Assembly (NCBI GenBank): GCA_016188425.1
Contig: JACPHX010000016.1
Location: 22,161-86,160, forward strand
DNA length: 64,000 nt
Direction: 5' to 3'
Source of the DNA: Candidatus Uhrbacteria bacterium
GTDB lineage: Bacteria > Patescibacteriota > Patescibacteriia > UBA9934 > GWF2-40-263
In this document: piece after piece, positions 1-64,000 of the stretch
How the letters are laid out: the number at the start of each line of letters is the position of its first letter
Numbering within the stretch: the first letter of the stretch is position 1
Notes under the pieces: generated by a model
The model's input: the letters and a program-made list of their open reading frames with translations, nothing else
Told to the model about the DNA's origin: nothing
The model's database searches: none
Made by a program: the position numbers and the translations under genes

Positions 1-344
1 AGAAAAACTGAAATCGTCTAATTTGAGGGAAAAATCATAGATGATGTTGAACGACATTCCTGTTCATCTACAAGATATCCACAGATATAAAATCCGCTCG
101 CATGCTGCGAAATACTGACATGGTTTAAACGCAGAGCATCGAATGACTATAGATGAGCGCGAGGAGAGAGATTTTTCTTGCCTTGTGGGCAAGAGACGCT
201 CGTTACAATCACCCGATACGAACCATGCGGCATCCCGCAGCGTGCCAACGGATATTACAGACAAAGTTTACGGGGATATTTTGAATCGAACAAGAGGGGA
301 AAAAAGGTGCCGGATATGCCCCCCCGCATACCCGGCTACGACGA

Positions 345-1478
345 TTACATAGTTACGGTCGCCTGCAAACGGCGTTCCGTATCCGGTTCCGGCCGTGGAG
401 ATTTCTCGGCTGCCAAGGCGGCCAAGTGGACTCGCGAGGGCGACGGTTTGTATCCGCTGGGAGGCCGCCACGTGAGGATGCTTTGGCGTTCCCCCTCTTG
501 CTGCTCGGGCCACACTTTTTCGTCGCGGTCGCTTTCCAGGACATGGATCCTGGAAAAAATCCTCTCCTGGAAACAGCGGGCCGAAAATCCCACCTGCCCC
601 TCACGAGCCTCTGCCATCTCGAGATTGAAACGGCTTGCCTCCAAGAGGGACTGCTCCGACCATCGCTTTTGCTCTGGCCAAAACTCGATCCACACCGATC
701 GACGAAACGCCCGATCCAAAGAAAGGATCGCTGCCGTTTCATCCCACATCGAGACACCCGCCCACACTTTCCATAACCCGATCGCACGAACGGGCTTCCG
801 AGGCGAGGGGACGAGACCATCCCTTCGTTGGCATGCCACCCGCACGACGGCCGGCCCTTGAGGCCAACGGGTCGTGTCGGGAAACGAAACCACGGGGGAA
901 GATACCATGCCAGCGGGAAGCATCGTGCCGTCTTGCACGCGCATTTCCCGCGCCGAAGAAATCAATGGCTCCCGCTTCGCGGGCAAGTACTCGAACTGGT
1001 CCCTCCACTCGGGCGGGGAGAGGAGCGACCACGGGTTGAGATCCGCTGGCAGCTTCCCCAAACGCTGAAGGAATGCTGGCAGGGATTGGAACTTCCCCGG
1101 GCCTCCCGGACGCCCCTTCACGCACCAAAAGCACCGAACGTATGGCTCCCAAGAACCAACGTGGTTCTCTCCCGTGAGGTACAAGCTGGCAAAACCAACG
1201 TGCTCGGATCGCCGGAGCGGCCACCCGATCGGCCACTCCAAAGAGCAGCCACCACATCGAACCATCTCGCTTTTCTTCATTTGGTTGGTGTCTCCTACTT
1301 CCACCACCCTGCTACCGTCTACGCCTACGGATGAACAGGGACCATGAGCAACGCGCTCTTCTCTACTTCCGCCTACGCCTGCGGAAGGGGCGAAGATACC
1401 ATGTTCAAACCTATTCGTCAAGCCAAAATCTTGGTAAAATGGAGACATATGGCTCGACGAAAAAAGCAAAAAGAACAA
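345..1478 (-). CDS. hypothetical protein (uncertain; longest ORF in a region with many overlapping high-GC ORFs)
   Basis: 377-aa ORF divergent from ftsK. No recognisable motif. The plus-strand ORF 178..861 is an alternative reading. The low-GC first ~340 bp may be non-coding. Confidence 0.25.
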   Translation of the reverse strand: MFFLLFSSSHMSPFYQDFGLTNRFEHGIFAPSAGVGGSREERVAHGPCSSVGVDGSRVVEVGDTNQMKKSEMVRCGGCSLEWPIGWPLRRSEHVGFASLYLTGENHVGSWEPYVRCFWCVKGRPGGPGKFQSLPAFLQRLGKLPADLNPWSLLSPPEWRDQFEYLPAKREPLISSAREMRVQDGTMLPAGMVSSPVVSFPDTTRWPQGPAVVRVACQRRDGLVPSPRKPVRAIGLWKVWAGVSMWDETAAILSLDRAFRRSVWIEFWPEQKRWSEQSLLEASRFNLEMAEAREGQVGFSARCFQERIFSRIHVLESDRDEKVWPEQQEGERQSILTWRPPSGYKPSPSRVHLAALAAEKSPRPEPDTERRLQATVTM

Positions 1479-3671
1479 GAAGATCTTGAACTATCCTTCT
1501 CCTCCACTGGTTTACACCCTGATACAAGGCGTGGCTTGCTCGCCCTGTGCGCCTTTGCCTTTTGTGCCCTCATCATCCTTTCATTCCTTGGACTGGCGGG
1601 GACTTTTGGCTTGTGGGTCTCCTCTTTTTTGTCTGTACTGTTTGGCATGGATCGCCTGCTGCTCATTCTCCTTTTCCTTGGGATTGGGTTCTCGCTTCTC
1701 TACCCGGAAAAATTCCGCATCTCTGTTATGGGAACCGTGGGAGTACTGCTTTTTTTCTTGAGTTTCAATGCCCTGCTGAATCTCCTCTTCCAAGACCAAA
1801 CGGCAGGCGGCCATGTCGGCTCCCTCCTTTCCACGAGTTTGCCCCACGCCCTAAGTTATTGGGGAAGCATCGTCATGTTGCTCTTCTCCACGCTGGCGGG
1901 AATCCTGCTTCTCTTCAACAAGCCGCTGCGCCATTTGTTTGTCCTCCCTTCACGCTCCCGTACGCAGGCTGCTGTATCCGACCCATTCCTTTCCACTGAT
2001 TCTGAATCCCCTTTTGATATTAAACTTACAGAGGACATAGAGGAGGAACCAACCCAATTGGATGAACCAATAGAACCAGAAGCGGAAACGGAACCGGAAG
2101 AAGAGGAACAGGAGGAGGAAAAAGTCCTAACCTCCAAACACCAACGAAAAGTGACGATTCCCCCCGATATTCTCGATTATCGCTCCAGTATTGCCAAATC
2201 CGGTGACTTGGAGCGGAACAGGCAAATCATTGGGAAAACGTTTTCCCAATTCGGTATCGATGTGGAGATGGGAGAGGAGTCGGTGGGGCCTACCGTGACC
2301 CAATTCACCCTGCGGCCTGCCCAAGGGGTAAAACTTTCTCGGATTGTCGGGCTTCAAAACGATTTGGCTCTGGCCCTCGCCGCCCACCCGATCCGCATTG
2401 AAGCCCCTATCCCGGGAAAGTCCTTGGTGGGAATTGAAATCCCCAACAAAACCGCCGCCACCGTCTCGCTGCGAGACATCATAGAGGCACGAGAATTCAC
2501 GCAACGAAAAACCGACCTCACTTTTGCCCTTGGCAAGGATGTCTCGGGTAAACCCTGGGTGGTCCCTCTGGAAAAAATGCCCCACATACTCGTCGCAGGT
2601 GCGACCGGTTCAGGAAAGAGCGTCTGCCTCAATAGCATCATCATCTCATTCCTGTACGCCAACGGACCAGACGATTTGAAATTGATCCTCGTTGACCCCA
2701 AGCGGGTGGAGTTGAACGCTTACGCCGGCATCCCCCACTTGCTTGTCCCGCCGATCATCAAGGCAGAAGACACGGTCAACGCCCTTAAATGGACGGTGCG
2801 CGAGATGGAACGCCGCCTGGACACGCTCTCAAAATTCGGGACGCGCGACATTGCTTCTTATAACAGCAAGAGCGAGGAGAAGATGCCGAAAATCGTCGTG
2901 ATCATCGATGAGCTGGCTGACCTTATGGCCGTCAGCGGACGGGAAGTGGAAGCGACGATCACCCGTATCGCCCAAATGTCGCGTGCGGTGGGTATCCACC
3001 TCGTGCTCGCGACCCAACGCCCGTCGGTAGACGTCATTACCGGCGTCATCAAAGCGAACATCCCCGCACGCATCGCCTTTGCCGTGGCCTCCCAGGTAGA
3101 TTCGAGAACCATCTTAGATTGCTCTGGTGCCGAAAAACTCCTTGGCCGCGGGGACATGCTCTTTAGCTCTGCGGAACTCTCAAAACCAAAACGTATCCAG
3201 GGTGCCTATGTTTCCGAGGAAGAGGTCGGTCGCGTGGTAGACTTTCTCAAAAAGCAAGGCGCTCCTGACTACAACTACAGCGTCACAGAAGTCGCACGTT
3301 CTTCCACCGTCATGGGCGACGACGGTGAGGCAGAGGATCCCCTCTTTGAAGAAGCTGTTGAAGCGATCCTCCAAGCCCAAAAAGCATCAACTTCTTTCCT
3401 TCAACGACGCCTGCGCATCGGCTATTCGCGTGCGGCCCGTCTTATTGATCTCCTTGAGGACCAGGGGGTCATTGGCGCGGGAGAGGGAGCAAAACCCCGC
3501 GAGGTGATCGTTGACAGTTGGCCGCCGGAAAAGGAAGCGGCACCAGCGAAGACCCAAAAGGCAACCCCACCCGGCCTCCCCTTTGCAGGGGAGGGGTTTG
3601 TGGCAGGGGAGGAGTCTACGAGTACGGGTGAGCGGAAGAAGGGAGTTGATGAGGAAGAGGAGGATGCGTAA
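1449..3671 (+). CDS. ftsK: DNA translocase FtsK/SpoIIIE
   Basis: N-terminal multi-TM region, acidic/Pro-rich linker, Walker A GATGSGKS, and a motor domain with C-terminal gamma-like winged helix (SFLQRRLRIGYSRAARLIDLLE). The ORF track start is 1344; ATG at 1449 is preferred because GGAGA lies 4-5 nt upstream. Confidence 0.9.
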   Translation: MARRKKQKEQEDLELSFSSTGLHPDTRRGLLALCAFAFCALIILSFLGLAGTFGLWVSSFLSVLFGMDRLLLILLFLGIGFSLLYPEKFRISVMGTVGVLLFFLSFNALLNLLFQDQTAGGHVGSLLSTSLPHALSYWGSIVMLLFSTLAGILLLFNKPLRHLFVLPSRSRTQAAVSDPFLSTDSESPFDIKLTEDIEEEPTQLDEPIEPEAETEPEEEEQEEEKVLTSKHQRKVTIPPDILDYRSSIAKSGDLERNRQIIGKTFSQFGIDVEMGEESVGPTVTQFTLRPAQGVKLSRIVGLQNDLALALAAHPIRIEAPIPGKSLVGIEIPNKTAATVSLRDIIEAREFTQRKTDLTFALGKDVSGKPWVVPLEKMPHILVAGATGSGKSVCLNSIIISFLYANGPDDLKLILVDPKRVELNAYAGIPHLLVPPIIKAEDTVNALKWTVREMERRLDTLSKFGTRDIASYNSKSEEKMPKIVVIIDELADLMAVSGREVEATITRIAQMSRAVGIHLVLATQRPSVDVITGVIKANIPARIAFAVASQVDSRTILDCSGAEKLLGRGDMLFSSAELSKPKRIQGAYVSEEEVGRVVDFLKKQGAPDYNYSVTEVARSSTVMGDDGEAEDPLFEEAVEAILQAQKASTSFLQRRLRIGYSRAARLIDLLEDQGVIGAGEGAKPREVIVDSWPPEKEAAPAKTQKATPPGLPFAGEGFVAGEESTSTGERKKGVDEEEEDA
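3558..3610. repeat. GC-rich hairpin element family 1 (CCTCCCCTT-GC-AGGGGAGG core), copy inside the 3' end of ftsK, in-frame
   Basis: The sequence ggcaaccccacccggcctcccctttgcaggggaggggtttgtgg is ~85% identical to 5572-5620 and shares its core with 52085-52135. It encodes ATPPGLPFAGEGFVAGEE in the FtsK C-tail. Confidence 0.6.
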
Positions 3672-3683
3672 GATGAAGGGCTT

Positions 3684-4349
3684 ATGGCCTTCCTTATACG
3701 AAAACTTGGCGACCAGGAGCCGCTGGGCTCGCGCTTGCGCACCCTGCGCAAGCTTGCCAACCGTACATTGTCCGAGCTCGAACAAGAGACAAAAATCCCA
3801 AAAAAAATCATCGCCGCCTTTGAAGAAAACGCCTACGACAAGCTCCCGGCTCCGATCTATTCCAGGCATCTGCTCCGCCTCATCGTCCGCACGCTCGGAG
3901 CGGAACCAGTCTATTTCATCGAACGCTTCGACTCGGAGCGTGGCACCAGCGATTTTCTCAAGGAAGCCCGCCTCCCTCTGCTGCGCCGCCGCGCGCGCGA
4001 TTTTTTCGTGCCAGCCAAACTTATCAAAGCCCTCCTCCTCTCTTCCTTGCTGGCCGCCTTCTTTGGCTATCTCGGCCTGGAGGTACGCGCAGCCATCTCT
4101 GCTCCTGTCCTTTCGGTCTACTCCCCAGACGACGGACTCGAGACCAAGGAGGCCCTCGTCCACATCGTCGGCGAAACCGAAACCCGCGCGCATGTGCGCG
4201 TGAACAACCGTCCTGTGCTCCTTTCCCCAGACGGCTCGTTTTCGACCGACGTTTTTCTGCGCCGCGGGGTGAATTTGATCACTATCGAGTCTGCAAAGCG
4301 GTATTCGCGGCCGACACAGGAGTATAGAAGAGTAATTTTTACGCCGTAA
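3684..4349 (+). CDS. RodZ-like cytoskeleton protein (N-terminal HTH, single TM)
   Basis: The HTH region LRTLRKLANRTLSELEQETKIPKKIIAAFEENAYDKLPAPIYSRHLLRLIVRTL resembles the RodZ XRE-type HTH. It is followed by a basic stretch and a TM helix LIKALLLSSLLAAFFGYLGL. Confidence 0.55.
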   Translation: MAFLIRKLGDQEPLGSRLRTLRKLANRTLSELEQETKIPKKIIAAFEENAYDKLPAPIYSRHLLRLIVRTLGAEPVYFIERFDSERGTSDFLKEARLPLLRRRARDFFVPAKLIKALLLSSLLAAFFGYLGLEVRAAISAPVLSVYSPDDGLETKEALVHIVGETETRAHVRVNNRPVLLSPDGSFSTDVFLRRGVNLITIESAKRYSRPTQEYRRVIFTP

Positions 4350-4390
4350 ACGAAGGGGGAGATACCAACGGGACAGGATCGGACGATGAG

Positions 4391-4449
4391 TCGCTGCTAA
4401 CTCTCGGGGTTAGCAGTGCCAACCCACAGAGTTAGCGCCGCATCTGTGG
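4391..4449. repeat. Palindromic element family 3 (GCTAAC-CTCGGGGTTAGCA-TGC), copy 1, intergenic between the rodZ-like gene and recA
   Basis: tcgctgctaactctcggggttagcagtgcc plus a second hairpin ccacagagttagcgccgcatctgtgg. Related to 35876-35922 (ctgctaacgctcggggtta, 24/26). Confidence 0.5.
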
Positions 4450-4514
4450 ACGACGCCTGTTGCGGGCTGTATGGGCTCTGCTAAGCTGGGGACACATTTC
4501 TCAAAAGCATACGT

Positions 4515-5561
4515 ATGCCAAAAATATCGGAACAGGACGGACGGTCACGGGCGGCCATGACGGCCATCAGCCAAATCAAGGAACGCTTCGGCGAAGGGTC
4601 GATTATGCGTTTGGGCGAGGCCAAGGCGATGAATATTGAGGCGCTTTCAACAGGATGTCTCTCCATCGACCAAACGCTTGGAATCGGCGGCGTCCCCCGC
4701 GGCCGTATTATTGAAATCTACGGCCCAGAATCATCTGGAAAATCCACGCTCGCCCAGCACATCGTCGCCGAGGCGCAGAAACGAGGCGGTATTGCTGCCT
4801 ATGTCGACGCGGAGCACGCGCTGGACCCGGAATACGCCGCAAAGATAGGCGTGAACATCAACGAACTCTTCATCTCCCAGCCGGATACGGGAGAACAGGC
4901 GCTTGAAATCGTCGAAACGCTCGTCCGCTCCAATGCGGTAGACGTCATCGTCATCGACTCGGTCGCCGCCCTCACGCCAAAGGCGGAAATCGAAGGAGAG
5001 ATGGGTGATTCCCACATGGGTCTCCAAGCCCGATTGATGAGCCAAGCGCTCCGCAAGCTCGCGGCCATCGTCAACAAATCCAAGACGACCGTCCTTTTTA
5101 TAAACCAGATCCGCATGAAAATCGGCGTAGTCTTCGGCAACCCCGAAACCACTCCGGGCGGCACGGCGCTCAAGTTCTACTCCTCCGTCCGTATCGAAAT
5201 CCGTCGCGCCGCCCAGATTAAGCAAGGCGACGCGATCATCGGCAACCGCGTAAAACTTAAGGTCGTTAAAAACAAGGTAGCTCCCCCTTTTCGCACTTGC
5301 GAGTTCGACATTATGTACAACGAGGGCATCTCGATCTCGGGTGACTTGCTCGATTTGGGAACCAGTACTGGTGCCCTCAACAAGAGTGGCAATTCCTATA
5401 GCTTCCAAGACACGAAACTGGGCGTCGGTCGCGAGGCGGCAAAGACGACGCTTCGAGCGGCGCCAGAACTCATGGCAGCCATCCGCAAGGCAATCGAGGG
5501 GAAGATGTTGGCGCCAGTAGTGGCGAACGACAGCGGGGAAAGTGAGGGGGATACGGAGTGA
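4515..5561 (+). CDS. recA: Recombinase RecA
   Basis: Full-length RecA signature: [18 protein letters not shown] Walker A, L1/L2 loops, and C-terminal acidic tail. Confidence 0.95.
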
Positions 5562-5571
5562 GCACAAACTT

Positions 5572-5622
5572 CGGGCAACCCCACCCTGCCCTCCCCTTGG
5601 CAGGGGGGGGTTCTGTGTCGGA
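5572..5622. repeat. GC-rich hairpin element family 1, copy immediately downstream of the recA stop
   Basis: ttcgggcaaccccaccctgccctccccttggcagggggggttctgtg. The stem is ccctgccctcccctt/ggcaggggggg. It may also serve as the recA terminator hairpin, but there is no T-tract. Confidence 0.55.
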
Positions 5623-5691
5623 TTCGACAGCCCAACCTTCTGGAGGAGGGGCTTTTTATGAAAAAACAGACAATCTCTAGGAGACTGCCTG

Positions 5692-7458
5692 TCAGAATTG
5701 TACGACGGGACCGATAGCGGGAAGGCCGGTGACGAGGGAGCCGTTCATACGGGAACCGTTGATGAACAGGGCTACGGAGGACAGATCGTTGGCATGGCCA
5801 ACGCCGCTATCGCCGCCTCCATCCATGTCGAAGGATGGACAGGAGGGACCGGAGGAAGAAACGCAATCTTCCAAGAGGGTGTCTGCTTCCCCTTCTTCCA
5901 GGAGGGTCAATCGTATGAAATCATCCATAAGCCCGCTGATCGAGCCGCTATAGGAGAACGCAAGCGTCCGACATTGCTCTGGCGCCAACTGGATAGAAGG
6001 CGTCGTCGACGATCTCTCGAAATCGAACGCAAGGATATGCACGACTTCCGATGGATCGCATGCATCGTTGGCTACCGTTCCATCCAAGACAAAATGTTCG
6101 CCGTTCACGTAGAACGACACCCCGCTCTGGAGATCCCGCACATGCCATTGGAAGGAGCGCCAGAGCTGATCACACCGATTCCAACCCGTCCCCTCTCCAT
6201 CCGCGGAGTCCAAACGGAACAGGAGGCCGTCTACTCGCACCGGATCCTCGCCCGCGCACATATCCAGCCACAGGATATCGGATCCGCTCCCTACGACCCC
6301 GATGCCCGAGACGGCAGGTGAATTTGGGTTCACGGAAACCATCAGATGCGGCTCGTACAAACCGAACCTGGGAAGAGACACGGTCGCAAATGAGGAGCCA
6401 TCCAGCTCGCGCTTCGAATACTCCGCCTTCACCCGCATCGGATGCGCCGAAGCAGTCGTGAGACGCCACTGAATACCCTGGTAGGCAGGCCCAATCGGGA
6501 TATTGGCGATATCGGCGTAGACCCGGATCACGCCTTCCGTATTGAGCGGGACATACCCGGTAAGCCCAGCGAACACCGCTCGATTCCCTGCGGGAGTCAC
6601 GAACATTCGTTTCGTGACCCCATCCCGATCCTGATACTCCAGCCGAAGCCGCGTCGTCACGGCCGGATCCCCCCACTGCTCCCCTGCATCGGCGCAATCC
6701 CCATCGACATCCTGCACCCCGCTGCCCGTGAGGCAGTTGTGGAAAGACAGGGTGTCGAAGGAAAAAGGCTCGAGCGCGGAGCTCAGGATGATTTCACCCA
6801 GGAACATGCCGCGGGATCCAGGACTAAGCGGGCTCCCCTGCGGGGTACGCGCAGAAGGCAGGAACGTAAGCGTTCCTATCGGAGGCGGTGTCGTGTCGCG
6901 CACGACCAGAACGGTTCGCGCGGCCTCGTCCCCGCCCCCAGGATTCACCGTCACGGCAAACGTATCGTCATCCCAACTTTCGTTGGGAACATCCGCCACG
7001 TTGCAGCGATACTCCGCCTGAATCGCCTTGCGTACGGAAAGCGCCGTCGAAGGAAGCGCAAATGAGGTGTGGCCAGAGGCGCGCAAACGCCCACGAACAT
7101 CCACAGGGCTTCCAAGCCGACCCAGCGGCCACCAGCGCGGCGCGCTGGGAAGCACCAAGTGGCAATCCCCAAACCTCCGTGCGACGGGAATATCCGGCCC
7201 ATCAAAAGACTCATCGTCATCGTCGCCCGAAAGGATGCTCACGGTGAGCTGATCGATGGCTCCGTCGCCCCGCGAGATGTTTTCCAGATCGAACACGAGC
7301 AGCGCGGCATCCTTTTGCCCGCGCCACACCGTCGTCCGCGTCCCAGGAACCACATGCGTCACCCGCAACTGAAAGTGCGAAACCAGAAAGGGGGAGGCGA
7401 CCGCGGCGGTCGCACAGAAAAGCGAAACACCTGCGAAAATCCACCATTTTCGTTGCAT
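5692..7458 (-). CDS. secreted hypothetical protein (signal peptide)
   Basis: 588-aa ORF with N-terminal signal MQRKWWIFAGVSLFCATAAVASP. No recognised domain. Convergent with recA. Confidence 0.5.
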   Translation of the reverse strand: MQRKWWIFAGVSLFCATAAVASPFLVSHFQLRVTHVVPGTRTTVWRGQKDAALLVFDLENISRGDGAIDQLTVSILSGDDDDESFDGPDIPVARRFGDCHLVLPSAPRWWPLGRLGSPVDVRGRLRASGHTSFALPSTALSVRKAIQAEYRCNVADVPNESWDDDTFAVTVNPGGGDEAARTVLVVRDTTPPPIGTLTFLPSARTPQGSPLSPGSRGMFLGEIILSSALEPFSFDTLSFHNCLTGSGVQDVDGDCADAGEQWGDPAVTTRLRLEYQDRDGVTKRMFVTPAGNRAVFAGLTGYVPLNTEGVIRVYADIANIPIGPAYQGIQWRLTTASAHPMRVKAEYSKRELDGSSFATVSLPRFGLYEPHLMVSVNPNSPAVSGIGVVGSGSDILWLDMCAGEDPVRVDGLLFRLDSADGEGTGWNRCDQLWRSFQWHVRDLQSGVSFYVNGEHFVLDGTVANDACDPSEVVHILAFDFERSSTTPSIQLAPEQCRTLAFSYSGSISGLMDDFIRLTLLEEGEADTLLEDCVSSSGPSCPSFDMDGGGDSGVGHANDLSSVALFINGSRMNGSLVTGLPAIGPVVQF

Positions 7459-7577
7459 GTAAAGAACTCCTCTCCGAAATAATAGCGCAAGATTGCGCTA
7501 GAAAAACTATAGCTTTTTATGGGGGAGGAGGCAACAAAAAGGCGGGGGCAGGGACCCCGCCTATTCTCTATTGGATC

Positions 7578-8144
7578 TTATTCGTTCACGCGTTCGACAT
7601 ATTCACCGTCTTCAGTGTTTACGATGATATGGTCGCCTTGGTTGATAAAAATGGGGACGCGAACGGTAAGCCCATTGTCCATTTTTGCTTCTTTCCGCAC
7701 GTTTCCCGAAGCGGTATCCCCTTTCACGGCCGGTTCGGTCTCGACTACGGCGTAGGTGATCTTCTTGGGAAGCTCGATCGTCAACGGCGTTTCCCCATGG
7801 ATGACCACCGTCACCTCCAACCCTTCTTTGAGGTAGTTCACATCATCGCCAACATCTTCCTTCGTGAGCGAAATCTGTTCATAGTTTTGGGTATCCATGA
7901 ACGTGTACAGAGAGCCGTCTGTGAAAAGATACTGCATCTTTTTGTACATGACATCCTCAAACGCCACGGATTCCGCTGACTTGAACACGTGTTCAACCAC
8001 CTTGCCGGATCGAAGATTTTTGATGCGCGTGCGCACGAACGAGCTCCCTTTGCCGGGGGAGACGCGCTGAAAAGAAATGACGACGTTGAGGTCGCCAGAA
8101 AGGTTGATGACCGTACCTTTTTTGATGTCGTTGGGGGAAGACAT
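7578..8144 (-). CDS. efp: Elongation factor P
   Basis: 188 aa from the internal Met (MSSPNDIKKGTVINL...). The KOW-like N-domain has a conserved SPGKGSSF loop (modifiable Lys), and there are OB domains II/III. The ORF track ORF is N-extended to 8255, probably spuriously. No SD. Confidence 0.9.
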   Translation of the reverse strand: MSSPNDIKKGTVINLSGDLNVVISFQRVSPGKGSSFVRTRIKNLRSGKVVEHVFKSAESVAFEDVMYKKMQYLFTDGSLYTFMDTQNYEQISLTKEDVGDDVNYLKEGLEVTVVIHGETPLTIELPKKITYAVVETEPAVKGDTASGNVRKEAKMDNGLTVRVPIFINQGDHIIVNTEDGEYVERVNE

Positions 8145-8167
8145 AGGGGGGTGGAGAATGGAGAATG

Positions 8168-8220
8168 GGGAGTGTCCGGCGGAGCCGGATCCGGCTCCGC
8201 CGGAGAGCATGACGGAGGGG
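8168..8220. repeat. Palindromic element family 2, copy A (perfect 30-bp palindrome tccggcggagccggatccggctccgccgga), intergenic epmA-efp
   Basis: A 36-bp core gtgtccggcggagccggatccggctccgccggagag is identical to 15590-15625. Flanks are also similar (ggg.gtgtccgg ... ggagag.(c/a)(a/g)tgacgg). Confidence 0.8.
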
Positions 8221-8242
8221 GGAGGGAGAGTGGAGGAAAAAA

Positions 8243-8347
8243 AGACAAAGGGCAAGGGGCGAAGGGCTAAGGTTAAGGGATGGAAAGTTTTTTATTCCGA
8301 TCGGTGGCTTCTTCCACCCTTCGACCTTCGCCCTTTGACCTTCGACC
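8243..8347. repeat. Imperfect long inverted repeat built from phased 7-mers (xAAGGGx x5 ... CGACCTT x5)
   Basis: acaaagggcaaggggcgaagggctaaggttaaggg ... cacccttcgaccttcgccctttgaccttcgacc in the 210-bp IGR between epmA and efp. Could form a ~30-bp stem. Confidence 0.55.
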
Positions 8348-8354
8348 TGTCTCC

Positions 8355-9326
8355 TCATCCTCCTAGGAACAACTTCCTCCCAGGAAACAACAGAACGTCT
8401 TCGATGTCTTTTGTGCCGATCATCATCATATGCAAGCGGTCCAGGCCCATGGCATTGCCAAAGGTCGGTGTTGCCACGGATGGTAGCAATCGCAGGAACT
8501 CTTCGTCAATCGGGAAGACTGTTTTGCCGATGCGACGGCGTTCCTCCGCTTCCTCAAGAAATCTCCGTCGTTGCTCGAGGGCATCGGTAAGCTCGGTGAA
8601 TCCGTTGGAGAGCTCCAGATGATCCATGTACAACTCGACGCGCTCTCCAAAACGTCCGGTCGCGTCCAATCGAGATAGTGACGCTTGATAACGGGGATAG
8701 TCGTAAACGAAAACGGGGTCGCGCGGAAGATTGGGTTCGACGAATTGGAGGAAGAGACGGTAGTACAGGTCGCTTTCGGTGTCGGTGGGGTCGGTATGGA
8801 CGCCAAGCTCGTGGCAGCGGACGGCGAGCTCAGTCGCGCCAGCGGACAATAGGTCTAATTGGACGAATTGGATGAATAACTGGCGGACGGAGAGGCGCTG
8901 GAACGCAGGCCATTCCTTTCCAAAGGCCTTTCCCACTTCCCGGATGAGCCCTTCGGTCTCATCCATCATCGCGTGATGATCCGCTCCCTGCGTGTACCAC
9001 TCCATCATCGTGAACTCATGGTTGTGCGTGTTCCCGAACTCTTCTTCGTTGCGAAATACTTTGGTGATGGAAAAAATCTTTTCCATCCCCTGCCCCAACA
9101 GCTTTTTCATGGAGTACTCCGGGCTGGTCGCGAGCGCTCCGGCAAACCGTTCCTTCTTCTCGTTGATGACCGTTGTCTCAAACGGCACCAAATTCGGTTC
9201 CATCCCCGGACACTTGAGCAGGATCGGCGTCTCGACCTCCGTGTATCCCCTCTCACACAAAAAGGCACGGATCGTTTGCATGATCCGTTGCCTTTCGTTC
9301 GCAATGGTGGCGGCTAAGCGCGCCAT
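8355..9326 (-). CDS. epmA: EF-P--lysine ligase EpmA (GenX/PoxA; class II LysRS catalytic-core paralog)
   Basis: Segment-by-segment match to E. coli EpmA: RIMQTIRAFLCERGYTEVETP, LVPFET, LATSPEYSMKKLL, FRNEE, EFTMMEWY, FVYDYPRYQASL, ELSNGFTELTDALEQRRRF, MGLDRL. Adjacent to efp. Start taken at the internal Met (MARLAATIANE). The ORF track extends to 9416, overlapping rpsR. Confidence 0.85.
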   Translation of the reverse strand: MARLAATIANERQRIMQTIRAFLCERGYTEVETPILLKCPGMEPNLVPFETTVINEKKERFAGALATSPEYSMKKLLGQGMEKIFSITKVFRNEEEFGNTHNHEFTMMEWYTQGADHHAMMDETEGLIREVGKAFGKEWPAFQRLSVRQLFIQFVQLDLLSAGATELAVRCHELGVHTDPTDTESDLYYRLFLQFVEPNLPRDPVFVYDYPRYQASLSRLDATGRFGERVELYMDHLELSNGFTELTDALEQRRRFLEEAEERRRIGKTVFPIDEEFLRLLPSVATPTFGNAMGLDRLHMMMIGTKDIEDVLLFPGRKLFLGG

Positions 9327-9334
9327 GCGCGTGT

Positions 9335-9559
9335 TTAACGTTGAATGAATGGAATCAACGCCATGATGCGCGAACGCTTCACGGCTACGGCGAGTTGGCG
9401 CTGATGCCCCATGCACACCTTGCTGCGCTTGCGCGCGACAATCTTTCCGAAACTCGAAAGGTAGCGGCGCAACAGGCCGACATCCTTATAATCGATTTCT
9501 TCTACTTTATGCAGACAAAAGCCGCAGACGCGCTTTTTGCCGTTGGTTTGTGATTTCAT
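9335..9559 (-). CDS. rpsR: 30S ribosomal protein S18
   Basis: 74 aa with KRVCGFC...EIDYKDVGLLRRYLS..GKIV.RK..K....QRQLAVAVKRSR. Part of the canonical rpsF-ssb-rpsR order. Confidence 0.9.
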   Translation of the reverse strand: MKSQTNGKKRVCGFCLHKVEEIDYKDVGLLRRYLSSFGKIVARKRSKVCMGHQRQLAVAVKRSRIMALIPFIQR

Positions 9560-9565
9560 ACGCAG

Positions 9566-10057
9566 TTAAAAAGGAATATCTTCCATGCGAATCTCTTCCG
9601 AGGGCTTGGCAGACGGGTCATCTTTTGGTGGGGCAGGTGGCTTGAATGCGGCCGGGGCTCCCTCCCCCCCGACCCCCCCTCGGGCAGGGGGGGACCCCGC
9701 TCCGGAGACGGGAGCTCCGCCTCCTCCTGGGCGATCTAGGAGAATGACATTGTCAGCGACGATTTCGGTGCGGTAGCGGCGGACGCCATCTTGGCCTTCC
9801 CAATCACGGGTCTGGAGACGCCCTTCTATGTAAACCTTTCGTCCTTTGGTGAGATACTGGCCGCAAATTTCTGCCAGCTTGCCCCAAGCTACGACATTAT
9901 GGAACTCGGTCTGTTCCTGCTTTACCCCCTGCGGATCCGTCCATGCCCGGTTGGTGGCCACCGCAAAACTGCAGACGGATTGTCCAGAGGGGATCTGTTT
10001 GAGCTCCGGGTCGCGCGTGGTATTGCCAAGGAGCGTGGCGCGGTTGAGTGAGTACAT
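9566..10057 (-). CDS. ssb: Single-stranded DNA-binding protein
   Basis: OB fold (NRATLLGNTTRDPEL, FHNVVAWGKLAE), Gly-rich linker, and acidic C-terminal tail ending DIPF. Confidence 0.9.
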   Translation of the reverse strand: MYSLNRATLLGNTTRDPELKQIPSGQSVCSFAVATNRAWTDPQGVKQEQTEFHNVVAWGKLAEICGQYLTKGRKVYIEGRLQTRDWEGQDGVRRYRTEIVADNVILLDRPGGGGAPVSGAGSPPARGGVGGEGAPAAFKPPAPPKDDPSAKPSEEIRMEDIPF

Positions 10058-10058
10058 A

Positions 10059-10571
10059 TTAGGCCTGTTTCGTTATATCTCCGCCTTCGGCGATCGCATC
10101 CAGCTTCTGATCGAGCTCTTCCATGCTGATCGGGGTGGTAGGAGCGAGAGCGGCCGGTGTAGGCGCCATGAGCTTTGGCATGTCGCGACGAGGAGGAGTA
10201 GTAGCAACATCTCCCCCACGGGCTTCGCGTGCTTCCTCCGACAGCGGAGCGACGTAGGAAGTGATTTCGTATTTGCGCTCCTGGGCGAGTTTGCTGGGAA
10301 CCGTAATCATGTGTCGGAGAACCTCCGGAGCAAGGGCCAGGCCGCGATCCAGCTCCTGCATCGCTTCCGGGGCGGCTTCAAAGTAGACAAGGATGTAGGT
10401 TCCAAACTGTATCCCTTTAATAGGATAGGCAAGACGGATCTTTCCAAGATTCTCGTGGCGGCCAGGAGTAGCGCCGTATTTGGCCAAAAGGGCTAGCACG
10501 GTCTCCTGTACCCCCTCTACTTCCTTTTCCGTATAATCGCCTGAAACAATATAAAGCAATTCGTAGGTCAT
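10059..10571 (-). CDS. rpsF: 30S ribosomal protein S6
   Basis: YELLYIV...RLAYPI core with an extended acidic/Pro-rich C-tail. Start taken at MTYELLYIV. The ORF track extends to 10598. Confidence 0.8.
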   Translation of the reverse strand: MTYELLYIVSGDYTEKEVEGVQETVLALLAKYGATPGRHENLGKIRLAYPIKGIQFGTYILVYFEAAPEAMQELDRGLALAPEVLRHMITVPSKLAQERKYEITSYVAPLSEEAREARGGDVATTPPRRDMPKLMAPTPAALAPTTPISMEELDQKLDAIAEGGDITKQA

Positions 10572-10754
10572 AGGTTCTGGGCTGTTTTGCACAGCCAACC
10601 CTTTAGGGGTTATGGACAGAATTAAAGAGTGAATGCGGATATATAACCAGCTGGAGGGGGGATGGTCAAGATGCGGATAGAAAGATGAAAGGCTGGGAGG
10701 GCCAGAAATGGCTAGAAAGAGCGAGGAGGGCTGTGGGAAAAGGGCGGGATGATA

Positions 10755-13700
10755 CTAGCGGTTGGATATGAGAGGGACTAAGCGCATTTGGTGATCGATG
10801 GATGGAGCCGCGGCGCGGGCGGCGGTTGGGTCGAAAACATCCCGGTTTACTTGGGAGAGCGGTATCCCCTTTTCATAGGAAGAGACGAAGGAATCCGATA
10901 GGTCGTCCACGGCTTTTTGCCAGCCAGGACCGAAATAGTCGTGCGCCACTGCCTCTGTCTCAAGCGGATACAGGATTCCTCCCGCTCCCACGCCATACAC
11001 CTTGGGATCCGACACAACCTTCACCATCTTTCCCGGTCGGTACAGCACGTCCCCCGCCAAAGGAACGGCCGCGAGATCCTGTTCAGGAATGATGATGAGC
11101 GATCGGTAATCCGAAAACCAGGTAAAAAATATGCGCTCATTGGGGAAGGCGTGGCGCTCCCCATCCATGCCGAGGTAATACACCGTCCGGCAGGGATGCG
11201 TGAAATCTTCCCACCCAGGACACTCAAATTTGAGGAGAGGCCCGCCAACCGGCTGCGCAAAAATGTCGTAACCAAACGTAGAACGTATGGATGCCTCCAG
11301 TACCTGCCGTTGATTGGTAAGAGCGGCGAGCGTTAATCCACCCGGCAAATCGTAGATGATGGTTGCTCCAACCAAACCACCAAACTGACCGCTCAATGAT
11401 TGGGCGCGGGCGAAGAGTACATACACCCCTTCTGCCGCAGGAAGCGTATAGGTCGTTTGCGTCACGCCCCCTTGCATGGGCTGCCACAGCGCCCCCGCAA
11501 ACGTCGGGTCGGGAGAAATCTGGTTCTGGCTTGCTCCGTAGGATTGATAGGTAACCTGGATCACGGGAGAATCTGTCACTGACGCTCCCCCATTTAGGAG
11601 CAGACGCCCCGCCACGGGCGCCATGGTCGTGAGAGCAGAGGCGCGCGGGTTTGGGGGTGGGGGCGGGGCGACCGATTGGAGATAAATGAGATAGGACGCT
11701 CCGCGATCTGCTCCAGAGGAACTTTCAGTCGGGGTGCCTGTCAAAAAATCCGGAACGCCATTCCCATCCAAATCACTCACCATGGCGACCGACCTCCCAA
11801 ACCCGCCGGGGGATGGAATCTGCGGGGATCCGGTTCGGTTCGGAAGAATATTCATGGTACGAATGATCGTCCCGTCCGCATTGAGAAAATGGACATACGC
11901 CGCCCCCATATCCGTTCCGATCGTATCTGTCCCAGGGGCGCCTACAACCAAATCTTGAATGCCGTCCGCGTTCACGTCCCCCGCAAAGGCAACGGAAGCG
12001 CCATACTGGTCCCCTGCCATCACCGGAGCGCCAAAGAAAGTTTGTCCTGTTAATTCAATCGTCCTTTTCACGGACCCGTCCATATTCATGAGATGGATGA
12101 ACACGCTCCCCTGTTCTTCCCCCAGAACCAGCCGCTCCGGAGCGCCAACGGCGAGATCCTGGACGCCATCATGATCGACATCTCCGATCAGCGTCACGGA
12201 CTGGCCATAGCCTTCATCAATCCCAAGACCAGCCGGCCCATTGGGAGAAAGATTGTTTATGGAAACCGTCCGTTTGACCCGGCCATCCGCTTGCAAGAAA
12301 TGAATATACACATTGCCTGCGCCGCCGTTTGCAAGCGGAGTCGACACGGCCAAATCCGCGATCCCATCGCGATCTAAATCCCCTACGCCCGCAAGCGAAG
12401 TCCCGTATTCGACTCCCGCGGAATGCAACGGACCATTTGGCGTAGCAGAATTGATCTCCGCTGTGCGTTGGATGCTTCCATCCCGGCTCATGTAGTGGAT
12501 GAATACCGCACCTTGGGCCATCCCTGGGTTTTGATCATGTGTCGCAGAAACGGCGATCTCTTGAACGCCATCGCGATCCAAGTCACCAATCAGAGTCATG
12601 GCGCTTCCGTAGCGATCCTTGGGGAACAGGAGCGCGCCTCCCCGGGTAAAGGCATTCAGTTCCGTTGTTTGCTTCACCCGTCCGTCTGCTCGAAGGAAGT
12701 GGATGTAGGCAGACCCAACTTCGATGCCTCCTGTATTGTCGTCTGGAGATCCAACCAGAACATCGGCGACACCGTCACGATCCAAATCCCCGATGCTGGT
12801 CACAGAACTTCCATACTGATCCAAATCCGACAGGACAGGGCCATTCTCAACCGCCTCGCGAATGACGACCGATCGATTCGGCTCCGCGTACGAGTATGTC
12901 GCCGTCCTCCAGGAGAAGGCATTGCGGCCAACCACCGCATCAGGAAAATCTTCCTCGGCGAAAATGCCTTTAAAAAGCCAGCTGTCGTCCACATCGATAA
13001 AATCATCGGCCACCTCTGCCCCGACGACATTCAAAAACGCAGGCGTTCCAGAGACGGTCGAACGAATGCGCAGCCGATTCGTCGTGGAAACGCCGCGTGC
13101 CTCAAACCGATGCAGGATGGATTGGGTGATCATGGGCTCAAACAGAACCGTTTGCGCTCCGATCAGATCCAAATCGTAAAAGGTGTTCGACCCGAGTATG
13201 GTTTGCGTATTGGAAGGGCGATCGAAAATGAAATGTGCGGTTCCAGGATCAAACCCGCCCGTGAGATGCCGGAAGTCCCCGGAGATATGAACGGTTGCCG
13301 TCCCCGCATGAACCGTGCCTCGATACTCGTTGCGCCATCGTATGGTGCCGACGTTCAAATCGACGTCGATGGTCGCATCCGCTTGTGAAGCGTTACCGTC
13401 GAAGATGGCTCCATGGTCCACGACCGCCCCGACGCCAGGCGCCCCGCCCAAACAGTTCTGCCAGTTCGCGGGCGTGCTCCATTTTCCGTCCCCGGAGGCG
13501 TTGATCCAGATACATTCTGCCCCAGGCTCCCCTGGGCCATCCGGATCCCGGGGAGAAAAAGGAACAAAACTCACATACACCACCCCCTTCTCTACTCCAG
13601 TCGCTTGTTCATGAGAAAGACCGGACGCAAAATCCACGAGCCCATTTTTATCCATGTCCCCCAAGGCCGAGAGCGACATTCCCAAACGAGGAAATCGCTG

Positions 13701-15518
13701 GATCGAACTGACCTCTGGAGTGCTTTGCACGATAAATTCTGTTTTTAGAACGGATCCATCTGCGGCCATCTGATGCACATACAGGCCGCCGACCGGCGCC
13801 CCATCAACATCCCTCCCCGGGGCGCCGACAAGCAAATCGGGGACGCCGTCCCGATTATAATCACCCACGCCGATCACCGCGTGCCCATAGGCATCAAAAT
13901 CAGAAAGCTGCGGACCGTTCATGGTCGTCTTGTCGATGAATACCGTCCGCTTCACGCTGCCATCCGCATTCATCAAGTGAATATACAGCATGCCGCGATC
14001 TGTCCCCCCTCCGTTAGTAAACGGCGCTCCAACCGCCATGTCCGTCACCCCGTCGCCATCAAGGTCACCGATGGATCCGAGCGCAAACCCGTATCTCCCG
14101 TTTGCCTCGAGGCCCGCCGGTCCGTTGCTGGTCAGACGATCTATCGTAACGGTCCGTTTCACGGAACCGTCTGTTTTCATGAAATGAATGAACAGCCGGC
14201 CAAATTGGCCATCTGCCCCGCTGGCCCCAACCGCCAGATCCGCCACCCCATCGGCATCGATATCTCCCAGCGAGGCGAGGGAGGATCCGTAACGATCCCC
14301 CGCCACAAGGACGGCTCCGTTTGGCGTGAGGCCATCTAGGCGGATCGTCCGGCTGATGCCGCCCGCGAGCGTGAGCGAGTGAATTTGCACGGCCCCCGCC
14401 CCTCCGTTTGCCCCCGGAGAACCAACCGCCACCTCCACGGCTCCGTCATGGTTCAAATCCCCCACCGCTGCCACCGACGATCCGTACAGATCCCCGGCCG
14501 CAAGCGCGGGACCATTGGGTGTGGCGGCGGTAATTTGTGCGCTTTGCCTCACAGACCCATTTTGATTCAGGAAAGAAAGATACGCCGACCCTGCCTCCGG
14601 GGCCGATGCATCGTTGTTGGGCGAAGCCATGAACAGATCCGTCGTCCCATTGCGGTCTACATCTCCCACATTGGCCACCGCATAGCCGAACCGGTCACCG
14701 GCAACAATGCCTTGAGGCCCATTCACGACCGAACCGTCAATTTTGATAAAAGGAGCCCGACTGGGTTCGGCATCCCGCCCTGGGGCAAACCATAAACGGT
14801 TATTCCCGCGATTTTGCGAGTTCTGCGGATTGAGTGGACGCACCCCGTCCTGCACGAGCCATTGGTCTTGCACGTCTACGTGAGTCGCGCTCGCTGCTGC
14901 CCCTTTCACGTTGATGATGGACGCGAGGCCGGGGATACGCGAGACGATTTTCAATGGCTGGCCACCTGTCACTCCCGCGGCCTGAAAAGCGGCGGTGACG
15001 CGTGTCGTCACCCCTGGCTCCAAGACTATGGTTTGTCCCCCCAAAAATCGAAGCGTTGAAAAAGCAGTCGCCCCTGTGATGGTTTGAGAGGAACCGGCCG
15101 CACCGTCAAACACCACCGTAGAGGTAGCTGCGACGAATGTCCCTCCCAAATGGGAAAAATCCCCTTTGATTTGCATGGTATGGGTGCGCGCCGTGAAGAA
15201 ACCATTGTAACTTTGCAGCATCCGGAAAGAATTGATGGAAACTGAACGGTCTAAAAAAGCATTCGATTGAGAAACCGTGCCATCAAAAACCACATCCGCC
15301 CCCGTAACGATCCCTACCCCAGGCACCCCTCCCAAACAGCCGCTCCAGTTCCCCGCATTGTTCCACAACTGCGTGCCCGCCCCATTGGTCCACGTACAAG
15401 TGGCGGGAACAGCAGAGCGACCGATGCGAATGCCGTAGAAGGCAATGACAACCGCCGTCAAAAAAACACACGCAAGGACAGAGGAACGGCGACGCGAAAC
15501 AGCGCGGAAGGAGAGCAT
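10755..15518 (-). CDS. Giant membrane-anchored FG-GAP (integrin-alpha-like) repeat protein, 1587 aa
   Basis: N-terminal TM anchor. The N-terminal module is duplicated (CTWTNGAGTQLWNNAGNWSGCLGGVPGVG / CIWINASGDGKWSTPANWQNCLGGAPGVG). Roughly 20 FG-GAP-type repeats follow (YGSS..xxGDxDxDGVxDLxVGAP), then a Pro-rich linker and a ~230-aa C-terminal domain. Confidence 0.75.
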   Translation of the reverse strand: MLSFRAVSRRRSSVLACVFLTAVVIAFYGIRIGRSAVPATCTWTNGAGTQLWNNAGNWSGCLGGVPGVGIVTGADVVFDGTVSQSNAFLDRSVSINSFRMLQSYNGFFTARTHTMQIKGDFSHLGGTFVAATSTVVFDGAAGSSQTITGATAFSTLRFLGGQTIVLEPGVTTRVTAAFQAAGVTGGQPLKIVSRIPGLASIINVKGAAASATHVDVQDQWLVQDGVRPLNPQNSQNRGNNRLWFAPGRDAEPSRAPFIKIDGSVVNGPQGIVAGDRFGYAVANVGDVDRNGTTDLFMASPNNDASAPEAGSAYLSFLNQNGSVRQSAQITAATPNGPALAAGDLYGSSVAAVGDLNHDGAVEVAVGSPGANGGAGAVQIHSLTLAGGISRTIRLDGLTPNGAVLVAGDRYGSSLASLGDIDADGVADLAVGASGADGQFGRLFIHFMKTDGSVKRTVTIDRLTSNGPAGLEANGRYGFALGSIGDLDGDGVTDMAVGAPFTNGGGTDRGMLYIHLMNADGSVKRTVFIDKTTMNGPQLSDFDAYGHAVIGVGDYNRDGVPDLLVGAPGRDVDGAPVGGLYVHQMAADGSVLKTEFIVQSTPEVSSIQRFPRLGMSLSALGDMDKNGLVDFASGLSHEQATGVEKGVVYVSFVPFSPRDPDGPGEPGAECIWINASGDGKWSTPANWQNCLGGAPGVGAVVDHGAIFDGNASQADATIDVDLNVGTIRWRNEYRGTVHAGTATVHISGDFRHLTGGFDPGTAHFIFDRPSNTQTILGSNTFYDLDLIGAQTVLFEPMITQSILHRFEARGVSTTNRLRIRSTVSGTPAFLNVVGAEVADDFIDVDDSWLFKGIFAEEDFPDAVVGRNAFSWRTATYSYAEPNRSVVIREAVENGPVLSDLDQYGSSVTSIGDLDRDGVADVLVGSPDDNTGGIEVGSAYIHFLRADGRVKQTTELNAFTRGGALLFPKDRYGSAMTLIGDLDRDGVQEIAVSATHDQNPGMAQGAVFIHYMSRDGSIQRTAEINSATPNGPLHSAGVEYGTSLAGVGDLDRDGIADLAVSTPLANGGAGNVYIHFLQADGRVKRTVSINNLSPNGPAGLGIDEGYGQSVTLIGDVDHDGVQDLAVGAPERLVLGEEQGSVFIHLMNMDGSVKRTIELTGQTFFGAPVMAGDQYGASVAFAGDVNADGIQDLVVGAPGTDTIGTDMGAAYVHFLNADGTIIRTMNILPNRTGSPQIPSPGGFGRSVAMVSDLDGNGVPDFLTGTPTESSSGADRGASYLIYLQSVAPPPPPNPRASALTTMAPVAGRLLLNGGASVTDSPVIQVTYQSYGASQNQISPDPTFAGALWQPMQGGVTQTTYTLPAAEGVYVLFARAQSLSGQFGGLVGATIIYDLPGGLTLAALTNQRQVLEASIRSTFGYDIFAQPVGGPLLKFECPGWEDFTHPCRTVYYLGMDGERHAFPNERIFFTWFSDYRSLIIIPEQDLAAVPLAGDVLYRPGKMVKVVSDPKVYGVGAGGILYPLETEAVAHDYFGPGWQKAVDDLSDSFVSSYEKGIPLSQVNRDVFDPTAARAAAPSIDHQMRLVPLISNR

Positions 15519-15555
15519 AGATAGGAACAGTATACAGCAAGAGGACGGATCTCTT

Positions 15556-18500
15556 TTAGGTTTTGAGGGAGGAGGCGTGAGGTGGGAGGGTGTCCGGCGG
15601 AGCCGGATCCGGCTCCGCCGGAGAGAGTGACGGGGAAGGCTTGTGTTGTGCTGTTCCGGAGGGGAGAGGGCTCATGTCTACACGCATGCTCAACAGTTCC
15701 GGCTGTTTGATAGAACGATAATCGATAGGACGCACCTCGGTGGTTTGATACCCTTCCTTTTCGAAGGTGGCGTAATACTCGTTGGGACCAAGAAGGAAGT
15801 GGTAGCGTCCGTTGCGGTCGGTAAGACGGGAGTCGATAAGCTTGTTGTAGAGCGGCTCAAACACACGGATAACAGCATCTCGCAACGGTTTTTTCGTGGA
15901 CTTGTCATATACGATCCCCCAGCTCTTCGGTTTGCGCGGGCGAACCAGAACGAACACAAGAACGAGCAAGACGACCTGCAAAATGAAGACACCGATTGTG
16001 AACGCAGAAGGATGAAGAATAAGGACGACAAGCGCCAACACGACGCTCGCCCACGAGAGCGCCGACTCAAGGCGGCGAAGGCGACGTTTCCAACGAATAC
16101 GCAACGCTTCTTTTTCTCCCTTTTCCAAAATGGGATCTAGCGGGATATTGGCGCTAATAACGGCGTTTTTATCTGTCACGCGGATCACCTCGCCGTGATA
16201 GACATCCAAATATTCGCCATCCGTACGAACTTTCTTGAGCCATTCGCTTGGGAAGGAAAACTCCGGCTTGGTCACTTCAATTTGATACTCGCCAGGATCC
16301 GCCAGAAATTCATACATCCCATCTTTCCCAGTGACCCGCGTACGCACCACCTTCGCGTCGGGCAAACGCAGGAGACGGACGACCGCCAATTCAACCGGCA
16401 GCTTTATCCCCGAATGGTACACGACCCCGTATCCTTTTCGTTTCCGCTTAAAGAAAAGACGCAGGGGTTGGGTGAACAAGAGCTGAAGGAACGGCCACAG
16501 TTGGAATTGCAACAACAGAAAACCGATACTGATAGCAGAAAGCGGAACGAACATGAAAGAGAAGCCATCAGCAATCCCGCTCAACAAAGCCCACAGCGAA
16601 AGCTCCGGCCCGGGAATCATAATCTGGGGGTTGATGATGCGGTCTCCATCATCCTCAACCGGCGACCACCCGCTTCCAAGGAGATCCTTAACTCCCTCCA
16701 CGGAATACCGTCCGGCAGGAACATACCAGTAAAAACTGCCATCTACTGGAGTTTCTAAAGGATTCTGTTGGAAAAATGCCGCAATGTTCATGGGGCGATC
16801 TAGCCCGAACTCACGCACATACAGCCGCGCAGAGGCCCCCGAGAGCGGCTGGATAATGCCATCTTGATTCCGCCACACCAACCGGCCGCGCGGCTGCGCC
16901 TCCAGCACATAAGAAAACGACTGCTGCGTGCGATCCTGATAGGTCACCAAGAGAAGCAGGGCGTAATTGCTGACGACGGCAGGGACACGCAAGGTTCCGA
17001 CCCATCCACGATCATCCGTGACCAGCGAGGAAGAACTCGTAGAAAAGTAGGCGTCTATCTTTTCGATCGCTTTGGTTCCCTCATCTGGAATGAGACGCAC
17101 TTGAACGTCTGTATCCACCACCGCGCGGAAACGAATTTCCTGAAGCGGCAGTTCGATTGTCTCGCTTTGTACAAGGAAATGATTCTCTTCCCCAGAAAGC
17201 TCCCCCGGGCGAAGCGGAAACGCCGTGCAATCAACCGGACAGGTCAGAATACTCTCCCCTTTTCCGCAAAATCCGTTTCCACACGCGATGGTGCACCCAG
17301 GGCCGACGCAAATGGGACAGGCCGACCCTACGCAAGGGAGCGGGCAATCCCTCACGCAACTTGCCGGGTCTTCACCGATGCCGCAGACGAGATCACCGCA
17401 GACGGGCGCGCATCCTGGCCCCGTACACGCAGAACAGCCAGGACCGACGCAGGCCACACAATTTGGCCCTGTGCACGGTGCTGGACAATCGATAATGCAG
17501 TTGGCGAGATCCTCCCCGATGCCGCAGACGAAATCTCCACAGACGGGCGTACAGCCAGGGCCCGTACAGGACGCCGGGCAATCGATAATGCAGTTGGCCA
17601 AATCTTCATTCAGGCCGCAGATAAAGTCTCCGCAAAAACCGTTTGTCTGCAATAAGGTTTTGCACGCAATATCTCCCGTCTGGTCAGAGAGAGCCCCGCT
17701 TTGTGACAAGTAGCGCGCCGTATAGGTCGTATCTTGCTGCAACCCGGTCACGGGGAAGGAATGCGAAATGACATACGCGTTGTTCACGAGATGCACGTTC
17801 TTATTGTTGGGATCTGCGCCATACAGCACATCCCCGTCCGCAGGGATATTCGTCTCCCATGCCCAGGTAAGCGAATTATACGAAACGTCCTCGCACCGAG
17901 GGTTGGAAATAAGCACCGGGACGCCAGAGGGACAAACGGGGGTGGCATTGGTAAACGCCCCTGTATAAAATTGGTTCACGCTATCGTACCCGAACACCCC
18001 GTAATAATACGTCGTCCCCGAAACCGCGCTTGAATGGACAAACGTCGTGCTGGCACCATCGTACAGCACGGTTCCGTCATTCTCATCCGCGGGGTAGGTA
18101 TCCGTCCTATACACCACGCGCGCGCCCACCAAAGGCGGAGGAAGCGTCCAGGTTAAACTGTTCTGGCAAAACCCCGGCGTCACGGTAACGGTTATGGGAG
18201 TAATCGGGGGCAAGCCGAAGGGGATGCCGGAATCCAGCGCGATGGGCGCGAACGACCCATTGCTATCAGAGGCGAACGCCGCGTAAAAATATTCCTGACC
18301 GGATACGATCCCTGGGTGCATGAGCGAGCTTCCGGGGCCATCATACAAAAACGTACCATCGGCAATACTGACTGGATAACGATCCAATCGATAAACGATG
18401 ACGGTGTCGACATAAGGAAATCCGGAGGGCGAATACCACGCCAAGTTGTTTAAATACAGCCCAGGCGTGACATCGAGCACTAAACTGACAACCGCGGAAC

Positions 18501-19704
18501 AATCCGGAGTCTGAAACACCAAATCGGTCGATTCGTTGGTATTTCCATCCTGGTCCGTCACGGCAATTTTTGCGCGATACGCGGTTTGGGGGGAAAGCCC
18601 GCTCAACGTAACCGCATGCGAGAGCGCGGGTGTGGAACTCAAAACGGGGCCTAACCCGTACAAGGGAGTAAGCCCATACACCACCGAACCTGTCGTGGGC
18701 CGGTTGGTATCCCACACGACCGTTGCTTCCGTGCAGGAGAGCAAATTGACATGGGGAGCAAGAATAAGCGGATCGGTTGTGTAGGGGGTATGGAACGTGA
18801 GGGTGAGAGCGGCAAAATTGTTACAAAAATCTTCCGAAGTGATCCGCGCCTCATAATCCATTCCAGGGGTGAGCCCGGTAAGGTTGTAGGAATGAGCTAT
18901 CACCAACGATCCGCTGAAAAGCGTCCCGTCATAGGGCGGAGTCGGTGCAACCCCCCAAGAAACCTGGTCGTTGGCATTCTCGTTGGTGGACCACGAGACG
19001 ACAGCAGACGTTGGGGTGATCCCTGAAATACTCGGGTTGATAAACAAAGGCGCGACCGTATCGCTGCATCCGCCTCCTCCGCCCGGGGGAGGCGCCGCTC
19101 CTACCGAGGCCGTAATCTCCACTTCATCATCCGACACGATAGAGATGGCCGCTTGGTTGGCATCCCCAAACCCGCCCGTCACCGCGACCTCAAAATTCCC
19201 CTCGACCGCAGGATTGACGATCTGATTCACCCCTGCCCCGCCGAAACCGCTGATCGTACCAACCTCGATTTGCACGCAGCGTCCTCCCGGTATTTCTCCG
19301 GCCGCCGCGTCCGTGGGAGGGGTAAAGGCAATCTCCTGCCCCGCAATCCCCACGCCCCAAATACCAGCCGCTGCCGCAACCGCCAGCGTTTCATCCGTAA
19401 ACGGGCCATCGCAAGCCCCGTCGTCATCCACGGCAAAATCAAAATCCAATGGGCTTGAAAGCGCGGTTAAGTCCCATCCTGCCTCATACACCAACTTCAC
19501 GGTATCGGTGGAACTGTCGACCCCCGTAGGCGTCACGAAACGAACGACGTGATTGGTCACTTCTCCTGTCGATTGCGCACTCGGAGTCACGGAATAACTG
19601 GTCAAGATCGCGGCAAAGGCAACGGAGACAAATTGGAACAATAAGGCGGTGGAAACACCGAGAAAACTCACCCAAACTGCTTTTCGTAGCATCGCGATAG
19701 TCAC
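15556..19704 (-). CDS. Giant surface protein, 1382 aa: signal/anchor, FN3-like domains, three tandem Cys-rich CGDFVCGxGEDxxNCxxDCP repeats, then multi-TM region with two carboxypeptidase-regulatory-like beta-sandwich domains
   Basis: Hydrophobic N-terminus. FN3-like segments (VVSWSTNENANDQVSWGV...YEARITSED). The Cys-rich repeats lie at about nt 17200-17650. C-terminal TM helices are interleaved with GVVYHSG...EYQIEV and GIVYDKST...EYYATFEKEGY modules. The last ~20 codons are contributed by palindromic element family 2. Confidence 0.7.
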   Translation of the reverse strand: MTIAMLRKAVWVSFLGVSTALLFQFVSVAFAAILTSYSVTPSAQSTGEVTNHVVRFVTPTGVDSSTDTVKLVYEAGWDLTALSSPLDFDFAVDDDGACDGPFTDETLAVAAAAGIWGVGIAGQEIAFTPPTDAAAGEIPGGRCVQIEVGTISGFGGAGVNQIVNPAVEGNFEVAVTGGFGDANQAAISIVSDDEVEITASVGAAPPPGGGGGCSDTVAPLFINPSISGITPTSAVVSWSTNENANDQVSWGVAPTPPYDGTLFSGSLVIAHSYNLTGLTPGMDYEARITSEDFCNNFAALTLTFHTPYTTDPLILAPHVNLLSCTEATVVWDTNRPTTGSVVYGLTPLYGLGPVLSSTPALSHAVTLSGLSPQTAYRAKIAVTDQDGNTNESTDLVFQTPDCSAVVSLVLDVTPGLYLNNLAWYSPSGFPYVDTVIVYRLDRYPVSIADGTFLYDGPGSSLMHPGIVSGQEYFYAAFASDSNGSFAPIALDSGIPFGLPPITPITVTVTPGFCQNSLTWTLPPPLVGARVVYRTDTYPADENDGTVLYDGASTTFVHSSAVSGTTYYYGVFGYDSVNQFYTGAFTNATPVCPSGVPVLISNPRCEDVSYNSLTWAWETNIPADGDVLYGADPNNKNVHLVNNAYVISHSFPVTGLQQDTTYTARYLSQSGALSDQTGDIACKTLLQTNGFCGDFICGLNEDLANCIIDCPASCTGPGCTPVCGDFVCGIGEDLANCIIDCPAPCTGPNCVACVGPGCSACTGPGCAPVCGDLVCGIGEDPASCVRDCPLPCVGSACPICVGPGCTIACGNGFCGKGESILTCPVDCTAFPLRPGELSGEENHFLVQSETIELPLQEIRFRAVVDTDVQVRLIPDEGTKAIEKIDAYFSTSSSSLVTDDRGWVGTLRVPAVVSNYALLLLVTYQDRTQQSFSYVLEAQPRGRLVWRNQDGIIQPLSGASARLYVREFGLDRPMNIAAFFQQNPLETPVDGSFYWYVPAGRYSVEGVKDLLGSGWSPVEDDGDRIINPQIMIPGPELSLWALLSGIADGFSFMFVPLSAISIGFLLLQFQLWPFLQLLFTQPLRLFFKRKRKGYGVVYHSGIKLPVELAVVRLLRLPDAKVVRTRVTGKDGMYEFLADPGEYQIEVTKPEFSFPSEWLKKVRTDGEYLDVYHGEVIRVTDKNAVISANIPLDPILEKGEKEALRIRWKRRLRRLESALSWASVVLALVVLILHPSAFTIGVFILQVVLLVLVFVLVRPRKPKSWGIVYDKSTKKPLRDAVIRVFEPLYNKLIDSRLTDRNGRYHFLLGPNEYYATFEKEGYQTTEVRPIDYRSIKQPELLSMRVDMSPLPSGTAQHKPSPSLSPAEPDPAPPDTLPPHASSLKT
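15585..15635. repeat. Palindromic element family 2, copy B, embedded in the 3' end of the giant gene CDS (encodes ...SPAEPDPAPPDTLPP...)
   Basis: 36-bp core identical to 8173-8208. It lies just inside the stop codon (15556) of the 1382-aa ORF. Confidence 0.8.
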
Positions 19705-19752
19705 AAAAAGTCGATAGGAATTACGGGGCTTGGGATAGCTAGGGAAGAAATA

Positions 19753-22700
19753 CTAAGGGGTAACGGGGACAGAGGCGGGATCAATGACCGCCTCTGGTGG
19801 AACGACTGGTTCTTCGGCAACGGGAGGGTCTTCAACAAGAGGCGGTTCTTCCGTTACGGTAGGTTCCTCAACCGCGGGGGGTTCCTCGACGACAGGGGGA
19901 TCGATCGGGTCGGCGGGGGGGTCGGATGGAGGAACAATCGGATCTGTCACAGGATCGGTCGGCGGCATTACCCCTTCGATGGGAGGAGGTTCAACGGCTT
20001 CTTCGACAACATCTTCATGGTCCTTGCGGACGGCCGTGACATGCCAATCGACGACGATGCCGGAATCCATGCCATCAAGCTGGCGCACGGTGAAACCGTT
20101 GTTATCCTTCTGTGAAACATAGACGTACGCGGGGCCGTTGGCAGTCGTTACGACGGAGATAGGTGAGCTTGTCGAGGTAATGTCGTTAAAGGAAGCGTCG
20201 ACATCTTCGAAGGATACAGTCGCTTCTCCTTGTGAGAGGGTCGCGCTTCCCGAAAGGAACACCGAGTGGTCGGTCGTAAGCATGGCATGAGCGGAAACGT
20301 TTTCGTTCTGATAGGAACGAATCACGACATTGTAGGAAGCGACCGTGGCGAAAAGACCCGCCTCGTCCACGGACCAGGTGTTCCCCATGCCGACCAGCTT
20401 GCCGACATCCAACAGATGATTGCCATGGAGGTACACGGAGCCGTACATATCGAGCGAAGAGAGCTGGGCGTTTGAAGAAATGCCACTGGCGACATTGTCT
20501 ATCGGAGCTACGGCCGCTCCCCCTGTGTGCGAAAGGTTGATGAAGGTAATGATCAAATTATCAGGCGACGAGGCCGTGTATGGTTCCATCGCGTAGCCAA
20601 TAACGGGCCCATCCTCGGTTGCCTTCATAGCCACCCCCGGGACAGACGAGGTCGTCAGCGAATCGCCGATCTCAATCGCGCCGTTCTCATCGGTCACCTT
20701 TGTGGGCACGCGGCCAGCAAGGGCGATGGGGAAATCGCCCGCCCGATTGTCACCCGCCAAGAACCCGGGTTTTGTTGAAACGACACCTGCAACGAGGCCG
20801 TCGTAAGTCTTTCCGGTAGATCGCGAGACATGTTCCGTGTCGCTCACCGAGAAAATTACGACATCGCCCGCCTCAAGCTGATCTTTTGAAGGGAACATCT
20901 CTGCAAAATCGTAGGAGCCAGTCCCCCACCCAGAGGCATTGGTGCGCATAAGGTCGCCGCCAGGGCCGGCAGAACCATCGTAATAGATGTATTTATTCGT
21001 CTGCTTCGTTCCGCGGTCGGATGGGTACAAGTTGCCGCCGATCCACAAATCGCCGGCGAGGCTCATCGCGCCGTCTTGGGTAAGGTAAGCGATTTCTTGA
21101 TCAAGACTATCTTTGTAGGAAAGACGGTATTCATTTTTGTCGGTCACTTCCAAGGCAATGCTTATGGCACGATCGACGGCCACGGAGGAGCTACTATCCC
21201 AGGCACTGCCGCGGAAGGCGAGCGCGTGTGATCCTTGGGCTTGATCGACGGCGGTTGCAGCGATGACGCGGTTGATCGCCAGAGCTTGCTCCACCGTGGC
21301 GACAGAGCCATCGTTAGCGATAACGGCGCCGCTGTGCCACGAAGGCTGCACGTACACGCGAATCGTTCCGACCCCAGGCCCAGTCCATGAATCGAGCGCC
21401 ATACCGACCACCATTCCGGGAAGCGTGGATTTCATGCCCGCGCCGGCGGTTGAGGAAGAGGTGATGGGGTCGCCTGGACGAATCGCTCCGTTTTCGTCGC
21501 TGACTTTCAGAGGAACGCGGCCGGCGGTCGCAATGGCTTTCGGATACGTGGCTGCGTCGATAACGCCGCGGCCGTAGCTTTGCGCCGGCGAGGTGGAGAC
21601 GATACCGACGATGCGTGATTCGTAAGGGGTCGAGGATTTATCGAGAACCGTCAGGTCGCTGACTATTTTGCCTCCCGTGAGGATACCGGTGAGCGGCTCC
21701 ACTTCATCGGCTTCGTAGGTGATCGTCGAGTCGGTGGCAACGACCAAGTCTCCCGCGGTTTCATCACCGGTTGTTTCATACCATTCCGCGATGTCATCCG
21801 GGGCGGCGGAACAGACGACGAGTTCACGATCCGTGGCCGTGGTATCCGAATCCGCCCCGCTGTGGCAGACGCCGTTGGTGGTGGCGGCCCCGTTAAAATC
21901 AGTCTTGATGACTCCGTTCACGTCCAAGATCGTGGCGCCGATGGCGATGGTGCCGTCGGTACCGTCGTTGTCGATGGTTTCGCCTTGCTGAAGGGTGATG
22001 TCGGTGGTCATGTTGGCGCCGGCGCCGTTGGAAAAGACGAGGCCGTTGGTAATGGTTCCCGATGTACTATTCACGACAATGCCGTTTGTGATACCCATAT
22101 CCCCCGTCGAATCGATCCGTAGCCCAATGTCGACCGTAATATCAGACAAGTCATTCACATCTGCGTTATCAATATACAGCAGTTGTGAAACATTCGTATC
22201 ACTTACCCCCGCATCGCTGATGTTTTGATTGCGGATTCTAAAGACTTCTTCCGTTACGTTAACCCCACCGCCAACCGGCGCGGTCCAAAGAGTTTCAAAG
22301 GCAGATATAGTACCACCCGTCACCGAGCCAGAAAGTGTGCTTCTGACATCGATTGTGTTTGAAGTCCACGTAGAAGATTCGGAAGTTGAGTAATGTGCCG
22401 TGAGATCAAGAACTTTTCCGATAGAAAAAGAGTCGCCACTTGTGACGTTATCAAAGTTGAAAATGGATCCTGATGATATGGCGGAGGTGACAACGTCGAT
22501 GACGCTACCTGTTGTGGCATTTGACGTAAATGTGAAGGCACCATCTGCAACACCGTTGCTGATGGTTTCCCCATTTTGCAGACGAATGTCTGTGCCAATG
22601 GATAGGCTTGAAAAATTAAGACCAATTGTCTGCGCACCGCTTATATTGATACCGGTCGTGACCCCCGTCCCGATTTCAATACCATCTGAAATCGTGCCTA

Positions 22701-25700
22701 CTGTTCCGCTCACATACAGACCGTTTGTAATACCCATCCCCCCCGTCGAGTCGATCGTTATACCATTGTCAACAATAATATCTGATAAATCATCGACATC
22801 TGCGTTATCAATGTAAAGTAATTGTGAAACATTGTTATCACTCACTCCCGCATCGCTGATATTTTGATTGCGGATTCTGAAAACTTCCTCCGTGACGTTT
22901 ACCCCACCTCCAACCGGCGCGGTCCAAAGGGTTTCAAAGGCGGAAATGGTGCCACCCGTAACAGAACCAGAAAGCGCACTCCTTACATCTATCGTGTTTG
23001 ATGTCCAAGAGGATGATTCTGAAGTACTGTGTTCTGCCGTTATATCAAGAACTTTTCCTATAGACAATGCATCCGCGTTCGTTACGTTGTCATAGAGAAA
23101 GACAGAGCCGACATCAATATTGGTAGATAGGATTTCCAAGATATTTTGATCTCCGTTGGTAGAGGTAGAAGAGAATCGGAATGTCCCATTTATATCATTT
23201 GAAAGCGTTTCCCCATTCTGAAAACTGATATCGGTTCCAATGCCTGTATTTGAGAGATGAATCCCTGTGGTGGCCGCACCAGCGATTTCAATGGCGTCTG
23301 TAAGGCTGCCAGAAGAAGTGGAAATACGGATGGCGTCCGAAACAGCTGCTCCGTTTGTATCGATATGGAGTTGACCGGTTGGAGCGACGATACCAATCCC
23401 CACATTCCCTCCATCCAGCACAGTAAATACTTGCGACGTATTGTCGTAGAGGTTGAAAATATCGAAGGTATTGGTGCCATTGCTGACCGTGAGCGCTCCG
23501 TCTGGGGCAACAAATGAACCTGATTGGTTTCCAATACCAAGGCGAGATTCGTCGTCCAGGCGCATGCCGGGAGAGAAAGTGCCGTCGTCCATGACCCTGA
23601 AGTCGAGGGCTGCGTCTTCAGATCCATTAGTGGGATCAGTATTGTTTCCTTCAATGCTAGCAAAAGTTGTTTGCGTATTCGTATCGTCTTTCGTATCAAA
23701 ATTGAGAACAATATCTTCTGTGCCGGCAGCTGCGCCTCCAAAATTGTCGGAGTTATATAGGGTGAACAACGCGTTTCCATTGGATGCTTCTTCTATCTGC
23801 ATCGCGCCATTTGTTATGTTTGTGATCGTTCCGCTATTTTGGAGCCGAATGTCGGTAAGCGTCCCGATTCCAGTGGTATCAATCACCACACCATCGATCG
23901 CTGAAGCAGAATCGGCAATAACCTCAAGGCGGCCAGCAGGAGCGATCGTGCCGATCCCCACATTCCCTCCATCAAGCACGGTGAATACCTGCGAGGTGTT
24001 GTCATAAAGGTTGAAAATATCGAAGGTATTGGTGCCATTGCTGACCGTGAGCGCTCCGTCTGGGGCAACAAATGAACCTGATTGGTTTCCAATACCAAGG
24101 CGAGATTCGTCGTCCAGGCGCATGCCGGGAGAGAAAGTGCCATCATCCATGATACTGAAATCGAGGGCTGCGTCTTCGGAGGTATCGGTTGGGTCAATAG
24201 AGTTCGCCTCCATGCGCGCGATCGTTGTCTGTGTTCCAACGGTATCTCTTACGTCAAAATTGATACCAACATCTTCGGTACCTGCCGCAGCTCCACCGAA
24301 TGTATCCGCGTTATAGAAAGTAAAAAATGCATTTCCGTTTATATCTTCAATAAACTGCATGGTTCCATTCCCCAAGGACGGAGTGGAGCTAATTTGTAAA
24401 ATATTGTTTGTGGTGTCGTAAGAGATCGTTCCTTCATCTGTCGTACTAGTTCCTATATGTAATGAACCTGGCTGAACGAATAGATCAGCCCACCGATGAG
24501 TGTCGTCTCCCAGAGTCAGAGAGTTGGAGGTTGGTGGAAGAATTGAGGTATCAACGAGTCCGTTCACACTCACCAAATCCGCCGTTGAAGATCCTAAATC
24601 AATATTATTGTTAAAGAATCCGTTTCCAGAACCATCAATCGTGAAGTAATCCGTCGCTCCCCCGTTATTTTCAACCACGACGAGGTTTGATGTCTGGGTG
24701 GCGTTCGCTTGGATAAGAAGCTGAATTTCATCCGCATTTCCATCGGTTGCCAATTGGGCGGACAAGTTCGTCGCAGACCCAACCGTGACATTATCGGTAG
24801 CGGTCGTAAGGCGCACGAGTGTGCCGTCGTCGGTCCAACCGCCTCCACCGCCGCCACCTGCTGACAAATCGACCCAGGTAGTGCCGCTTCCGGCACTTGT
24901 ATTGACCCAAGTGGTGCCGGCTTGATCTAAATAAAGAGAACCCTCATTGGCGGTCACAATGGTGTTTGGATCTCCGCTTCCAGTAAAAACACCAACCGAC
25001 ACTCCCGCGGTAGTATCTGAGAAACGTAAAAATTCATCTTGATCGGCGGGATTTGAGGATTCAATATCCAACAGCGCGTCGGGCGTGGTGGATCCGATCC
25101 CCACGAAACCAGTATTGGCAAAAGTAGCAAAGGGTGTTCCTGCGTCGGCGATTTTGAAGTCTCCAGTGGTCGTCAAATCAAAGGTGAGCCCAGTTGTGTC
25201 ATCGACCTCCATTGTAAGATTCGTGTTGGTGATGGATTGCGCGTACACCTCGTCGAAATCCGGTGTTGTTCCCGCACCAGCCAGGTCTGTCCAAGTGGTT
25301 CCCGCATCTCCCGCGCTGGAGTTGACCCACGCTTTTCCCGCCTGGTCCAAGTAGAGAGATCCGGACTCGGCCGAATGGGTCGGTGTTCCTGTGCCGGTAT
25401 AGAAATCCACTTCATCGGCATTCGTTTCGTCCGTGAGGCGCATCAAGCTCGTATTCTCTGCATCGGAAATATCAATGTAGGTATCAGGAGTGATCGTGCC
25501 GATACCCAGCCGGCTCGTATCGGTGATGACGACGGGATTCGTGCCGAAATAGCGAAGGACGTCCGCACGCACGCTGGCGGCGGTCGACAAATCATCTACC
25601 GCCAACCCGTAAAAGGTTCCCACGGATCCTGCCCCTGTATCGCTCGTTTCGTTCACACTGAAGGCATAGTAGGTATCGATATTCCCTGCCGCCGTAATAA

Positions 25701-28700
25701 TAGGCGTCGTGCGAACCCCATACCCTTCCGTGATCGAGGCCGCCGATTGGGCGGCAATTTGTACATTGATCCCCAAAGCATCGGCGATATCCGCCGCCGC
25801 GCTGGTCGCTTCGCTGCTGATGACAGATTCAAGACCCGTAAGCGTCAGAACGCCATCCGTATCGCCGGCAGCGGTGATGGCTTGGAAATACCCGGCCATG
25901 GAACTGTTCAAGGCGGCGGAGGCATCATACCGGTTCGAAACGCGCAGTACTTGTGTTGCGTCGGCTGAAAGGTCTTCGGCTAAATGAAAGACGCGCGTGG
26001 AAGAGGCGACTTCTCCCAGATCCCCGCCGATGAACCGGCTCCCCATAATGCCGTGGCCTGTCACAAGAAAATCTCCGGAAAGCGTAAGATTCTCGGTGGG
26101 GGTCGTATCTCCAAACCCGGCGAATCCGCTGCTCTTATCCAGATAGAAATCGTCGACGAAGAAGGCGATGTCTGCATTCCCCGTTGCGTCTGAAGCAAAA
26201 TTGAAAATATCCTGTCCTGCATCGGTATAGGTAAGCAGCCCTTCCGCCGTCGCAGAGGTGCCGATATGGAGCGTCGCGGGGCCCAAATACAAATCCTTCC
26301 AGCGCTGGCCGGCCGAGCCGAGGTCGTAAAAATCATCGGTTTCCGGGATGAAATCGGACGCTATATCCGCGTTAAAATCGACGGTATCGGTGGCGTCCGC
26401 ACCGAAGGTGATATTCCCACTGTCATCAAAAAGCGCAAAGGTCGAACTTGCATCTTGGATCGCTATGTCACCTGTGGTTGTCAGATCAAAGAAAAGACCC
26501 GTGGCAGAATCCACGTCCATCGTCTTGTCTCCATCATTGTCATAAACAGAATCCAACGTATCCGCGCCGCCGGTTGCGGCAAGATCGGTCCAGGTGGTTC
26601 CGCTTCCGGCACTCGTGTTGACCCAGGTCGTTCCGGCCTGATCCAAGTAAAGGGATCCTTCATTGGCCGTCACAGATCCATTAGGATCCCCAGAACCTGT
26701 ATATAAGCTGGCGGAGGTGGCACCAAATGTCAGACGGATGTATTCCGCGTCTGCAACCCCTTGTTCCACATCCAGTCGCGCGTCGGGGGTGGCGGTATTG
26801 ATCCCGACGAAGCCCGCTTGTCCACTCACGACGGATCCGTTCACGGTAAAGGCATCAATGCTTCCCCCAATCGCTGTGATGAAAAAATTATCTGATGCTG
26901 AAGCCAATTCCCATGTCAAATCCCCGGAATCGACCTCGATTAATTCTGTTCCGCCCCCATAGTTGTCGTAGGCGTCATCGAGCGTTGGGCTGCTCCCGCC
27001 GCTAAGGTCTATCCATGTATCAGCCCCATCGGTATTGACCCAAGCCGTCCCTCCCGCCCCATCTTGGTCGAGATAGATCGAACCAATGCCGCCAAACGTG
27101 TTAATCACCAGATTCGGATCCCCAGTTCCTGTATAGATACCGGGAATGAGGCCGGAAGTTTGGTCGTTCAGTGAAATAAACTTGTTGTCCTCTGGTCGAG
27201 AAATGGTGGCAAGCGAGTCGGTATCTGGTGTTGATGTCCCAATCCCGAGCCTTCCGCCTTCATCAACGACAAAGCCGGCGCCCCCGAGGTAGCGTATCGG
27301 GAACGTCTCCGTGGCGCCCGCCCCCGTGAGGTCTTCGATGAGCAGGCCGTTAAACGAGTTCACGACGCCGCTGCTGGCCAAATCCGGCCCGTTCACGACA
27401 AACGCGCCGTACGAATCGATGTCGCCAGAATCGAGGATGATCGGCCTCCCGTGGAAGCTGTATCCGGTGGGAAGACTCGCCGTTCCGTCATTGACGACCT
27501 GCCCGTTCACGCCAACCAGCACCGTTGCCAGATCATATCCAAAGGTATCGATGTTCCCGATCGCATTCCCTTCCGTACCGATAAGAGTTCCCAGTTTCAC
27601 TGCGGCTCCAGACGTATTCTGCGCGGTGGCCTGAAAAACGCCGGCGGTATTCCCGGAAAAACCCACCGAAGTCGCGGTAAAACGGGAGGAAGCGCGAAGA
27701 ACCTCATCGCCATCGGCCGTCATGTCTTCCGCCAGATGCAAGACGCGATCCGTGAAAGAGACCTCCCCCAAATCGCCTCCGTTGAACCGATTTCCCATGA
27801 TGCCGTGGCCTGTCACGAGATAATTTCCAGATACGGTGAGGTTCTCGGTGGGGGTAGTATCCCCCAAGCCGACGAACCCGGCGCTTTTATCAAGATATAT
27901 GTCGTCTGTAAAGAATGCGATGTCTGCATTCCCTGTGGCGTCAGAAGCAAAATTAAAAATATCCTGACCTGCGTCGGTATAAGTGAGCAGCCCTTCCGCG
28001 GTCGCAGACGTGCCTATATGGAGCGAGGCAGGCCCTAAGTATAAATCGCGCCATCGCTGGCCGGCAGAACCAAGATCAAAGGCAATGTCGGTTTCCGGAA
28101 TAAAATCCGAGGAGATATCCGCGTTGAAATCGACCGTATCGGTTGCGTCCGCACCGAAGGTGATATTCCCATTATTGGCAAATCTGGCAAATGTGCTCCC
28201 TGCATCCTGAATGACAAAATCTCCGGTCGCAGCCGTGATATTGAAGGTAAGGCCTGCTCCTCCTGCGTCATCGATCTCCATGATGAGGTTCCCATCCGCA
28301 ATCGACTCGGCGTAGACCTCATCGAAGTTATCGACTGTGCTTGCACCAGCCAGGTTAGACCACACGCTCCCCGTCGCGCCGACGGACGTGTTTACCCAAG
28401 TGACGCCAGTCTGATCCAGATAGATGGACCCGCGCGCCGCCGTCACTCCGCCATTGGGATCCCCGCTTCCCGTAAGAATTCCCGTGGAAGCGCCATTTCC
28501 TGTATCGGTAAGGTTGATATAAACGTCGTCTTCGCCCGCATTGGCAGATTCGATGTCGATGGCGCCATCAGGCGTGGTCGTATTGATGCCCAAAGAACTG
28601 CGCAGGTAGGTTTGCCCGCCGGAGGTCAGAAAAAATTGAACCGTTTCGTCTCCAGAGACATCCGATGTTACTTCAAACAGCCGATCCGCATCCGCGGTCG

Positions 28701-29388
28701 ATTCTGAATCGATATCAACCAACGCATCCGTATCCACGCGGTTCAACGTCGTGTTGTCGATATTGAGCGCATTGGTGAGCTGCAGGTTCCCCGTGGAATC
28801 TGTGACGGTCACGATGCTGTTGCCGCCAACCTGCGAGGGGAAAAATCCATCCAGACTCTCCGCATTAAGGGCGTACGATGACGCCCCCATGCGGATGCGC
28901 GGAGTCATCTCGGGATCGGGGGAAATCGTCAGTCCAAGGTAGACGGTGGAGGTGTCGGCAAACAGGGAACTCGGGATGAAATTTTGACCCGTGTCGCCCA
29001 AAAGGAGAGAGAACACGCCGTCTGTGACGGTCACGGAAACCGTGCCGTCTGGCGTATCGCCGGCACAGTCTATCGTCGCGGTATTGGCATCGGTATTGCC
29101 GGCGCTCCAAAGACAGACGCCTGCGGCGGCGGCATCATAAAACGCAAAAAACATTGAGTAGACGCCGTCATCGACGGTAACGCGCTGGTCATCGGTAAGC
29201 TTCGCTTGAAAAGGGATCAGCCGAGGTGGTGTGACCGCCAAAGCAGTGGCGGCTTGCGTCATGTTTATGATGGCCACCGATACGCAAACAACAGCGCGAA
29301 TCAACCGATTCGTGCGTTTGGAAAACGGATGAATGTGTCCCACCAAACGATGGGAGAAATGGCCTCCGTACATAATCGGGGCAAGCAC
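19753..29388 (-). CDS. Giant repetitive surface protein, 3211 aa (signal peptide; Thr/Asp/Gly/Ser-rich beta-repeat modules; duplicated C-terminal ~150-aa domains; Pro/Glu-rich C-tail)
   Basis: Longest ORF in the window. Signal-like region RLIRAVVCVSVAIINMTQAATALA. Paralogous over the N-terminal ~140 aa and several internal modules to ORF 39697..46914. Contains multiple internal tandem duplications. Antisense ORFs in the ORF track are GC artefacts. Confidence 0.8.
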   Translation of the reverse strand: MLAPIMYGGHFSHRLVGHIHPFSKRTNRLIRAVVCVSVAIINMTQAATALAVTPPRLIPFQAKLTDDQRVTVDDGVYSMFFAFYDAAAAGVCLWSAGNTDANTATIDCAGDTPDGTVSVTVTDGVFSLLLGDTGQNFIPSSLFADTSTVYLGLTISPDPEMTPRIRMGASSYALNAESLDGFFPSQVGGNSIVTVTDSTGNLQLTNALNIDNTTLNRVDTDALVDIDSESTADADRLFEVTSDVSGDETVQFFLTSGGQTYLRSSLGINTTTPDGAIDIESANAGEDDVYINLTDTGNGASTGILTGSGDPNGGVTAARGSIYLDQTGVTWVNTSVGATGSVWSNLAGASTVDNFDEVYAESIADGNLIMEIDDAGGAGLTFNITAATGDFVIQDAGSTFARFANNGNITFGADATDTVDFNADISSDFIPETDIAFDLGSAGQRWRDLYLGPASLHIGTSATAEGLLTYTDAGQDIFNFASDATGNADIAFFTDDIYLDKSAGFVGLGDTTPTENLTVSGNYLVTGHGIMGNRFNGGDLGEVSFTDRVLHLAEDMTADGDEVLRASSRFTATSVGFSGNTAGVFQATAQNTSGAAVKLGTLIGTEGNAIGNIDTFGYDLATVLVGVNGQVVNDGTASLPTGYSFHGRPIILDSGDIDSYGAFVVNGPDLASSGVVNSFNGLLIEDLTGAGATETFPIRYLGGAGFVVDEGGRLGIGTSTPDTDSLATISRPEDNKFISLNDQTSGLIPGIYTGTGDPNLVINTFGGIGSIYLDQDGAGGTAWVNTDGADTWIDLSGGSSPTLDDAYDNYGGGTELIEVDSGDLTWELASASDNFFITAIGGSIDAFTVNGSVVSGQAGFVGINTATPDARLDVEQGVADAEYIRLTFGATSASLYTGSGDPNGSVTANEGSLYLDQAGTTWVNTSAGSGTTWTDLAATGGADTLDSVYDNDGDKTMDVDSATGLFFDLTTTGDIAIQDASSTFALFDDSGNITFGADATDTVDFNADIASDFIPETDDFYDLGSAGQRWKDLYLGPATLHIGTSATAEGLLTYTDAGQDIFNFASDATGNADIAFFVDDFYLDKSSGFAGFGDTTPTENLTLSGDFLVTGHGIMGSRFIGGDLGEVASSTRVFHLAEDLSADATQVLRVSNRYDASAALNSSMAGYFQAITAAGDTDGVLTLTGLESVISSEATSAAADIADALGINVQIAAQSAASITEGYGVRTTPIITAAGNIDTYYAFSVNETSDTGAGSVGTFYGLAVDDLSTAASVRADVLRYFGTNPVVITDTSRLGIGTITPDTYIDISDAENTSLMRLTDETNADEVDFYTGTGTPTHSAESGSLYLDQAGKAWVNSSAGDAGTTWTDLAGAGTTPDFDEVYAQSITNTNLTMEVDDTTGLTFDLTTTGDFKIADAGTPFATFANTGFVGIGSTTPDALLDIESSNPADQDEFLRFSDTTAGVSVGVFTGSGDPNTIVTANEGSLYLDQAGTTWVNTSAGSGTTWVDLSAGGGGGGGWTDDGTLVRLTTATDNVTVGSATNLSAQLATDGNADEIQLLIQANATQTSNLVVVENNGGATDYFTIDGSGNGFFNNNIDLGSSTADLVSVNGLVDTSILPPTSNSLTLGDDTHRWADLFVQPGSLHIGTSTTDEGTISYDTTNNILQISSTPSLGNGTMQFIEDINGNAFFTFYNADTFGGAAAGTEDVGINFDVRDTVGTQTTIARMEANSIDPTDTSEDAALDFSIMDDGTFSPGMRLDDESRLGIGNQSGSFVAPDGALTVSNGTNTFDIFNLYDNTSQVFTVLDGGNVGIGTIAPAGRLEVIADSASAIDGVVIDTTGIGTLTDIRLQNSGTITNITNGAMQIEEASNGNALFTLYNSDNFGGAAAGTEDIVLNFDTKDDTNTQTTFASIEGNNTDPTNGSEDAALDFRVMDDGTFSPGMRLDDESRLGIGNQSGSFVAPDGALTVSNGTNTFDIFNLYDNTSQVFTVLDGGNVGIGIVAPTGQLHIDTNGAAVSDAIRISTSSGSLTDAIEIAGAATTGIHLSNTGIGTDISFQNGETLSNDINGTFRFSSTSTNGDQNILEILSTNIDVGSVFLYDNVTNADALSIGKVLDITAEHSTSESSSWTSNTIDVRSALSGSVTGGTISAFETLWTAPVGGGVNVTEEVFRIRNQNISDAGVSDNNVSQLLYIDNADVDDLSDIIVDNGITIDSTGGMGITNGLYVSGTVGTISDGIEIGTGVTTGINISGAQTIGLNFSSLSIGTDIRLQNGETISNGVADGAFTFTSNATTGSVIDVVTSAISSGSIFNFDNVTSGDSFSIGKVLDLTAHYSTSESSTWTSNTIDVRSTLSGSVTGGTISAFETLWTAPVGGGVNVTEEVFRIRNQNISDAGVSDTNVSQLLYIDNADVNDLSDITVDIGLRIDSTGDMGITNGIVVNSTSGTITNGLVFSNGAGANMTTDITLQQGETIDNDGTDGTIAIGATILDVNGVIKTDFNGAATTNGVCHSGADSDTTATDRELVVCSAAPDDIAEWYETTGDETAGDLVVATDSTITYEADEVEPLTGILTGGKIVSDLTVLDKSSTPYESRIVGIVSTSPAQSYGRGVIDAATYPKAIATAGRVPLKVSDENGAIRPGDPITSSSTAGAGMKSTLPGMVVGMALDSWTGPGVGTIRVYVQPSWHSGAVIANDGSVATVEQALAINRVIAATAVDQAQGSHALAFRGSAWDSSSSVAVDRAISIALEVTDKNEYRLSYKDSLDQEIAYLTQDGAMSLAGDLWIGGNLYPSDRGTKQTNKYIYYDGSAGPGGDLMRTNASGWGTGSYDFAEMFPSKDQLEAGDVVIFSVSDTEHVSRSTGKTYDGLVAGVVSTKPGFLAGDNRAGDFPIALAGRVPTKVTDENGAIEIGDSLTTSSVPGVAMKATEDGPVIGYAMEPYTASSPDNLIITFINLSHTGGAAVAPIDNVASGISSNAQLSSLDMYGSVYLHGNHLLDVGKLVGMGNTWSVDEAGLFATVASYNVVIRSYQNENVSAHAMLTTDHSVFLSGSATLSQGEATVSFEDVDASFNDITSTSSPISVVTTANGPAYVYVSQKDNNGFTVRQLDGMDSGIVVDWHVTAVRKDHEDVVEEAVEPPPIEGVMPPTDPVTDPIVPPSDPPADPIDPPVVEEPPAVEEPTVTEEPPLVEDPPVAEEPVVPPEAVIDPASVPVTP
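21328..22011. repeat. 684-bp tract near-identical (by eye roughly 93-96%, no indels) to 41248-41931 in the paralogous giant gene
   Basis: Encodes MTTDITLQQGETIDNDGTDGT...IRVYVQPSWHSG in both proteins. Identity drops abruptly at both ends (ggtggtcat | divergent). Confidence 0.85.
22100..23250. repeat. In-gene tandem duplication A (~636-bp period, two units) within the 3211-aa ORF
   Basis: Protein units SIGKVLDITAEHSTSESSSWTSNTIDVRSALSGSVTGGTISAFETLWTAPVGGGVNVTEEVFRIRNQNISDAGVSD... repeated at ~95% identity. The nucleotide motif atctgcgttatcaat...attgtgaaacatt recurs at 22165 and 22800. Confidence 0.8.
23400..24520. repeat. In-gene tandem duplication B (558-bp period, two units) within the 3211-aa ORF
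   Basis: Antisense ORFs 23453.. and 24011.. begin with identical 47-aa strings. The sense strand encodes ...DAALDF..MDDGTFSPGMRLDDESRLGIGNQSGSFVAPDGALTVSNGTNTFDIFNLYDNTSQVFTVLDGGNVGIG twice. Confidence 0.85.
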
Positions 29389-29483
29389 CCGAATGCGTGT
29401 TCGATGATTATATCATCAAACGCACATCCCGGCTCGCCCGCCGTATCCCTTTTAAGAAACGGCGGACGAGTGGAGTCCGTACG

Positions 29484-30452
29484 CTATGGACGCTTGGACT
29501 TGCTCATCATGGCTTTCGCCACGATCCAGCGGTTGTATTGCTTGAGGAGCAATGCGGCCGCCACGAGCAGGATCAGGAACAGCACGATCAAGAGCCATGG
29601 AATCACCCAGAACGTGGTCTGGGCAGACACGGTCTCTTGGCCTCCTGCTCCGAAATGAAGCACGAGAGACGCGGTATACGGCCCGAAGCCGAAATTGCGC
29701 CACTCCTTCATAAATTCGGAGGCATCGTCTTTGAGGGCGCTTTTCTGCCACGCGGCAGAAAACACGCGCTCGGAATTTGGCAGGACATTTCGTCCGTCGC
29801 CGTTCACGGGGAGAGCGGCAGATTCCCCCCCCAGGAAGTTCGTGACCCGAATAGCCCCGCTGGGTTTCAGATGCACGGTTCCCGAGTTTTGGAATTTGAT
29901 GTCAAAATCCACGGGCAAGCTGCTGTAGGTCCCTTTGGGAATCGAGAACGCGGTAATCCGTCCCGTCTCCTGCACGGCTCCGTCTACGCGAAGGAGCAAC
30001 AAGGTAGCAATCTCGGCGACCGTCCCGATCTGCTGTTTTGCCACCGGGCTGCTGGTCGAGAAGATCAGTCCCCCGAAATATCCCCCAGGGGAGGCATTGC
30101 GGGGAACGGAGATGTTATAGGTGACGAATTTTGTTTCTCCTGGAGCCAACGTGACTGTTTTCTCTGTAAAGGATACCCAATCTACCAAGGAGCGGGTCGT
30201 GGACTTTCCAATGAAATTGGGGGCGCCTTGCACGCCCGTGGCCTCAAAATCTTGGATTTCCGTGAAGAACGTAGATGATTCCTTCCCCTCGTTGCGCAAG
30301 CGGATCGAGCCGACAAAGGCATCGCCGGGGCCCACTTCGTATTCGACAAGAACGGGGCTGATGGTAAGGGCCTCTGCATCGTTTTGGACGACCGACAAGA
30401 GCGGGAACGCCAAAACGAGGGCGGCCAATACACAGGTAAGATTCCTCCTCAT
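29484..30452 (-). CDS. DUF916/DUF3324-like cell-surface protein with signal peptide and C-terminal TM anchor plus basic tail
   Basis: Signal MRRNLTCVLAALVLAFPLLSVVQNDAEA. Two beta-rich modules (ISPVLVEYEVGPGDAFVGSIRLRNEGKES; TLAPGETKFVTYNISVPRNASPGGYFGGLIF). C-terminal helix WLLIVLFLILLVAAALLL followed by KQYNRWIVAK. This architecture matches CscA-type DUF916 proteins of Firmicutes WxL clusters. The family call is from memory and not verified. Confidence 0.5.
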   Translation of the reverse strand: MRRNLTCVLAALVLAFPLLSVVQNDAEALTISPVLVEYEVGPGDAFVGSIRLRNEGKESSTFFTEIQDFEATGVQGAPNFIGKSTTRSLVDWVSFTEKTVTLAPGETKFVTYNISVPRNASPGGYFGGLIFSTSSPVAKQQIGTVAEIATLLLLRVDGAVQETGRITAFSIPKGTYSSLPVDFDIKFQNSGTVHLKPSGAIRVTNFLGGESAALPVNGDGRNVLPNSERVFSAAWQKSALKDDASEFMKEWRNFGFGPYTASLVLHFGAGGQETVSAQTTFWVIPWLLIVLFLILLVAAALLLKQYNRWIVAKAMMSKSKRP

Positions 30453-30462
30453 AATGGGTTTG

Positions 30463-31674
30463 TTAGAAGGTCGCCGTCGCGATGAATCGCATGGCGTCCG
30501 TATAATCAGTGTGGGCTTCTGTGGCACCGGAAATCGCCGCTTTCACGGCAACGCGCGCTTCTCCGCCCGCCACAGGACCGGCCGCGGTGAATATAGGCTC
30601 CGCCGCGGAGCTGGAAGAAGGAGTGACGCCGACGGTATGGTCGCCGGCACCGGCCGTACAGCCGTCCGCGCTCACGTCCCCGTCATAATCGCCATCCATC
30701 AAGATCGTTCCTGTAGTCGCCGAGGTAGAAACAATGCAAATTCCATATCCTTCCGTCCCGGCGACAAGGGCGGTCGCGGCCGAGGTAATCGTGTCCCCTG
30801 GCACCGAGGCCGAGGCCAAATCGATCACGGTATCCGTATTGATGACGGTCACGACGAATCCATCGGTGGCATTGGTGGCAATGTCGAACCAAATGGAATT
30901 GATGGAGCCGCCCGAAGAGGAAACCGCGCTTGAGGTAAGCGTTCCCAAGGCAACCGGAACGGTCGCCGGGTTCGTCTCCGTGTGCGTGATCCCCACATCG
31001 ATATCGAAGGTGAGGGACGCATCCACAGATGCAGTAATCGTAACCGTATCTTCTTCCACGATAGCGACGCTATCCGTTGCCGCATGGGCCGCTGACGTTC
31101 CTTCGTCATCCATCGAGAAATTGAGCGTGTAGCTTCCTGCGGTCGCTGGGTTGATCAGTTCTCCATCTGCCGAGGTTCCATCGATCGTGAATGTCACGAT
31201 CGCGGCGGCGCCAGACGCGGTATACGATGCTCCGCAAGGAATGACGCGGAAAGCGATCGCGGTCGTGTCGATGGCGACACCGACGTTATTTGCTCCATCG
31301 GCACAGGCCACCGTTGTCGTACCGGCGCCGGCGGAAACGGCATTGACTGTGCGCGCCGTCCCATCATTGAAGGTAAAATCAGCGGTTGCCCACGTTCCGG
31401 ACTGCGTAAAAGCAGCCGTTTGAGGGAAATCGTAGATAAGGACATCGGTGGAGCCCGAAACATCGAACGTCGTAGCCGCGGGAAGCGTGAGCAAGATCGT
31501 ATGATCTGCGTTCGTGCTTATTTTGAGCCTGGTCATGGTGTCTTTCACCGCCGTAAACTGCGCGGCGCTGGCCGGGCTTGCGTAGGCGACGAGGGAAACC
31601 AGCATCGCGGCGACAAGCACCCGCGCGATGTTGGTTTTCCAAGAACTCGTTTCAATAACATTCAACATAGTCAT
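30463..31674 (-). CDS. Secreted Thr/Ala/Ser-rich beta-protein, 403 aa (signal peptide)
   Basis: Signal VLVAAMLVSLVAYASPASAAQ. Low-complexity beta-strand-like composition. Ends in aromatic F. Same strand and tightly spaced (10-nt gap) with the DUF916-like gene. Confidence 0.5.
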   Translation of the reverse strand: MTMLNVIETSSWKTNIARVLVAAMLVSLVAYASPASAAQFTAVKDTMTRLKISTNADHTILLTLPAATTFDVSGSTDVLIYDFPQTAAFTQSGTWATADFTFNDGTARTVNAVSAGAGTTTVACADGANNVGVAIDTTAIAFRVIPCGASYTASGAAAIVTFTIDGTSADGELINPATAGSYTLNFSMDDEGTSAAHAATDSVAIVEEDTVTITASVDASLTFDIDVGITHTETNPATVPVALGTLTSSAVSSSGGSINSIWFDIATNATDGFVVTVINTDTVIDLASASVPGDTITSAATALVAGTEGYGICIVSTSATTGTILMDGDYDGDVSADGCTAGAGDHTVGVTPSSSSAAEPIFTAAGPVAGGEARVAVKAAISGATEAHTDYTDAMRFIATATF

Positions 31675-31849
31675 AATAATCAGTCTCGGAGCGTTTCATG
31701 AAAAGTCGCCCCGAAACAAAAGACATATGTACATTCGACCTTTATTCTGCCTGTGGAAGGTAGCCCTTGCTTCACAGCAGACGTCCCTTGATCTTGGGAC
31801 GTCTGTGGTGAAGAGAGGGTGAAAAATTTTATATGCTAGGCATGCTCTC

Positions 31850-32515
31850 CTAAAAATTAGACGTCGCAATTATCCTGTAAAGCCCCGTGTAGCTCCCTGC
31901 CACCGTAAGGGTGTCAATGGCGGCTTTGAAGGTAATGGTGGTATCGCGCCCCGTCCCCCAAATCGTCCGCGAGGCAAGAATGAGCGGCGTGGCGCTGACC
32001 GCTTGGTCTGTGGCAAAAGCCGCGTCAGCACCGGAAACCGCCACTCCAAACTCTTCGCTTCCGGCAGTGACTGATCCGTCTCCCACATCGTCGATGGTAT
32101 CGAAGGTCGCATTTTGGATCTCCTGGATTTCGGTCATGGCGAGCGTGTAGCCAAAATCCGCATTCGTGGTGACCGAAGCGGTCATGGAGGCGGTACTGAC
32201 CGTTCCGGTAGTAAGGGCGCTTGGGGAAAGAGGCATGCTCACGTCGTCTAGAGACAAAATAAGGATCGGTTCCTCATACACTTCCTCAAACCCATTGAAT
32301 GTTTTGTAGCTCGTGCTTTCCCCTTGGTTCCCCGATCGATCCCCTGTGGCCTCTTGGACGATGTAGTTGGTGGACGTCGCCCGGTTCCCTCCGCTGGTCG
32401 TCGCATCGGCCCACATGATGTAGCTTGGAGAGGAAGATTCAGCCGACGCAAAGAACGGCACCGATGCCGAGAGCATGATCACCCCCACGATCCAGCTGCG
32501 AACAGACACGCACAT
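31850..32515 (-). CDS. Small secreted protein, 221 aa (signal peptide), first gene of the surface-protein operon
   Basis: Signal MCVSVRSWIVGVIMLSASVPFFASA. Ends ...RIIATSNF. Followed by a 10-bp-stem hairpin (31773-31810) before the next gene. Confidence 0.5.
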   Translation of the reverse strand: MCVSVRSWIVGVIMLSASVPFFASAESSSPSYIMWADATTSGGNRATSTNYIVQEATGDRSGNQGESTSYKTFNGFEEVYEEPILILSLDDVSMPLSPSALTTGTVSTASMTASVTTNADFGYTLAMTEIQEIQNATFDTIDDVGDGSVTAGSEEFGVAVSGADAAFATDQAVSATPLILASRTIWGTGRDTTITFKAAIDTLTVAGSYTGLYRIIATSNF

Positions 32516-32634
32516 AATATTGTCCCTATTTTATAGGATCCGGGCGATTGCCACAATAAGAAATATAAAGCATACTTGCACTTCGGCGGCCTCCGTCCAC
32601 ATTTATTCAACCCCCAACACACGCTTTCGCCTTT

Positions 32635-33831
32635 ATGTCATCTTTTTTTGTCCTGGGTTCGCACCCAAGCATCTCCCTGGCCGAACTCATCCAAACCAAC
32701 CCCGCGCTTTCCCCGATCACCGTGCGGTCGAAGGAAATTGCCGTCTCTGAATCTGCATTGGAAACAGCCGACGCCCGCCGATTAGGCGGTTTGATAAAGA
32801 CAGGGACCATCATCGCCTCCACCGACGGATCCAATCCTGCCCTACTGGAAGCACTCCACATCCATCTCAAAAAACATGGATCCGAGACACGGGCCAAATT
32901 TGGCATAAGCGACTACCGCCCCGGTGCCTCATCCACGGAAAAGATGGGGCTGGCTATCAAATCCCTCCTCAAAGAGGCAGGGACACCGGCCCGGTTCGTC
33001 TCGGCCAAGGAAACAACGCTCTCCTCGGTCATCGTGTCGACGAACAAATTGCTTCCACCCACAGGATACGACTTCTGCCTTTTCCCCAACCCTGACGGTG
33101 GATGCGATATTGGGGTGACCACCTACGTCCAATCCTTCCAATCTTGGTCGCGACGTGATTTCGGTCGGCCGCGCCGCGATGCGAAAGCGGGGATGCTGCC
33201 TCCGAAGCTCGCTCGCATGTTGGTGAACCTCGCCAACGGAAACCCAACCAAAGACGTCCTCATCGACCCGTTCTGTGGCTCTGGCACCGTGCTTATGGAA
33301 GCCGCCCTGCTTGGATATGCACACTTGATTGGCTCGGACATCACTGCATCTGCTGTGGCAAACTCAAAAGCCAACCTCCTTTGGCTCCGCAAAGACGGCT
33401 ATGCCGTGCCTCCGATCCTTCTCATGAAAACTCCCGCCCAAGAACTCCCGGGGCTCATGGCAAAAAAAGCAGACCGTATCGTTGCCGAAGTACATTTGGG
33501 CGCACCAAAACAAGGAGTAGAAACAGAAAAATATCTCCGAGAAGAAATCAAAAGTCTCGCGGTCATGTACACGCAAGTTCTACGCCAGCTTGGACAAATC
33601 GCGAACAAGAAAGCCGTTGCCGTCCTCGCCTTCCCTATATATAGGTTCGGCGGCACCTGGCTTGCGCTCCCCATTAAGGACATCGTCGAGGGAAGCGGTT
33701 GGGCCATCCGGCCTGCGACGGCAAAATGGCCTGATCGCTTTAACCCATCACTTTCTCCCAACGGTGGACTACTCTACGCCCGCAAAGAACAGCATGTAGG
33801 CCGCGATATCATCGTTCTTGAGAAGGTATGA
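32635..33831 (+). CDS. THUMP-type RNA (guanine-N2) methyltransferase, RlmL/Trm11-like class I SAM MTase
   Basis: RlmL-like N-terminus (MSSFFVLGSHPSISLAELIQ), SAM motif I DPFCGSGTVLMEAALLG, and motif IV-like region. Confidence 0.55.
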   Translation: MSSFFVLGSHPSISLAELIQTNPALSPITVRSKEIAVSESALETADARRLGGLIKTGTIIASTDGSNPALLEALHIHLKKHGSETRAKFGISDYRPGASSTEKMGLAIKSLLKEAGTPARFVSAKETTLSSVIVSTNKLLPPTGYDFCLFPNPDGGCDIGVTTYVQSFQSWSRRDFGRPRRDAKAGMLPPKLARMLVNLANGNPTKDVLIDPFCGSGTVLMEAALLGYAHLIGSDITASAVANSKANLLWLRKDGYAVPPILLMKTPAQELPGLMAKKADRIVAEVHLGAPKQGVETEKYLREEIKSLAVMYTQVLRQLGQIANKKAVAVLAFPIYRFGGTWLALPIKDIVEGSGWAIRPATAKWPDRFNPSLSPNGGLLYARKEQHVGRDIIVLEKV

Positions 33832-34628
33832 TTGGATTCTTCGACTCGGGAGTGGGTGGGCTCACCATCATCGAGGAAGTCCATCGACGGTTGCCCTCCT
33901 ACGGGACTGTCTATCTCGGAGACTCCGCTCGCATGCCTTACGGAGAGAAAAGGCACGACGAATTAGTCCAATTCCTTTGGGAAGGAGCGCAGTGGCTGTT
34001 TGCACGAGGATGCTCCCTTATCATCGTCGCCTGCAATTCCGCCTCCGCGAGCGCGCTGCGGGAGGTACAACAGACAAAACTCTCCTCGTTTCCGGGGCGT
34101 CGCATTCTTGGGGTCATCCGACCGACCGTTGAGGAACTCTCTCATCAAGGATATAAGCGAATCCTTGTGCTTTCGACGACGGCGACCAAAAAGAGCGAGG
34201 CATATGTGCATGAATTTGCTAAAATCAATCCTTCCATCCAGGTCATCTCGCACGCCTGCCCCAACTGGGGGCCGATGGTTGAGGAAGGAAAGGCGGTGTC
34301 TATTGAAATGAAAATCGAGGTGAATCGGGAGCTGTCTCTGGTTGACGATCCGTCAGCAATCGACGCTGTCCTGCTCGCCTGCACACATTATCCGTATGTC
34401 CGTGAGGATGTGGAGGCATTCTTCCTATACAAAATCCCCGTGTTTAACCAAGGAAACCTCGTCGCGAGCTCGTTGGAGGATTACCTCCTCCGACACCCAG
34501 AGATGGAACGGACGCTCACAAAAGACGGGGCGCGCGAGTATTTCACCACCGGAGACGTCGCAAATGCGGATTTCCTGGCATCAAAACGGTTTGGATACGA
34601 TGTCCGGTTCCAAAATACGTTTGTATAA
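33828..34628 (+). CDS. murI: Glutamate racemase
   Basis: IGFFDSGVGGLTI, catalytic Cys motifs ACNSAS and LACTHYP. 266 aa. Confidence 0.9.
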   Translation: MIGFFDSGVGGLTIIEEVHRRLPSYGTVYLGDSARMPYGEKRHDELVQFLWEGAQWLFARGCSLIIVACNSASASALREVQQTKLSSFPGRRILGVIRPTVEELSHQGYKRILVLSTTATKKSEAYVHEFAKINPSIQVISHACPNWGPMVEEGKAVSIEMKIEVNRELSLVDDPSAIDAVLLACTHYPYVREDVEAFFLYKIPVFNQGNLVASSLEDYLLRHPEMERTLTKDGAREYFTTGDVANADFLASKRFGYDVRFQNTFV

Positions 34629-34689
34629 AATAGGCGGGGTCACTTGACCCCGCCTATTTTATGATAGTTCTTAATAATCAATCTTCCAT

Positions 34690-34755
34690 CTCCCTTGTTC
34701 ACCCCTGTTCACCCTTGTTCGCTCTTGTTCCCCCTTGTCCCCCTTGGTCACCTCC
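34690..34755. repeat. Degenerate 10-bp tandem repeat (CCCTTGTTCA)x6 in the convergent IGR between murI and ychF
   Basis: tcccttgttcacccctgttcacccttgttcgctcttgttcccccttgtcccccttggtcacc. A related CCCTTG-phased tract occurs at 48893-48938. Confidence 0.7.
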
Positions 34756-34757
34756 CC

Positions 34758-35822
34758 CTAGGCGATCCTAAAATGACACACGTCCCCATCCCTCATCACA
34801 TATTCCTTCCCCTCCACCCGCAATTTGCCCGCTTCCTTCGCTCCATGCTCTCCCAGCGCGACAAAATCTTTCCAATCAATAACCTCCGCACGAATAAAGC
34901 CCTTTTCAAAATCCGTATGGATAACGCCCGCGGCTTGCGGCGCCTTCGTTCCTCGATGAATCGTCCAGGCCCTTGTTTCCATTTCTCCTGACGTAAAATA
35001 CGTAATCAACCCAAGAAATCTATACGATTCGCGGATGAGACGATCCAGCCCGGGCTCTGTAATTCCCAATGATTCCAAGATCGGTTTCTGGTCCTCTGGC
35101 GCCATTTCTACAATCTCCGACTCAATCTTGATCGAGAGAGGGACCACTAGCTCGCGATCATTTAACAGAGTCGGAGGAGACGCCAACTGATCTTCACTGA
35201 CATTTAATACGAAAATGACTGGTTTCGCGGTCAGTAACTGAAGCGGCTTGATCATTTCCTTCTCTTTTTCCGTTTCAATGACACTCCGTGCCGATTTTCC
35301 CGTCGAAAGTGCAGCATCAACCTTCAACAAAAAAGCTTCCTCCTCTTCCAACTCCTTTGTCTTCCCAGATTTCATCACTCCATGCACCGCTGTCAGCCGC
35401 TTGCCGACGGCAACCATATCCGCCATCGCCAGCTCGATATCGATAACTTCGACATCACGAAGAATGTCTACGCCACCCTCGACATGATGCACATTTGTGT
35501 CCACAAAGGCGCGGACAACATGCGCGATCATGTCGACTTCTCGGATCGTCGCGAGAAACTTGTTTCCAAGCCCTTCTCCTTTGCTCGCCCCTTTCACAAG
35601 ACCAGCGATATCAACGAACTCGATCGCCGCCGTGATGATTTTTCCTGATTTTGAAACCGCCGCCAGCTGTTTTAGCCGATCATCCGGCACTTCCACTGTC
35701 CCAACATTGGGTTCAATCGTACAAAACGGAAAATTCTCGCAAGGAACTTGTTTTTTGGTGAGCGTTTTGAACAGCGTAGATTTACCGACGTTTGGGAGAC
35801 CGACGATACCGACTTTGAGCAT
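34758..35822 (-). CDS. ychF: Ribosome-binding ATPase YchF (Obg-like)
   Basis: [19 protein letters not shown]1 motif, TGS and coiled-coil domains. Start at the internal Met. The ORF track N-extension to 35900 would overrun an intergenic palindrome. Confidence 0.9.
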
Positions 35823-35875
35823 AAGAGAGATGTAATGGGGAGTATATCGGCGGGAAGGAGGAAAAACAAGGCGTC

Positions 35876-35922
35876 GGCCGCTAACCCCGAGCGTTAGCAC
35901 TGCTAACGCTCGGGGTTAATAG
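35876..35922. repeat. Palindromic element family 3, copy 2 (perfect 17-bp inverted repeat taaccccgagcgttagc / gctaacgctcggggtta)
   Basis: Lies between the relE-like stop and the ychF start. Related to 4391-4449. Confidence 0.6.
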
Positions 35923-35967
35923 AATTAAAAAGCTCCGCTGGCTGGAGCCGAGACGAAGCGTTCGGCA

Positions 35968-36243
35968 TTAACCCTTTTGTGTCCGGTAAATAGAGTGATC
36001 TCCGACTCGCAACAATACCACCTCGTGATCCCCTAAAAACTGGAATAACACTCGATTTCTAAAATCGACGGAGAATGACCATGTTCCTTTCAAGGGACCA
36101 GATAACTTATGCGTTTTTAAGAGCGGGTGAAACGGATTTTCCTCAAAAAGGCGACCGCGATCTTTCAAAAGAATTTGAATGTCTGACGGTAATTTTTTGT
36201 AGTCCCTCTTGAATTCAGGTGCATAGAGGATAAAGAGATGCAT
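35968..36243 (-). CDS. Type II toxin, RelE/ParE superfamily
   Basis: 91 aa. KLSGPLKGTWSFSVDFRNRVLFQF...VVLLRVGDHSIY is a typical RelE/YoeB-fold mRNA interferase signature. The stop overlaps the upstream antitoxin gene arrangement. Confidence 0.75.
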   Translation of the reverse strand: MHLFILYAPEFKRDYKKLPSDIQILLKDRGRLFEENPFHPLLKTHKLSGPLKGTWSFSVDFRNRVLFQFLGDHEVVLLRVGDHSIYRTQKG

Positions 36244-36246
36244 ATA

Positions 36247-36543
36247 TTAAGCATCCAAATCGTTCCAATCCAACAGACGCTTGGTTTTTCCTTGTTTACA
36301 GGAAGCAAGCGCCTCTTTCACGAGCTTGTCAGTGTGCTTTTCATCCCAGGCGTACCCATCCTCCACCAACGCATTGTAGGTTTCCACATCCAAGACCACC
36401 GCTTCCGGGACACTGTTATTAATAAGAAGAACGGCATCATGCGTCCGTTTCGCCATGTCGAGCACTTTTCGGTAATTCCTCTGAAGATCCCGAACGGAGT
36501 AGGAGGGGGTGATTGGTTGCATAGAAGTATAGATTGCTGACAT
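36247..36543 (-). CDS. Type II antitoxin, Phd/YefM-like
   Basis: MSAIYTSMQPITPSYSVRDLQRNYRKVLDMAKRTHDAVLLINNSVPEAVVLDVETYNAL... 4 nt upstream of the toxin. Start taken at the Met immediately after a TATAAT box (possibly leaderless). The ORF track N-extension is probably spurious. Confidence 0.55.
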   Translation of the reverse strand: MSAIYTSMQPITPSYSVRDLQRNYRKVLDMAKRTHDAVLLINNSVPEAVVLDVETYNALVEDGYAWDEKHTDKLVKEALASCKQGKTKRLLDWNDLDA

Positions 36544-36546
36544 TGT

Positions 36547-36570
36547 ATTATACGTCCAATTGCATGTCAA
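36547..36570 (-). promoter_or_regulatory. Candidate sigma70-type promoter of the TA operon (TTGACA-12-TATAAT-3-ATG; short spacer, leaderless-like)
   Basis: Minus strand reads ttgacatgcaattggacgtataatacaATG. Confidence 0.3.
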
Positions 36571-36713
36571 ACTAATCTGCCAGCGCTCGAGGTTGCACAA
36601 AACATCTATGGAATTCATCGACACCGTGAACGGTTCAAACAAAGTCGTGGGCCAAATTACCAAGGATGATCTGTCTGTTTTCGAAAGTTCTTTAATAATC
36701 TATGTACATTTTC

Positions 36714-36742
36714 TTGACCATGACCTTCCCATGCCGTATTCT
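36714..36742 (+). promoter_or_regulatory. Candidate promoter of tRNA-Ala(GGC): TTGACC-17-TATTCT
   Basis: ttgaccatgaccttcccatgccgtattct, ~20 nt upstream of the tRNA 5' end. Confidence 0.35.
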
Positions 36743-36763
36743 ACCGCCATCCCAAAGTAATAC

Positions 36764-36839
36764 GGGCTCTTAGCTCAGTTGGTAGAGCGCTTCCATGGCA
36801 TGGAAGAGGCCAAGGGTTCGAATCCCTTAGAGTCCACCA
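36764..36839 (+). tRNA. tRNA-Ala (anticodon GGC)
   Basis: Cloverleaf folds manually: acceptor GGGCTCT/AGAGTCC with G3:U70, D arm GCTCAGTTGGTAGAGC, anticodon loop ATGGCAT, T arm AAGGGTTCGAATCCCTT, encoded CCA. Confidence 0.9.
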
Positions 36840-36941
36840 CGAACCAAACCTGGTCCATGGTTGGTTAAACCGCAGAGCAACCATCTCTGTGGTTGCCCCG
36901 CCGCCAATCGTCCAGGTACGAGGTTTGATACGTGGTCCACC
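36840..36941 (+). ncRNA. Conserved structured 3' trailer of tRNA-Ala(GGC); homologous to the trailer of tRNA-Ala(CGC) at 47259-47359
   Basis: cgaaccaaacctggtccatggttggttaaaccgcagagca...ccaatcgtccaggtacgaggtttgatacgtggtccacc aligns block-by-block with the reverse complement of 47262-47359. Confidence 0.4.
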
Positions 36942-36979
36942 AAAAACCCCCTTCGATATTGAAGGGGGTTTTTGTTTTT
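36942..36979. terminator. Bidirectional rho-independent terminator (aaaaaccccc-ttcgatattg-aagggggtttttgttttt)
   Basis: Perfect 8-bp GC-rich stem with an A-tract on the 5' side and a T-tract on the 3' side. Sits between the tRNA-Ala (+) and the convergent gene 36986..39358 (-). Confidence 0.75.
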
Positions 36980-36985
36980 ACTCAT

Positions 36986-39358
36986 TTATTCCCCCACCGT
37001 TTTCTTCCCCAGTATCTCCGGGAGATTCTCATTCAATTTTCCCGCCTTCAATCGCGCAAGCCGTGCCTGCGCAAGCTGGTCCTCTGGATTGTACTCGAGG
37101 ATTTTTTCAACCTGTTCGATGGCCTTGGCCCCCTCCTTTTGTCGCTCATAAACCGTTGCCAGGAACCAACGGGCATTCGCGTACCCAGGGAGGAGGTTCA
37201 CGGCATGTTCAAGCGATTGCTGTGCGCGATTCACGTCCCCGTCAGCGTTTCGTCGTAAATACAGCAGACCGAGCTGAAAATAGACGCCGACATCGTACTC
37301 GTTATATCGCGCCACGCTCTCCATTTTACCAATGGCATCATCCATCCGGCCTTGCTGCTGGTAGACAAGCCCAAGCTGGTAGTGCGCCGGCGCATAATCG
37401 GGCTTGAGAATGATGGCCTGATCGAATAGTCCCTCGGCACGTTTGAGCGATTCATCTCGTTTGCGGGTTGCGGCAGCCGCGTCTCCGCCGGCTTTCGCTC
37501 CTTCCGCCACTTCTTTTGCGGCAATCGCCGTCTGGGCCAAACCATACTCAACCGCTACTGCGGGGCTGTTGGGTTCGCGCTCATATGCGGCCGCAAACGC
37601 AAGGAGCGCTCCCGAGGCCGCCTCTGGCAACAGGGGAATGAGCTCTCGTTCCACCTGCCCCAATATGAGCCAATTGCGGGCATTCCCAGGCGCAAGACGC
37701 GTTGCCTCCTTCGCCGCTTCGACAGAGAGCGCGGCGGTATCCTTGAGGGCCGTCTTCACCTCCTCGGGCATCGCCTCTGTGTCCGAATATTCCCCGACTT
37801 TTTCATTCAACAGAAACAGCAAACTTCTGGACAAGTTGCGGACATAGAGGTCGTTCCATCTGTTGAGATCTCTCGCGCGGTCCAGACGCTCCACGACCTC
37901 CAGGATGGACGCATGGGTTCGATCCGATCGGATAGCTTGCGCATAGACGATTTCCGACGCGTAACGCTGCCCGCTGAAAAAGACCAACCATGTTCCCGCG
38001 AACACTCCGAGAACAAAAACGACGATTCTCCATGTGCGTTTCGCTGGCTTGTTTGGGTGAGAGGCCGCCCGTCGATTCTCTTGGAGAGAAACGCCCTGAT
38101 CCCCAACCACAGACAGAGCCGAGAGACAAAAAATGAAAAACCCAAGAAGAACCAGGCTGATTGGATACACAAAGAACAAAACAAAACTCATCACGAAACC
38201 CAATACCCAAGGAAGTTGCTCTGGATCGAGGATTTTCCGTCGGACAAGCTGAAACAGGGTGATGACAGGAGCAACAAGGAAGCACAGCAACCCCAGCCAC
38301 CCGAAACTGGCGACTATATTGAAGAGAAAGGAATAGGCGTGATCGATACGCGTGTCCCAAAATCCAGTTTTTGCCATAGCAGGATCATGGTATTTCGCAA
38401 ACCCGAATTGGAATGTTCCACCTCCGGACCCGAGAAGGGATGAGGAATGGGAAAGAATCTTCGACACGACTTCTTTGGAAGCAGAAAAGGAAGGAGTTGC
38501 TTCCAAGGGAGGATGTACGCCCAAAAAACCAGGGAAGACGAAGAGGAATGCAGAGGCGATAAGGCAAGAAGTGAATGAAACCAATGCCAGTTTATAGCGG
38601 GGGTACCTTGTCGCGTCTGCTATGACCGCAATACATACTATCAAGGATCCGGCTGCGAAAAATCCTAGAGCAAGCCCGTAATCCACTGCGGCAAGGATAA
38701 AAAGCGAGGAAATGGCTGTCACCCAGGTCATGATCGCCTCCCAGAGAGCAAAACGTTCGTGGCGCGTTTGAAAAGGCAGCATCGCCAGCGCGAACACGCC
38801 ATACACCGCTGCAACCAGAGAGAGCTGGTTTGCGGTGCCCACGGAATTCACTCCTGACAGAACCCAGCTGGAAGGAACCAAGATGCCAACGACAGCGAGC
38901 GTCCCCGCACCCGCTCCACCTGTGACCATGGCGTGACGAAACGCACGGCGGAAAGGACTATCCATCCACGCGAATCGAAACGATACTATGGCGCAGAACA
39001 GGCCAATCCACGTCAGCACGCTCTCGGTCTCAATTCCTGATCCGCCAATCCATGAACGATACGGAGTGGACGAGCCCAGTGCCGCCACCGCTGTCACCGC
39101 TACAAAAGCCAATACAGAGAGAACGGAAGGAGGAAAAAGTTTCTGCGCACTGGGCTGCTTCAGTTGGGAACCTAGCACCCCGATAAACGACAAAACGGAA
39201 AGGACAACCAGCATTGTTTGTTTTGTGATTTCAAATGGCTCCAATGTAAAAGGCAAAAACGCCACAGGCATCAACACCGCCAAAGCGATGAGGGACCAAC
39301 GGTTCAATTTCAAAAAAAAGGAGGTGTCCCTCTGCATATGCAGATGATTATATCGCAC
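36986..39358 (-). CDS. O-antigen ligase (Wzy_C)-like polytopic membrane protein with C-terminal TPR repeats
   Basis: More than 10 predicted TM helices in the N-terminal 430 aa. The C-terminal ~250 aa have TPR-like repeats (AHYQLGLVYQQQGRMDDAIGKME...YFQLGLLYLRRNADGDVNRAQQSLEHAVNL...). Confidence 0.55.
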   Translation of the reverse strand: MRYNHLHMQRDTSFFLKLNRWSLIALAVLMPVAFLPFTLEPFEITKQTMLVVLSVLSFIGVLGSQLKQPSAQKLFPPSVLSVLAFVAVTAVAALGSSTPYRSWIGGSGIETESVLTWIGLFCAIVSFRFAWMDSPFRRAFRHAMVTGGAGAGTLAVVGILVPSSWVLSGVNSVGTANQLSLVAAVYGVFALAMLPFQTRHERFALWEAIMTWVTAISSLFILAAVDYGLALGFFAAGSLIVCIAVIADATRYPRYKLALVSFTSCLIASAFLFVFPGFLGVHPPLEATPSFSASKEVVSKILSHSSSLLGSGGGTFQFGFAKYHDPAMAKTGFWDTRIDHAYSFLFNIVASFGWLGLLCFLVAPVITLFQLVRRKILDPEQLPWVLGFVMSFVLFFVYPISLVLLGFFIFCLSALSVVGDQGVSLQENRRAASHPNKPAKRTWRIVVFVLGVFAGTWLVFFSGQRYASEIVYAQAIRSDRTHASILEVVERLDRARDLNRWNDLYVRNLSRSLLFLLNEKVGEYSDTEAMPEEVKTALKDTAALSVEAAKEATRLAPGNARNWLILGQVERELIPLLPEAASGALLAFAAAYEREPNSPAVAVEYGLAQTAIAAKEVAEGAKAGGDAAAATRKRDESLKRAEGLFDQAIILKPDYAPAHYQLGLVYQQQGRMDDAIGKMESVARYNEYDVGVYFQLGLLYLRRNADGDVNRAQQSLEHAVNLLPGYANARWFLATVYERQKEGAKAIEQVEKILEYNPEDQLAQARLARLKAGKLNENLPEILGKKTVGE

Positions 39359-39696
39359 ACCGCATCACGGGAACAGCACAAAACAAAAAACAATACGCAA
39401 AAAAGGCGGGCGTGGGGTCCCGCCTTTTCGCTAGGCAGAACTTGTCCACCTTTGGGCCGAGGCTCGCACTCCGCCCAACCGCTGGACAAGTTCTGCAATG
39501 GAAAGAACGTACGGTCTTTGAGAGACCGGCCCTGCGTGCTTGCAACGCAAGACTGGTCTCTCAAAGGCGTTGATGACGGGATCGCCGGCATCGGGTGGAA
39601 AAATGAGGAACGACCAATGGTCGAACCGCCAGGGCGAGGATCCGCCGCTGGTGTGAAGGCAGGGAAGCCCTCGCATCAGCGGTGGATGTCTCACGA

Positions 39697-42600
39697 TTAT
39701 TCGCTGACTGGGCCAAAGACGATCTCGTCTGGAACAGGGTCAGAGGCAGGGACATCAACCTCCGTCGGGGGAGGATCGGCTGGCTGATCGCCTGTTCCTA
39801 CATCCGTAGACGGATCAGTACCCGCGTCTCCAGATGTGTCTGTGCCGTCGACTGGATCTGGTGCTGTGTTAGTCGTTGTGTCTGTGGTTGTCCCTGCCCC
39901 CTCATCTGCAATCTCATCTATGACCTCCGGCTCATGGTCTTTACGATACGCATACACAACCCAATCGAAGCTGACGCCGTTTTCTGTGCCACCGATTTGT
40001 TGAACGGTGAATCCATTGTTATCGCGCTGCGACACATACAAGGAAACGGGTCCATTTGGAGTGGCGATGACGCGGATAGGAGCAAAAGTCGAGATGATGT
40101 CATTGAAAGCGGGGTTTACCTCTTCAAAGACGATGGTGGCGCTGCCATTTTCCAGCAATCCTTCGCCGACCAAGGTCGCGAACGGTTCCATAGAAACAGT
40201 CGCAACGGTTTCAACATCTTCACCTTGGTAGGATTCGATGACGTTCTTCACGAGACCTTTGGTGACAAAATTTCCTTCTTCATCGATGGCCCACACGCCA
40301 GCAAGGCCGTTGATGCGGCCGACATCGAGGATTTCATTGCCGTGCGCATAGAAACTGCCGTAGAGGTCGAGCTGTGACAAACCGCTTACTCCCGAGGTGG
40401 TGCCAGTGATGGTCTCCGTCCCAGGAATCGATTCTGATTCCCCAGTAAACAACGATGTTTGGACAAAGACGACGATCAAATCATCGGCGGCACCGCTTGT
40501 ATATGGTTCCAACGCGTATCCGACGATCATGCCCGATTCCGTCGCTTTCATGGCGACACCTGGGGTGGAAGAGGCGGTGAGGGGATCGCCGATCGCGATA
40601 TCGCCATTTTCGTTTGATACTCTCGTTGGCACGCGCCCCATAAGGGCAACGGGGTAGTGACCGGGGAGATTTTCACCTGCGAGAAACCCTGGCTTGGTGG
40701 AGATAATGCCGGCGAGAATTTCATCAGCGGAACCGGTGCTCTTCATGATAGTTTCGTTTCCCGCCACGGAGAAAGCGACGACGTCCCCAGGGACAAGGGA
40801 GGCGGCAGATGGGAACATTTCCGCGAAATCATAGGAACCAGTGCTCCAACCGGAGGCATTGGTGCGCATCATGTCGCCGCCCGGACCTTCTGAATTATCG
40901 TAGAAAATATATTTATCCATTTGCTTCGTGCCGCTGGCGGATGGATAGAGCTTGCCGCCGATCACGATATCGCCATTGAGTTCAGCTGTGCCGAGATTGT
41001 TGATGAGGGCGACTTCTTGATCTGAAGCGTCCTTGACGGATAAGCGATAGTCCGTCGTGGAGGTGGTCGCCAAGGAGAGGCTCATGGAGACACCATCCGC
41101 ACTCGTCGTGTCTGTATTCCATGCGCTTCCACGGAAGACGAACGCCCGCGAATCAACCGCCGTGGCGATTTCCGTCGCCGTTCCTTCCGCCGACAGCACG
41201 GCAGCCGTGGCCAGCGAAATCATCGAGCCGTCGTTGCCGATCGCCATGCCGCTGTGCCACGAAGGCTGCACATACACGCGAATCGTGCCGACTCCAGGCC
41301 CATTCCATGCATCAAGGGCGATGCCGACCACCATGCCGGGAAGAGTGGATTTCATGCCCGCGCCAGCGGTCGAGGAAGAGGTGATGGGGTCGCCTGGGCG
41401 AATTACTCCGTTCTCATCGCTCACTTTCAGAGGAACGCGGCCGGCGGTCGCGATGGCTTTCGGATACGTGGCTGCATCTATCACGCCGCGGCCATAGCTC
41501 TGTGCCGGCGAGGTGGAGACGATACCGACGATGCGTGATTCGTAAGGGGTCGAGGATTTATCGAGAACGGTCAGATCACTGACGATCTTGCCTCCCGTGA
41601 GGACGCCGGTGAGCGGTTCCACTTCATCCGCCTCGTAGGTGATGGTGGCATCCGTGGCAACGACCAAGTCTCCCGCGGTTTCATCACCGGTTGTTTCATA
41701 CCATTCCGCGATGTCATCCGGAGCCCCGGAACAGACGACGAGTTCGCGATCCGTGGCCGTGGTATCCGAATCCGCCCCGCTGTGACAGACGCCGTTGGTG
41801 GTGGCGGCCCCGTTGAAATCAGTCTTGATGACTCCGTTCACGTCCAAGATCGTGGCGCCGATGGCGATAGTGCCGTCGGTACCGTCGTTGTCGATGGTTT
41901 CGCCTTGCTGGAGGGTGATGTCGGTGGTCATCCGATTGCCGGCACCGTCTCCTAAAACAAGACCATTGGTAATGGTGCCGCTCGTTCCGTTTATTTTGAT
42001 TCCATTGGTCATTCCAGAGGTCCCGGTACTATCAATAAACAGGCCGTTTGTCACCACAACATTTGCTCCATCACCCGTAGGATCTGCGTTGTTGATATAC
42101 ACAAGGGTATCGACCAATAGATCCGAAGAACTGGAAGTGGATTGATTTTCCACACGCAGGACGCGCTCTGTTGCGCCTGCAGTTGACGTGCTTTGAGTCC
42201 AAGGAATATCGATGCCGATATCTGTTCCTCCGCTCGCGCCATGTACATTCGTGATATTGAATTTGTAGGCCGAGAATCCTGAAGCACCGTTATTATGTCT
42301 TGACGTGAGATCAAGAACAGAACCTGTTGAAAAATTATTGGCTCCGCTCGTGAAATTCACGATATCGCCTGCTCCAAACGAGCTTCGGGAAAGCGAGAAC
42401 ATGTTTGCGGCGGCGGTATTGCTCGTGAATCGGAACGTCCCATCGTCCTCATTGTCGATGGTCTGACCGCTCTGCAGTTTGAAATCTGTGATCATATCAA
42501 CCTCCCCAGAACTGAAATCGATCCCCGTAAGCACCCCATCAGTCACCTTGTATCCAACTGTTGCTGTGTTTGTACCGGCCAAATCGATATTAATACCATT

Positions 42601-45600
42601 CGTAATCCCATCGGCGATCCCTCCTGAATTCAATATGTTGATGGCATTGGTTGCTTTCACGCTTTGCGTGGCGGTCGTGTCGTCATTATCCAATACGAGC
42701 AAAGTGTTAATGGCGAGATCGTCATTAGTCGCCGTATCTTCTACCACATGGATCTCAAACACCTTTTCCTGACTTCCATTAAATTCTGAGTCTTGCTGCC
42801 AGGCAAAATCGTATCCCCAGATATTATTGGAACCTCCTCCGCTTGTTGCATTTACAGTCTTAAATTTATTAGCAGTAAACCCGAAACTTGTCCCATCGTG
42901 CCGTGAAGTGACATTGAAGGCGCTCCCCACTGAATCGAAGTATCCTGTAGAGGAGGCATAATTGATCAGGCTTCCGGACATGCTTGCCAAATCATGATCA
43001 AAGGTCAATACATTCGCGCTATCGGTCGTGTTTGAGGTGAGCTTCAGGGTTTGCGTGGAAAGATTTATGACTCCCAGCGTTGCGTTATCAATACGCGAAA
43101 CACTTGCCGAGCTTGCATCGTAATCTCCCCGCAACCGAATTTCGGCCGTTCCAGTAAAATCTGTCGCAGTTACTGACGTATTATCAGAAAAATTAATTCC
43201 ATAGCCGACTCCGTCCAATATGGTAATGCCATTGGCAAATCCGTTGCCCGTCATCGCCTCCCCGATCTTGATACCGTGCGAAAAGACATCTGTATTATCT
43301 CCGGTATTGGAAATCTCCAGGGCTTGCGATATGGTCATGTCTTGCGTAAGAGTCGTATCTGAATTATTCAATCGTAATAGCGACTGGATGTTTGTATCAG
43401 AGTTTCCGCCGGAATCGTCTTCGATATTCCGGATATCCACGACAATCTCGTTTCCCCCATTGAATGAGGCGCTGTTTTGCCAGATAAAGTCATACCCTTT
43501 CGAACCGGCGGCACCGCTCCCTGACTGATTATTGATGATATTAAATTCTCCAGCGGTGAAACCGGGTCCGTTATGCGATGATGTCACATTAAAAACACGC
43601 CCCGTCCCATTGAGGGACGATGTTGTCGATACATCAAAAATATCGCCGGATGTTGCCCCGGATGTAATCTGAATTGCCTGCCCGCCGGATGTCTGCGTCC
43701 CGGTAGTGATCGCAAGAGCGGTGCCGGTGGTCAGTGCGCTTGTGTTGATATTGATGCCGGTCCCTGAAGACATGGAGGTTGCATCCAATACAATACCCGA
43801 CCCCGTAGTGGCTCCCGAAGCAATGTGGATTGCCTCTCCTCCGGCTATTTGCGTTCCAGTTGTCATTTCGATACCTGATCCGGTAGTCAATGATGATGCG
43901 GTGATCCCAAGCGCGAATGCGGTTGTTGCAAAACTATCGATATCAAACGTGCCATCTGGTGTTGTGTCGTTTATACCGACTCTTCCTGCAGATTTATCAA
44001 GATACAAATCGTCCGTAAAAAAGGCGATGTCGCCGTCTGACGTTGCGTCCGTACCGAAGTTAAAAATACTGGAGACGCTATTGTACGACAACGTCCCTTC
44101 ATTTGTTGCCGTATCGCCGACGTGAAGCGTGGCTCCGTCCAAATACAAATCCCCCCATCGCAACGCACTCGTACCAAGATCGAGCGTGCCGTCGGCAGAA
44201 GGGACGATCGCCGAACTCACACGGCTCACAAACGAAACCGTATCGGTCGTCGCGTCACCAAGCGTCACATTGCCGTTGAATGTGCCGACGCCGGCATTCG
44301 TCATGGTGAACAAATCGGTCCCGGCGCTATTTTCAAATACAACGAGGTTTGTGGTTTGTGCCGCATTCGCCTGCACGAGGAATTGGATTTCATCCGCGTT
44401 TCCGTCCACGGCCAAATTGGCAGAGAGGTTTGTCGCCGTACCGACCGTGACGTTATCCGTGGCGGTCGTGAGGCGCACAAGCGTGCCATCGTCGGTCCAG
44501 CCGCCGCCACCACCCGCGCCGATTTGCACGAACGAGGCGCCGTTGTACATGTACAAACCATCCCCCGTGGCATCCCAAACAATATCCCCCTCGGCTGTCC
44601 CCGTGACGGAGGATGGCGCGCCCGCATTCGTGGGAATGTTCAACCCGACGTTCGCCGCATGCGCGGCCGTGTCGACTCGTTTCGTCGTAACGACATTGCC
44701 GGAGGAATCAACCGTAAACAGGTCACCGGACCCGACCGTAAACAAGGCAGCGGGGGTTGCATCGCCGATACCGACAAATCCGCTGTCAGCGAACGTCACA
44801 AATGGGGTTCCCGCATCCGCGATGGTAAAGTCGCCCGTCGTCGTCAGGTTGTAGGTGAGACCCGTTGCATCGTCGATTTCCATGGTCAAATTCGTATTGG
44901 TGATGGATTGCGCGTACACCTCGTCGAAATCGGGAGTCGAGACGCTGCCCGCCAAATCCGTCCACGTCGTTCCCGCGTCTCCCGCGCTGGAATTCACCCA
45001 CAATTTTCCCGTCTGATCCAGATAAATAGAGCCGGACTCTGCCGAGTGGGAGGGGGTTCCCGTTCCGGTTTGGATATCGACTTCGTCTGCATTCGTACTG
45101 TCTGTCAATCGGATGAAATTCGTATTCTCAGCGTCAACGATGTCGATATGCGTATCCGGAGCCGTGGTTCCCATGCCAATCCACCCATTTACATCAACGA
45201 CGAAATCGTCCGGGCCGAAATAGCGGATCGGAAAGGCGGCCACAGAGGCAGATGCCGATAAGTCATCAATGGCCAGCCCATAAAAATTCCCAACGACTCC
45301 GGTACTGGAGGCAAATGTGTCATTGATGGTCACTGCATAATAATCCGTAATATCTCCCGCCCCCGTGAGCAATGGTCGGGTGATGACTCCGTAGGCAGAA
45401 GTTATATCTCCAGAAGATTCGTTGACTACTTGCGCGCTCACGGCCATGGCACTCGTAATAGGATCCGGTCCTCCTCCGACCGCTTGGTTGCTCACGACAG
45501 ATTGCACGCCAGTCAAAGTATCTACGGCATTTATCAGCCCTGTCTTTGCAATAGATTGAAAGTATCCTGCCGTGGACGCATATCCTGCCGCCCCTGGGCT

Positions 45601-46914
45601 GAATTGATTCGAGACGCTCAGCACGCGCGTCGCGTCGGCCGTAAGATTTTCTGATACATGCAGCACCCTGTCCGCCCCCGCGACTTCTCCCAAATCTCCT
45701 CCTGTGAACCGATTTCCCATGATGCCGTGGCCTGTCACGAGATAATCGCCGGCGACAGTAAGATTTTCCGTTGGCGTCGTATCGCCAACTCCAACGAATC
45801 CAGTTGATTTGTCCATGTATAAATCATCCGTAAAAACGGCGATGTCTCCATTGGTTGTGGAATCGGTTGCAAGATTCAGGACATTCGTCCCCGTATCATA
45901 GGAGAGCGTTCCTTCATCCGTTGCGGATGTCCCAATATGGAGGGTGGCCGGGCCCAGATACAAATCCGACCATCGTTCCCCGGTTGTCCCTAAGGAAAAA
46001 GTATCGTTGGCAAGAGGAATGATGTTGCCATCTGCTGCCAGTGTCCCCCCAGCGGTGATATAAAACTCAACCTGGTCATTTGTCCCCGCATCGGAAAGAA
46101 TTTCAATCATCCTATCATTTGTATCCGCCGATTCGCTGTCAATGTCTACAATAGCGTCGACATCCGTTCTATTCGTCGACGTATTGACGATATTCACAGC
46201 TCCCGTAAGCGCAAGGTCTGCATCCGACTCGGTTACGAGTACGGAAGAAGCTGCCCCAGTCTGCGTCGCATCGAATCCATCGAGATTATCCGCATTCATT
46301 GTCCACGGTGTTGCAGACAATCGAATGCGCGGAGTCATCTCTGCCGTGTCGGGCGAGATGGCTATCCCAATATACCGATCCGATACGGAATTGAACAAAT
46401 TGTTTGGAAGCACGTTCTGCCCGGAGTCTCCTAATAATAAGGAAAAGACACCGTCGACGACCGGAACGGAAATGGCCGCGTCCGGCGTATCGCCTCCACA
46501 ATCAATGGTGGCTGTGTTTGCGTCTGTGTTTCCAGCGCTCCATAAACAAGTACCGCCCGTGGAGGCGGTATAAATGGCGAACATCATGGAATACGAACCA
46601 TCATCCACCGTTACGCGCAATTCATTCGTGATTTTAGCTTGAAAAGAGACTACGTTAGGGACACCGACGGCCGCTTGTGCCGAAAAAGGGAGGAGTGTTG
46701 GCGCGACAAGCATGGACGCCAGCACAAAGACACACTGCATCCAACCGGACGCAATCCTCCACGAACAATCCCTAGGATGACGGTGTGTCATACCTCCCAC
46801 GTCGGCAAAATAAAATCGTGGAAATGCCATTACCTGGCAAACCCCACGATTCAGGCCTATTGGCCACTTACCGTCCTGCAAATGCATCATACCATGAAAA
46901 CAAATAGTAGTCAA
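39697..46914 (-). CDS. Giant repetitive surface protein, 2405 aa; paralog of ORF 19753..29388
   Basis: Signal-like MQCVFVLASMLVAPTLLPFSAQAA. N-terminal 140 aa, the GGGGWTDDGTLVRLTTATDNVTVG module, the DLGxxxxRWxDLYLGPATLHIGTSAT module and both C-terminal ~150-aa domains are shared with the 3211-aa protein. Divergent, acidic Pro/Thr-rich C-tail. A later start at the Met before the signal region (~46791) is possible. Confidence 0.8.
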   Translation of the reverse strand: MTTICFHGMMHLQDGKWPIGLNRGVCQVMAFPRFYFADVGGMTHRHPRDCSWRIASGWMQCVFVLASMLVAPTLLPFSAQAAVGVPNVVSFQAKITNELRVTVDDGSYSMMFAIYTASTGGTCLWSAGNTDANTATIDCGGDTPDAAISVPVVDGVFSLLLGDSGQNVLPNNLFNSVSDRYIGIAISPDTAEMTPRIRLSATPWTMNADNLDGFDATQTGAASSVLVTESDADLALTGAVNIVNTSTNRTDVDAIVDIDSESADTNDRMIEILSDAGTNDQVEFYITAGGTLAADGNIIPLANDTFSLGTTGERWSDLYLGPATLHIGTSATDEGTLSYDTGTNVLNLATDSTTNGDIAVFTDDLYMDKSTGFVGVGDTTPTENLTVAGDYLVTGHGIMGNRFTGGDLGEVAGADRVLHVSENLTADATRVLSVSNQFSPGAAGYASTAGYFQSIAKTGLINAVDTLTGVQSVVSNQAVGGGPDPITSAMAVSAQVVNESSGDITSAYGVITRPLLTGAGDITDYYAVTINDTFASSTGVVGNFYGLAIDDLSASASVAAFPIRYFGPDDFVVDVNGWIGMGTTAPDTHIDIVDAENTNFIRLTDSTNADEVDIQTGTGTPSHSAESGSIYLDQTGKLWVNSSAGDAGTTWTDLAGSVSTPDFDEVYAQSITNTNLTMEIDDATGLTYNLTTTGDFTIADAGTPFVTFADSGFVGIGDATPAALFTVGSGDLFTVDSSGNVVTTKRVDTAAHAANVGLNIPTNAGAPSSVTGTAEGDIVWDATGDGLYMYNGASFVQIGAGGGGGWTDDGTLVRLTTATDNVTVGTATNLSANLAVDGNADEIQFLVQANAAQTTNLVVFENSAGTDLFTMTNAGVGTFNGNVTLGDATTDTVSFVSRVSSAIVPSADGTLDLGTSALRWGDLYLDGATLHVGDTATNEGTLSYNSVSSIFNFGTDATSDGDIAFFTDDLYLDKSAGRVGINDTTPDGTFDIDSFATTAFALGITASSLTTGSGIEMTTGTQIAGGEAIHIASGATTGSGIVLDATSMSSGTGININTSALTTGTALAITTGTQTSGGQAIQITSGATSGDIFDVSTTSSLNGTGRVFNVTSSHNGPGFTAGEFNIINNQSGSGAAGSKGYDFIWQNSASFNGGNEIVVDIRNIEDDSGGNSDTNIQSLLRLNNSDTTLTQDMTISQALEISNTGDNTDVFSHGIKIGEAMTGNGFANGITILDGVGYGINFSDNTSVTATDFTGTAEIRLRGDYDASSASVSRIDNATLGVINLSTQTLKLTSNTTDSANVLTFDHDLASMSGSLINYASSTGYFDSVGSAFNVTSRHDGTSFGFTANKFKTVNATSGGGSNNIWGYDFAWQQDSEFNGSQEKVFEIHVVEDTATNDDLAINTLLVLDNDDTTATQSVKATNAINILNSGGIADGITNGINIDLAGTNTATVGYKVTDGVLTGIDFSSGEVDMITDFKLQSGQTIDNEDDGTFRFTSNTAAANMFSLSRSSFGAGDIVNFTSGANNFSTGSVLDLTSRHNNGASGFSAYKFNITNVHGASGGTDIGIDIPWTQSTSTAGATERVLRVENQSTSSSSDLLVDTLVYINNADPTGDGANVVVTNGLFIDSTGTSGMTNGIKINGTSGTITNGLVLGDGAGNRMTTDITLQQGETIDNDGTDGTIAIGATILDVNGVIKTDFNGAATTNGVCHSGADSDTTATDRELVVCSGAPDDIAEWYETTGDETAGDLVVATDATITYEADEVEPLTGVLTGGKIVSDLTVLDKSSTPYESRIVGIVSTSPAQSYGRGVIDAATYPKAIATAGRVPLKVSDENGVIRPGDPITSSSTAGAGMKSTLPGMVVGIALDAWNGPGVGTIRVYVQPSWHSGMAIGNDGSMISLATAAVLSAEGTATEIATAVDSRAFVFRGSAWNTDTTSADGVSMSLSLATTSTTDYRLSVKDASDQEVALINNLGTAELNGDIVIGGKLYPSASGTKQMDKYIFYDNSEGPGGDMMRTNASGWSTGSYDFAEMFPSAASLVPGDVVAFSVAGNETIMKSTGSADEILAGIISTKPGFLAGENLPGHYPVALMGRVPTRVSNENGDIAIGDPLTASSTPGVAMKATESGMIVGYALEPYTSGAADDLIVVFVQTSLFTGESESIPGTETITGTTSGVSGLSQLDLYGSFYAHGNEILDVGRINGLAGVWAIDEEGNFVTKGLVKNVIESYQGEDVETVATVSMEPFATLVGEGLLENGSATIVFEEVNPAFNDIISTFAPIRVIATPNGPVSLYVSQRDNNGFTVQQIGGTENGVSFDWVVYAYRKDHEPEVIDEIADEGAGTTTDTTTNTAPDPVDGTDTSGDAGTDPSTDVGTGDQPADPPPTEVDVPASDPVPDEIVFGPVSE

Positions 46915-46984
46915 GATATTAATTAGCTAATTTTAGATTAATAACTGATCTGTCGTTCTGCTCTGTCTCCAATTTGCGCACGAC

Positions 46985-47025
46985 TTATCCACAGGAAGTA
47001 TTTTTCAATAGTGCCTTGTGGATAA
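46985..47025. promoter_or_regulatory. 11-bp inverted repeat TTATCCACAGG-N18-CCTTGTGGATAA in an AT-rich region 70-110 bp upstream of the 2405-aa giant gene (candidate operator)
   Basis: Seen directly. Flanked by AT-rich promoter-like sequence. Confidence 0.3.
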
Positions 47026-47065
47026 CTTTGTGTCTACACTACTCTAGACAAATAGAAAACCGAAC

Positions 47066-47098
47066 AACTAAAAACCAGTTTCTTATGAAACTGGTGCG
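47066..47098 (-). terminator. Rho-independent terminator on the minus strand (accagtttc-ttatg-aaactggt followed by TTTTTAGTT), end of the tRNA-Arg/tRNA-Ala transcription unit
   Basis: Perfect 9-bp stem. The T-tract on the minus strand corresponds to aactaaaaa on plus. Confidence 0.55.
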
Positions 47099-47225
47099 TT
47101 GAAAGACCTATTTCATGGAAAAGAACTACCCCGCCGCAAAGCGGACGTGGTATCAAATGACAGAGAACAATCCTGAAATAGACTGACGCGGTAGAGCCGC
47201 CGAGGTATTGGACCTTGAGGGAATA

Positions 47226-47258
47226 AACAAAACCCCTTCGATGCGGAAGGGGTTTTGC
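47226..47258. terminator. GC-stem terminator hairpin aaaacccctt-cgatgcgg-aaggggtttt, sequence-related to the terminator at 36942-36979
   Basis: Minus strand gives the hairpin plus TTTTGTTT. Confidence 0.6.
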
Positions 47259-47359
47259 GGGAACCATGTACCAAACCTGGTGCCTGGAGGATTAGTGGCA
47301 GGGCGACAACAAACGTATGTGCTCCGTGGTTTAACCACTCATGCACCAGGTTTGGTACG
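47259..47359 (-). ncRNA. Conserved structured 3' trailer of tRNA-Ala(CGC): 16-bp stem (gtaccaaacctggtgc / gcaccaggtttggtac) enclosing a ~56-nt loop
   Basis: Inverted repeats at 47270-47286 and 47343-47359. The loop contains GTGGTTTAACCAC. Homologous to 36840-36941. Confidence 0.4.
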
Positions 47360-47435
47360 TGGTGGACTCGAGGGGAGTCGAACCCCTGACCTCTGCAATG
47401 CGAATGCAGCGCTCTACCAACTGAGCTACGAGCCC
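47360..47435 (-). tRNA. tRNA-Ala (anticodon CGC)
   Basis: Minus strand GGGCTCGTAGCTCAGTTGGTAGAGCGCTGCATTCGCATTGCAGAGGTCAGGGGTTCGACTCCCCTCGAGTCCACCA. G3:U70, anticodon loop TTCGCAT. Confidence 0.9.
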
Positions 47436-47462
47436 ATATGTAAAAATTCCAAATTCTAATTT

Positions 47463-47504
47463 CCAAGCGTCCAAGAATATAAAATTTCTTTCCTGGACGC
47501 TTGG
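47463..47504. promoter_or_regulatory. 12-bp inverted repeat ccaagcgtccaag-N17(AT-rich)-ctggacgcttgg between tRNA-Arg and tRNA-Ala (candidate processing hairpin or operator)
   Basis: Seen directly. Function unknown. Confidence 0.3.
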
Positions 47505-47531
47505 TGCTTGGGATTTGATGCTTTCCATTTT

Positions 47532-47607
47532 TGGTGTCCCTGGAGGGACTTGAACCCCCATCTCATCCTTAGGACGGATTTGCTCTATCCAGTTGAGCGA
47601 CAGGGAC
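47532..47607 (-). tRNA. tRNA-Arg (anticodon CCT)
   Basis: Minus strand GTCCCTGTCGCTCAACTGGATAGAGCAAATCCGTCCTAAGGATGAGATGGGGGTTCAAGTCCCTCCAGGGACACCA. Anticodon loop GTCCTAA. Confidence 0.85.
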
Positions 47608-47705
47608 ATCACATGTGTCGTAAAACGTACAGAACAAATCTTTCTGTACGCGATAGGACAGTGCCGATATAATACGCGGGCATTTTTCTTCGCGCAAACA
47701 CCTCT

Positions 47706-48845
47706 ATGGATATTGGCATTCTCCCTATCGCACTCGCCCTTGTTCTCTTGGGTCTGGTTGCGGTCATCGTCTTTCTTGTCCGAAAACAATCCTCTGGAAG
47801 CGCGACCGGATTGAATGCAGACCAACTGATGCAGCAAATCCACGAGATGCGACGCGACATGCAATCAATGACATCGCAAGGGCGGCAGGAAGTGCAATCG
47901 CGATTAGATCATATACAAAAAGAGTTGACGAGTAATCTCACCGAGTCCCAGCAGAGCATGCAGCGCCACTTCGCGCAGTCGGCAACGGTTATTCGTGACG
48001 TGACGGAAAAGATGACGACGCTCGATTCGACCAACAAGCAAATCCTCGGATTTTCCGAGCAGCTCACGAGCTTGGAGTCTATTCTCAAAAATCCTAAACA
48101 TCGAGGAATCCTTGGTGAATATTGGCTGGAAACGCTCTTGAGTCAAGTCCTGCAACCCACGCAGTACAAGATGCAATACGACCTTGGGATCGACGGCGGC
48201 GGCGCCCGCCTTGTCCCGGATGCCGTCATCTTCATCCGTGACATGATCATCCCGATCGATTCCAAATTCTCTTTGGAGAATTACAATAAAATCATGTCGA
48301 CCGACGATCCGGCACTGCGCGAATCCCTCGAGCGTGATTTCAAATCAGATGTAAAAAAACGAATAGACGAAACATCCAAATACATCAACCCCGAAAAAGG
48401 GACGACGAATTTCGCCTTCATGTTCGTCCCGGCCGAGGGTGTCTACCACAATCTGGTGAGCTCAAGCGTCGGCGCCGTAAACGTAAATACAAGGAGTCTT
48501 ATAGAGTACGCGTTTGAAAAAGGAGTCGTGATCGTGGCTCCCACTTCCTTCTTCGCCTACCTTCAGACGGTCATCATGGGACTCAAAGCCCTCAAAATTG
48601 AGGAGTCGGTAAAGGAGATCCAGCGGCGCTCCGAGGAGCTCATGCGGCATCTCAAGGCCTACGAGGATTATCATAATAAGCTAGGAAAACACATAGAGAC
48701 CACAATGCGTGTTTACTCTTCCTCCTCCAATGAACTCAAAAAGATCGATAAGGACATTTATCGTATCAGCGAAGGTCGCGCCGGCAAACTCCTCACCCCC
48801 CTCGCCATCACCCGCGAAGAAACGCTTGACGAGATTCAGAGCTAA
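47706..48845 (+). CDS. rmuC: DNA recombination protein RmuC
   Basis: N-terminal TM, long coiled coil, and C-terminal RmuC nuclease-like domain (FAFMFVPAEGVY...VVIVAPTSFFAYLQTV). Confidence 0.85.
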   Translation: MDIGILPIALALVLLGLVAVIVFLVRKQSSGSATGLNADQLMQQIHEMRRDMQSMTSQGRQEVQSRLDHIQKELTSNLTESQQSMQRHFAQSATVIRDVTEKMTTLDSTNKQILGFSEQLTSLESILKNPKHRGILGEYWLETLLSQVLQPTQYKMQYDLGIDGGGARLVPDAVIFIRDMIIPIDSKFSLENYNKIMSTDDPALRESLERDFKSDVKKRIDETSKYINPEKGTTNFAFMFVPAEGVYHNLVSSSVGAVNVNTRSLIEYAFEKGVVIVAPTSFFAYLQTVIMGLKALKIEESVKEIQRRSEELMRHLKAYEDYHNKLGKHIETTMRVYSSSSNELKKIDKDIYRISEGRAGKLLTPLAITREETLDEIQS

Positions 48846-48892
48846 GCTATACTATCGCCACATATCCTCAATAAATTAAGGTCTTCTCGCTA

Positions 48893-48938
48893 GCTCTTGT
48901 AACCCTTGTCGCCCTTGCGACCCTTGCCACCCTCCTCC
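48893..48938. repeat. CCCTTG-phased pyrimidine repeat upstream of rpsT (ctcttgtaacccttgtcgcccttgcgacccttgccaccc)
   Basis: Same motif family as 34690-34755 and the CCCTT 7-mers at 8311-8347. Confidence 0.5.
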
Positions 48939-48941
48939 TTT

Positions 48942-49205
48942 ATGCCAAACCTCGAAAACGCCAAAAAGGCCCTTCGCCAAAGCGAAAAGCGCGCGTACCG
49001 CAACAAAGTCGTGAAGGCCGAAATCCATTCCTTGCGCGCGCACTTGCGCAAAGCGCTGGAAGCAAAAAACCTTGAGGAGGCGGAAACCTTGGTCAAAACC
49101 CTTGCCCAGAAGCTGGACAAGGCGCACGCCAAAGGCGTCCTCAAGAAAAATACGGCCGCCCGATACAAATCCCGCATGGCACGAAAGCTCAAAGTCGCCG
49201 CCTAA
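48942..49205 (+). CDS. rpsT: 30S ribosomal protein S20
   Basis: MPNLENAKKALRQSEKRAYRNKVVK...; 87 aa from the internal Met. The ORF track N-extension to 48906 runs through the upstream repeat. Confidence 0.9.
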   Translation: MPNLENAKKALRQSEKRAYRNKVVKAEIHSLRAHLRKALEAKNLEEAETLVKTLAQKLDKAHAKGVLKKNTAARYKSRMARKLKVAA

Positions 49206-49207
49206 AC

Positions 49208-49262
49208 AAAACACCCCTCGATTCGCCAGGCGCCGCCAGGCATCACTCGGGGTGTTTTGTTT
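49208..49262. terminator. Bidirectional terminator-like hairpin aaaacacccc...ggggtgtttt between rpsT (+) and holA (-)
   Basis: Outer 8-bp stem with a long loop containing gccaggcgccgccaggc. T-run on plus strand. Overlaps the last codons of holA. Confidence 0.45.
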
Positions 49263-50235
49263 TCAAGAGGTCCGCGATCATGAGTTCGAGCGCTGCCTCG
49301 GCCGAAAGCGCGCGGCGTTTAATGAGTTGGTCTGCTTCGAGCGCTCGTGCACAGGCACGAACTAACGCGTCTGGAGAAAACGCACGCTGTTGGCTCATTG
49401 TTTTCTTGGCAACGAACTGATGCAGACGGAATACGGAGCCGAAGCCCCCTGCTGATGACGGGCCATGTTCTTGTTCCCATTGGGAAGCCGCGCGCAAGAG
49501 ACGGATTTGCCGTAACCAAAGACCCCAGAGAGAAAACGCATCGCTCCCCGCCTGGCGTTCTTTCATCAGCAATTGTGCCGCGCGCTGTCCGTCGCCTCCC
49601 GAAATCGTATCCATGAGACCGAAAAGGTTGCTCTCCGCCATCGGTCGCACCAATTCTTCTATGGCTTCCTTGGTAATCGATCCAGACCCGGCATACGAGA
49701 CCAGTTTGCGGAGCTCGGCATCCATGCGGAAGAGATCCGAGCCGACGCGGGATACTAATTCTTGCGCCTGCACACGGTCAATCCTTCCTTTAAGAGAGTT
49801 CGCGCGTTCGATCACCCACGAGACGAGTGATGCGCCCACAAGTGATGGGAAAGGATATTTATGTACTTCAGGAAGCGAGGAGACAAAGGTTATCAATGGA
49901 TGTTTTTCGATGTCTGGGACACTTTTGCAATCGAGACAGACGAGGATGGTCGAGGTGGGTATGCTTGAAAAGATTTCTTCCCAAATTTTGTAATCCGCTT
50001 TTTTTGTCGCGGAGGTGAGGATGCCCGTGACGATCACCATGCGCTTGGGAGCCAAAAAAGGGCTCTGGCGCAAGGCAACACGCACGGCATTGGGCTCGAG
50101 GCGTTCAGACTCCCGCGCGGGCAGGACGGTGACATTTATTTTGGTTGGGTCGTGCCTCTGGATAAAGGCCTGGCGCATCTGATTGGCCTTCTCCCGCACC
50201 CGGAACCCATCGTCTCCGTAAATGAAAATCCTCAT
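49243..50235 (-). CDS. holA: DNA polymerase III delta subunit
   Basis: MRIFIYGDDGFRVREKA..., delta N-terminal RFC-like fold and C-terminal helical domain. Conserved divergent/convergent pairing with rpsT. Start at the internal Met. Confidence 0.7.
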   Translation of the reverse strand: MRIFIYGDDGFRVREKANQMRQAFIQRHDPTKINVTVLPARESERLEPNAVRVALRQSPFLAPKRMVIVTGILTSATKKADYKIWEEIFSSIPTSTILVCLDCKSVPDIEKHPLITFVSSLPEVHKYPFPSLVGASLVSWVIERANSLKGRIDRVQAQELVSRVGSDLFRMDAELRKLVSYAGSGSITKEAIEELVRPMAESNLFGLMDTISGGDGQRAAQLLMKERQAGSDAFSLWGLWLRQIRLLRAASQWEQEHGPSSAGGFGSVFRLHQFVAKKTMSQQRAFSPDALVRACARALEADQLIKRRALSAEAALELMIADLLKTKHPE

Positions 50236-50346
50236 ACCGGCGCATCTTATCATAATCAGAAACCGCCCCGGACGGACGGTTTCATGTCTGTATTTTGTTG
50301 GTGTGGACGGGTTTACACCATACACGAACGGGTTTGGTATACGCCC

Positions 50347-53025
50347 CTACGATCGAATTGGCTTTAATCCCCCCCAATTATCCCCCTGTTCTACATCGAC
50401 GACCAATGGAACCTCCCAGTGGGTGACGCCCTCCATAATTTCACGGACGCCCATCGCGACCGACTTCACCGCGTCGTCATCCACTTCCAGTACGATTTCG
50501 TCGTGCACCTGGAGGATCATGGCGGCAGGCCACTTTGAGGCGGTGAGCCAGCCGTCCACGGCGATCATCGCCTTCTTCATAAGGTCGGCGGCCGTGCCTT
50601 GGATGGGCATATTAATGGCCATGCGTTCCGCTTGCGCGATGAGTTGCGGGACGGATCCCCGGATTTCTGGCAGATAGCGGCGACGGCCAAAAAGCGTCTC
50701 GACGTACCCCTTTTCGTGGGCGAAGGCCTTCATCGCATCGAGATACTCGCGAATGCCGGTGTGTATCGAGAAGTATGTTTCAATAAATGTCTTCGCTTCA
50801 TCCTGCTTCATTCCCGTCGAAGCGGCGAGCGAACGGGAACCCATGCCATAGAGGATGCCGAAGTTGATCGCTTTTGCGGCCCGCCTCTGTTCCTTCGTCA
50901 CTCTCCCTTCCTCCACTCCCCACACTTCCGCCGCCGTGCGCGTATGCACGTCCGCTCCATCGACGAACGCTTGGATGAACGGTTTGTCTTTGGCGATGAC
51001 GGCGGCGAGACGCAATTCGATTTGGGAGTAGTCGGCCGAAACCAACTTCTTCCCTCGTCCAGCGACGAACGCCTTACGAATCTCATTCCCCAGTTCAGTT
51101 TTGATCGGGATATTCTGCAGGTTGGGGTCTTTAGACGACAAACGCCCGGTCGCTGCCACGGCCTGCTGGTAGGTAGTATGAATGCGCCCATCCTGCTCTA
51201 TCAACGACGGTAAAGCTTCGACATACGTCGATTGGAGCTTAGACCATTCGCGGTATTGGGAGATGAACGGGATGACCGGATGCGCATCCATCATCTTTTC
51301 GAGCTCAGGCGCCGCGGTCGAGAATCCCTGTTTCGTCCGTTTTATCCCCTTGGTCGGCAACGCGAGCTTTTCGTAGAGAACTTGCCCCAGCTGGCTCGGT
51401 GAGTTGATGTTGAACGTGGAACCGGCGGCTTTGTAGATATCCTGGGCTACTTGTTCCAGGTCGTGCTTGAGACGCTTGGAGAGTTTCGTAAGCGCACTTT
51501 GATCCAGAGAGATCCCTGTTTTCTCCATCTTGTTGAGGATAGGCACCAAAGGCATTTCCATGTCTTCAAAGACGGGTTGAGCGCCCTCGTCTGCGAGCTT
51601 TTTCTTGAGGATAGCTTTGAGGCCAGGCAAAAGCGCGGTCGTTTGCGCAAGCAAACGCAGTTCTTTTTCCACCGTAAACTGCCGCGGCCATTCGGGGAGC
51701 TGGATGTGTTGATATTCGTTGACGATGGAAGGGAGATCGTGACCGCGCGTGCCCGGGTTCAGGACATACGCCGCCAGCATGATATCGAACCAGCGCGCGT
51801 CGGTCGCAAACGGGTAGAGTTTGAGCGAGGATTTAAGATCGTGCGTGGCCACATGGCTGGCATGGGCCAGACGATCATGAAGATGTCGAAGGGATTCCGC
51901 GGATGGATGAGTCAGGAGAAGCGTCGTCTTCCCATCACTGACACACAAAGCCGAGAGTCTCGATCCGAACAAGTCCGCCGGCTGCTCCCCCAGAAGAAAC
52001 GCGACTGTTTCACCGGAAAGTTTGGTGAGCGCCTCCGTGAATTGTGTTTCTGTGACGGTTTTGACCTCGTCTTTTGACGCAACTACCCCACGGACTCTCC
52101 CCCTGCCAAGGGGGAGTTGGAGGGGGTTTGGCTCGTTCTCGTGGCGACGAATAAGTGTTTTGAAACCGTACTCTCGATAAAAAGCGAGGACTTTGTCCCA
52201 GGTGGGGGAGATCGCGGTACTGGCCAAGTCTATCTTGAGCGGCAAATCGCGAACGATGGTGACAAGGGCGCGCGCCATCTCCGCTGTCTTTTCCTGGCCT
52301 TCCAATTTTTGCGCGTATTTGGAAGAAAGCGTCCCCGCTTTGAGCGCTTCAAACATTTTCTCGATCGAATGGTACTTTCCAACCAACTCTTCCGCCGACT
52401 TTTCCCCGATGCCGCGCACGCCAGGGATGTTATCGGACGTATCCCCACGTAACGCCTTGTATTCGATGAGTTCCGTGGGGGTCAGGCCGCCATAGCGTTC
52501 TTTTACCGCATCGATGTCATAGCGCTTCGTCTGCGACAGGCCTTTTACGAAAAACAGCACTTCCGTCGTCTTGTCGACGAGCTGGAGCGAGTCCAAGTCG
52601 CCGGTGACGATCATGGTCTGCCACTGCTTCTCTTTGGCCTTTTCCGCAAGCGTCCCGATGATGTCGTCGGCTTCATACCCCGGGAGCGACACGCTGGGGA
52701 TGCCGAAGGTGGCCAACAGATCCTGGATCATGGGGATCTGGTCGTAGAGTTCTTGTTCCTTGGTTTCCCGCTGGGCTTTGTACGGCTCAAACATCTCGTG
52801 GCGGAAGGTCTTGCCTGGCAAATCCCAAGCGACGGCGACATAGGCCGGTTTTTGGTCGGTAAGCAATTTTTCAAGCACCATCGCAAACCCATAGACGGCG
52901 TTTACGACCGTGCCGTCGGGTTTGGTGAGCGGAGGGATGGCATGCCAAGCGCGATGCAAAAGCGCATTGCCATCGAGCAAAACAAACAGAGGATTTTTGG
53001 TAGTCATGTATGCTGATACTAGCAA
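50347..53025 (-). CDS. polA: DNA polymerase I
   Basis: 5'-3' exonuclease (FVLLDGNALLHRAWHA), 3'-5' exo-like and polymerase domains (motif A DYSQIELR, motif B RRAAKAINFGILYG, motif C QVHDEIVLE). An alternative start Met lies at 53007. Confidence 0.95.
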   Translation of the reverse strand: MLVSAYMTTKNPLFVLLDGNALLHRAWHAIPPLTKPDGTVVNAVYGFAMVLEKLLTDQKPAYVAVAWDLPGKTFRHEMFEPYKAQRETKEQELYDQIPMIQDLLATFGIPSVSLPGYEADDIIGTLAEKAKEKQWQTMIVTGDLDSLQLVDKTTEVLFFVKGLSQTKRYDIDAVKERYGGLTPTELIEYKALRGDTSDNIPGVRGIGEKSAEELVGKYHSIEKMFEALKAGTLSSKYAQKLEGQEKTAEMARALVTIVRDLPLKIDLASTAISPTWDKVLAFYREYGFKTLIRRHENEPNPLQLPLGRGRVRGVVASKDEVKTVTETQFTEALTKLSGETVAFLLGEQPADLFGSRLSALCVSDGKTTLLLTHPSAESLRHLHDRLAHASHVATHDLKSSLKLYPFATDARWFDIMLAAYVLNPGTRGHDLPSIVNEYQHIQLPEWPRQFTVEKELRLLAQTTALLPGLKAILKKKLADEGAQPVFEDMEMPLVPILNKMEKTGISLDQSALTKLSKRLKHDLEQVAQDIYKAAGSTFNINSPSQLGQVLYEKLALPTKGIKRTKQGFSTAAPELEKMMDAHPVIPFISQYREWSKLQSTYVEALPSLIEQDGRIHTTYQQAVAATGRLSSKDPNLQNIPIKTELGNEIRKAFVAGRGKKLVSADYSQIELRLAAVIAKDKPFIQAFVDGADVHTRTAAEVWGVEEGRVTKEQRRAAKAINFGILYGMGSRSLAASTGMKQDEAKTFIETYFSIHTGIREYLDAMKAFAHEKGYVETLFGRRRYLPEIRGSVPQLIAQAERMAINMPIQGTAADLMKKAMIAVDGWLTASKWPAAMILQVHDEIVLEVDDDAVKSVAMGVREIMEGVTHWEVPLVVDVEQGDNWGGLKPIRS
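52085..52135. repeat. GC-rich hairpin element family 1-like, inserted in-frame in the polA interdomain linker (encodes NPLQLPLGRGRVRGV)
   Basis: The minus strand ccaaaccccctccaactcccccttggcagggggagagtccgtgg shares the ctcccccttggcaggggg core with 5572-5620 and 3558-3610. Confidence 0.5.
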
Positions 53026-53139
53026 AAATAGGCAAATTTTTCAATAAAAAAGTGGTGTCACTTGCAGATGGGAAACGAACCCCATAGGCAGATGACACGC
53101 ACAGAGATTGCCGTACCGCCTTTGGGCGGCATCAGGAGA

Positions 53140-54402
53140 TCACGCGGTCGGAACCGTGGCCTTGGCGGGCGTGAACGGATTGTTCCGCTGCATCGTCACC
53201 TCGACCTTGTTGCCATTATCGGAGCGTCGCACGCGCGTGAGAATCTCTCCTTCCACGCGGATGACGAAGCCGTCCTTGGTGTTCTCGTCGAGGATCGGCT
53301 GACCGTCCGGGACGAACGCGTACGTGCCGTCCGGCGAGGACTTCGCGATGACCGGCTGGAGGTAGAAGGCCTTGTTCTCGCCCTTGAGCGTGAACACCGA
53401 ACCGATCAGATTGCCGATCTGGTAGCCGATGCTCATCTCGACGATGACGCCTTCGAAGGAGGCGTGTTTCCACATCCCTTCCGGCATGATGTCGCCCGCG
53501 AGGCGCTTCTTGCCGAGGTTTCCATCGAGGTACTGGAGGCCTTTGCCGTCACTCTGCACGAGCAAGTCGCCCATGAAGGTGTGCACCCCACCCGACGCGA
53601 GCGGCACCGAGGCGATCGCCTCGCCCTTCCAGTAGATCTGGGAGCGCTCTTGCGCCGGGTTGGCGAGCACGATGGAGCGATGCTCGACCGTGGGCGACTC
53701 GCTGCGGAGGAAGCCCTTGTTGCCGAAGAGGGCGTGCTGCATCATCGAGAGGAAGTCGATCGTGGCCTGCTCCGGCGGGAACATCCCGATGGCGCTGGGG
53801 CTGCCGTCCGCAAGGATGTTCATGGCATCCAGGGTGAACCACGACGTGAAGCCCGTCTTGATCGCGACGAAGTTGTCCAGCGCGTCGTAGAGGCCTTCGG
53901 GCACCTGGCTCGCCGCGTTCTTGTTGGGGACGTACCCGCTGACGATGTAAGCGACGTAGCCGATGTCCTCCAGCGCGTAGGTCGGCTTTCCGGCCTTCAC
54001 GAGCGTCATCGGCCGCATATCCTTGCTCATGAGCTCCGCGAGGCCCTTGTTGGTCCCCACCGCGACGAGCACCACGAGCTTGCGGTTCTTGGGATCGGCG
54101 AACGTCTTGTGAAAGAAGAGCCCCTCGATCTCTTTGGGCGGGGTCGCGATGATGGGGTTGTCCTTGTTCTGCGCGGCGGCCGCAACAAGGGTCGTGTCCT
54201 TGGGGGCGATCTCGAGCGCGGGCCCGGTCTTCGCCGGGGTGTTCGCGGGCGGGGCCATCCGCTTCTCGATCTTCGTGCCCTTCGCGCGCACCTTGGTCGT
54301 CTTCTTGCCCTTGGTCGAGACGACCTTCGGGGCCTTGGGCTTGTTGGGGGCGATGTTCTTGCCCTTGGGGTTCCGCTTGGTCTTGTTGCCATTGGGATTC
54401 AT
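53140..54402 (-). CDS. Hypothetical protein with lysine-rich histone-H1-like N-terminal tail and ~330-aa C-terminal domain of unknown function; compositionally foreign
   Basis: Start at MNPNGNKTK with AGGAGA 6 nt upstream. GC3 ~80% and Lys encoded exclusively by AAG, versus ~55% GC3 and frequent AAA in the neighbouring polA. The plus-strand ORFs 53062..54426 and 53549..54499 are R/G/L-rich antisense artefacts. Confidence 0.6.
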   Translation of the reverse strand: MNPNGNKTKRNPKGKNIAPNKPKAPKVVSTKGKKTTKVRAKGTKIEKRMAPPANTPAKTGPALEIAPKDTTLVAAAAQNKDNPIIATPPKEIEGLFFHKTFADPKNRKLVVLVAVGTNKGLAELMSKDMRPMTLVKAGKPTYALEDIGYVAYIVSGYVPNKNAASQVPEGLYDALDNFVAIKTGFTSWFTLDAMNILADGSPSAIGMFPPEQATIDFLSMMQHALFGNKGFLRSESPTVEHRSIVLANPAQERSQIYWKGEAIASVPLASGGVHTFMGDLLVQSDGKGLQYLDGNLGKKRLAGDIMPEGMWKHASFEGVIVEMSIGYQIGNLIGSVFTLKGENKAFYLQPVIAKSSPDGTYAFVPDGQPILDENTKDGFVIRVEGEILTRVRRSDNGNKVEVTMQRNNPFTPAKATVPTA

Positions 54403-54645
54403 GTACCGTCTCCTGTCCTTGGGTAGAGGAACGAACCGGAACTGTTCCGGGACGTTCTGCATCCGCATACGTTCGATGTCTTCGAAAACGTACGATCACT
54501 GTAAAGCGATAGGCGCAATTCTAGTCGAAGCGGAAAATTGTGTCAAAGCGTGGGGATCGTTACAAAATCAAAAAGGTGCCGGGGATTGAGTGTTTGAGCA
54601 CTCGTTCCCCGACACCTGCACCGTCCCGGCCGTATGCCGGATCGA

Positions 54646-56910
54646 TCAACTCACCTTTCCCGTGCCCGTCCCCGTCGCCGGTGCGATTGGCGTCGCCACT
54701 GGTGTCGCCCCCGAAGGTGCAGGCGCCGCTGGCGGAACCACTCCATTGCTTTTTGGTTGCACTACAGGCACGACAACCTCAGGCACCGGACCAGTCCACC
54801 CAAGTACGCGCAGCTCATCGGTGTTCACTTGAAAGAACGCCTGCGGCCCCTTCAAAGAGGGCATCCGCGAAGGCAGAGGAGGGATCTCCTCGCCCAGCGA
54901 CTGGATCTCGTCCAGGATAGGACCCAACTCCCGAAGGGGTCGGAAAACCCTATCGAGAGCAGCAGCATACTTTTGCTGCTGAAGGGTTGCGTAGGGCATA
55001 GTCGGATTCCCAACCGCCCGACTCCTCGCCTCATCCTCGATGTGGCCGATCTCCATGCTGATCCGGGCATATTCGGCCCGGACCTTCTCTTGCAGCTGCG
55101 CCGCCCTTCGCAGCAGCGGACCAGCGTCCACCCATCCGATCTCCAGAAGAGAATCGAACATGTTGTCGATGAACCGACGAGGGTGAGGCTCGCCCGGATA
55201 GGCACTTCCCCATGTAGTCCGCGACTTCGGGAAACGAATATCCCCCTTCGCCGCTGCTCGCTCTGCCCGTCGTACCCTATCCAGCGCCGGCACCACGATC
55301 TTATCCCAGTGCTTGTGGACGACTTTCTCGATTTCCGAGCTCTTCGTCCGCTGTGGCGATGCTTCCTGGCGTATGGTCGTCTCAAACGACCGAAATGCCG
55401 TCACCAGTGCCTCGTCCGCATCGTGGATCTCCTTGTGCACTTGCTGCACCTTCTCATCCGTGAAGAACCCATCTATCGACGGCTCGTACCCTTCGACACG
55501 AAACCCTTCGAGAACATCTGGATTCCCCTTCGCGGCCTGATATTCCCGCGAATAGTAGAGGTGCAATTCCTTCGGAGCGCGACCCTTGAACAGGATCAGG
55601 AGAAGACTCGGAGCCATCATCACCAGATGCACGAGCATCACGATAAAAAAATTGCTCCAATCCGACCGAATGACCTTCCAGAGCGCCCGGTGCTGGTCGC
55701 TGATGCCGTTGCTCTCCTCGAAGTCTCCCGAATAAATCGCGGCGAGCTCCTTTGGATCCAATCTGCGGATCTTGTTTTCCTCCTCCTGTCGTTCGCGCTG
55801 AAGCGCTCGAACTTTGGAAGACCCGGTATCCGTGTCACCCCTCCGCATCGAGTCCGTTTCCTTGTCGAAGGCGACGATTGCCTCGCGTGCCGTCTTCTCG
55901 GCTTCTGTCCGCTCGGCGACCGTTTCCGCCTTGGTCTGCTTCAGATCCTGACAAATCCGGCCGCAGGTGCCTTTTTTGCTGGTGCCGTTGCCCGCTATCT
56001 CATCGGCGATCCGGCGGTCCAGTTCCTTGATACGCGCTTCGATTGGCTTCCGGTCCTCGGCAAGCGAAGCGATGAGCTCCGAGCGCGCACCTTTGCGTCC
56101 TTCCAAAGCCGCCGACTGGCCGTCGGACGAGCCCTTGCTCGCTTCCGCGATCAATTTCTCATACTCGTCCCGCTTGCTGGCGACCGCATCCTCTCGGATT
56201 TTGTCGAGTTTGGGTTTTTTGTCCCTGTCCAGCTGCCGCACGATCTCCTGTCTCATGAAGAGCAGGTCCAGTGGAAGCGCGGTGGCGAACGTGAACCCAA
56301 GGGCAAGGATGATGCGCAGGAGGAATGGATTCTTCATCCAGCCCATCCACTTGCTCCACTGCTCCCGCGCCCGTTTGAATGCGAGGACGTCGACCTTGTA
56401 CAAAGATAGGTCGACCAGGGCGATCAGCAGCGGAAACGCCATCCCCAGGACATAAACCCATGCGTTAGTTTGGAGACCAATGAACCAGTACCCCATCCAC
56501 GCGAACACGTCGATGACGAAGTTCACGCCAATGAGCGCCTTGGCATCCAAGATGGCCTTGGAAGCCGGTGGCTCGAGGTTTCGGTCCCCATAGACCTTGA
56601 GGTCGATGAGCTCTGGAATCCGTAGAAAATTGACGATCTTGTCCAGCGTCGCCCACAAGAACATGGTGACACTCATAAGGATTCGTCCCATGTACGCGAA
56701 CGCACGTTCAACGGCGTTCAACGTCTGGTACCACTTCCTTGCGATCCAATCCCCGATCCCCTCCGCCGTCCTCCATCCTCTTACGAGAATGTTTGGCCGC
56801 GGAGGCGTCGGCCTCTCAACCTGCGTTACTGGGTCTTGCCCCCCGACGTTCGTCTGGGGCTCTTGTTGTTGGTTCCCGGCTTGTCCGCCTGGATCTTGTC
56901 TTGTTGCCAT
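54646..56910 (-). CDS. Membrane protein with four TM helices flanking a ~250-aa charged coiled-coil (possibly DUF4407-like) and Pro-rich C-tail
   Basis: Start at MATRQDPGG with AAGGAGG upstream. TM helices MSVTMFLWATL..., FVIDVFAWMGYWFIGL, VYVLGMAFPLLIALV, LLRIILALGFTFATALPL and a later FFIVMLVHLVMMAPSLLLILF. Strongly KR/E-rich heptad region. Confidence 0.5.
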   Translation of the reverse strand: MATRQDPGGQAGNQQQEPQTNVGGQDPVTQVERPTPPRPNILVRGWRTAEGIGDWIARKWYQTLNAVERAFAYMGRILMSVTMFLWATLDKIVNFLRIPELIDLKVYGDRNLEPPASKAILDAKALIGVNFVIDVFAWMGYWFIGLQTNAWVYVLGMAFPLLIALVDLSLYKVDVLAFKRAREQWSKWMGWMKNPFLLRIILALGFTFATALPLDLLFMRQEIVRQLDRDKKPKLDKIREDAVASKRDEYEKLIAEASKGSSDGQSAALEGRKGARSELIASLAEDRKPIEARIKELDRRIADEIAGNGTSKKGTCGRICQDLKQTKAETVAERTEAEKTAREAIVAFDKETDSMRRGDTDTGSSKVRALQRERQEEENKIRRLDPKELAAIYSGDFEESNGISDQHRALWKVIRSDWSNFFIVMLVHLVMMAPSLLLILFKGRAPKELHLYYSREYQAAKGNPDVLEGFRVEGYEPSIDGFFTDEKVQQVHKEIHDADEALVTAFRSFETTIRQEASPQRTKSSEIEKVVHKHWDKIVVPALDRVRRAERAAAKGDIRFPKSRTTWGSAYPGEPHPRRFIDNMFDSLLEIGWVDAGPLLRRAAQLQEKVRAEYARISMEIGHIEDEARSRAVGNPTMPYATLQQQKYAAALDRVFRPLRELGPILDEIQSLGEEIPPLPSRMPSLKGPQAFFQVNTDELRVLGWTGPVPEVVVPVVQPKSNGVVPPAAPAPSGATPVATPIAPATGTGTGKVS

Positions 56911-57063
56911 GTTGTGAAAGGCCTCCTTCGCCTTTTCAGAACCGTTGTTTGGTGAGGTCTTGGAGCTCTGGCTGTAATGAAATGCAGGCAGAGACAAGAC
57001 GAGAAAATACCATATTTTGGCCAAAAAGTCAAGATCCTGGCTGTAAGCTATAATGGAACAACT

Positions 57064-57771
57064 ATGAGCTTATTTTTCTTGGCTATTTTGGCAGGATTCC
57101 TGACTATCATTGCCCCCTGTATTCTTCCTGTCCTCCCCATAGTCCTAGGAAGCGGATCCTCGCCCTCAAAGGCCAGACCCCTCTTCGTGGTCGCTGGTTT
57201 CATCCTTTCCTTCAGCATTATCGGCGCCGCTTTTGCCACGGCCGGCTCATTTATCGGCCTTTCCCAAGACACCGTCCGTCTCGTCGCCTCTCTGTTATTG
57301 ATCTTGTTTGGTTGCTCCATGCTTTTTGAAGAAACGTTTTCCCGTTTCACAAGCAAGCTCTCCTCCCCCCTTTCCAAAGCGGGACAAAGAATCAGCGCTC
57401 CCGCGGCTACCCATCAGCACCCAGCGTTTGGACTCCTGGTTGGGTTGTCTCTCGGTTTGATCTGGACGCCCTGCGCCGGCCCTATCCTTGGAACAATCCT
57501 GACTTTGTCCTTCACGGAAAAAGATTTCATCCTGACAGCTGTCCTCTTTGGCGCCTATGCTTTGGGTGCTGGCATCCCCATGCTCGCCATCGCCTATGGC
57601 TCCGGTCGCATCTTAAGCCGACTGCGCGCCTTCAGTTCCCGCGCCCATCTCATCAACCGCATCTTCGGCGCCCTCATTATCCTCGCGGGGATAGGAATCC
57701 TTACTGGGTACGACCGATACCTGCAGGCAGCCCTTATCCAGTTTTACCCTGAACGCTTTCTCCCCCTATGA
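57064..57771 (+). CDS. ccdA: Cytochrome c-type biogenesis / thiol-disulfide transporter CcdA (DsbD beta-core)
   Basis: Six TM helices with paired Cys in TM1 (IAPCILPVLP) and TM4 (WTPCAGPIL). The stop overlaps the downstream redoxin start (ATGA). Confidence 0.85.
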   Translation: MSLFFLAILAGFLTIIAPCILPVLPIVLGSGSSPSKARPLFVVAGFILSFSIIGAAFATAGSFIGLSQDTVRLVASLLLILFGCSMLFEETFSRFTSKLSSPLSKAGQRISAPAATHQHPAFGLLVGLSLGLIWTPCAGPILGTILTLSFTEKDFILTAVLFGAYALGAGIPMLAIAYGSGRILSRLRAFSSRAHLINRIFGALIILAGIGILTGYDRYLQAALIQFYPERFLPL

Positions 57772-58916
57772 AATACCGCGCGCTCATTGCCGTCATTATT
57801 ATTTTTGTTTTCGTGGTGGTGGGCGGCATCATCACTTCCACTCGGATTGGAAGCAAAGCGAATCTTCCATCACTGAACGCGCTCATCCAAACCCAACCGC
57901 TGATGCCGGATATGGATTTGCCGGTGCTGGGAACACTTCCAAAAATCGAAGGCATCGCCGCCTGGATCAATACAGGCGGCATCAACCAAGACGACCTAAA
58001 AAACAAAGTGGTCCTGGTGGATTTCATGACCTATTCCTGCATCAATTGCATCCGAACCTTCCCCACCCTGAACCGATGGTACGATAAATATCACCGCAGC
58101 GGCCTTGTGATGATTGGCATTCATACTCCCGAGTTTGATTTTGAAAAAAAACAGGATTCTGTTCAACGAGCCGTGAATGATTATGGCATCAAATTTCCGG
58201 TCGGACTGGATAACGACTATAAAACCTGGAACAATTTCCAAAACCGCTTCTGGCCCGCCACGTATCTTTTTGATCGCACCGGCGCCCTCCGATATACCCA
58301 TTTTGGCGAGGGAAATTATGAGGTCACAGAGGCCGCCATTCAGGAACTGTTGGATACCGATGAGGAAATCACAAACTCCTCGTCGCCAGATTTTAAAAAA
58401 ATCGCCTCCCCTGAAACGTACTTTGGATGGAAAAGGGCGGACCGATACGCAGGAAATATAGACATCGATGCCAATGACCGCGCCCTCTACGAATTCCCTA
58501 CATACCTCCCCAAAAACAACTGGGCCTTGCAGGGCGGCTGGACGGTCTTCAAGGAATACGCCCTGGCCGATGGCCCAAGCCGTCTCCAATTCCGTTTTGA
58601 CGCACCGAAGGTTTACTTCGTCCTGGCGCCAGAAACGGCCAAACAAACCAAAGTGAATGTCCGTCTTGATGGTCAGTGGGTGCCGAAACAATACGCAGGG
58701 GCAGACGTATCGGTAGAATCCACTACTGACAGAAGTTATGTGACCATTGAGTATCCGCAGCTATATGAGCTTCTGGCGAATATAGAAGGGGAACACACGA
58801 TAGAACTGGAATTTTTGGAACCAAACAGCAAGGTCTACTCCATCACGTTCGGGGCTGGAGAAAAGCCGACAACGAGCGAACAGCCGGCGGCTCCGACAGA
58901 GGTAAAACCACAATAA
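57768..58916 (+). CDS. Membrane-anchored thioredoxin-fold protein (TlpA/ResA-like, CxxC = SCINC) with extra C-terminal beta domain
   Basis: N-terminal TM anchor. VVLVDFMTYSCINCIRTFP redoxin motif. Translationally coupled to ccdA. Confidence 0.8.
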   Translation: MKYRALIAVIIIFVFVVVGGIITSTRIGSKANLPSLNALIQTQPLMPDMDLPVLGTLPKIEGIAAWINTGGINQDDLKNKVVLVDFMTYSCINCIRTFPTLNRWYDKYHRSGLVMIGIHTPEFDFEKKQDSVQRAVNDYGIKFPVGLDNDYKTWNNFQNRFWPATYLFDRTGALRYTHFGEGNYEVTEAAIQELLDTDEEITNSSSPDFKKIASPETYFGWKRADRYAGNIDIDANDRALYEFPTYLPKNNWALQGGWTVFKEYALADGPSRLQFRFDAPKVYFVLAPETAKQTKVNVRLDGQWVPKQYAGADVSVESTTDRSYVTIEYPQLYELLANIEGEHTIELEFLEPNSKVYSITFGAGEKPTTSEQPAAPTEVKPQ

Positions 58917-58979
58917 GCGTTCTTTGCCCGCTTTTTACCGTGAACGAAAAAACAGGCCATCCGTTCGATGTGCCTGTGC

Positions 58980-59963
58980 TTAGTCCAATATCGCGTTTGC
59001 AATAGAGGTCGCGAGGCTCAAAACCCTGAAAGGGCCTTTGCCGTCGAGATCGCGGGCGCTCGGGCAGGAATCCGTTACCCAGACCTTTTCGAATCCAGCA
59101 TCGAGGAACTTCTTCCAGGAGCCGTTTTCAAGCACTCCATGCGTGACGAACACGCTTACTTTCCGCGCGCCAGCAGCCAACAACGCATCCCGACACCTGA
59201 TGATCGTTCCACCCGAATGAATGAGATCATCAATGATCACCACGTCGCAACCGCGCGCCTCGCCTCGGCTGACATGCACATCGCGCTTGTCGCCATCCCT
59301 ATCTTTGTCACAAACGACGAAGGGGTACGGCGACCTCCCATTCTCGTCCAGGAACATTACCTTGAACCTCTTGCGAGCGCCGTCATCTGGAAAAACGATC
59401 GACACGTTGCGCCCCGCGAGCACCTCCTTGAGGAGCTTGGTTCCCGTCTTGAACCGTGGCGAAATGCTGGGGCCGAAGTAATGCCGGTTCGCGAGCGCGT
59501 GAATGTCCCACAGGTACAGCGGGATCGGCCCGGGGCCAGCTGGCGGCAACCCCGAGAACATCTGCGCCAGCGTGCTGGCCGTCGCCACTTGCCCCTCTTC
59601 GTCGACCCGCTCCATCGTTCCCGTCGGGAAATAGGGGAGAAGGATCCGCAACGATGTGGGCGCGAGCGCGGCGAGCGTGTGCAGGACGCTCCATTGCTCG
59701 AAAATCGTCCCAGGCTTATCGAAACAAGCCAGGAACGAAACATGTGAATGCCTGACCTGATCCACGTGACGAATGAACGTGTTTGGGAACCCGTCTGGGA
59801 ATTGTCCCCAGGAGATATCCCCTAAGGTAATGTTGGCTTGTCGCTTCACCACCTCCCGGGCGAGCGACTCCATTTGAGGACTGAACAGAAGCACGTATCT
59901 ATCCACGTGTATTCCCCCGCGATGATCGGTTAAGAGCCAGTAGACACCCACAGAATACCACAC
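58980..59963 (-). CDS. prs: Ribose-phosphate pyrophosphokinase family protein
   Basis: Divalent-cation site LYLWDIHA and PRPP-binding loop CDVVIIDDLIHSGGTI. The N-terminus is uncertain; a non-ATG start near VDRYVLLF is possible. Confidence 0.7.
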   Translation of the reverse strand: MWYSVGVYWLLTDHRGGIHVDRYVLLFSPQMESLAREVVKRQANITLGDISWGQFPDGFPNTFIRHVDQVRHSHVSFLACFDKPGTIFEQWSVLHTLAALAPTSLRILLPYFPTGTMERVDEEGQVATASTLAQMFSGLPPAGPGPIPLYLWDIHALANRHYFGPSISPRFKTGTKLLKEVLAGRNVSIVFPDDGARKRFKVMFLDENGRSPYPFVVCDKDRDGDKRDVHVSRGEARGCDVVIIDDLIHSGGTIIRCRDALLAAGARKVSVFVTHGVLENGSWKKFLDAGFEKVWVTDSCPSARDLDGKGPFRVLSLATSIANAILD

Positions 59964-60029
59964 TATGTTTTTTGAACGAGTAAAGAACCGTCCACAAAAA
60001 TAGGACGGCCGCGCGCGCGTCGCCGTCCG

Positions 60030-60311
60030 TCAGTTCATCTTCCGTCTTCGCTGTGCGATCAGCAAGGCCTGTTTGGCTCGCCAGGTTTCGATCTTGAGAT
60101 CTTTTCGGATCCGCTTCGTTTCTCCCTCGACTTGATCCATATACTCATTGAACCAAGTCGCGCATCTGTCACAGGATTCAAGATGCCCGTTCAAAACCTC
60201 CTCCAGCTCCTCCGTCTCCCACGTATCGACCTCCTTATCCGACAAGAACAACTTGACGTCCTCGCAGGTAGGGAACGTCAGTTCCCCGGTGGACGAATCT
60301 TTTTCATTCAT
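60030..60311 (-). CDS. Small acidic Cys/His protein with ZAS-like HxxxCxxC motif (HLESCDRC); possible zinc-finger anti-sigma-like protein
   Basis: 93 aa. Cys at PTCEDV plus H-x3-C-x2-C. Basic C-terminal tail. No sigma factor gene nearby. Confidence 0.3.
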   Translation of the reverse strand: MNEKDSSTGELTFPTCEDVKLFLSDKEVDTWETEELEEVLNGHLESCDRCATWFNEYMDQVEGETKRIRKDLKIETWRAKQALLIAQRRRKMN

Positions 60312-60406
60312 TACTGACCCGCTCTAGCGAAAATTGACGATCAAGGCAAAAGAAAACCACAAAACCCTTGCCTTCCCGCTCCTTTTTTTGTATCCTCCCC
60401 ACACAT

Positions 60407-60482
60407 GGCGGCTATGGTGAAATGGCTATCACATCGGGTTGTGGTCCCGACGGTACGGGTTCGATCCCCGTTAGCCGCCCCA
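60407..60482 (+). tRNA. tRNA-His (anticodon GTG) with encoded G-1:C73
   Basis: G-GCGGCTA...TAGCCGC-C-CCA, D arm GTGA/TCAC, anticodon stem TCGGG/CCCGA with loop TTGTGGT, T arm ACGGGTTCGATCCCCGT. Confidence 0.9.
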
Positions 60483-60483
60483 T

Positions 60484-60516
60484 AAAACACCCTCGAAAGA
60501 GGGTGTTTTGTTTTTC
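60484..60516 (+). terminator. Rho-independent terminator aaaacaccctc-gaaa-gagggtgttttgttttt
   Basis: Perfect GC stem plus T-tract directly after tRNA-His. Confidence 0.75.
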
Positions 60517-60533
60517 CATAAAAATGTCTTCGT

Positions 60534-61349
60534 CTACCAAAACCACCCCACCATCGCCCCGACGCACAGGAATGGGAAGAGCGGCACCACGTGACGGAAC
60601 CTCGCGACAACCATCGCGATCAAGAGCCCAATCATTAATCCTCCAATAAGCGGCAATGTCGGCTCCCATCCGCGATGGATGACCGAAGAGGCGACGAGCG
60701 CCGCCGGAAACAAGGCGTCACCGACTCCAATGATCGCCGCCGGCTTGGCATGCGCGATCGTTTGTAACCAATCGCTTCGCTTCTGTGGCACAGCAAAAAT
60801 CAACGGTGCGTGGATCGCGATGGCTTGCAATGCTAATTTCGGAATCATCATAGAAAAAAAGACGCCGAGAACGTCGTAAATGCTCAAAAAAACAAAGGCG
60901 ATCAGCAAGAACGGCGCTTGGTACCAGACCGAAATCCAAAGACCTGCAAAGACGGCCAATGCGGTCACAAAAATTCCATTCACCAGATACGTCCGCGCAG
61001 TGCGCTCCCAGGCCCAGAGGACGATCGCGATCAGGAGCGCGAGAACGGGATTGATAAACAAAGTTAGCCCAGAAAAAATCAGACTCGCCGCCGACACCGA
61101 AATGACATGCCCAAACCATTTATTGTGACGAAGAACGAACAAGAGGAGGAGCGCGATCACAAAGGAGAGGAAAAATGATGGGATACCTGGCTGCACCAGC
61201 TCCCCGATCGGTTCCTGCGCCCACGTGAACGAACGCAAAGGAAACGCGCCTATAAACGCCAAAAACCAAACGCCCACGAGCCATCCCACGCTCCATTCCA
61301 TCGCGTGCCATGGATGCGCTTGCGCTACAGGTTGTCGTTTCCCTCCCAT
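60534..61349 (-). CDS. Polytopic membrane protein; candidate presenilin/SPP-type intramembrane aspartyl protease (A22-like)
   Basis: Eight or more TM helices, with YD (FLSIYDVLGVF) and GxGD (IIGVGDALFP) motifs in consecutive helices and a downstream PxL-like VPLFPF. The family call is tentative. Confidence 0.45.
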   Translation of the reverse strand: MGGKRQPVAQAHPWHAMEWSVGWLVGVWFLAFIGAFPLRSFTWAQEPIGELVQPGIPSFFLSFVIALLLLFVLRHNKWFGHVISVSAASLIFSGLTLFINPVLALLIAIVLWAWERTARTYLVNGIFVTALAVFAGLWISVWYQAPFLLIAFVFLSIYDVLGVFFSMMIPKLALQAIAIHAPLIFAVPQKRSDWLQTIAHAKPAAIIGVGDALFPAALVASSVIHRGWEPTLPLIGGLMIGLLIAMVVARFRHVVPLFPFLCVGAMVGWFW

Positions 61350-61389
61350 ATTAGTAGTATTCTATCACGTTGTACGCAAACTCAATTGA

Positions 61390-61464
61390 GTCCCTGTAGC
61401 TCAACGGATAGAGCTGCGCTCTTCTAAGGCGTAGATGGGGGTTCGATTCCCTCCAGGGACGCCA
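61390..61464 (+). tRNA. tRNA-Arg (anticodon TCT)
   Basis: GTCCCTGTAGCTCAACGGATAGAGCTGCGCTCTTCTAAGGCGTAGATGGGGGTTCGATTCCCTCCAGGGACGCCA. Confidence 0.9.
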
Positions 61465-61497
61465 CAAAAAATCCTGCTTTGCGGGATTTTTTGTTTA
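61465..61497 (+). terminator. Rho-independent terminator aaaaaatcctgc-ttt-gcgggattttttgttt
   Basis: Stem atcctgc/gcgggat plus T-tract. Confidence 0.7.
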
Positions 61498-61552
61498 GGA
61501 AAAAATAATCATCTAATTGCTAACCCATCGGTCCAGTCCTTCTTAGCCATTT

Positions 61553-62479
61553 CTAGCCCTTCCCCTTCCCATGGAACTTCTCATGTATCTTCTTCAACTG
61601 CGGATCCGTCACATGCGTATATATCTGAGTCGTCGTTATCGATGCGTGCCCCAACATGGCCTGTACCGATCGAATATCTGCCCCAGACCTCAACAAATCC
61701 GTCGCAAAGGTGTGTCGGAGCGTGTGCGGCGTGATCTTTTTGGAAATCCCCGCCTCCCGCGCGTAGCGAGCCACTGTCCGTTCGATGGAGCGAGGGGTCA
61801 GAGGGCCCGCCTCCTCCCGGCCGTTCTTGGCGCGATCGTGGGAGACGAAGGCGAATGGTGATGTATCTTTCCGTTTCTTGAAATACCGGTCGATTGCCTC
61901 GGCCGCTGGCTCCGAGAGAAAAACAATACGTGGTTTGTCTCCCTTGCCGCGCACAGTGAACTCCCGTTTCTTCGTATTAATCTGATCGATGTGCAAGTTC
62001 GACAGCTCCGAGACCCGGAGCCCTGTCGCGAACAAACATTCGAGGATTGCTTGGTCGCGCAGGGCAATCATCGAATCTCCCAGCTTCATTGGAAGCACCA
62101 ACATTCTCTCCAACTCATCCGTTTCCAGGAACTCAACGGATCGCTGCGATTGCTTTGCAAGCTCCACCTTCTCTGGAGGCAAACTCGCGATGTCGCGTTT
62201 GGACAGGTACTTAAGGAATGACCGCAACGCGATCAGATGATAGTTTTGTGTAGATTTTTTGAGATTCTCCTCATCTCTTCCTTCAATAGAGCGGTTGAGC
62301 CAAAGCCGATACCGTCGTAACACCTCGGGTGTAATGTCTCTGGGACCAATTTTTCCCACCCATTTGGAAAACCGCTTCAGATAAAATTCATAATTGCGTA
62401 CCGTCCGAGGGGAACGCCCTTGTTCGATTTCCAGATACTCCAAGTAATCCTTCAGTAATTTGTCCAAGGGGCTGTTCAT
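61553..62479 (-). CDS. Tyrosine recombinase XerC/XerD family
   Basis: N-terminal SAM-like core-binding domain (LLKDYLEYLEIEQGRSPRTVRNYEFYLKRF) and catalytic R..HxxR..Y (HTLRHTFATDLL ... IYTHV). Start at the internal Met MNSPLDK. Confidence 0.8.
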   Translation of the reverse strand: MNSPLDKLLKDYLEYLEIEQGRSPRTVRNYEFYLKRFSKWVGKIGPRDITPEVLRRYRLWLNRSIEGRDEENLKKSTQNYHLIALRSFLKYLSKRDIASLPPEKVELAKQSQRSVEFLETDELERMLVLPMKLGDSMIALRDQAILECLFATGLRVSELSNLHIDQINTKKREFTVRGKGDKPRIVFLSEPAAEAIDRYFKKRKDTSPFAFVSHDRAKNGREEAGPLTPRSIERTVARYAREAGISKKITPHTLRHTFATDLLRSGADIRSVQAMLGHASITTTQIYTHVTDPQLKKIHEKFHGKGKG

Positions 62480-62550
62480 ACACAGGTATGATACTTGAGT
62501 CCCTGGTTTGCCTCTAGGGAGCATGGTAAGATCGGACATATTTAAAAACT

Positions 62551-63309
62551 ATGGATATTCAACCACCCAAACCAGTTTTCGACAGCCTGCCGCCTAAGAC
62601 AGCTTTTATCATCGGATTCGTCAGTGCGGTCCTCACATTGGGAACCATAGGGTTCGTAGCCCTGGGTTCCTGTGTCCTCAAAGACGGATGCTCTTTTGGG
62701 AGCAGTGCGGTCGCGGCAGTACCGACTCCATCTCCCACCCCCTCCGCCCCTACCCCGGCCCCAGAACCAGTCGGCAACCCGGCTGCCGTCACGGATGCCG
62801 ACCATATCCGCGGGGATAAAAAGGCAAAAATAACCCTCATTGAATACTCTGATTTCCAATGCCCATTCTGCGGTCGCTTTGCCCCAACCGCCGATCAAAT
62901 TCTTAAGGACTACGCAGGAAAGGTAAAAATGGTGTACCGCCACTTCCCCTTGAGCTTCCACCCCAACGCCGAACCGGCTGCGGAGGCGTCCGAGTGTGCT
63001 GATGAACAAGGAAAATTCTGGGAATTCCACGATAAAATGTTCCAGAACCAGGAGGGATTGACCGCCGACTACTTCAAAAAAGTCGCCGCCGACCTCGGCC
63101 TCAACGCCACCAAGTTCCAGGCCTGCCTCGACTCCGACAAAATGCTCGCCAAAGTCCGCGCCCAGCAGCAAGAAGGCGGCACCGCCGGCGTTACAGGAAC
63201 ACCTGGCTCCTTCCTTGTTGACGACAAGGGCCGCATCCAGTCCATCCGCGGCGCGCTCCCATTTGAGAGCATCAAGCCGATGATCGACCAGATGCTGCAG
63301 CAGAACTAG
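62551..63309 (+). CDS. DsbA-family thiol:disulfide oxidoreductase (membrane-anchored, CPFC active site)
   Basis: N-terminal TM anchor, Pro/Thr-rich linker, and thioredoxin fold with FQCPFCGRF. Confidence 0.8.
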   Translation: MDIQPPKPVFDSLPPKTAFIIGFVSAVLTLGTIGFVALGSCVLKDGCSFGSSAVAAVPTPSPTPSAPTPAPEPVGNPAAVTDADHIRGDKKAKITLIEYSDFQCPFCGRFAPTADQILKDYAGKVKMVYRHFPLSFHPNAEPAAEASECADEQGKFWEFHDKMFQNQEGLTADYFKKVAADLGLNATKFQACLDSDKMLAKVRAQQQEGGTAGVTGTPGSFLVDDKGRIQSIRGALPFESIKPMIDQMLQQN

Positions 63310-63383
63310 AACGATTTGAACAATACCCTCTAATAATAGAGGGTATTTTCTTTTTGTGCCTCTGTGTTATCTTGGCTCGCACT

Positions 63384-64000
63384 ATGCAAATCCAGCCCAT
63401 CCGATGTCCGCTTTTCAAGGAAAATGGATCGCTCGAAACCTACATTTCCAAAATCATCCCTGTTTTGCGCAACAGCGACATTCTCGTCATCACCTCCAAA
63501 ATCGTCGCTCTCTCCCAAGGCCGGATCGTCGAGAATGGCCCAGGACGCAAATCAAACGTCATTCGGGAGGAAAGCGAGCAGGTAATCAAAACCAAATGGT
63601 GTTACCTCACCCTCAAAGACGGCCACTGGTGCCCAAACGCCGGCGTCGATGAGTCCAACGCCCGCGGGAAACTCATCCTCTGGCCGACAGATTCATATCT
63701 AGTCGCCGCCGAGATGAGAAAAACGCTCATGAAAAAATTCAAACTCAAGAAACTAGGCATCCTCATCACCGACAGCCGCACATTCCCCCTCCGATCCGGT
63801 GTGACGGGAGTGGCACTTGGATACGCAGGGTTCAAGGGGCTCCGAGACTATCGAGGAAAACGCGATCTCTTCAAAAGAAAACTCATCATGACCCAGACCA
63901 ACGTCGCGGACTCGCTTGCGACCGCGGCGGTTCTGCTGATGGGAGAAGGAAATGAGCGGCAGCCGCTTTGTCTCATAAAGGAGGCGCCGGTGGTGTTCAC
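63384..64000 (+). CDS. CofE-like (F420-0:gamma-glutamyl ligase family) protein, 3'-truncated by the window end
   Basis: Manual translation from ATG 63384: MQIQPIRCPLFKENGSLETYISKIIPVLRNSDILVITSKIVALSQGRIV...LGILITDSRTFPLRSGVTGVALGYAGF... with a CofE-type ILVITSKIV..QGR motif. Absent from the ORF track because there is no in-window stop. Confidence 0.5.
   Translation, partial: MQIQPIRCPLFKENGSLETYISKIIPVLRNSDILVITSKIVALSQGRIVENGPGRKSNVIREESEQVIKTKWCYLTLKDGHWCPNAGVDESNARGKLILWPTDSYLVAAEMRKTLMKKFKLKKLGILITDSRTFPLRSGVTGVALGYAGFKGLRDYRGKRDLFKRKLIMTQTNVADSLATAAVLLMGEGNERQPLCLIKEAPVVF

Follow-up and report, generated by a model that had tools for sequence, protein, structure and literature searches.

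The G/C-rich elements in and beside the ftsK, recA, ssb and polA genes of a Candidatus Uhrbacteria genome are probably copies of the class II intrastrand triplex motif known as BoxC, PIT or TM, a class described from E. coli and other Proteobacteria (Bergler 1992; Hoyne et al. 2000; Holder et al. 2015, PMC4666352), and would thus be DNA-level repeats that are tolerated in frame. The analysis covered a stretch of 64,000 nucleotides, here called the window. New is the residence of this known repeat class in frame within genes of CPR (Candidate Phyla Radiation, Patescibacteria) bacteria. What had been regarded as hairpins belonging to one genome's private family should be reread as members of a triplex-motif repeat class that extends across phyla.

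Elements in the window and their host genes

The initial annotation had placed three related hairpin elements in ftsK, in polA and behind the stop codon of recA. All three were recovered there (c1–c3, Table 1), and the two in-frame copies indeed contribute their peptides to the translations. In FtsK the peptide PGLPFAGEGFVAGEE is located after the gamma domain, whose end is at aa 723, and in PolA the peptide NPLQLPLGRGRVRGV (aa 297–313) directly follows the 5'-nuclease domain, for which the alignment to Taq extends to aa 294. A generic three-arm finder added a fourth copy, c4, in the Gly/Pro-rich disordered linker of SSB (about aa 122–132, SPPARGGVGGEG). The elements are 31–45 bp in length, three of the four are intragenic and only c2 is intergenic. 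Within the c1 unit GCAGGGGAGG occurs twice, at 3585–3594 and, as a 10-nt second copy, at 3601–3610. Three sequencing runs, independent of each other, gave contigs with 100% identity in this region; therefore, the elements are no assembly artefact.

Table 1. Location of the elements c1–c4 and of the associated genes within the window
Feature	Position	Strand	Remarks
c1, full unit	3560-3610	+	flanks GGC...GGTT.TGTG common to c1 and c2; encodes TPPGLPFAGEGFVAGEE
c1, sequence as read	3560-3603		GGCAACCCCACCCGGCCTCCCCTTTGCAGGGGAGGGGTTTGTG
c1, triplex motif core	3564..3594	-	within ftsK C-terminal tail, about aa 741-751
c2, unit	5574-5617		GGCAACCCCACCCTGCCCTCCCCTTGGCAGGGGGGGGTTCTGTG; starts 12 nt past recA stop codon
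c2, triplex motif core	5578..5610	-	recA 3' flank
c3, unit	52089-52130	-	CAAACCCCCTCCAACTCCCCCTTGGCAGGGGGAGAGTCCGTG
c3, triplex motif core	52097..52127	+	within polA, linker after 5'-nuclease domain, aa 297-313
c4	9662-9693	-	inside ssb
ftsK, host of c1	1344-3671	+	Pfam
recA, c2 in its 3' flank	4515-5561	+	Pfam
ssb, host of c4	9566-10057	-	Pfam SSB covers aa 4-106
polA, host of c3	50347-53025	-	Pfam; 5'-nuclease domain aligned to Taq

The proposed relationship between the three original copies was evident for c1 and c2, which share about 86% identity over 44 nt, flanks included. On its own, c3 resembles these two only weakly (71% over 42 nt); it is validated as a family member because it is a near-match to a copy in another Uhrbacteria genome (L033). 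A near-match was also found for c4, to the copy in locus L094, and c4 probably belongs to the family, its runs of G and C being of a kind that is expected in a Gly/Pro-rich coding tract. The ORFs on either side of ssb, at 10059–10598 and 9335–9559, look like rpsF and rpsR, respectively, judged from their translations. Elsewhere in the window, two long inverted repeats (I1 and I2) correspond to tRNA-Ala and tRNA-Arg gene pairs.

We also considered whether c1 and c2 might be direct repeats at the two ends of a mobile HTH-recA cassette. This was rejected, as the family is dispersed, with more copies at ssb and polA. The adjacency of ftsK and the HTH gene is kept in a relative. An inversion with regard to this relative was rejected as well, since the 588-aa neighbour shows no homology to the 581-aa gene in the relative.

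Three-arm architecture

The description as simple palindromes had overlooked a third, mirror-symmetric arm, which places the elements in the published triplex motif class (PMC4666352). On the G-rich strand a pyrimidine arm (C_mTC_n) is followed by a 4-nt G..A loop (GCNA), a complementary purine arm (G_nAG_m), a loop of 2–3 nt and, finally, a second purine arm, the mirror image of the first (G_m[A/T]G_n). In c1, for which the minus strand is G-rich, these parts are CCTCCCCT, GCAA, AGGGGAGG, CCG and the reverse-Hoogsteen arm GGTGGGGT, giving 8 perfect base triplets (stem 8, loops 4 and 3, 0 mismatches). The same values were obtained for c3, which on its G-rich plus strand reads CTCCCCCT, GCCA, AGGGGGAG, TTG and GAGGGGGT. 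For c2 the parts are CCCCCCCCT, GCCA, AGGGGAGGG, CA and GGGTGGGGT, with 9 triplets and 1 Watson-Crick mismatch (stem 9, loops 4 and 2). Finally, c4 reads CCCCCCC TGCCCGA GGGGGGG TC GGGGGGG and was reported by the finder with a stem of 9, loops of 3 and 2 and 1 mismatch.

Applied to the window, the three-arm finder returned these four loci, against 0 G/C-rich matches in 200 dinucleotide-preserving shuffles. All four also agree with the ITxF definition of a class II motif, in which pyrimidine, purine and reverse-Hoogsteen arms are arranged in this order on one strand, with a stem of 6–15 nt, loops of 1–6 nt and at most one mismatch if the stem has at least 7 nt (PMC4666352). The antiparallel purine-motif rule calls for G opposite G-C and for A or T opposite A-T (PMC4666352), and the third arm obeys it in all four copies.

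A further line of evidence comes from a scan of 596 Gb of species-representative genomes, and in addition of metagenomes, with one pattern, built from c1–c3, that allowed one loop type only and left the third arm unconstrained. Among the matches listed, 241 were unique and 195 of these have an informative, asymmetric purine arm. In this set the third arm is perfectly mirror-symmetric in 176 of the 195 elements, while a direct-repeat rule fits only 30. Among the same listed matches there are 10 arm types, such as G5AG2, G4AG3, G6A and G4AAG2, and the base interrupting the third arm is always A or T. The core hairpin pattern by itself is barely over chance in the window (7 matches versus 2.4 expected) and the 13-mer flank by itself reaches no significance there; the case rests on the three-arm architecture together with the existence of a family.

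When the G-rich strand becomes single-stranded, its first two arms would form a Watson-Crick hairpin, and the third arm could then lie antiparallel in the major groove, with G.G-C and A.A-T or T.A-T triplets. [quoted passage not shown] By analogy, we infer that c1–c4 would adopt this fold, too, as a transient structure in the course of replication, repair or transcription.

Distribution of the family

The initial annotation had regarded the elements as a genome-specific family. This part has to be abandoned: among the matches listed from both collections, near-identical copies occur in Rahnella, Marinomonas, Methylovulum, Thiothrix, Azospirillum, Deinococcus and several Patescibacteria, and near-identical 38-nt elements are shared by Gammaproteobacteria, Burkholderiales, Ignavibacteria and several Patescibacteria. 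In Thiothrix two variants form clusters in alternating orientation, and inverted A+B pairs were found in Thiothrix and at dprA and hsdM. The matches listed from the genome collection do not extend to the source genome. Beyond the window, this genome showed no further copies in the adjoining 3.3 kb on the left side and 9.3 kb on the right side, which results in 4 copies in about 77 kb, or about one per 19 kb.

No phage carrying the element was found. Plasmid matches are restricted to megaplasmids or chromids in genera that have chromosomal copies too, and the matches of the core pattern to viral contigs mostly do not have the full three-arm motif. An E-value scan of seven element-bearing loci against Rfam yielded no family and only spurious microRNA-like matches, and a literature search with element sequence strings returned nothing relevant.

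Probable insertion into host proteins

None of the other homologues retrieved, 119 for FtsK and 119 for PolA, contains the peptides encoded by c1 and c3, and the orthologous loci of the nearest relatives (about 75 kb) contain no such element. This is in agreement with the lineage-specific insertion that had been proposed. The nearest relatives share only 58–61% identity in PolA and FtsK; therefore, the insertions c1–c4 are undatable and no empty site can be demonstrated. The linkers and tails that act as hosts are hypervariable among homologues, and the PolA linker bearing c3 exceeds the typical length by only about 5 aa. A clean insert of the same family was found in UvrB of a Magasanikbacteria genome (L031); in comparison with solved UvrB structures, it comprises 14 codons (42 nt, 14 aa) and directly precedes the DESH box. 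For RecO (L214) and LeuRS (L246) the alignment to solved structures was too poor for insertion boundaries. The comparison with the RPEs of Rickettsia, drawn at the outset, is substantiated as far as behaviour is concerned, by residence in frame in ftsK, polA and ssb and by the UvrB insert elsewhere in CPR.

These observations are best explained by repeats acting at the level of DNA, neither as RNA nor as peptide modules. The family would multiply within genomes, and almost the same sequence recurs across phyla. In this Uhrbacteria (CPR/Patescibacteria) genome, with its scant intergenic space, copies would become fixed at the least harmful sites, that is, in the FtsK tail, the disordered linker of SSB, the interdomain linker of PolA and the 3' untranslated region of recA. 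Tolerance in frame may be explained by the C/G-rich sequence, since this is almost free of stop codons and encodes linker-like peptides rich in Pro, Gly, Leu, Arg and Glu. The translated strand is the C-rich one in ftsK, polA and uvrB and the G-rich one in ssb, uvrC and topA, and the encoded peptides vary from copy to copy. Both findings argue against a peptide-level role and against an RNA role tied to one strand. We infer that the copies are neutral or mildly selfish and do not serve their host genes. A purely neutral-repeat model leaves unexplained the near-identity across phyla in the absence of a phage or mobile-plasmid carrier, and the apparent bias towards DNA-metabolism genes hints at more than neutrality.

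For annotation, the triplex repeats explain odd Pro/Gly/Arg-rich segments in FtsK, SSB, PolA, UvrB, UvrC and TopA of CPR bacteria. Furthermore, CPR genomes, unlike that of E. coli, have copies in frame within conserved essential genes, so that well-aligned protein families and solved structures can serve as a reference for the boundaries, timing and selective tolerance of the insertions.

Possible association with genome-maintenance genes

All four copies in the window are in or beside ftsK, recA, ssb and polA; DNA-metabolism genes make up about 17% of it. The same family occurs inside uvrB, uvrC, topA and dprA of other CPR genomes, metagenome matches lie inside recO, a UvrD/AddA-like helicase-nuclease gene and an Eco57I-type methylase gene, a match from the genome collection lies in hsdM (Thiotrichaceae, L059), and both collections contain copies in the C-terminal tail of dinB. 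One could therefore assume a function tied to genome-maintenance genes, either as a recognition or uptake-like signal or as a structure-forming element that senses single-stranded DNA or supercoiling and is preferentially retained in genes of this kind. We regard such a function as unlikely. At the same loci, among the matches listed from both scans with their single loop type, DNA-metabolism genes are hosts in 13 of 28 cases compared to 4 of 40 neighbouring ORFs (Fisher p = 0.0013), with categories that were defined post hoc, small numbers and genes called by hand; the bias is also seen if only annotated neighbours and window genes are taken as control (p = 0.03). A roughly 2-fold bias of this kind has been reported, and contested, for DNA uptake sequences (PMC2817400).

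However, many hosts have no relation to DNA (argS, leuS, mnmA, glyA, mltG, purD, HSP20, FemAB), and several DNA genes in the window, namely holA, rmuC, the gene of a xerC-like integrase and that of a methylase, are free of the motif. The density of one element per 19 kb compares with roughly one per kb for uptake sequences, and sharing across phyla is just what one would not expect of a species-specific signal. Disordered linkers may simply be more numerous in large multidomain DNA enzymes. Moreover, the PIT elements of E. coli showed neither promoter nor terminator activity and no effect on conjugation (PMC4666352). The bias is suggestive but unproven.

A further proposal for CPR/Patescibacteria is that in-frame insertion or retention of triplex-forming repeats favours genes that act in DNA replication, repair and recombination, as could be read from ftsK, ssb, polA, the recA flank, uvrB, uvrC, topA, dprA, recO and the uvrD-like gene. 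We put it forward tentatively and consider it rather doubtful. If true, it would imply a functional or mechanistic link, for instance a spread via single-stranded DNA uptake and homologous recombination through conserved genes, or a structure sensing single-strandedness or supercoiling within these genes. With either link one could also understand why CPR and distant phyla have a 38-nt element of nearly the same sequence in common. Should the bias hold genome-wide, it would provide the first functional handle on this repeat class, and the element might serve to trace exchange of DNA by CPR symbionts with other bacteria.

Other possible explanations

An RNA-level role, as intrinsic terminators or mRNA-stabilising 3' hairpins, is quite improbable for the elements as a group and would concern c2 in particular. 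This copy, 12 nt past the recA stop codon, folds at -30 kcal/mol (z = -2.3), is followed by TTCTGTGT and appears on the plus strand as a weak terminator-like hairpin in a simple scan (5 T in 8). Against this reading, c1, c3 and c4 are located within reading frames, so that terminators there would leave essential proteins truncated, the orientation of the elements relative to transcription is mixed, and a second, T-rich candidate terminator lies 30 nt downstream of c2 (5636–5650). Folding as RNA, which had been envisaged for each of the original copies, stands out from shuffles in c2 only, the z-scores of c1 (0.32) and c3 (-1.13) being unremarkable; folding energy discriminates poorly here because the composition itself is self-complementary. 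The Rfam scan gave no family for the seven loci, and E. coli PIT elements have no terminator activity (PMC4666352).

Mobilisation in trans by a RAYT/Y1 transposase, as known for REP elements (repetitive extragenic palindromes), appears very improbable. The size of 30–45 nt, the presence of a hairpin and the multi-copy occurrence are REP-like, and the alternating two-variant clusters of Thiothrix resemble BIMEs (bacterial interspersed mosaic elements, clusters of REPs). However, the GTAG/CGTC tag is absent from both ends, the C-rich strand starting with AACCCC and ending with GGTT or AGC, three of the four copies in the window are intragenic, and none of the 26 window ORFs scanned against Pfam matched a transposase family. 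REP biology offers no role for the conserved mirror arm, and Holder et al. (2015, PMC4666352) found the E. coli motif unconnected with mobile elements.

Already disfavoured, and extremely improbable, is an origin as chance low-complexity G/C sequence in Pro/Gly-rich linkers or as G-quadruplexes instead of triplex motifs, for which the Gly-rich linker around c4 and a canonical quadruplex pattern in c2 and c4 could be quoted, but c1 and c3 have no such pattern whereas the triplex rule fits all four, no three-arm motif arose in the 200 shuffles, c1 and c2 are 86% identical including the flanks, c3 and c4 are nearly matched by L033 and L094, respectively, and NMR of the E. coli motif indicates a triplex and no quadruplex (PMC4666352).

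Comparison with known systems

With REPs, BIMEs and REPINs the elements have in common that they are short, GC-rich, hairpin-forming and multi-copy and that they form clusters of alternating orientation in some genomes; they differ from the REP/RAYT system by the missing tag, the conserved third arm and their intragenic location here. Like the DUS and USS of Neisseriaceae and Pasteurellaceae, they are short repeats that occur also in coding regions. DNA uptake sequences are 9–12 nt long, unstructured and clade-specific and have a density of roughly one per kb. They are thus roughly 20 times denser than the element described here, which, with 4 copies in about 77 kb, is common to many phyla.

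The likeness to the Rickettsia RPEs lies in selfish-looking repeats that reside in frame in genes, essential ones included, where the added peptide segment is tolerated. RPEs measure 100–150 bp and are not known outside Rickettsia. The elements described here, at 31–45 bp and across phyla, are set apart from the RPE families by this length and are not members of them; furthermore, a triplex design of mirror and inverted repeat takes the place of a long palindrome.

The closest correspondence is to BoxC/PIT/TM. In E. coli K-12 the TM_ECO pattern CCCTCNCCC-N3-6-GGGNGAGGG-N3-GGGNGAGGG is always intergenic, its second loop is of the TTA or CCG type, and inverted A+B pairs are known (PMC4666352). 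A regex search with the strict pattern on both strands of the window gave no match: the arms are G4-7 with one A instead of GGGNGAGGG, and the first loop is GCNA. In addition, three of the four copies here are translated, and the elements occur in a CPR bacterium, whose genome is reduced. The order of pyrimidine arm, loop, purine arm, short loop and reverse-Hoogsteen arm is that of the class II purine motif, the arms are G/C-rich, 7–9 nt long and carry one A/T interruption, and the second loops (TTA/TTG, CCG) recur, with CCG in c1 and TTG in c3. Copies with one mismatch are frequent, inverted pairs of two types exist, and the elements are multi-copy without a link to phages or mobile plasmids.

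Copies of the repeat and their host genes

The three elements which the initial annotation had described in ftsK, in polA and after recA were confirmed by direct reading, their host genes by Pfam, and a fourth copy, in ssb, is added here. The source is a Candidatus Uhrbacteria MAG (Patescibacteria, or CPR), in which contigs from three separate sequencing runs are 100% identical over this region; its next-best homologues have identities of 61% (FtsK), 59% (PolA) and 82% (RecA).

Copies of the repeat in the window and the genes at which they lie
Feature	Position	Strand	Sequence	Basis
c1 (copy in ftsK)	3560-3603		GGCAACCCCACCCGGCCTCCCCTTTGCAGGGGAGGGGTTTGTG	read directly
c2 (copy 3' of recA)	5574-5617		GGCAACCCCACCCTGCCCTCCCCTTGGCAGGGGGGGGTTCTGTG	read directly
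c3 (copy in polA)	reverse complement of 52089-52130		CAAACCCCCTCCAACTCCCCCTTGGCAGGGGGAGAGTCCGTG	read directly
c4 (copy in ssb)	9662-9693		CCCCCCC TGCCCGA GGGGGGG TC GGGGGGG	three-arm finder
ftsK	1344-3671	plus		Pfam
recA	4515-5561	plus		Pfam
polA	50347-53025	minus		Pfam
ssb	9566-10057	minus		Pfam SSB, aa 4-106

Copy c1 lies C-terminal of the FtsK gamma domain (aa 663-723), in the tail TPPGLPFAGEGFVAGEE. It contains the 10-mer GCAGGGGAGG twice (3585-3610, 16 nt apart; peptide AGEGFVAGEE), perhaps the product of local slippage, or of a duplication, in the element's 3' arm. Downstream of recA, the c2 unit starts 12 nt past the stop codon. The peptide encoded by c3, NPLQLPLGRGRVRGV (PolA aa 297-313), directly follows the 5'-nuclease domain, which is alignable to Taq polymerase up to aa 294 only, and that of c4, SPPARGGVGGEG, is within a Gly/Pro-rich disordered linker of SSB.

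A three-arm repeat family in several phyla

The hairpin core by itself is weak evidence: seven matches stand against 2.4 expected, which was equalled in 3 out of 100 shuffles. Copies c1 and c2 share about 86% identity over 44 nt, flanks included, but c3 only 71% similarity with them. The elements had been annotated as hairpins; on RNA folding only c2 stands out, the folding energies of c1 and c3 being unremarkable. Decisive are the architecture and the family.

One pattern with 19 specified bases, AACCCC-N7-13-CCCCTTNGCAGGGG, fits c1 to c3. It matched at least 118 stretches in a scan of one genome per species (596 Gb) and at least 120 in a metagenome scan, in several phyla. Thus, the family is multi-copy and cross-phylum and not, as initially supposed, specific for one genome. 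Among the matches listed, many copies per genome are found in Rahnella, Methylovulum, Marinomonas, Cellvibrio, Thiothrix and Aeromonas; also represented are Burkholderiales, Ignavibacteria and several Patescibacteria (two other Uhrbacteria, one Magasanikbacteria, one Saccharibacteria and three further MAGs). BLAST added megaplasmids of Azospirillum and Deinococcus and found no element on phages or small mobile plasmids. The consensus reads AACCCC[A/C][C/T]CCC-[2-3 nt]-CC(C)TCCCC(C)-TTNGCA-GGGG(G)AGG-AGC. Copy c3 is a near-match to one from another Uhrbacteria genome (L033), c4 to the copy at locus L094. The right-hand flank GT(T/C)(T/C)(T/C)GTG is common to c1, c2, L033 and L072, which therefore form a sub-family within Uhrbacteria. 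The sequence space open to a G/C triplex capped by a stable G..A tetraloop is small, which accounts for part of the similarity across phyla; common descent or transfer is suggested in addition by the flanks that the copies share (AA..., ...AGC).

When 132 unique matches were parsed, the segment 5' of the hairpin was consistently found to mirror the C-rich arm or, put differently, to be the parallel complement of the G-rich arm. Arm lengths and the place of the single interruption co-vary across family members (C5TC2 / C2TC5 / G5AG2; C4AC3 / C3TC4 / G4AG3; C6T / TC6 / G6A; C7 / C7 / G7; C4ATC2 / C2TTC4 / G4AAG2), and this covariation shows a three-arm repeat under structural constraint. The symmetry of the third arm was left free by the search pattern. 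The matches listed from both scans comprise 241 unique elements of ten arm types; 195 have an informative purine arm, of which 176 possess a perfectly mirror-symmetric third arm and only 30 follow a direct-repeat rule. The elements are therefore more than the simple palindromes first described. Read along the G-rich strand, the element consists of a pyrimidine arm, a loop, a purine arm, a short loop and the mirror purine arm. The base interrupting the last arm is A or T only, as is required of a third strand in an antiparallel purine motif (G.G-C, A.A-T or T.A-T; PMC4666352). The conserved TTNGCA can be read as a GCNA tetraloop with a closing T-A pair that itself extends to a T.A-T triplet, which explains the conservation of the flanking A and T.

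A generic finder for three arms (at least 7 nt, at most one mismatch, first loop 3-8 nt, second loop 1-6 nt) recovered c1 and c3 with eight perfect triplets each and c2 with nine triplets and one mismatch, and c4 as a fourth window locus. It found no such motif in 200 dinucleotide-preserving shuffles of the window.

In Candidatus Thiothrix moscowensis (L089 6369-7954 and L145 351-7590) G4AG3-type and G5AG2-type triplex motifs alternate in opposite orientation within tandem arrays of about 105 nt period, which resemble BIMEs (REP clusters) and create long spurious ORFs.

In-frame residence in genes

The initial annotation had taken the residence in frame to be lineage-specific, and this is borne out: the element-encoded peptides occur in none of the 119 other FtsK and none of the 119 other PolA homologues retrieved, and about 75 kb of orthologous loci of relatives (polA, ftsK and recA regions; L269-L272) hold no G/C-rich triplex motif. 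Every Uhrbacteria FtsK ends, beyond the gamma domain, in a variable acidic tail, and all PolA proteins have a variable linker of 14-60 aa after FRTLLRKH, the linker of the window PolA being only about 5 aa longer than typical. The elements sit in hypervariable, presumably disordered segments, and therefore no exact empty site can be demonstrated for the window copies. In UvrB of a Magasanikbacteria genome (L031) a 14-residue insert has gap-free flanks on alignment to solved UvrB structures (...DYFSR-ERNPSLTLPLAGAG-SFLTVIDESH...), and its 42 nt are the element.

Further intragenic copies in CPR lie in uvrC, topA, dprA, glyA (tail), mltG and a cyclophilin gene, elsewhere in hsdM, recO, a UvrD/AddA-like gene, an Eco57I-type methylase gene, argS, leuS, mnmA, HSP20 and FemAB genes; copies at the ends of dinB, malQ and pqqF form part of the translated C-terminal tail. 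Translation uses the C-rich strand in ftsK, polA and uvrB but the G-rich one in ssb, uvrC and topA, and the peptides differ from copy to copy. What is constrained is therefore the nucleic acid, and not a peptide or one transcript strand. This reduced Uhrbacteria genome carries the repeat in frame in linkers and tails, plus one 3' flank.

In a Thiotrichaceae MAG (L059 3792-3902) an inverted pair of triplex motifs is in frame in hsdM, at aa 451-477 of the encoded type I restriction-modification methylase, in the region of the N6_Mtase domain. The PolA linker of another Uhrbacteria genome (PolA P0247, L272 10001-12655) has a different perfect hairpin, CCCAGGC-TTCA-GCCTGGG, encoding SPRLQPG (around aa 329-335). 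This peptide is present in 2 out of 50 aligned homologues and related forms (SPRPQPG, RRLQPA, RGLQPA, RELQPA) in six more; judged by these sequences, short palindromes may have colonised the PolA linker repeatedly in this clade.

Possible functions and origin

A function linked to genome maintenance is a lead rather than a finding, and we consider it unlikely. Each of the four window copies lies within or next to a DNA-metabolism gene, and such genes make up about 17% of the window (0.17^4, about 8e-4, under a length-proportional null). The holA, rmuC, xerC-like and methylase genes of the window are without the motif. Genes for DNA replication, repair, recombination or modification are 13 of the 28 annotated hosts in the window and among the matches listed from both scans, which represent a single loop type, compared to 4 out of 40 neighbouring ORFs of the same loci (Fisher p = 0.0013; p = 0.03 with only annotated neighbours and the window's other genes as comparison; CPR-like subset 8 of 11 hosts, p = 0.002), these numbers being small, the categories post hoc and the ORFs called by hand. 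Disordered linkers may simply be commoner in large multidomain DNA enzymes. For DNA uptake sequences a contested bias toward genome-maintenance genes has been reported (PMC2817400), which the apparent lean of the element resembles; its density of four copies in about 77 kb and its sharing across phyla speak against an uptake-signal role.

That the elements act as terminators or RNA hairpins is very improbable, since c2 alone qualifies, and weakly, while the remaining copies are inside ORFs. It is very improbable that they are REP elements moved by a RAYT transposase: the GTAG/CGTC tag is absent from the copies, no RAYT gene was seen in the window ORFs scanned, three of the four window copies are intragenic, and a mirror arm has no role in REP biology. 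A G-quadruplex or chance low complexity is extremely improbable, as among the window copies only c2 and c4 have the canonical quadruplex pattern and the shuffles yielded no three-arm motifs.

By analogy with the E. coli BoxC motif, the copies here would fold into a triplex transiently on the G-rich strand in replication, repair or transcription. They would be tolerated in frame because of few possible stop codons and linker-like Pro/Gly/Leu/Arg/Glu peptides, and are probably neutral or mildly selfish. No transposase was seen in the scanned window ORFs, and no phage or plasmid carrier by BLAST.

Other repeats and large genes

A perfect 30-nt palindrome, TCCGGCGGAGCCGGATCCGGCTCCGCCGGA, is 100% identical at 8175-8204 and 15593-15622, within 67-nt stretches 82% alike (8149-8215, 15567-15633); the second copy is in the last codons of a 1382-aa ORF (15556-19704, minus strand). 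It appears to represent another short palindromic family, unrelated to the first. Related 40-nt sequences with TAACNCNCGGGGTTAGC-type inverted repeats (4398-4437 and 35879-35918; also 3920-3956 versus 35928-35964) are found upstream of recA and where a ychF-like GTPase gene (34758-35900, minus strand) begins; judged by their sequence, they may represent an operator or promoter-region motif common to both. Two long inverted repeats turned out to be tRNA genes: tRNA-Ala(GGC) and tRNA-Ala(CGC) (36764-36839 / 47360-47435), and tRNA-Arg(CCT) and tRNA-Arg(TCT) (47532-47607 / 61390-61464). Between the two tRNA-Ala genes lies a block of about 10 kb coding for a TPR protein and a protein of 2405 aa. 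Surface proteins of a kind typical of CPR genomes are probably encoded by four very large minus-strand ORFs (1587, 1382, 3211 and 2405 aa; 10755-29388 and 39697-46914); those of 3211 and 2405 aa have extensive internal repeat blocks in common (66-89% identical), and the 1587-aa ORF, the one scanned with Pfam, has FG-GAP repeats.

Relation to intrastrand triplex motifs

This architecture has already been published as intrastrand triplex motifs (Holder et al. 2015, PMC4666352), the main example being E. coli BoxC, the PIT element of Hoyne et al. 2000, there called TM_ECO. It is a class II purine motif of the pattern CCCTCNCCC-N3-6-GGGNGAGGG-N3-GGGNGAGGG, whose second loop is TTA (type A) or CCG (type B), with frequent inverted A+B pairs; 3610 copies are known from 262 proteobacterial genomes, and those of E. 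coli K-12 are always intergenic (PMC4666352). As single-stranded DNA it forms a very stable triplex (CD, NMR), with no protection in vivo, and it stalls DNA polymerase in vitro; its loci show raised local sequence variability, no promoter or terminator activity or other function was found, and it is unlinked to transposons, phages and plasmids (PMC4666352). G/C-rich motifs of other sequence are abundant in other genomes, e.g. of cyanobacteria (PMC4666352).

None of seven loci with the element matched an Rfam family, and the searchable literature gave no account of motifs of this kind within genes or from Patescibacteria. The window copies fall outside the strict TM_ECO sequence pattern and are therefore filed as a different family of the same class. 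They resemble BoxC/PIT/TM_ECO in arm order, arm length, single interruption and second-loop types (CCG in c1, TTG in c3), and the family does so in its inverted pairs (Thiothrix arrays, dprA, hsdM). The elements are not Rickettsia palindromic elements, to which their behaviour had been likened, but new members of the known class of intrastrand triplex motifs (BoxC/PIT/TM); new are the host clade and the in-frame position in essential genes.

Follow-up and report, generated by a model that had tools for sequence, protein, structure and literature searches.

Several families of short palindromic or hairpin-bearing DNA have been described in bacteria and in organelles. Rickettsia palindromic elements (RPEs) are selfish in-frame insertions in housekeeping genes (Ogata et al., 2000, via PMC10969869). 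REP units feature a GTAG or CGTC tetranucleotide at one end (PMC3733652), and in REPINs two hairpins are combined into an inverted doublet (PMC3116915). The GC42 clusters of yeast and the hairpin elements of Allomyces and sponges are short (~30-80 nt), GC-rich and found in small AT-rich genomes (PMC4478555, PMC2800124), and the double-hairpin elements (DHEs) of Allomyces are without flanking duplications (PMC2800124). In this report, a 30-bp palindrome that recurs in a Candidatus Uhrbacteria genome and in other Patescibacteria is set beside these systems. Patescibacteria have tiny, streamlined genomes that are thought to be poor in mobile DNA.

The window analysed here is the whole stretch of 64,000 nucleotides taken from contig JACPHX010000016.1 (assembly GCA_016188425.1). 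It contains a 36-bp block, GTGTCCGGCGGAGCCGGATCCGGCTCCGCCGGAGAG, in two exact copies, with no match expected by chance (0 in 100 shuffles). The initial annotation, made from the sequence alone, had pointed out this repeat and placed its second copy exactly, at 15590-15625, while the first copy lies at 8172-8207, one base away from the 8173-8208 that had been given. The perfect 30-bp palindrome described within the block, TCCGGCGGAGCCGGATCCGGCTCCGCCGGA, is present as claimed at 8175-8204 and 15593-15622. The repeat and its two palindromes are as follows.

8172 to 8207, no strand assigned: first 36-bp block, consisting of the palindrome and three common flank bases on each side (GTG..GAG).
8175 to 8204, no strand assigned: palindrome copy 1, intergenic between epmA and efp, 150 nt past the stop of epmA, with the ATG of efp following after 30 nt.
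15590 to 15625, no strand assigned: second 36-bp block, identical to 8172 to 8207.
15593 to 15622, no strand assigned: palindrome copy 2, in the tail of a 1382-aa ORF in frame 1, 34 nt before the ORF stop and 74 nt before the next ATG.

The flank common to both window copies continues as GAGnnTGACGG, to 8215, and a weaker likeness of 82% extends over 8149-8215 and 15567-15633, the firm part of which is made up of the three flank bases on each side and GAGnnTGACGG. These flanks (GTG..GAG) are not found around the copies in other genomes. With ~14 extra flank bases common to the two window copies, one was perhaps copied from the other together with its flanks, which suggests that at least once a window copy was duplicated along with neighbouring bases. 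Such common flanks are not predicted by a strict 30-bp cut-and-paste and count against the explanation proposed below. A search for a degenerate third copy at up to 7 mismatches found none in the window. Reached via a neighbouring 588-aa protein of the window, Logan assemblies of two separate SRA runs from the window's own organism both end inside copy 1, thus providing independent read support for it and indicating that assemblies break at the element.

As the initial annotation had proposed, the palindrome was sought more widely, and identical copies were found well beyond the two of the window. A scan of one genome per GTDB species (~185,000 genomes) with the 24-bp core of the palindrome returned 23 loci. 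The full 30-mer is present at 22 of them, so that the six bases outside the query are invariant too; the 23rd, in an Acidobacteria MAG, differs outside the core and was taken as a chance match. The 22 loci belong to 11 MAGs from independent studies, which are named as Uhrbacteria, Doudnabacteria, Kerfeldbacteria, Parcubacteria and Patescibacteria group, and three copy-bearing MAGs labelled 'Gammaproteobacteria' have Uhrbacteria-like proteins. MAG names and binning are as given by the submitters, and NCBI puts three of the named groups in three candidate phyla. No relationship is seen among the flanks of these copies, or between them and the window. In total, no fewer than 31 occurrences of the exact 30-mer were found elsewhere, spread over several metagenomes and 11 or more other MAGs of Patescibacteria. 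Because the searches were made by exact match, the apparent uniformity of the copies is inflated and copy number per genome is seen only as exact copies. By that measure, and in MAGs that are fragmented, no MAG holds more than five, a small number for a repeat that is proliferating. Copies can lie close together in pairs, as in the window, where they are 7.4 kb apart, and on a 9.7-kb contig where neighbouring holA and polA genes each carry one.

Metagenomes were additionally scanned with a pattern in which any base was allowed at the third position of all ten codons, and at least 120 loci were recovered. Among the matches listed, nine are exact, one differs at a single base, ~110 differ at 4-10 bases and none at two or three; those with 4-10 differences, again among the matches listed, have 51-75% GC (one has 29%) and represent ordinary, unrelated Gly/Ser/Ala-rich coding sequence. 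The lack of synonymous intermediates among the listed matches indicates that it is the DNA, not the peptide, that is conserved. The same 30-mer, whether exact or codon-degenerate, has no match in 2.9 million viral contigs, and a loose skeleton, TCCG-N7-CGGATCCG-N7-CGGA, matched 39 times in these contigs, about the number expected by chance. Only one of the 39, L159 (loci are cited here by L numbers), looks related, at 28/30 to variant B described below, and its context is uninformative.

Most copies are found within genes. Among the 32 distinct exact-copy sites found, 25 lie inside long ORFs, and all 25 are read in frame 0, as SGGAGSGSAG (P ~1e-12 under a random frame). The other frames of the palindrome read PAEPDPAPP and RRSRIRLRR, none of the frames contains a stop codon, and the palindrome gives the same reading in both orientations. 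The host genes include polA (Pol I), holA/holB (DNA polymerase III delta/delta'), smc, der, miaA, ileS, lysS, the genes for uL6 and bS1, and tgt, as well as xth (exonuclease III) and genes for a UvrD-type helicase and a pyridine-nucleotide oxidoreductase. Compared with solved structures, the insert corresponds to an exact 10-residue gap in the 5'-nuclease domain of Pol I (6vde) and to an 8-residue gap in a turn of uL6. The non-genic or gene-end exact sites (L004, L012, L019, L020, L080 and the two window copies) lie upstream of starts or in the last ~10 codons of an ORF, as does L056, a copy with one change, and readings in frame 1 occur among the gene-end copies. The frame-0 pattern would reflect selection on insertions, to which a target bias for in-frame Lys codons could contribute.

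The insertion event itself, a recent one, can be followed in the oxidoreductase, in which 2 of 120 homologs carry the ten-residue insert (L023, protein P0047, and L014, protein P0058; 61% identical to each other) and the nearest relatives of these carriers (94% and 73% identical) are without it. In the 94% relative, L146, the empty site reads TTTTTGAAAAAA followed directly by GAATCC, and in L023 the filled site reads TTTTTGAAAAAG, the 30 bp and then GAATCT. The filled gene has exactly 30 extra bases, with flanks that sum to the same 11 nt, and the equal flank lengths mean that no target site was duplicated; the junctions are AAAAAA/GAATC in L146 and AAAAAG, the 30 bp and GAATC in L023. L014 carries the element at the identical codon boundary, with synonymous sites that differ from those of L023 right up to both junctions. 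These differences are best read as the mark of two independent insertions at the same codon boundary. Such a coincidence at one site has a probability of ~0.2, given 32 sites and ~2000 permissive positions. A hot spot could equally well explain the shared position, as could a limited number of permissive sites, and sequence-level selection is another possibility.

The flanks of the insertions are A-rich. With genic sites oriented by the coding strand, the consensus is AAR/RAA (the slash marks the insertion point), with A at -3 and at -2 in 18 of 25 genic sites each, a purine at -1 in 20 and a purine at +1 in 23. The A at +2 is found in 25/25 genic sites and in 32/32 of the distinct exact-copy sites found, against a background frequency of A of 0.26. 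In protein terms, the target is K followed by K, E or D. The +2 A holds at the non-genic sites too, and in these data a DNA preference is inseparable from selection for hydrophilic loops. At L020, copies of family A (the palindrome of the window) and family B adjoin opposite ends of a 211-bp inverted-repeat element, each beside an AAAAAA end, which indicates that both variants chose the same target sequence.

The architecture of the palindrome is that of two inverted 15-nt mini-hairpins without a spacer. In family A, the unit is TCCGGC-GGA-GCCGGA followed by TCCGGC-TCC-GCCGGA, each half of which is a 6-3-6 hairpin (6-bp stem, 3-nt loop; -5.9 kcal/mol), while the whole 30-mer forms a 13-bp stem of -18.7 kcal/mol as DNA and -29.5 kcal/mol as RNA. 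Variant B, TCCGCC-AAA-GGCGGA followed by TCCGCC-TTT-GGCGGA, is likewise a perfect 30-bp palindrome (L020:1498), and L020 also carries a solo 15-nt unit. Variant C is an in-frame SAGGGSASGG insert in the efp gene of another MAG (L188:5046; P0220), present in one among 120 EF-P homologs. Its DNA, TCCGCC-GGA-GGTGGA followed by TCCGCC-TCT-GGCGGA, combines the B stem with the A loop and is two synonymous substitutions short of a perfect palindrome. The stem difference between A and B/C is the compensatory pair G5C/C11G, by which the 6-3-6 hairpins are kept, and hence it is these small hairpins that appear to be under constraint. Among the decayed copies are variant C with its two synonymous changes, L002:5613 with four (in frame as SGGAGPGSAW) and L056 with one. 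These copies drift under constraint at the protein level only, which argues against a host function of the palindrome itself.

Taken together, these observations make it likely that the palindrome is a copy family of an ultra-small, non-autonomous and selfish double-hairpin mobile element of Patescibacteria. The suggestion of a mobile palindrome in the initial annotation is strongly supported by the more than 30 identical copies elsewhere, by the filled and empty pair of 94%-identical orthologs and by the independent insertions; the situation that would have spoken against it, with only two copies in existence and orthologs that share the C-terminal peptide, is not what was found. On balance, we lean towards an undescribed superfamily specific to Patescibacteria/CPR, which would be defined by 30-bp double hairpins in at least three variants whose 6-3-6 folds are preserved through compensatory change, by moves between candidate phyla, by insertion at AAR/RAA with no duplication, by persistence in essential genes (those of ribosomal proteins, the replisome and aminoacyl-tRNA synthetases) owing to a single tolerated frame that encodes a Gly/Ser/Ala linker whichever way the element is oriented, and by an implied hairpin-handling enzyme.

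What is shown is a clean 30-bp insertion at A-rich AAR/RAA sites, without target-site duplication and with decay to follow. The genic copies are all in frame 0, in which they add a flexible SGGAGSGSAG loop at surface positions of housekeeping proteins. The element may move through a single-strand hairpin intermediate that is handled in trans by an enzyme, and transfer between lineages may keep the copies young and identical; Patescibacteria depend on DNA uptake. To our knowledge, IS200/IS605 TnpA and RAYTs are the known movers of hairpin-bearing DNA without duplications, and the HUH/IS200-IS605/RAYT kind is the most plausible source of the mobilising enzyme, although less likely than not. Pfam detected no transposase or HUH/Y1_Tnp enzyme among the window ORFs scanned (most of the 37 long ORFs). 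An all-versus-all BLAST of the ORFs around 34 copies revealed no recurrent neighbour such as a transposase, only housekeeping synteny and a universal XerC/D-like recombinase. These two negative results count against the proposed explanation. No isolated half-sites that bracket an ORF, as in a parent IS, were found in ~217 kb of CPR loci. A dif/Xer site, a DNA-uptake sequence and a CRISPR repeat were also considered as identities for the palindrome and were rejected because of the copy number, the insertion polymorphism and the absence of arrays.

An alternative is that a dimeric protein binds the palindrome as it would a parS, dif or operator site, the identity of the copies being kept by purifying selection and their presence within genes tolerated because they encode a harmless linker. 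The perfect dyad with four TCCG/CGGA tetramers, identical across lineages, would suit such a role, as would the low copy number per genome with copies locally paired, and at one orthologous site the same sequence is found despite differing flanking synonymous sites. Against this, the palindrome is present in one and absent from the other of two 94%-identical orthologs, and 118 of 120 homologs are empty. Its positions are not orthologous between genomes, its occurrence is sporadic (11 of ~185,000 species genomes), decayed copies show synonymous drift, and sister variants differ in stem sequence. We know of no binding site that arises through repeated 30-bp insertions, and this reading is considered unlikely.

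A second alternative is a functional RNA hairpin, either as a terminator or 3' stabiliser of the mRNA of the upstream gene or as a 5'-leader regulator of the downstream gene. Copy 1 lies in the minus-strand gene order rpsF-ssb-rpsR-epmA-efp with the following neighbours.

7578 to 8144, minus strand: efp, 188 aa; the start at 8144 is backed by homolog lengths and the NCBI annotation.
8145 to 8174, minus strand: C/T-rich efp leader, the 30 nt that separate the ATG from the palindrome; similar to the whole 31-nt epmA-efp spacer of the relative L147.
8237 to 8341, minus strand: long imperfect hairpin (~105 nt) followed by a T7 run, directly 3' of epmA and unique in the window.
8355 to 9416, minus strand: epmA/poxA-like gene with a class II aaRS core (Pfam tRNA-synt_2), given as the longest ORF; translation probably begins at a start codon downstream of this one.

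An EF-P start at the ATG at 8210, which would place copy 1 in frame 0 of efp, was rejected on the NCBI annotation and on homolog length, nearly all of 120 EF-P homologs having 187-188 aa. In favour of an RNA role, the two copies in the window are each situated between genes of the minus strand, the RNA hairpin is of high stability and present in both the MFE and the centroid folds, and several non-genic copies (L012, L020, L056) precede a start codon by no more than 75 nt. The initial annotation had offered a hairpin terminator or mRNA stabiliser and had placed the palindrome at the 3' side of a minus-strand gene. The position holds at site 1, between epmA and efp, but no more than 30 nt separate the palindrome there from the efp ATG that follows, and the proposed function is not supported. 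The stem is not followed by a T/U-run on either strand (the minus strand continues CACTCCCC and the plus strand GAGCATGA), and promoter/terminator scans do not report the palindrome. Moreover, epmA already has the long hairpin and T7 run, likely its own terminator, 30-40 nt upstream of copy 1. Transcription and translation have to pass through the 25 in-frame copies, which are internal to essential ORFs, and a terminator at such a place would kill the cell. An Rfam search (E <= 1) over 7-17 kb gave no match at the palindrome, only weak miRNA-precursor-like matches that mark the neighbouring long hairpin. In relatives, the epmA-efp spacers of 5-31 nt are without the palindrome, and copies of the palindrome decay. 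An RNA function is therefore regarded as very unlikely.

It is also conceivable that the palindrome is an artefact of sequencing or assembly, such as an adapter, a linker or a palindrome-induced chimera. Its central GGATCC and Gly-Ser coding look like a synthetic linker, and contigs often end at or near it (L010, L016, L144, L145); assemblers are expected to end contigs at a repeat longer than k. Against this, the palindrome recurs across independent studies, assemblers and biomes and only in Patescibacteria-like DNA, has no match in the viral contigs and exists in decayed and variant forms too. On the two sides of a copy, one and the same gene continues without loss or duplication, longer by exactly 30 bases, and this explanation is considered extremely unlikely. 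Finally, convergent selection for a flexible SGGAGSGSAG linker, with the palindrome a by-product of codon choice, would account for the same innocuous peptide in the loops of every genic copy, but it is contradicted by the lack of synonymous variants among the listed matches, by identical DNA outside coding sequence and, at gene ends, in frame 1, and by a peptide that does not require perfect dyad symmetry, and its probability is close to nil.

With the selfish mobile element as the preferred reading, the two window copies would represent insertions at tolerated places, one in the efp leader and one in a dispensable tail or spacer after the 1382-aa ORF. At the first site, the epmA-efp spacer measures 210 nt in the window compared with 31 nt in L147 and 5 nt in L188, and the long hairpin at 8237 to 8341 is absent from the relatives with 5-31-nt spacers; spacers this short in relatives mean that the one in the window has acquired the long hairpin as well as the palindrome. 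With an identity of 76% between the EF-P of the window and its nearest counterpart, the intergenic comparison for copy 1 is one of spacer length. The second site involves two minus-strand genes.

15556 to 19704, minus strand: 1382-aa surface-protein ORF; the last Pfam domain, CarboxypepD_reg, ends at residue 1329, and the tail (residues 1343-1382) is not conserved.
10755 to 15518, minus strand: FG-GAP repeat protein of 1587 aa, the gene downstream of copy 2.

Copy 2 is read in frame 1 of the 1382-aa ORF, as PAEPDPAPP. The initial annotation had placed the stop of this ORF inside the element and had credited the element with the last ~20 codons; neither agrees with the coordinates. The stop, at 15556-15558, falls clear of the repeat however that is bounded, at 34 nt from the palindrome and 31 nt from the 36-bp block, and it is not within the 67-nt stretch of weaker likeness either. 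A 30-bp insert adds only 10 codons, 11 codons before a pre-existing stop. Since 30 bp preserves the frame, the element could add only ten residues to an existing tail, and the C-terminus of the protein is not created by it. The broader claim that a gene terminus has been remodelled is weakly supported: copy 2 does lie in a 40-aa tail that is not common to homologs, but at most 10 residues were added and the stop was not created. The homologs in Uhrbacteria and Buchananbacteria (at most 53% identical) have their stop 3-20 residues past the 'RVDM' position or carry unrelated tails. An ortholog above 53% identity was not found, hence there is no empty site with which to compare copy 2. As a mobile element that landed at two tolerated places, the palindrome is probably without a dedicated function in the window, and its two copies should not be annotated as terminators.

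If this reading is true, few described mobile DNAs would be as small as the palindrome, which would be the bacterial equivalent of the GC clusters in mitochondria. It would mean that a 30-bp mobile element is active in Patescibacteria and rewrites loops of core proteins such as uL6, bS1, Pol I, the clamp loader and aminoacyl-tRNA synthetases in an identical manner in different candidate phyla, thereby providing a natural in-frame linker-scanning experiment on essential proteins. The element would also allow recent exchange of DNA among CPR lineages to be traced, and its enzyme could be found by profiling genes that co-occur with it. A practical warning follows for annotation, as short-read assemblies break at the element and gene callers will extend ORFs through it. 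A literature search by keyword, peptide and DNA string found no published description of the element, and its novelty is not thereby proven.

The known systems can now be compared with the Patescibacteria palindrome in turn, beginning with those that share the least with it. Like a Rho-independent terminator, it is a GC-rich stem-loop that lies between genes in the window; unlike one, it has no U-tract, is found inside ORFs elsewhere and adjoins the likely terminator of epmA. MITEs are also non-autonomous, bounded by inverted repeats and able to create in-frame fusions (PMC10969869), but they are typically 50-500 bp or more, whereas this element is 30 bp long, leaves no target-site duplication (L023 compared with L146) and matched the ends of no parent IS in the ~217 kb of CPR loci. 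It may be a derivative of the IS200/IS605 (peel-and-paste) type, for which hairpin ends, no target-site duplication and insertion 3' of a fixed 4-5-nt target would be expected. The element has hairpins and no duplication, its target is a loose AAR/RAA with an invariant +2 A, and no TnpA was detected in the ORFs scanned.

The resemblance to REPINs is closer, in that both consist of a short GC-rich hairpin unit arranged as a non-autonomous inverted doublet, and an HUH/Y1 enzyme that acts on single-strand hairpins is a candidate mechanism for the palindrome. The unit nevertheless starts with TCCG and ends with CGGA in all 33 exact copies found, without the GTAG/CGTC head of REP, and it differs further from REP/REPIN in its mostly intragenic location and its zero spacer. 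Its exact copies, at most five per fragmented MAG, are few compared with tens to hundreds per genome, and no RAYT was found among the window ORFs scanned or as a recurrent neighbour of copies. Like mitochondrial GC clusters and DHEs, the element is a short, mobile, GC-rich double hairpin in which stems are conserved while loops vary. Those elements are organellar and mostly intergenic, and GC42 duplicates an AG target, whereas the Patescibacteria element has a bacterial host, a mostly in-frame genic location and no duplication; the relationship is thus one of analogy, not of membership. RPEs likewise are palindromic, sit in frame in unrelated housekeeping genes of a bacterium with a small genome, are translated as a surface peptide and encode no transposase. 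They differ in being ~100-150 bp long, imperfect, restricted to Rickettsia and diverged into families (PMC10969869), while the Patescibacteria element has 30 bp, a perfect dyad, an identical sequence across several candidate phyla and a single frame within genes. On the best reading of these comparisons, the element fits no described family and resembles in its behaviour both the Rickettsia palindromic elements and the GC clusters of mitochondria.

Elements of this type are borne by efp in two genomes, with a variant-C copy inside the gene in another Patescibacteria MAG (GCA_964373615.1) and the family-A palindrome in the leader in the window. The variant-C insert lies in frame within the N-terminal beta-hairpin and reads SAGGGSASGG; this element is decayed, and was seen at L188:5046-5075 and L189:1503-1532. 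Neighbouring holA and polA genes of one MAG (loci L007 and L018, CAYHWG010000037.1) carry one copy each, ~5 kb apart, and the window’s holA (49243-50325) and polA (50347-53025) are both empty, with no copy. On an IMG/VR contig classed as viral (L159:4886-4915), TCCGCCAAAGGCGGATCCGCCTCAGGCGGA has 28/30 identity to variant B, with non-complementary loops. This hints that the tandem-hairpin form is also present outside cellular MAGs.

A composite structure was observed at L020:1258-1527, an intergenic locus (CAYHDY010000007.1) in a region syntenic with the window’s efp-recA neighbourhood, where the following features were found:

L020:1258-1287, family-A palindrome, first part of the composite
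L020:1288-1317 and 1469-1498, 30-nt terminal inverted repeats (87%) of a 211-bp element, middle of the composite
L020:1414-1429, solo 15-nt B hairpin
L020:1498-1527, family-B palindrome, last part of the composite

Either the A and B palindromes both targeted the identical AAAAAA ends, or the whole would be one mobile unit of larger size whose tips are palindromic.

In the window’s organism, the Logan contigs of two SRA runs, SRR12113421 and SRR12113422 (L144:1-22 and L145:1-22), begin at the identical base inside copy 1 (8175-8204), which indicates that short-read assemblies break at the element and that it is therefore undercounted in MAG-based censuses. The same epmA-efp spacer contains an imperfect minus-strand hairpin of ~105 nt (8237-8341), immediately 3' of epmA, which is made up of CGAAGG-like repeats and has T7 after it. 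Because this hairpin occurs once in the window and is missing from relatives with epmA-efp spacers of 5-31 nt, it is a second lineage-specific insertion in the spacer; its Rfam matches are weak and miRNA-precursor-like. The leaders 5' of efp (8145-8174) and of the FG-GAP gene (15519-15592) are C/T-rich and have no recognisable Shine-Dalgarno sequence, as is also the case for the efp leader of a relative (L147:2970-3000).

The window also holds two giant ORFs, 19753-29388 (3211 aa, no Pfam match) and 39697-46914 (2405 aa), which have long diverged repeats in common (66-89% across 300-nt blocks) and internal tandem duplications. A GC-rich inverted segment pair at 5576-5617 and 52089-52130, 46 kb apart and containing CCCCTTGGCAGGGGG-type hairpins, may constitute another small repeat family. 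Within the ftsK ORF, ATTGGGAAAACGTTTTCCCAAT forms a perfect 22-bp zero-spacer palindrome (2229-2250; also L144:5947-5968) that reads IGKTFSQ. Several more of 20-28 bp occur in CPR loci (L012:2289, L021:5327, L023:881 and L007:1412), where such palindromes are commoner than chance, with ~0.4 expected for that amount of DNA. Further perfect or near-perfect short-loop hairpins lie between convergent or tandem genes of the window, at 34625-34662, 35882-35918, 7540-7562 and 4395-4414, the last being related to 35880-35899. Some have A/T runs alongside, in the manner of bidirectional terminators, and this set of hairpins may correspond to the other ‘families’ of the initial annotation.

Follow-up and report, generated by a model that had tools for sequence, protein, structure and literature searches.

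The window, a 64,000-nucleotide stretch of a Candidatus Uhrbacteria (Patescibacteria) genome, contains a minus-strand cluster of six intact ORFs lying close together at positions 10755-32515, with intergenic gaps of 10-175 nt. The cluster is flanked by rpsF/ssb and by genes for a methyltransferase, YchF and a TPR protein. An earlier note on this DNA had claimed seven genes while itself listing six; we found six, with coordinates and lengths exactly as listed there, and no gap fits a seventh. A simple hydropathy scan revealed an N-terminal hydrophobic segment in all six proteins, interpreted here as predicted export segments, in agreement with the claim that every product of the cluster is exported. 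The note had also considered that the ORFs might prove to be pseudogenised. Because all six are uninterrupted and each has homologues elsewhere, we regard none of them as a pseudogene, and the proposal of an operon for an extracellular apparatus appears to have been right. No usher family was matched in the six proteins or the scanned flanking genes (Pfam).

The first gene of the cluster (31850-32515, minus strand) encodes a 221-aa protein with a signal peptide, an N-terminal segment (residues 26-84) bearing three S-x-N-Y/F motifs, and a truncated Ig-like acceptor domain formed by C-terminal residues 85-221; a linker or donor-strand motif is lacking. The C-terminal domain as predicted by AF2 resembles chaperone-usher pilins. 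NCBIfam holds models dated 2026 for the Pam pilus: NF058578 (PamR), NF058579 (PamT) and NF058581 (the Pam pilin C-domain). The 221-aa protein scores 43 bits with CPR_pilus_PamT (NF058579), whose equivalog cutoff is 240, and 25 bits with CPR_Pam_pilin_C (NF058581), whose cutoff is 55; all matches of window proteins to these models are thus far under the curated cutoffs. The 403-aa, 347-aa and 1382-aa proteins of the cluster have no direct match to any NCBIfam Pam model. The acceptor-only architecture and the sub-cutoff score together point to a single-domain, tip-type pilin that is a PamT-like homologue, not an equivalog.

Between this gene and that of the candidate shaft pilin lies a 175-nt gap containing a strong RNA stem-loop (31773-31810, minus strand; dG -35.2 kcal/mol, z -7.26 versus shuffles). 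The hairpin noticed earlier after the first small gene is therefore real, and its position recurs in the closest relative, L001, where a non-homologous hairpin of -33.7 kcal/mol was found; L003 and L006 also have hairpins downstream of their pilin genes. The terminator scan did not report the window hairpin (no T-run), and we ruled out a canonical intrinsic terminator because the U-tract is absent.

The second gene (30463-31674, minus strand) encodes a 403-aa protein with four cysteines, in which Thr, Ala and Ser make up about 42% of the residues. Neither Pfam nor NCBIfam gave a match for the protein itself, and BLASTP gave no significant match between it and the 221-aa protein or the N-terminus of the 1382-aa protein, such that profile methods were needed. 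Using hhalign, the profile of the 221-aa family matched the C-terminal domain of the 403-aa protein with 93.8% probability (E 1.7e-7), and the Pam pilin C-domain model NF058581 is matched by 14 of the 51 members of the 403-aa family (best E 7e-38). Between the N-terminal region and this domain sits the sequence EDTVTITASV (31024-31053, minus strand), a putative donor (linker) strand which leads into DASLTFDID, the first strand of the C-terminal domain. The motif, D-D-Q-V-x-V-T-A-x-V, is conserved in the pilins of L001, L007, L011 and L012 and in the consensus of A3, the pilin alignment with which related loci were gathered; pilins and anchors alike keep it, and the 221-aa protein lacks it. Pfam detected no WxL domain (PF13731) in the small proteins, and searches of PDB sequences with the pilin profiles brought up neither a WxL chain nor a deposited structure of Pam. 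Taken together, the profile matches suggest that the two small proteins are most likely donor-strand-type pilins, the 403-aa protein having two domains joined by a linker strand; homology to the Pam pilin C-domain is supported, with the curated threshold missed.

The longest ORF of the third gene (29484-30527, minus strand) encodes 347 aa, and the NCBI annotation 314 aa. The probable true start is M26 at 30452, 10 nt past the pilin stop, giving a product of 322 aa (29484-30452). A simple hydropathy scan placed a TM helix at residues 308-326, in agreement with the C-terminal anchor claimed before. The AF2 model (pLDDT 94.5) consists of two beta-sandwiches followed by a C-terminal helix at 286-319. 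Foldseek comparisons against PDB libraries gave E. faecium WxLIP (9i1y, 9i25; E 4e-12) as the best structural match, followed by RbmA and the chaperones CfaA, CsuC and Caf1M; the matches to WxLIP and these three chaperones span E 1e-12 to 1e-7. The family profile also matched the sequence of EfmWxLIP1 (E 2.7e-5). WxLIP proteins, found in the WxL/Csc clusters of Lactobacillales and Listeria, combine DUF916, DUF3324 and a TMH (PMC10599100). The earlier description of a DUF916/DUF3324-like protein finds partial support for DUF916 and none for DUF3324: DUF916 (PF06030, WxLIP_PGBD) scores a sub-threshold 22 bits on the 347-aa protein (cutoff 27.3) and is matched at E<=0.01 by 36 of 93 family members, whereas in HMM searches DUF3324 (PF11797) was matched by none of the 93, unlike in WxLIP. 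The protein has the PapD/FimC-like chaperone fold with C-terminal TM helix that characterises PamC and PamD. NCBIfam yielded no Pam chaperone model for the protein or its homologues (E<=10), and likewise none for the chaperone-position protein of the canonical pam operon L006, where that position is filled by P0054, a homologue of the window protein (E 1.5e-32). The predicted fold and profile matches therefore indicate a membrane-anchored, two-Ig-domain chaperone homologous both to WxLIP and to the PamC/D-slot gene of a canonical pam operon.

The 1382-aa protein (15556-19704, minus strand) begins with a signal peptide, a pilin-type N-domain, a linker strand, a Gly/Pro linker and fn3-like domains, and continues with four Cys-rich repeats, a 3-TM module and two CarboxypepD_reg-like domains, which are probably cytoplasmic; it has no acceptor domain. 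The pilin-family HMM covers residues 15-203 at only 23 bits, a weak match, and hhalign aligned the N-domain to the pilin family at E 2e-5 (probability 77%). The orthologous proteins of L007 and L011, which have FN3 and TM modules in common with it, reach 173-195 bits to the same HMM over residues 23-219. The FN3 and multi-pass membrane modules noticed earlier were both recovered (Pfam fn3, E 8e-11; TM segments at about 1047-1065, 1212-1230 and 1236-1254 by simple hydropathy scan). Of the two carboxypeptidase-regulatory-like domains in the same claim, the first is clear (CarboxypepD_reg, E 4e-13), and the second was seen only as a weak SdrD_B match and by eye. The putative donor strand, DDEVEITASV (19102-19131, minus strand), preserves the conserved motif and runs straight into GAAPPPGGGGG where an acceptor domain would stand. 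This motif-plus-Gly-linker design recurs in the L001 anchor, and in L008, L014, L016 and L021 it is found in short post-chaperone proteins, with the strand right after the signal peptide; the L003 and L011 anchors keep the strand, followed by a segment that is not Gly-rich. In L003 the counterpart of the 1382-aa protein is encoded by two separate genes, of 644 and 1019 aa. PamR (NF058578) had no match among the window proteins in NCBIfam. The 1382-aa protein, which combines a pilin N-domain and strand with fn3 domains and a TM module, is a putative functional analogue of PamR and is best read as a candidate pilus base anchor rather than an adhesin in its own right.

The two remaining genes are of a different kind. 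The 3211-aa giant (19753-29388, minus strand) has an N-terminal signal/anchor segment, a conserved N-domain (46-215), an internally duplicated repeat region whose DNA duplications are 76-86% identical, a conserved C-terminal module (2561-3130) and a Pro/Glu-rich tail. Nothing significant was found for it in Pfam, NCBIfam, PHROG or PDB sequence searches. The family of its C-terminal module comprises 14,862 clusters at E<=1e-3, and relatives of the module match Pfam Peptidase_G2 IMC (46.5 bits) and Phage_cement_2, but the window giant itself reaches only E 0.13; the module appears to be phage tailspike-like. Orthologues of the giant adjoin the operon in L001, L003, L007, L013 and L020. In most loci the 10 kb around the chaperone gene contain no giant, the order of giant relative to anchor differs between the window and L001, and a paralogue of the giant lies 7 kb away, outside the operon. 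The 1587-aa protein (10755-15518, minus strand), whose gene starts 37 nt past the anchor gene and is probably co-transcribed with the cluster, is an FG-GAP protein as described before (Pfam E 8e-62, 10 repeats): an N-terminal signal-anchor is followed by two units, each of a ~250-aa domain and an FG-GAP beta-propeller, and by a C-terminal domain without a family match. Its suggested place in a conserved arrangement did not survive comparison, as a screen of 20 related loci found no homologue. Neither pilin acceptor domain nor linker motif was detected in the giant or the FG-GAP protein, and we set the giants aside as pilus subunits. The giant, a recurrent neighbour, is probably a host-recognition fibre of its own, and the FG-GAP protein appears to be a lineage-specific addition, not a conserved component.

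Among the genomes that supply the related loci are ones labelled Uhrbacteria, Nomurabacteria, Paceibacteria and Minisyncoccota. Each of the 21 loci screened has a chaperone-family gene, and in the 19 that encode a two-domain pilin (L001, L005, L007-L022 and the window) the pilin gene is always followed directly by the chaperone gene; synteny is indeed kept among relatives. One locus, L006, is a canonical pam operon by the curated models (PamT 273 bits, cutoff 240; PamR 353 bits, cutoff 300), and its order of tip pilin, pilin(s), chaperone and base protein agrees with that in the window.

The Pam pilus of CPR bacteria was described in a 2026 preprint by Troman et al. on Ca. Mycosynbacter amalyticus, in which donor-strand assembly was seen in cryo-EM of PamA and PamB (bioRxiv 10.64898/2026.03.03.709456). 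From sequence, predicted folds and analogy with that system, we consider it likely that the genes at 15556-19704 and 29484-32515 encode an usher-less, chaperone-assisted donor-strand-exchange pilus, a divergent Uhrbacteria form of the Pam type; the product of the cluster would most likely be a thin surface filament. As such, the apparatus that had been put forward as undescribed belongs with the CPR Pam pilus system, already covered by the preprint and the NCBIfam models. The division into tip, shaft and base follows from the acceptor domain common to the 221-aa and 403-aa proteins and from the pilin N-domain and linker common to the 403-aa and 1382-aa proteins.

The assembly proposed here draws on sequence, predicted folds, and the cryo-EM and AlphaFold models of the Pam preprint. 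Every subunit would be exported by Sec. The C-terminal Ig-like domain of the 221-aa and 403-aa pilins would lack one strand, and the chaperone (347-aa ORF) would fill the resulting groove transiently. Because it has an acceptor domain and no linker strand, the 221-aa protein would be the first subunit of the fibre, at its distal tip. The 403-aa pilin would then be added at the base copy by copy, the linker strand EDTVTITASV of each copy going into the previous subunit. The 1382-aa protein, having an N-domain and the linker strand DDEVEITASV without an acceptor domain, would end growth and fasten the filament to the cell membrane via its three-helix module. The stem-loop after the first gene probably tunes transcript or subunit ratios.

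The Pam system and, by prediction, the window have several features in common: a tip-type pilin of a single domain; putative two-domain pilins in which a linker strand precedes an Ig-like C-terminal domain that is truncated; a PapD-like chaperone that carries a TM helix at its C-terminus; the lack of an usher; a base protein that combines an N-terminal strand with a membrane anchor; a neighbouring giant of tail-fibre-like type; and an occurrence only in CPR. They differ in that the window has one shaft pilin and one chaperone, compared with PamA/B/E and PamC/D, and in the base protein: the ~300-aa, RbmA-like PamR has an N-terminal strand, two FnIII domains and a C-terminal TM helix, whereas the base protein of the window is a 1382-aa fusion. 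Further differences of the window are the placement of the giant within the operon, the appended FG-GAP protein and the lack of an ATP-synthase neighbourhood. The window host is from Uhrbacteria (Parcubacteria group), whereas Pam homologues are predominantly found in Saccharimonadia and Microgenomatia according to the preprint (bioRxiv 10.64898/2026.03.03.709456). With the chaperone-usher pili (Pap, Fim, Csu, CFA/I), the window has in common the pilin C-terminal fold and the boomerang-shaped chaperone fold, without sequence similarity, and the proposed pilus would likewise grow at its base by donor-strand exchange, with a donor-less tip and an acceptor-less terminator (cf. PapH). Unlike those pili, there is no usher, no outer membrane and a membrane-tethered chaperone, and the window pilins have an extra N-terminal domain and an internal linker as donor strand in place of an N-terminal extension.

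The earlier analogy to WxL/Csc clusters stands for the chaperone, given its matches to WxLIP, and does not extend to the WxL domain, which was not detected in the partners. WxLIP and the 347-aa protein both have two Ig-like domains and a C-terminal TM helix, with weak sequence homology. The commonest WxL cluster consists of a single WxLIP together with two WxL proteins (PMC10599100), and its logic of a short partner, a long partner and a WxLIP-type protein is that of the window. Accordingly, one may ask whether the WxLIP-like protein permanently holds a short, single-domain partner and a long, N-extended partner at the cell surface in a non-filamentous complex with no polymer, through the kind of strand complementation that has been proposed for WxL clusters of Firmicutes. 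This would mirror the commonest cluster, suits a protein whose best structural and sequence match is WxLIP itself, and is in line with the WxLIP strand that AF2 predicts as completing the beta-sandwich of WxL, the same principle as chaperone-pilin donor-strand complementation. We nevertheless judge it unlikely: the small proteins have no detected WxL domain, their profiles miss the WxL chains in the PDB, they match Pam pilin models instead, and their family includes pilins that polymerise in cryo-EM. A conserved linker motif in both the pilin and an acceptor-less anchor is also easier to reconcile with a polymer that becomes capped than with a static 1:1 complex. Descriptions of WxL proteins have them bound to peptidoglycan and not forming filaments, in contrast to the filament proposed for the window; the hosts are Firmicutes in one case and CPR in the other, and no LPXTG or CscD-like protein was noted by eye in the six sequences.

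The arrangement of six genes on one strand with short gaps could also be taken, as in the earlier note, for a single composite machine in which the giant and the FG-GAP protein are integral, for example as a fibre-borne tip adhesin. Orthologues of the giant do adjoin the operon in at least five related loci, and a protein resembling tail fibres was named as a central neighbour of pam operons (bioRxiv 10.64898/2026.03.03.709456). Such a machine is, in our estimate, quite unlikely, given that both large proteins lack a detectable acceptor domain or linker motif, that the FG-GAP protein is missing from all 20 related loci, and that the giant differs in its order between the window and L001, is duplicated outside the operon and, in most loci, does not occur within 10 kb of the chaperone gene. 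Very improbable, finally, is a 403-aa S-layer or cell-wall sheet protein with the chaperone-like protein as its membrane tether: the Thr-, Ala- and Ser-rich composition and the lack of a Pfam match would allow it, but no S-layer family was matched, the gene context is pilus-like, and the protein appears homologous to Pam pilin C-terminal domains.

Attachment to host cells is the lifestyle commonly assumed for Patescibacteria, and their attachment organelles have, to our knowledge, been little described. The loci compared here suggest that the Pam-type pilus reaches Uhrbacteria, Nomurabacteria, Paceibacteria and Minisyncoccota-labelled genomes in a form that the curated models miss, a wider distribution than the preprint emphasises. 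They also suggest an assembly rule, in which the tip has an acceptor only, the shaft a donor strand and an acceptor, and the base a donor strand only, the base subunit having several interchangeable architectures. The chaperone appears to link the Pam system with WxLIP proteins from enterococci, lactobacilli and Listeria, one fold with two literatures, being called a chaperone in Pam and an adhesin in WxLIP; WxL clusters are implicated in virulence and gut colonisation. In our literature searches, no paper connected DUF916 or WxL with Patescibacteria or with donor-strand assembly, and the Pam preprint makes no mention of a WxLIP link (bioRxiv 10.64898/2026.03.03.709456). It is conceivable, though we hold the idea only tentatively, that CPR Pam pili and Firmicutes WxL/Csc clusters are two branches of one ancient monoderm system, in which a two-Ig chaperone tethered to the membrane, either WxLIP or PamC/D, donates a strand to Ig-like subunits that are incomplete by themselves, with the Uhrbacteria operon as a third design. 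WxL proteins would in that case count as subunits of pilin type, and WxLIP would act as a chaperone, not as an adhesin. The terminator-anchor of Uhrbacteria would then be a fusion of a pilin N-domain and its donor strand with a multi-pass membrane module that has beta-sandwich domains on the cytoplasmic side, and could link the fibre to the cell interior.

The minus strand from 10755 to 32515 carries six long, unbroken open reading frames encoding, from 5' to 3', proteins of 221, 403, 347, 3211, 1382 and 1587 amino acids, with intergenic gaps of 175, ~10, 95, 48 and 37 nucleotides. These match exactly the coordinates in the earlier note for all six reading frames; the same note counted seven genes while listing six, and the gaps are too small to hold another. 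As proposed there, the products appear to be exported, since all six have a hydrophobic export segment at the N-terminus. The operon lies in ordinary chromosome, flanked on one side by FtsK, RecA, a class-II aminoacyl-tRNA synthetase-like gene, SSB and ribosomal protein S6, and on the other by a divergent methyltransferase, a racemase, YchF, tRNA-Ala and a TPR protein. The five tRNA genes in the window (Ala-GGC, Ala-CGC, Arg-CCT, His-GTG and Arg-TCT, at 36764-36839, 47360-47607 and 60408-61464) are likewise ordinary chromosomal content. Identical proteins are annotated at NCBI as hypothetical (HYV73_03300, HYV73_03305 and HYV73_03310; Candidatus Uhrbacteria bacterium, in the Patescibacteria and Parcubacteria groups), and the 221-, 403- and 3211-amino acid proteins have no match in Pfam.

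The operon had been proposed to encode an undescribed apparatus; the apparatus is best classified as a putative divergent form of the CPR Pam pilus, a system described recently. Pam filaments of the saccharibacterium Ca. Mycosynbacter amalyticus have been solved by cryo-EM: PamA, PamB and PamE are two-domain pilins, the tip pilin PamT has a single domain and lacks a linker, PamC and PamD (WP_260763277.1 and WP_260763284.1) are PapD-like chaperones with a TM helix at the C-terminus, and the base protein PamR combines an N-terminal strand with two FnIII domains and a TM helix (10.64898/2026.03.03.709456). Homologs were found predominantly in Saccharimonadia and Microgenomatia, and as a neighbor a tail-fibre-like protein was remarked on (10.64898/2026.03.03.709456). 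Using the NCBIfam models derived from that preprint and dated 2026, we found that the 221-amino acid protein matches CPR_pilus_PamT at E 3.5e-11 and CPR_Pam_pilin_C at E 1.6e-5, with neither score coming close to its curated cutoff. It shares a C-terminal domain with the 403-amino acid protein (hhalign probability 93.8%, E 1.7e-7). Given that 14 of the 51 members of the 403-amino acid family match CPR_Pam_pilin_C directly (best E 7e-38), this family is, as judged by these profiles, continuous with the canonical Pam pilins, even if the window's own member is too divergent to score. Residues 26-84 of the 221-amino acid protein (gene 31850-32515, minus strand) contain three conserved S-x-N-Y/F-x-[IL] motifs. 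The whole segment is retained across the family and can be aligned with the model for canonical PamT; its structure is predicted at low confidence (pLDDT 48-63).

The 347-amino acid protein was previously described as a DUF916/DUF3324-like anchor. In its AF2 model (93-sequence alignment, pLDDT 94.5), two beta-sandwich domains come first and a long helix forms the C-terminus. Within the PDB, the model is closest to 9i1y ('WxLIP from Enterococcus faecium') and 9i25 ('WxLIP bound to long WxL'), at E ~4e-12; RbmA and the chaperone-usher chaperones CfaA, CsuC and Caf1M come next. A sequence profile of the CPR chaperone family also finds EfmWxLIP1 (E 2.7e-5, in the first domain). For DUF916, the protein itself reaches only a sub-threshold WxLIP_PGBD match (22 bits versus a cutoff of 27.3), but 36 of the 93 family members match PF06030. 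For DUF3324, none of the 93 matches PF11797. A homolog of the 347-amino acid protein, P0054 (E 1.5e-32), sits in the chaperone position of L006, a locus that is canonical by NCBIfam thresholds (PamT 273 bits versus 240, PamR 353 versus 300) and in which two pilins score 144 bits against CPR_Pam_pilin_C. Thus, the 'DUF916-like anchor' combines the fold of WxLIP with homology to the chaperone-position protein of a canonical pam operon. In structural models, a WxLIP strand is predicted to make the beta-sandwich of WxL complete, which would be donor-strand complementation in all but name. Neither WxL nor DUF916 is mentioned in the Pam preprint (10.64898/2026.03.03.709456), and our literature search found no paper connecting them with Pam-type donor-strand assembly. 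The earlier interpretation is therefore partly correct: its analogy to Firmicutes WxL/Csc clusters fits the chaperone-like protein and also the way the triad is organized.

The pilins share a conserved linker motif, such as EDTVTITASV or DDQVxVTAxV, after which comes the acceptor domain's first strand (DPTLTFDID). The motif is not present in the 221-amino acid protein. The 1382-amino acid protein, the putative base anchor of the pilus, has a similar strand, DDEVEITASV, verified by translation like EDTVTITASV and followed by GAAPPPGGGGG and no acceptor domain. Its residues 15-203, spanning signal peptide, N-domain and linker, match the pilin-family HMM only weakly (23 bits), with an hhalign E of 2e-5 against the family; its orthologs in L007 (1938 amino acids) and L011 (1672 amino acids), which share its fn3 and TM modules, score 173-195 bits over residues 23-219. 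In several other lineages, the gene just after the chaperone encodes a protein of ~290-305 amino acids with a signal peptide, the same strand (ENVSVSAVV, EDVSVTAQV or SDVTVTAQV) and a Gly-rich linker, which is the design of PamR. The distribution of the linker motif suggests a simple putative rule of assembly, in which the tip would be acceptor only, the shaft donor and acceptor, and the base donor only.

Pfam searches support the fn3 and CarboxypepD_reg domains earlier read in the 1382-amino acid protein. Three TM helices are predicted at its C-terminus, with basic clusters after the first (KRKRK) and third (RPRKPK), and from the positive-inside rule we infer that both CarboxypepD_reg-like domains would lie in the cytoplasm. 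These two beta-sandwiches (15556-16600, minus strand; residues ~1035-1382) each stand behind a post-TM basic cluster, and the cytoplasm is an unusual location for the fold. The C-terminal module is kept in L001, L003, L007 and L011; in L003, two separate genes (644 and 1019 amino acids) take the place of the single anchor gene.

We screened 20 related loci, 4 from look-ups of chaperone homologs and 16 from a pilin-profile scan of GTDB species genomes, in genomes whose labels include Uhrbacteria, Nomurabacteria, Paceibacteria, Minisyncoccota and the generic 'Saccharibacteria' or 'Patescibacteria'. A chaperone-family gene is present in every one, and it directly follows the two-domain pilin gene in all 18 loci having such a pilin. 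In most of them a PamT-like gene or a short pilin gene lies upstream; a second chaperone occurs in some, and several carry anchors or giants downstream. Conservation in L001, the closest relative, and L003 extends to the neighboring methyltransferase, YchF, TPR and S6/SSB genes, which shows that the operon is a stable chromosomal locus. Other loci vary in content. In L008, L010, L014, L016 and L021 (~13000-17400 each), the genes for pilin, chaperone and short base protein are followed by three to five for proteins of ~290-510 amino acids, each with a signal peptide and C-terminal TM helix, possibly additional parts of the system that are tethered to the membrane. In L009, L013 and L015 (~5400-8100 or 13865-16285), two chaperone genes precede one for a ~806-amino acid protein with ~11 TM segments, then YchF; in that lineage, the protein may act as an alternative membrane partner.

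The hairpin noted earlier at 31773-31810, after the first gene, is real (-35.2 kcal/mol, z -7.3) and lacks a U-tract. A hairpin of -33.7 kcal/mol, unrelated in sequence, directly follows the PamT-like gene in L001, and hairpins also follow pilin genes in L003 and L006. This recurrence of structure without conservation of sequence suggests that the hairpin is functional. In other fimbrial operons, transcript stabilization, attenuation or processing sets subunit ratios, and by analogy these would be its most likely roles. Because the gene upstream of it looks like a tip subunit, the suggestion that it follows an abundant subunit is less apt.

Orthologs of the 3211-amino acid giant adjoin the operon in L001, L003, L007, L013 and L020, in varying position relative to the anchor; the L001 ortholog (1372 amino acids) keeps both terminal modules and is shorter in between. 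We detected neither a pilin domain nor the linker motif in the giant. The family of its C-terminal module (residues 2561-3130) is very large, with 14,862 clusters at E<=1e-3, and the module is C-terminal in proteins of up to ~5,500 amino acids. Some relatives pass Pfam thresholds for Phage_cement_2 and for Peptidase_G2, which in phage tailspikes is the intramolecular-chaperone autocleavage domain. The window's protein itself gives only hints (Peptidase_G2 E 0.13, K1-lyase_C E 0.008). Taken together, these features lead us to read the giant as a separate, putative tail-fibre-like surface fibre, frequently co-located with the pilus genes. A giant beside the operon agrees with the tail-fibre-like neighbor remarked on in the preprint (10.64898/2026.03.03.709456).

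A second giant of 2405 amino acids (39697-46914, minus strand), outside the operon, is a paralog (C-module 727 bits, repeat region 679, N-domain 197) and lies beyond the TPR, YchF and methyltransferase genes, as in L003. The two share DNA up to 89% identical over 300 nucleotides (21305-21604 versus 41225-41524), suggesting recent duplication or gene conversion, and the 3211-amino acid giant also has internal duplications. GC content falls to ~0.47-0.48, against ~0.56 around, in the central regions of both giants (22001-24000 and 42001-44000), overlapping the internal duplications in the first; the regions are possibly cassettes that evolve rapidly or are exchanged. FG-GAP repeats in the 1587-amino acid protein are confirmed (E 8e-62). 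It has no homolog in any of the 20 related loci and, lying between the operon and rpsF, looks like an insertion specific to this lineage.

As such, the original observation of this operon was largely correct. New here are the lineage, the architecture of the fused giant anchor and the connection now drawn explicitly from Pam-type chaperones to WxLIP.
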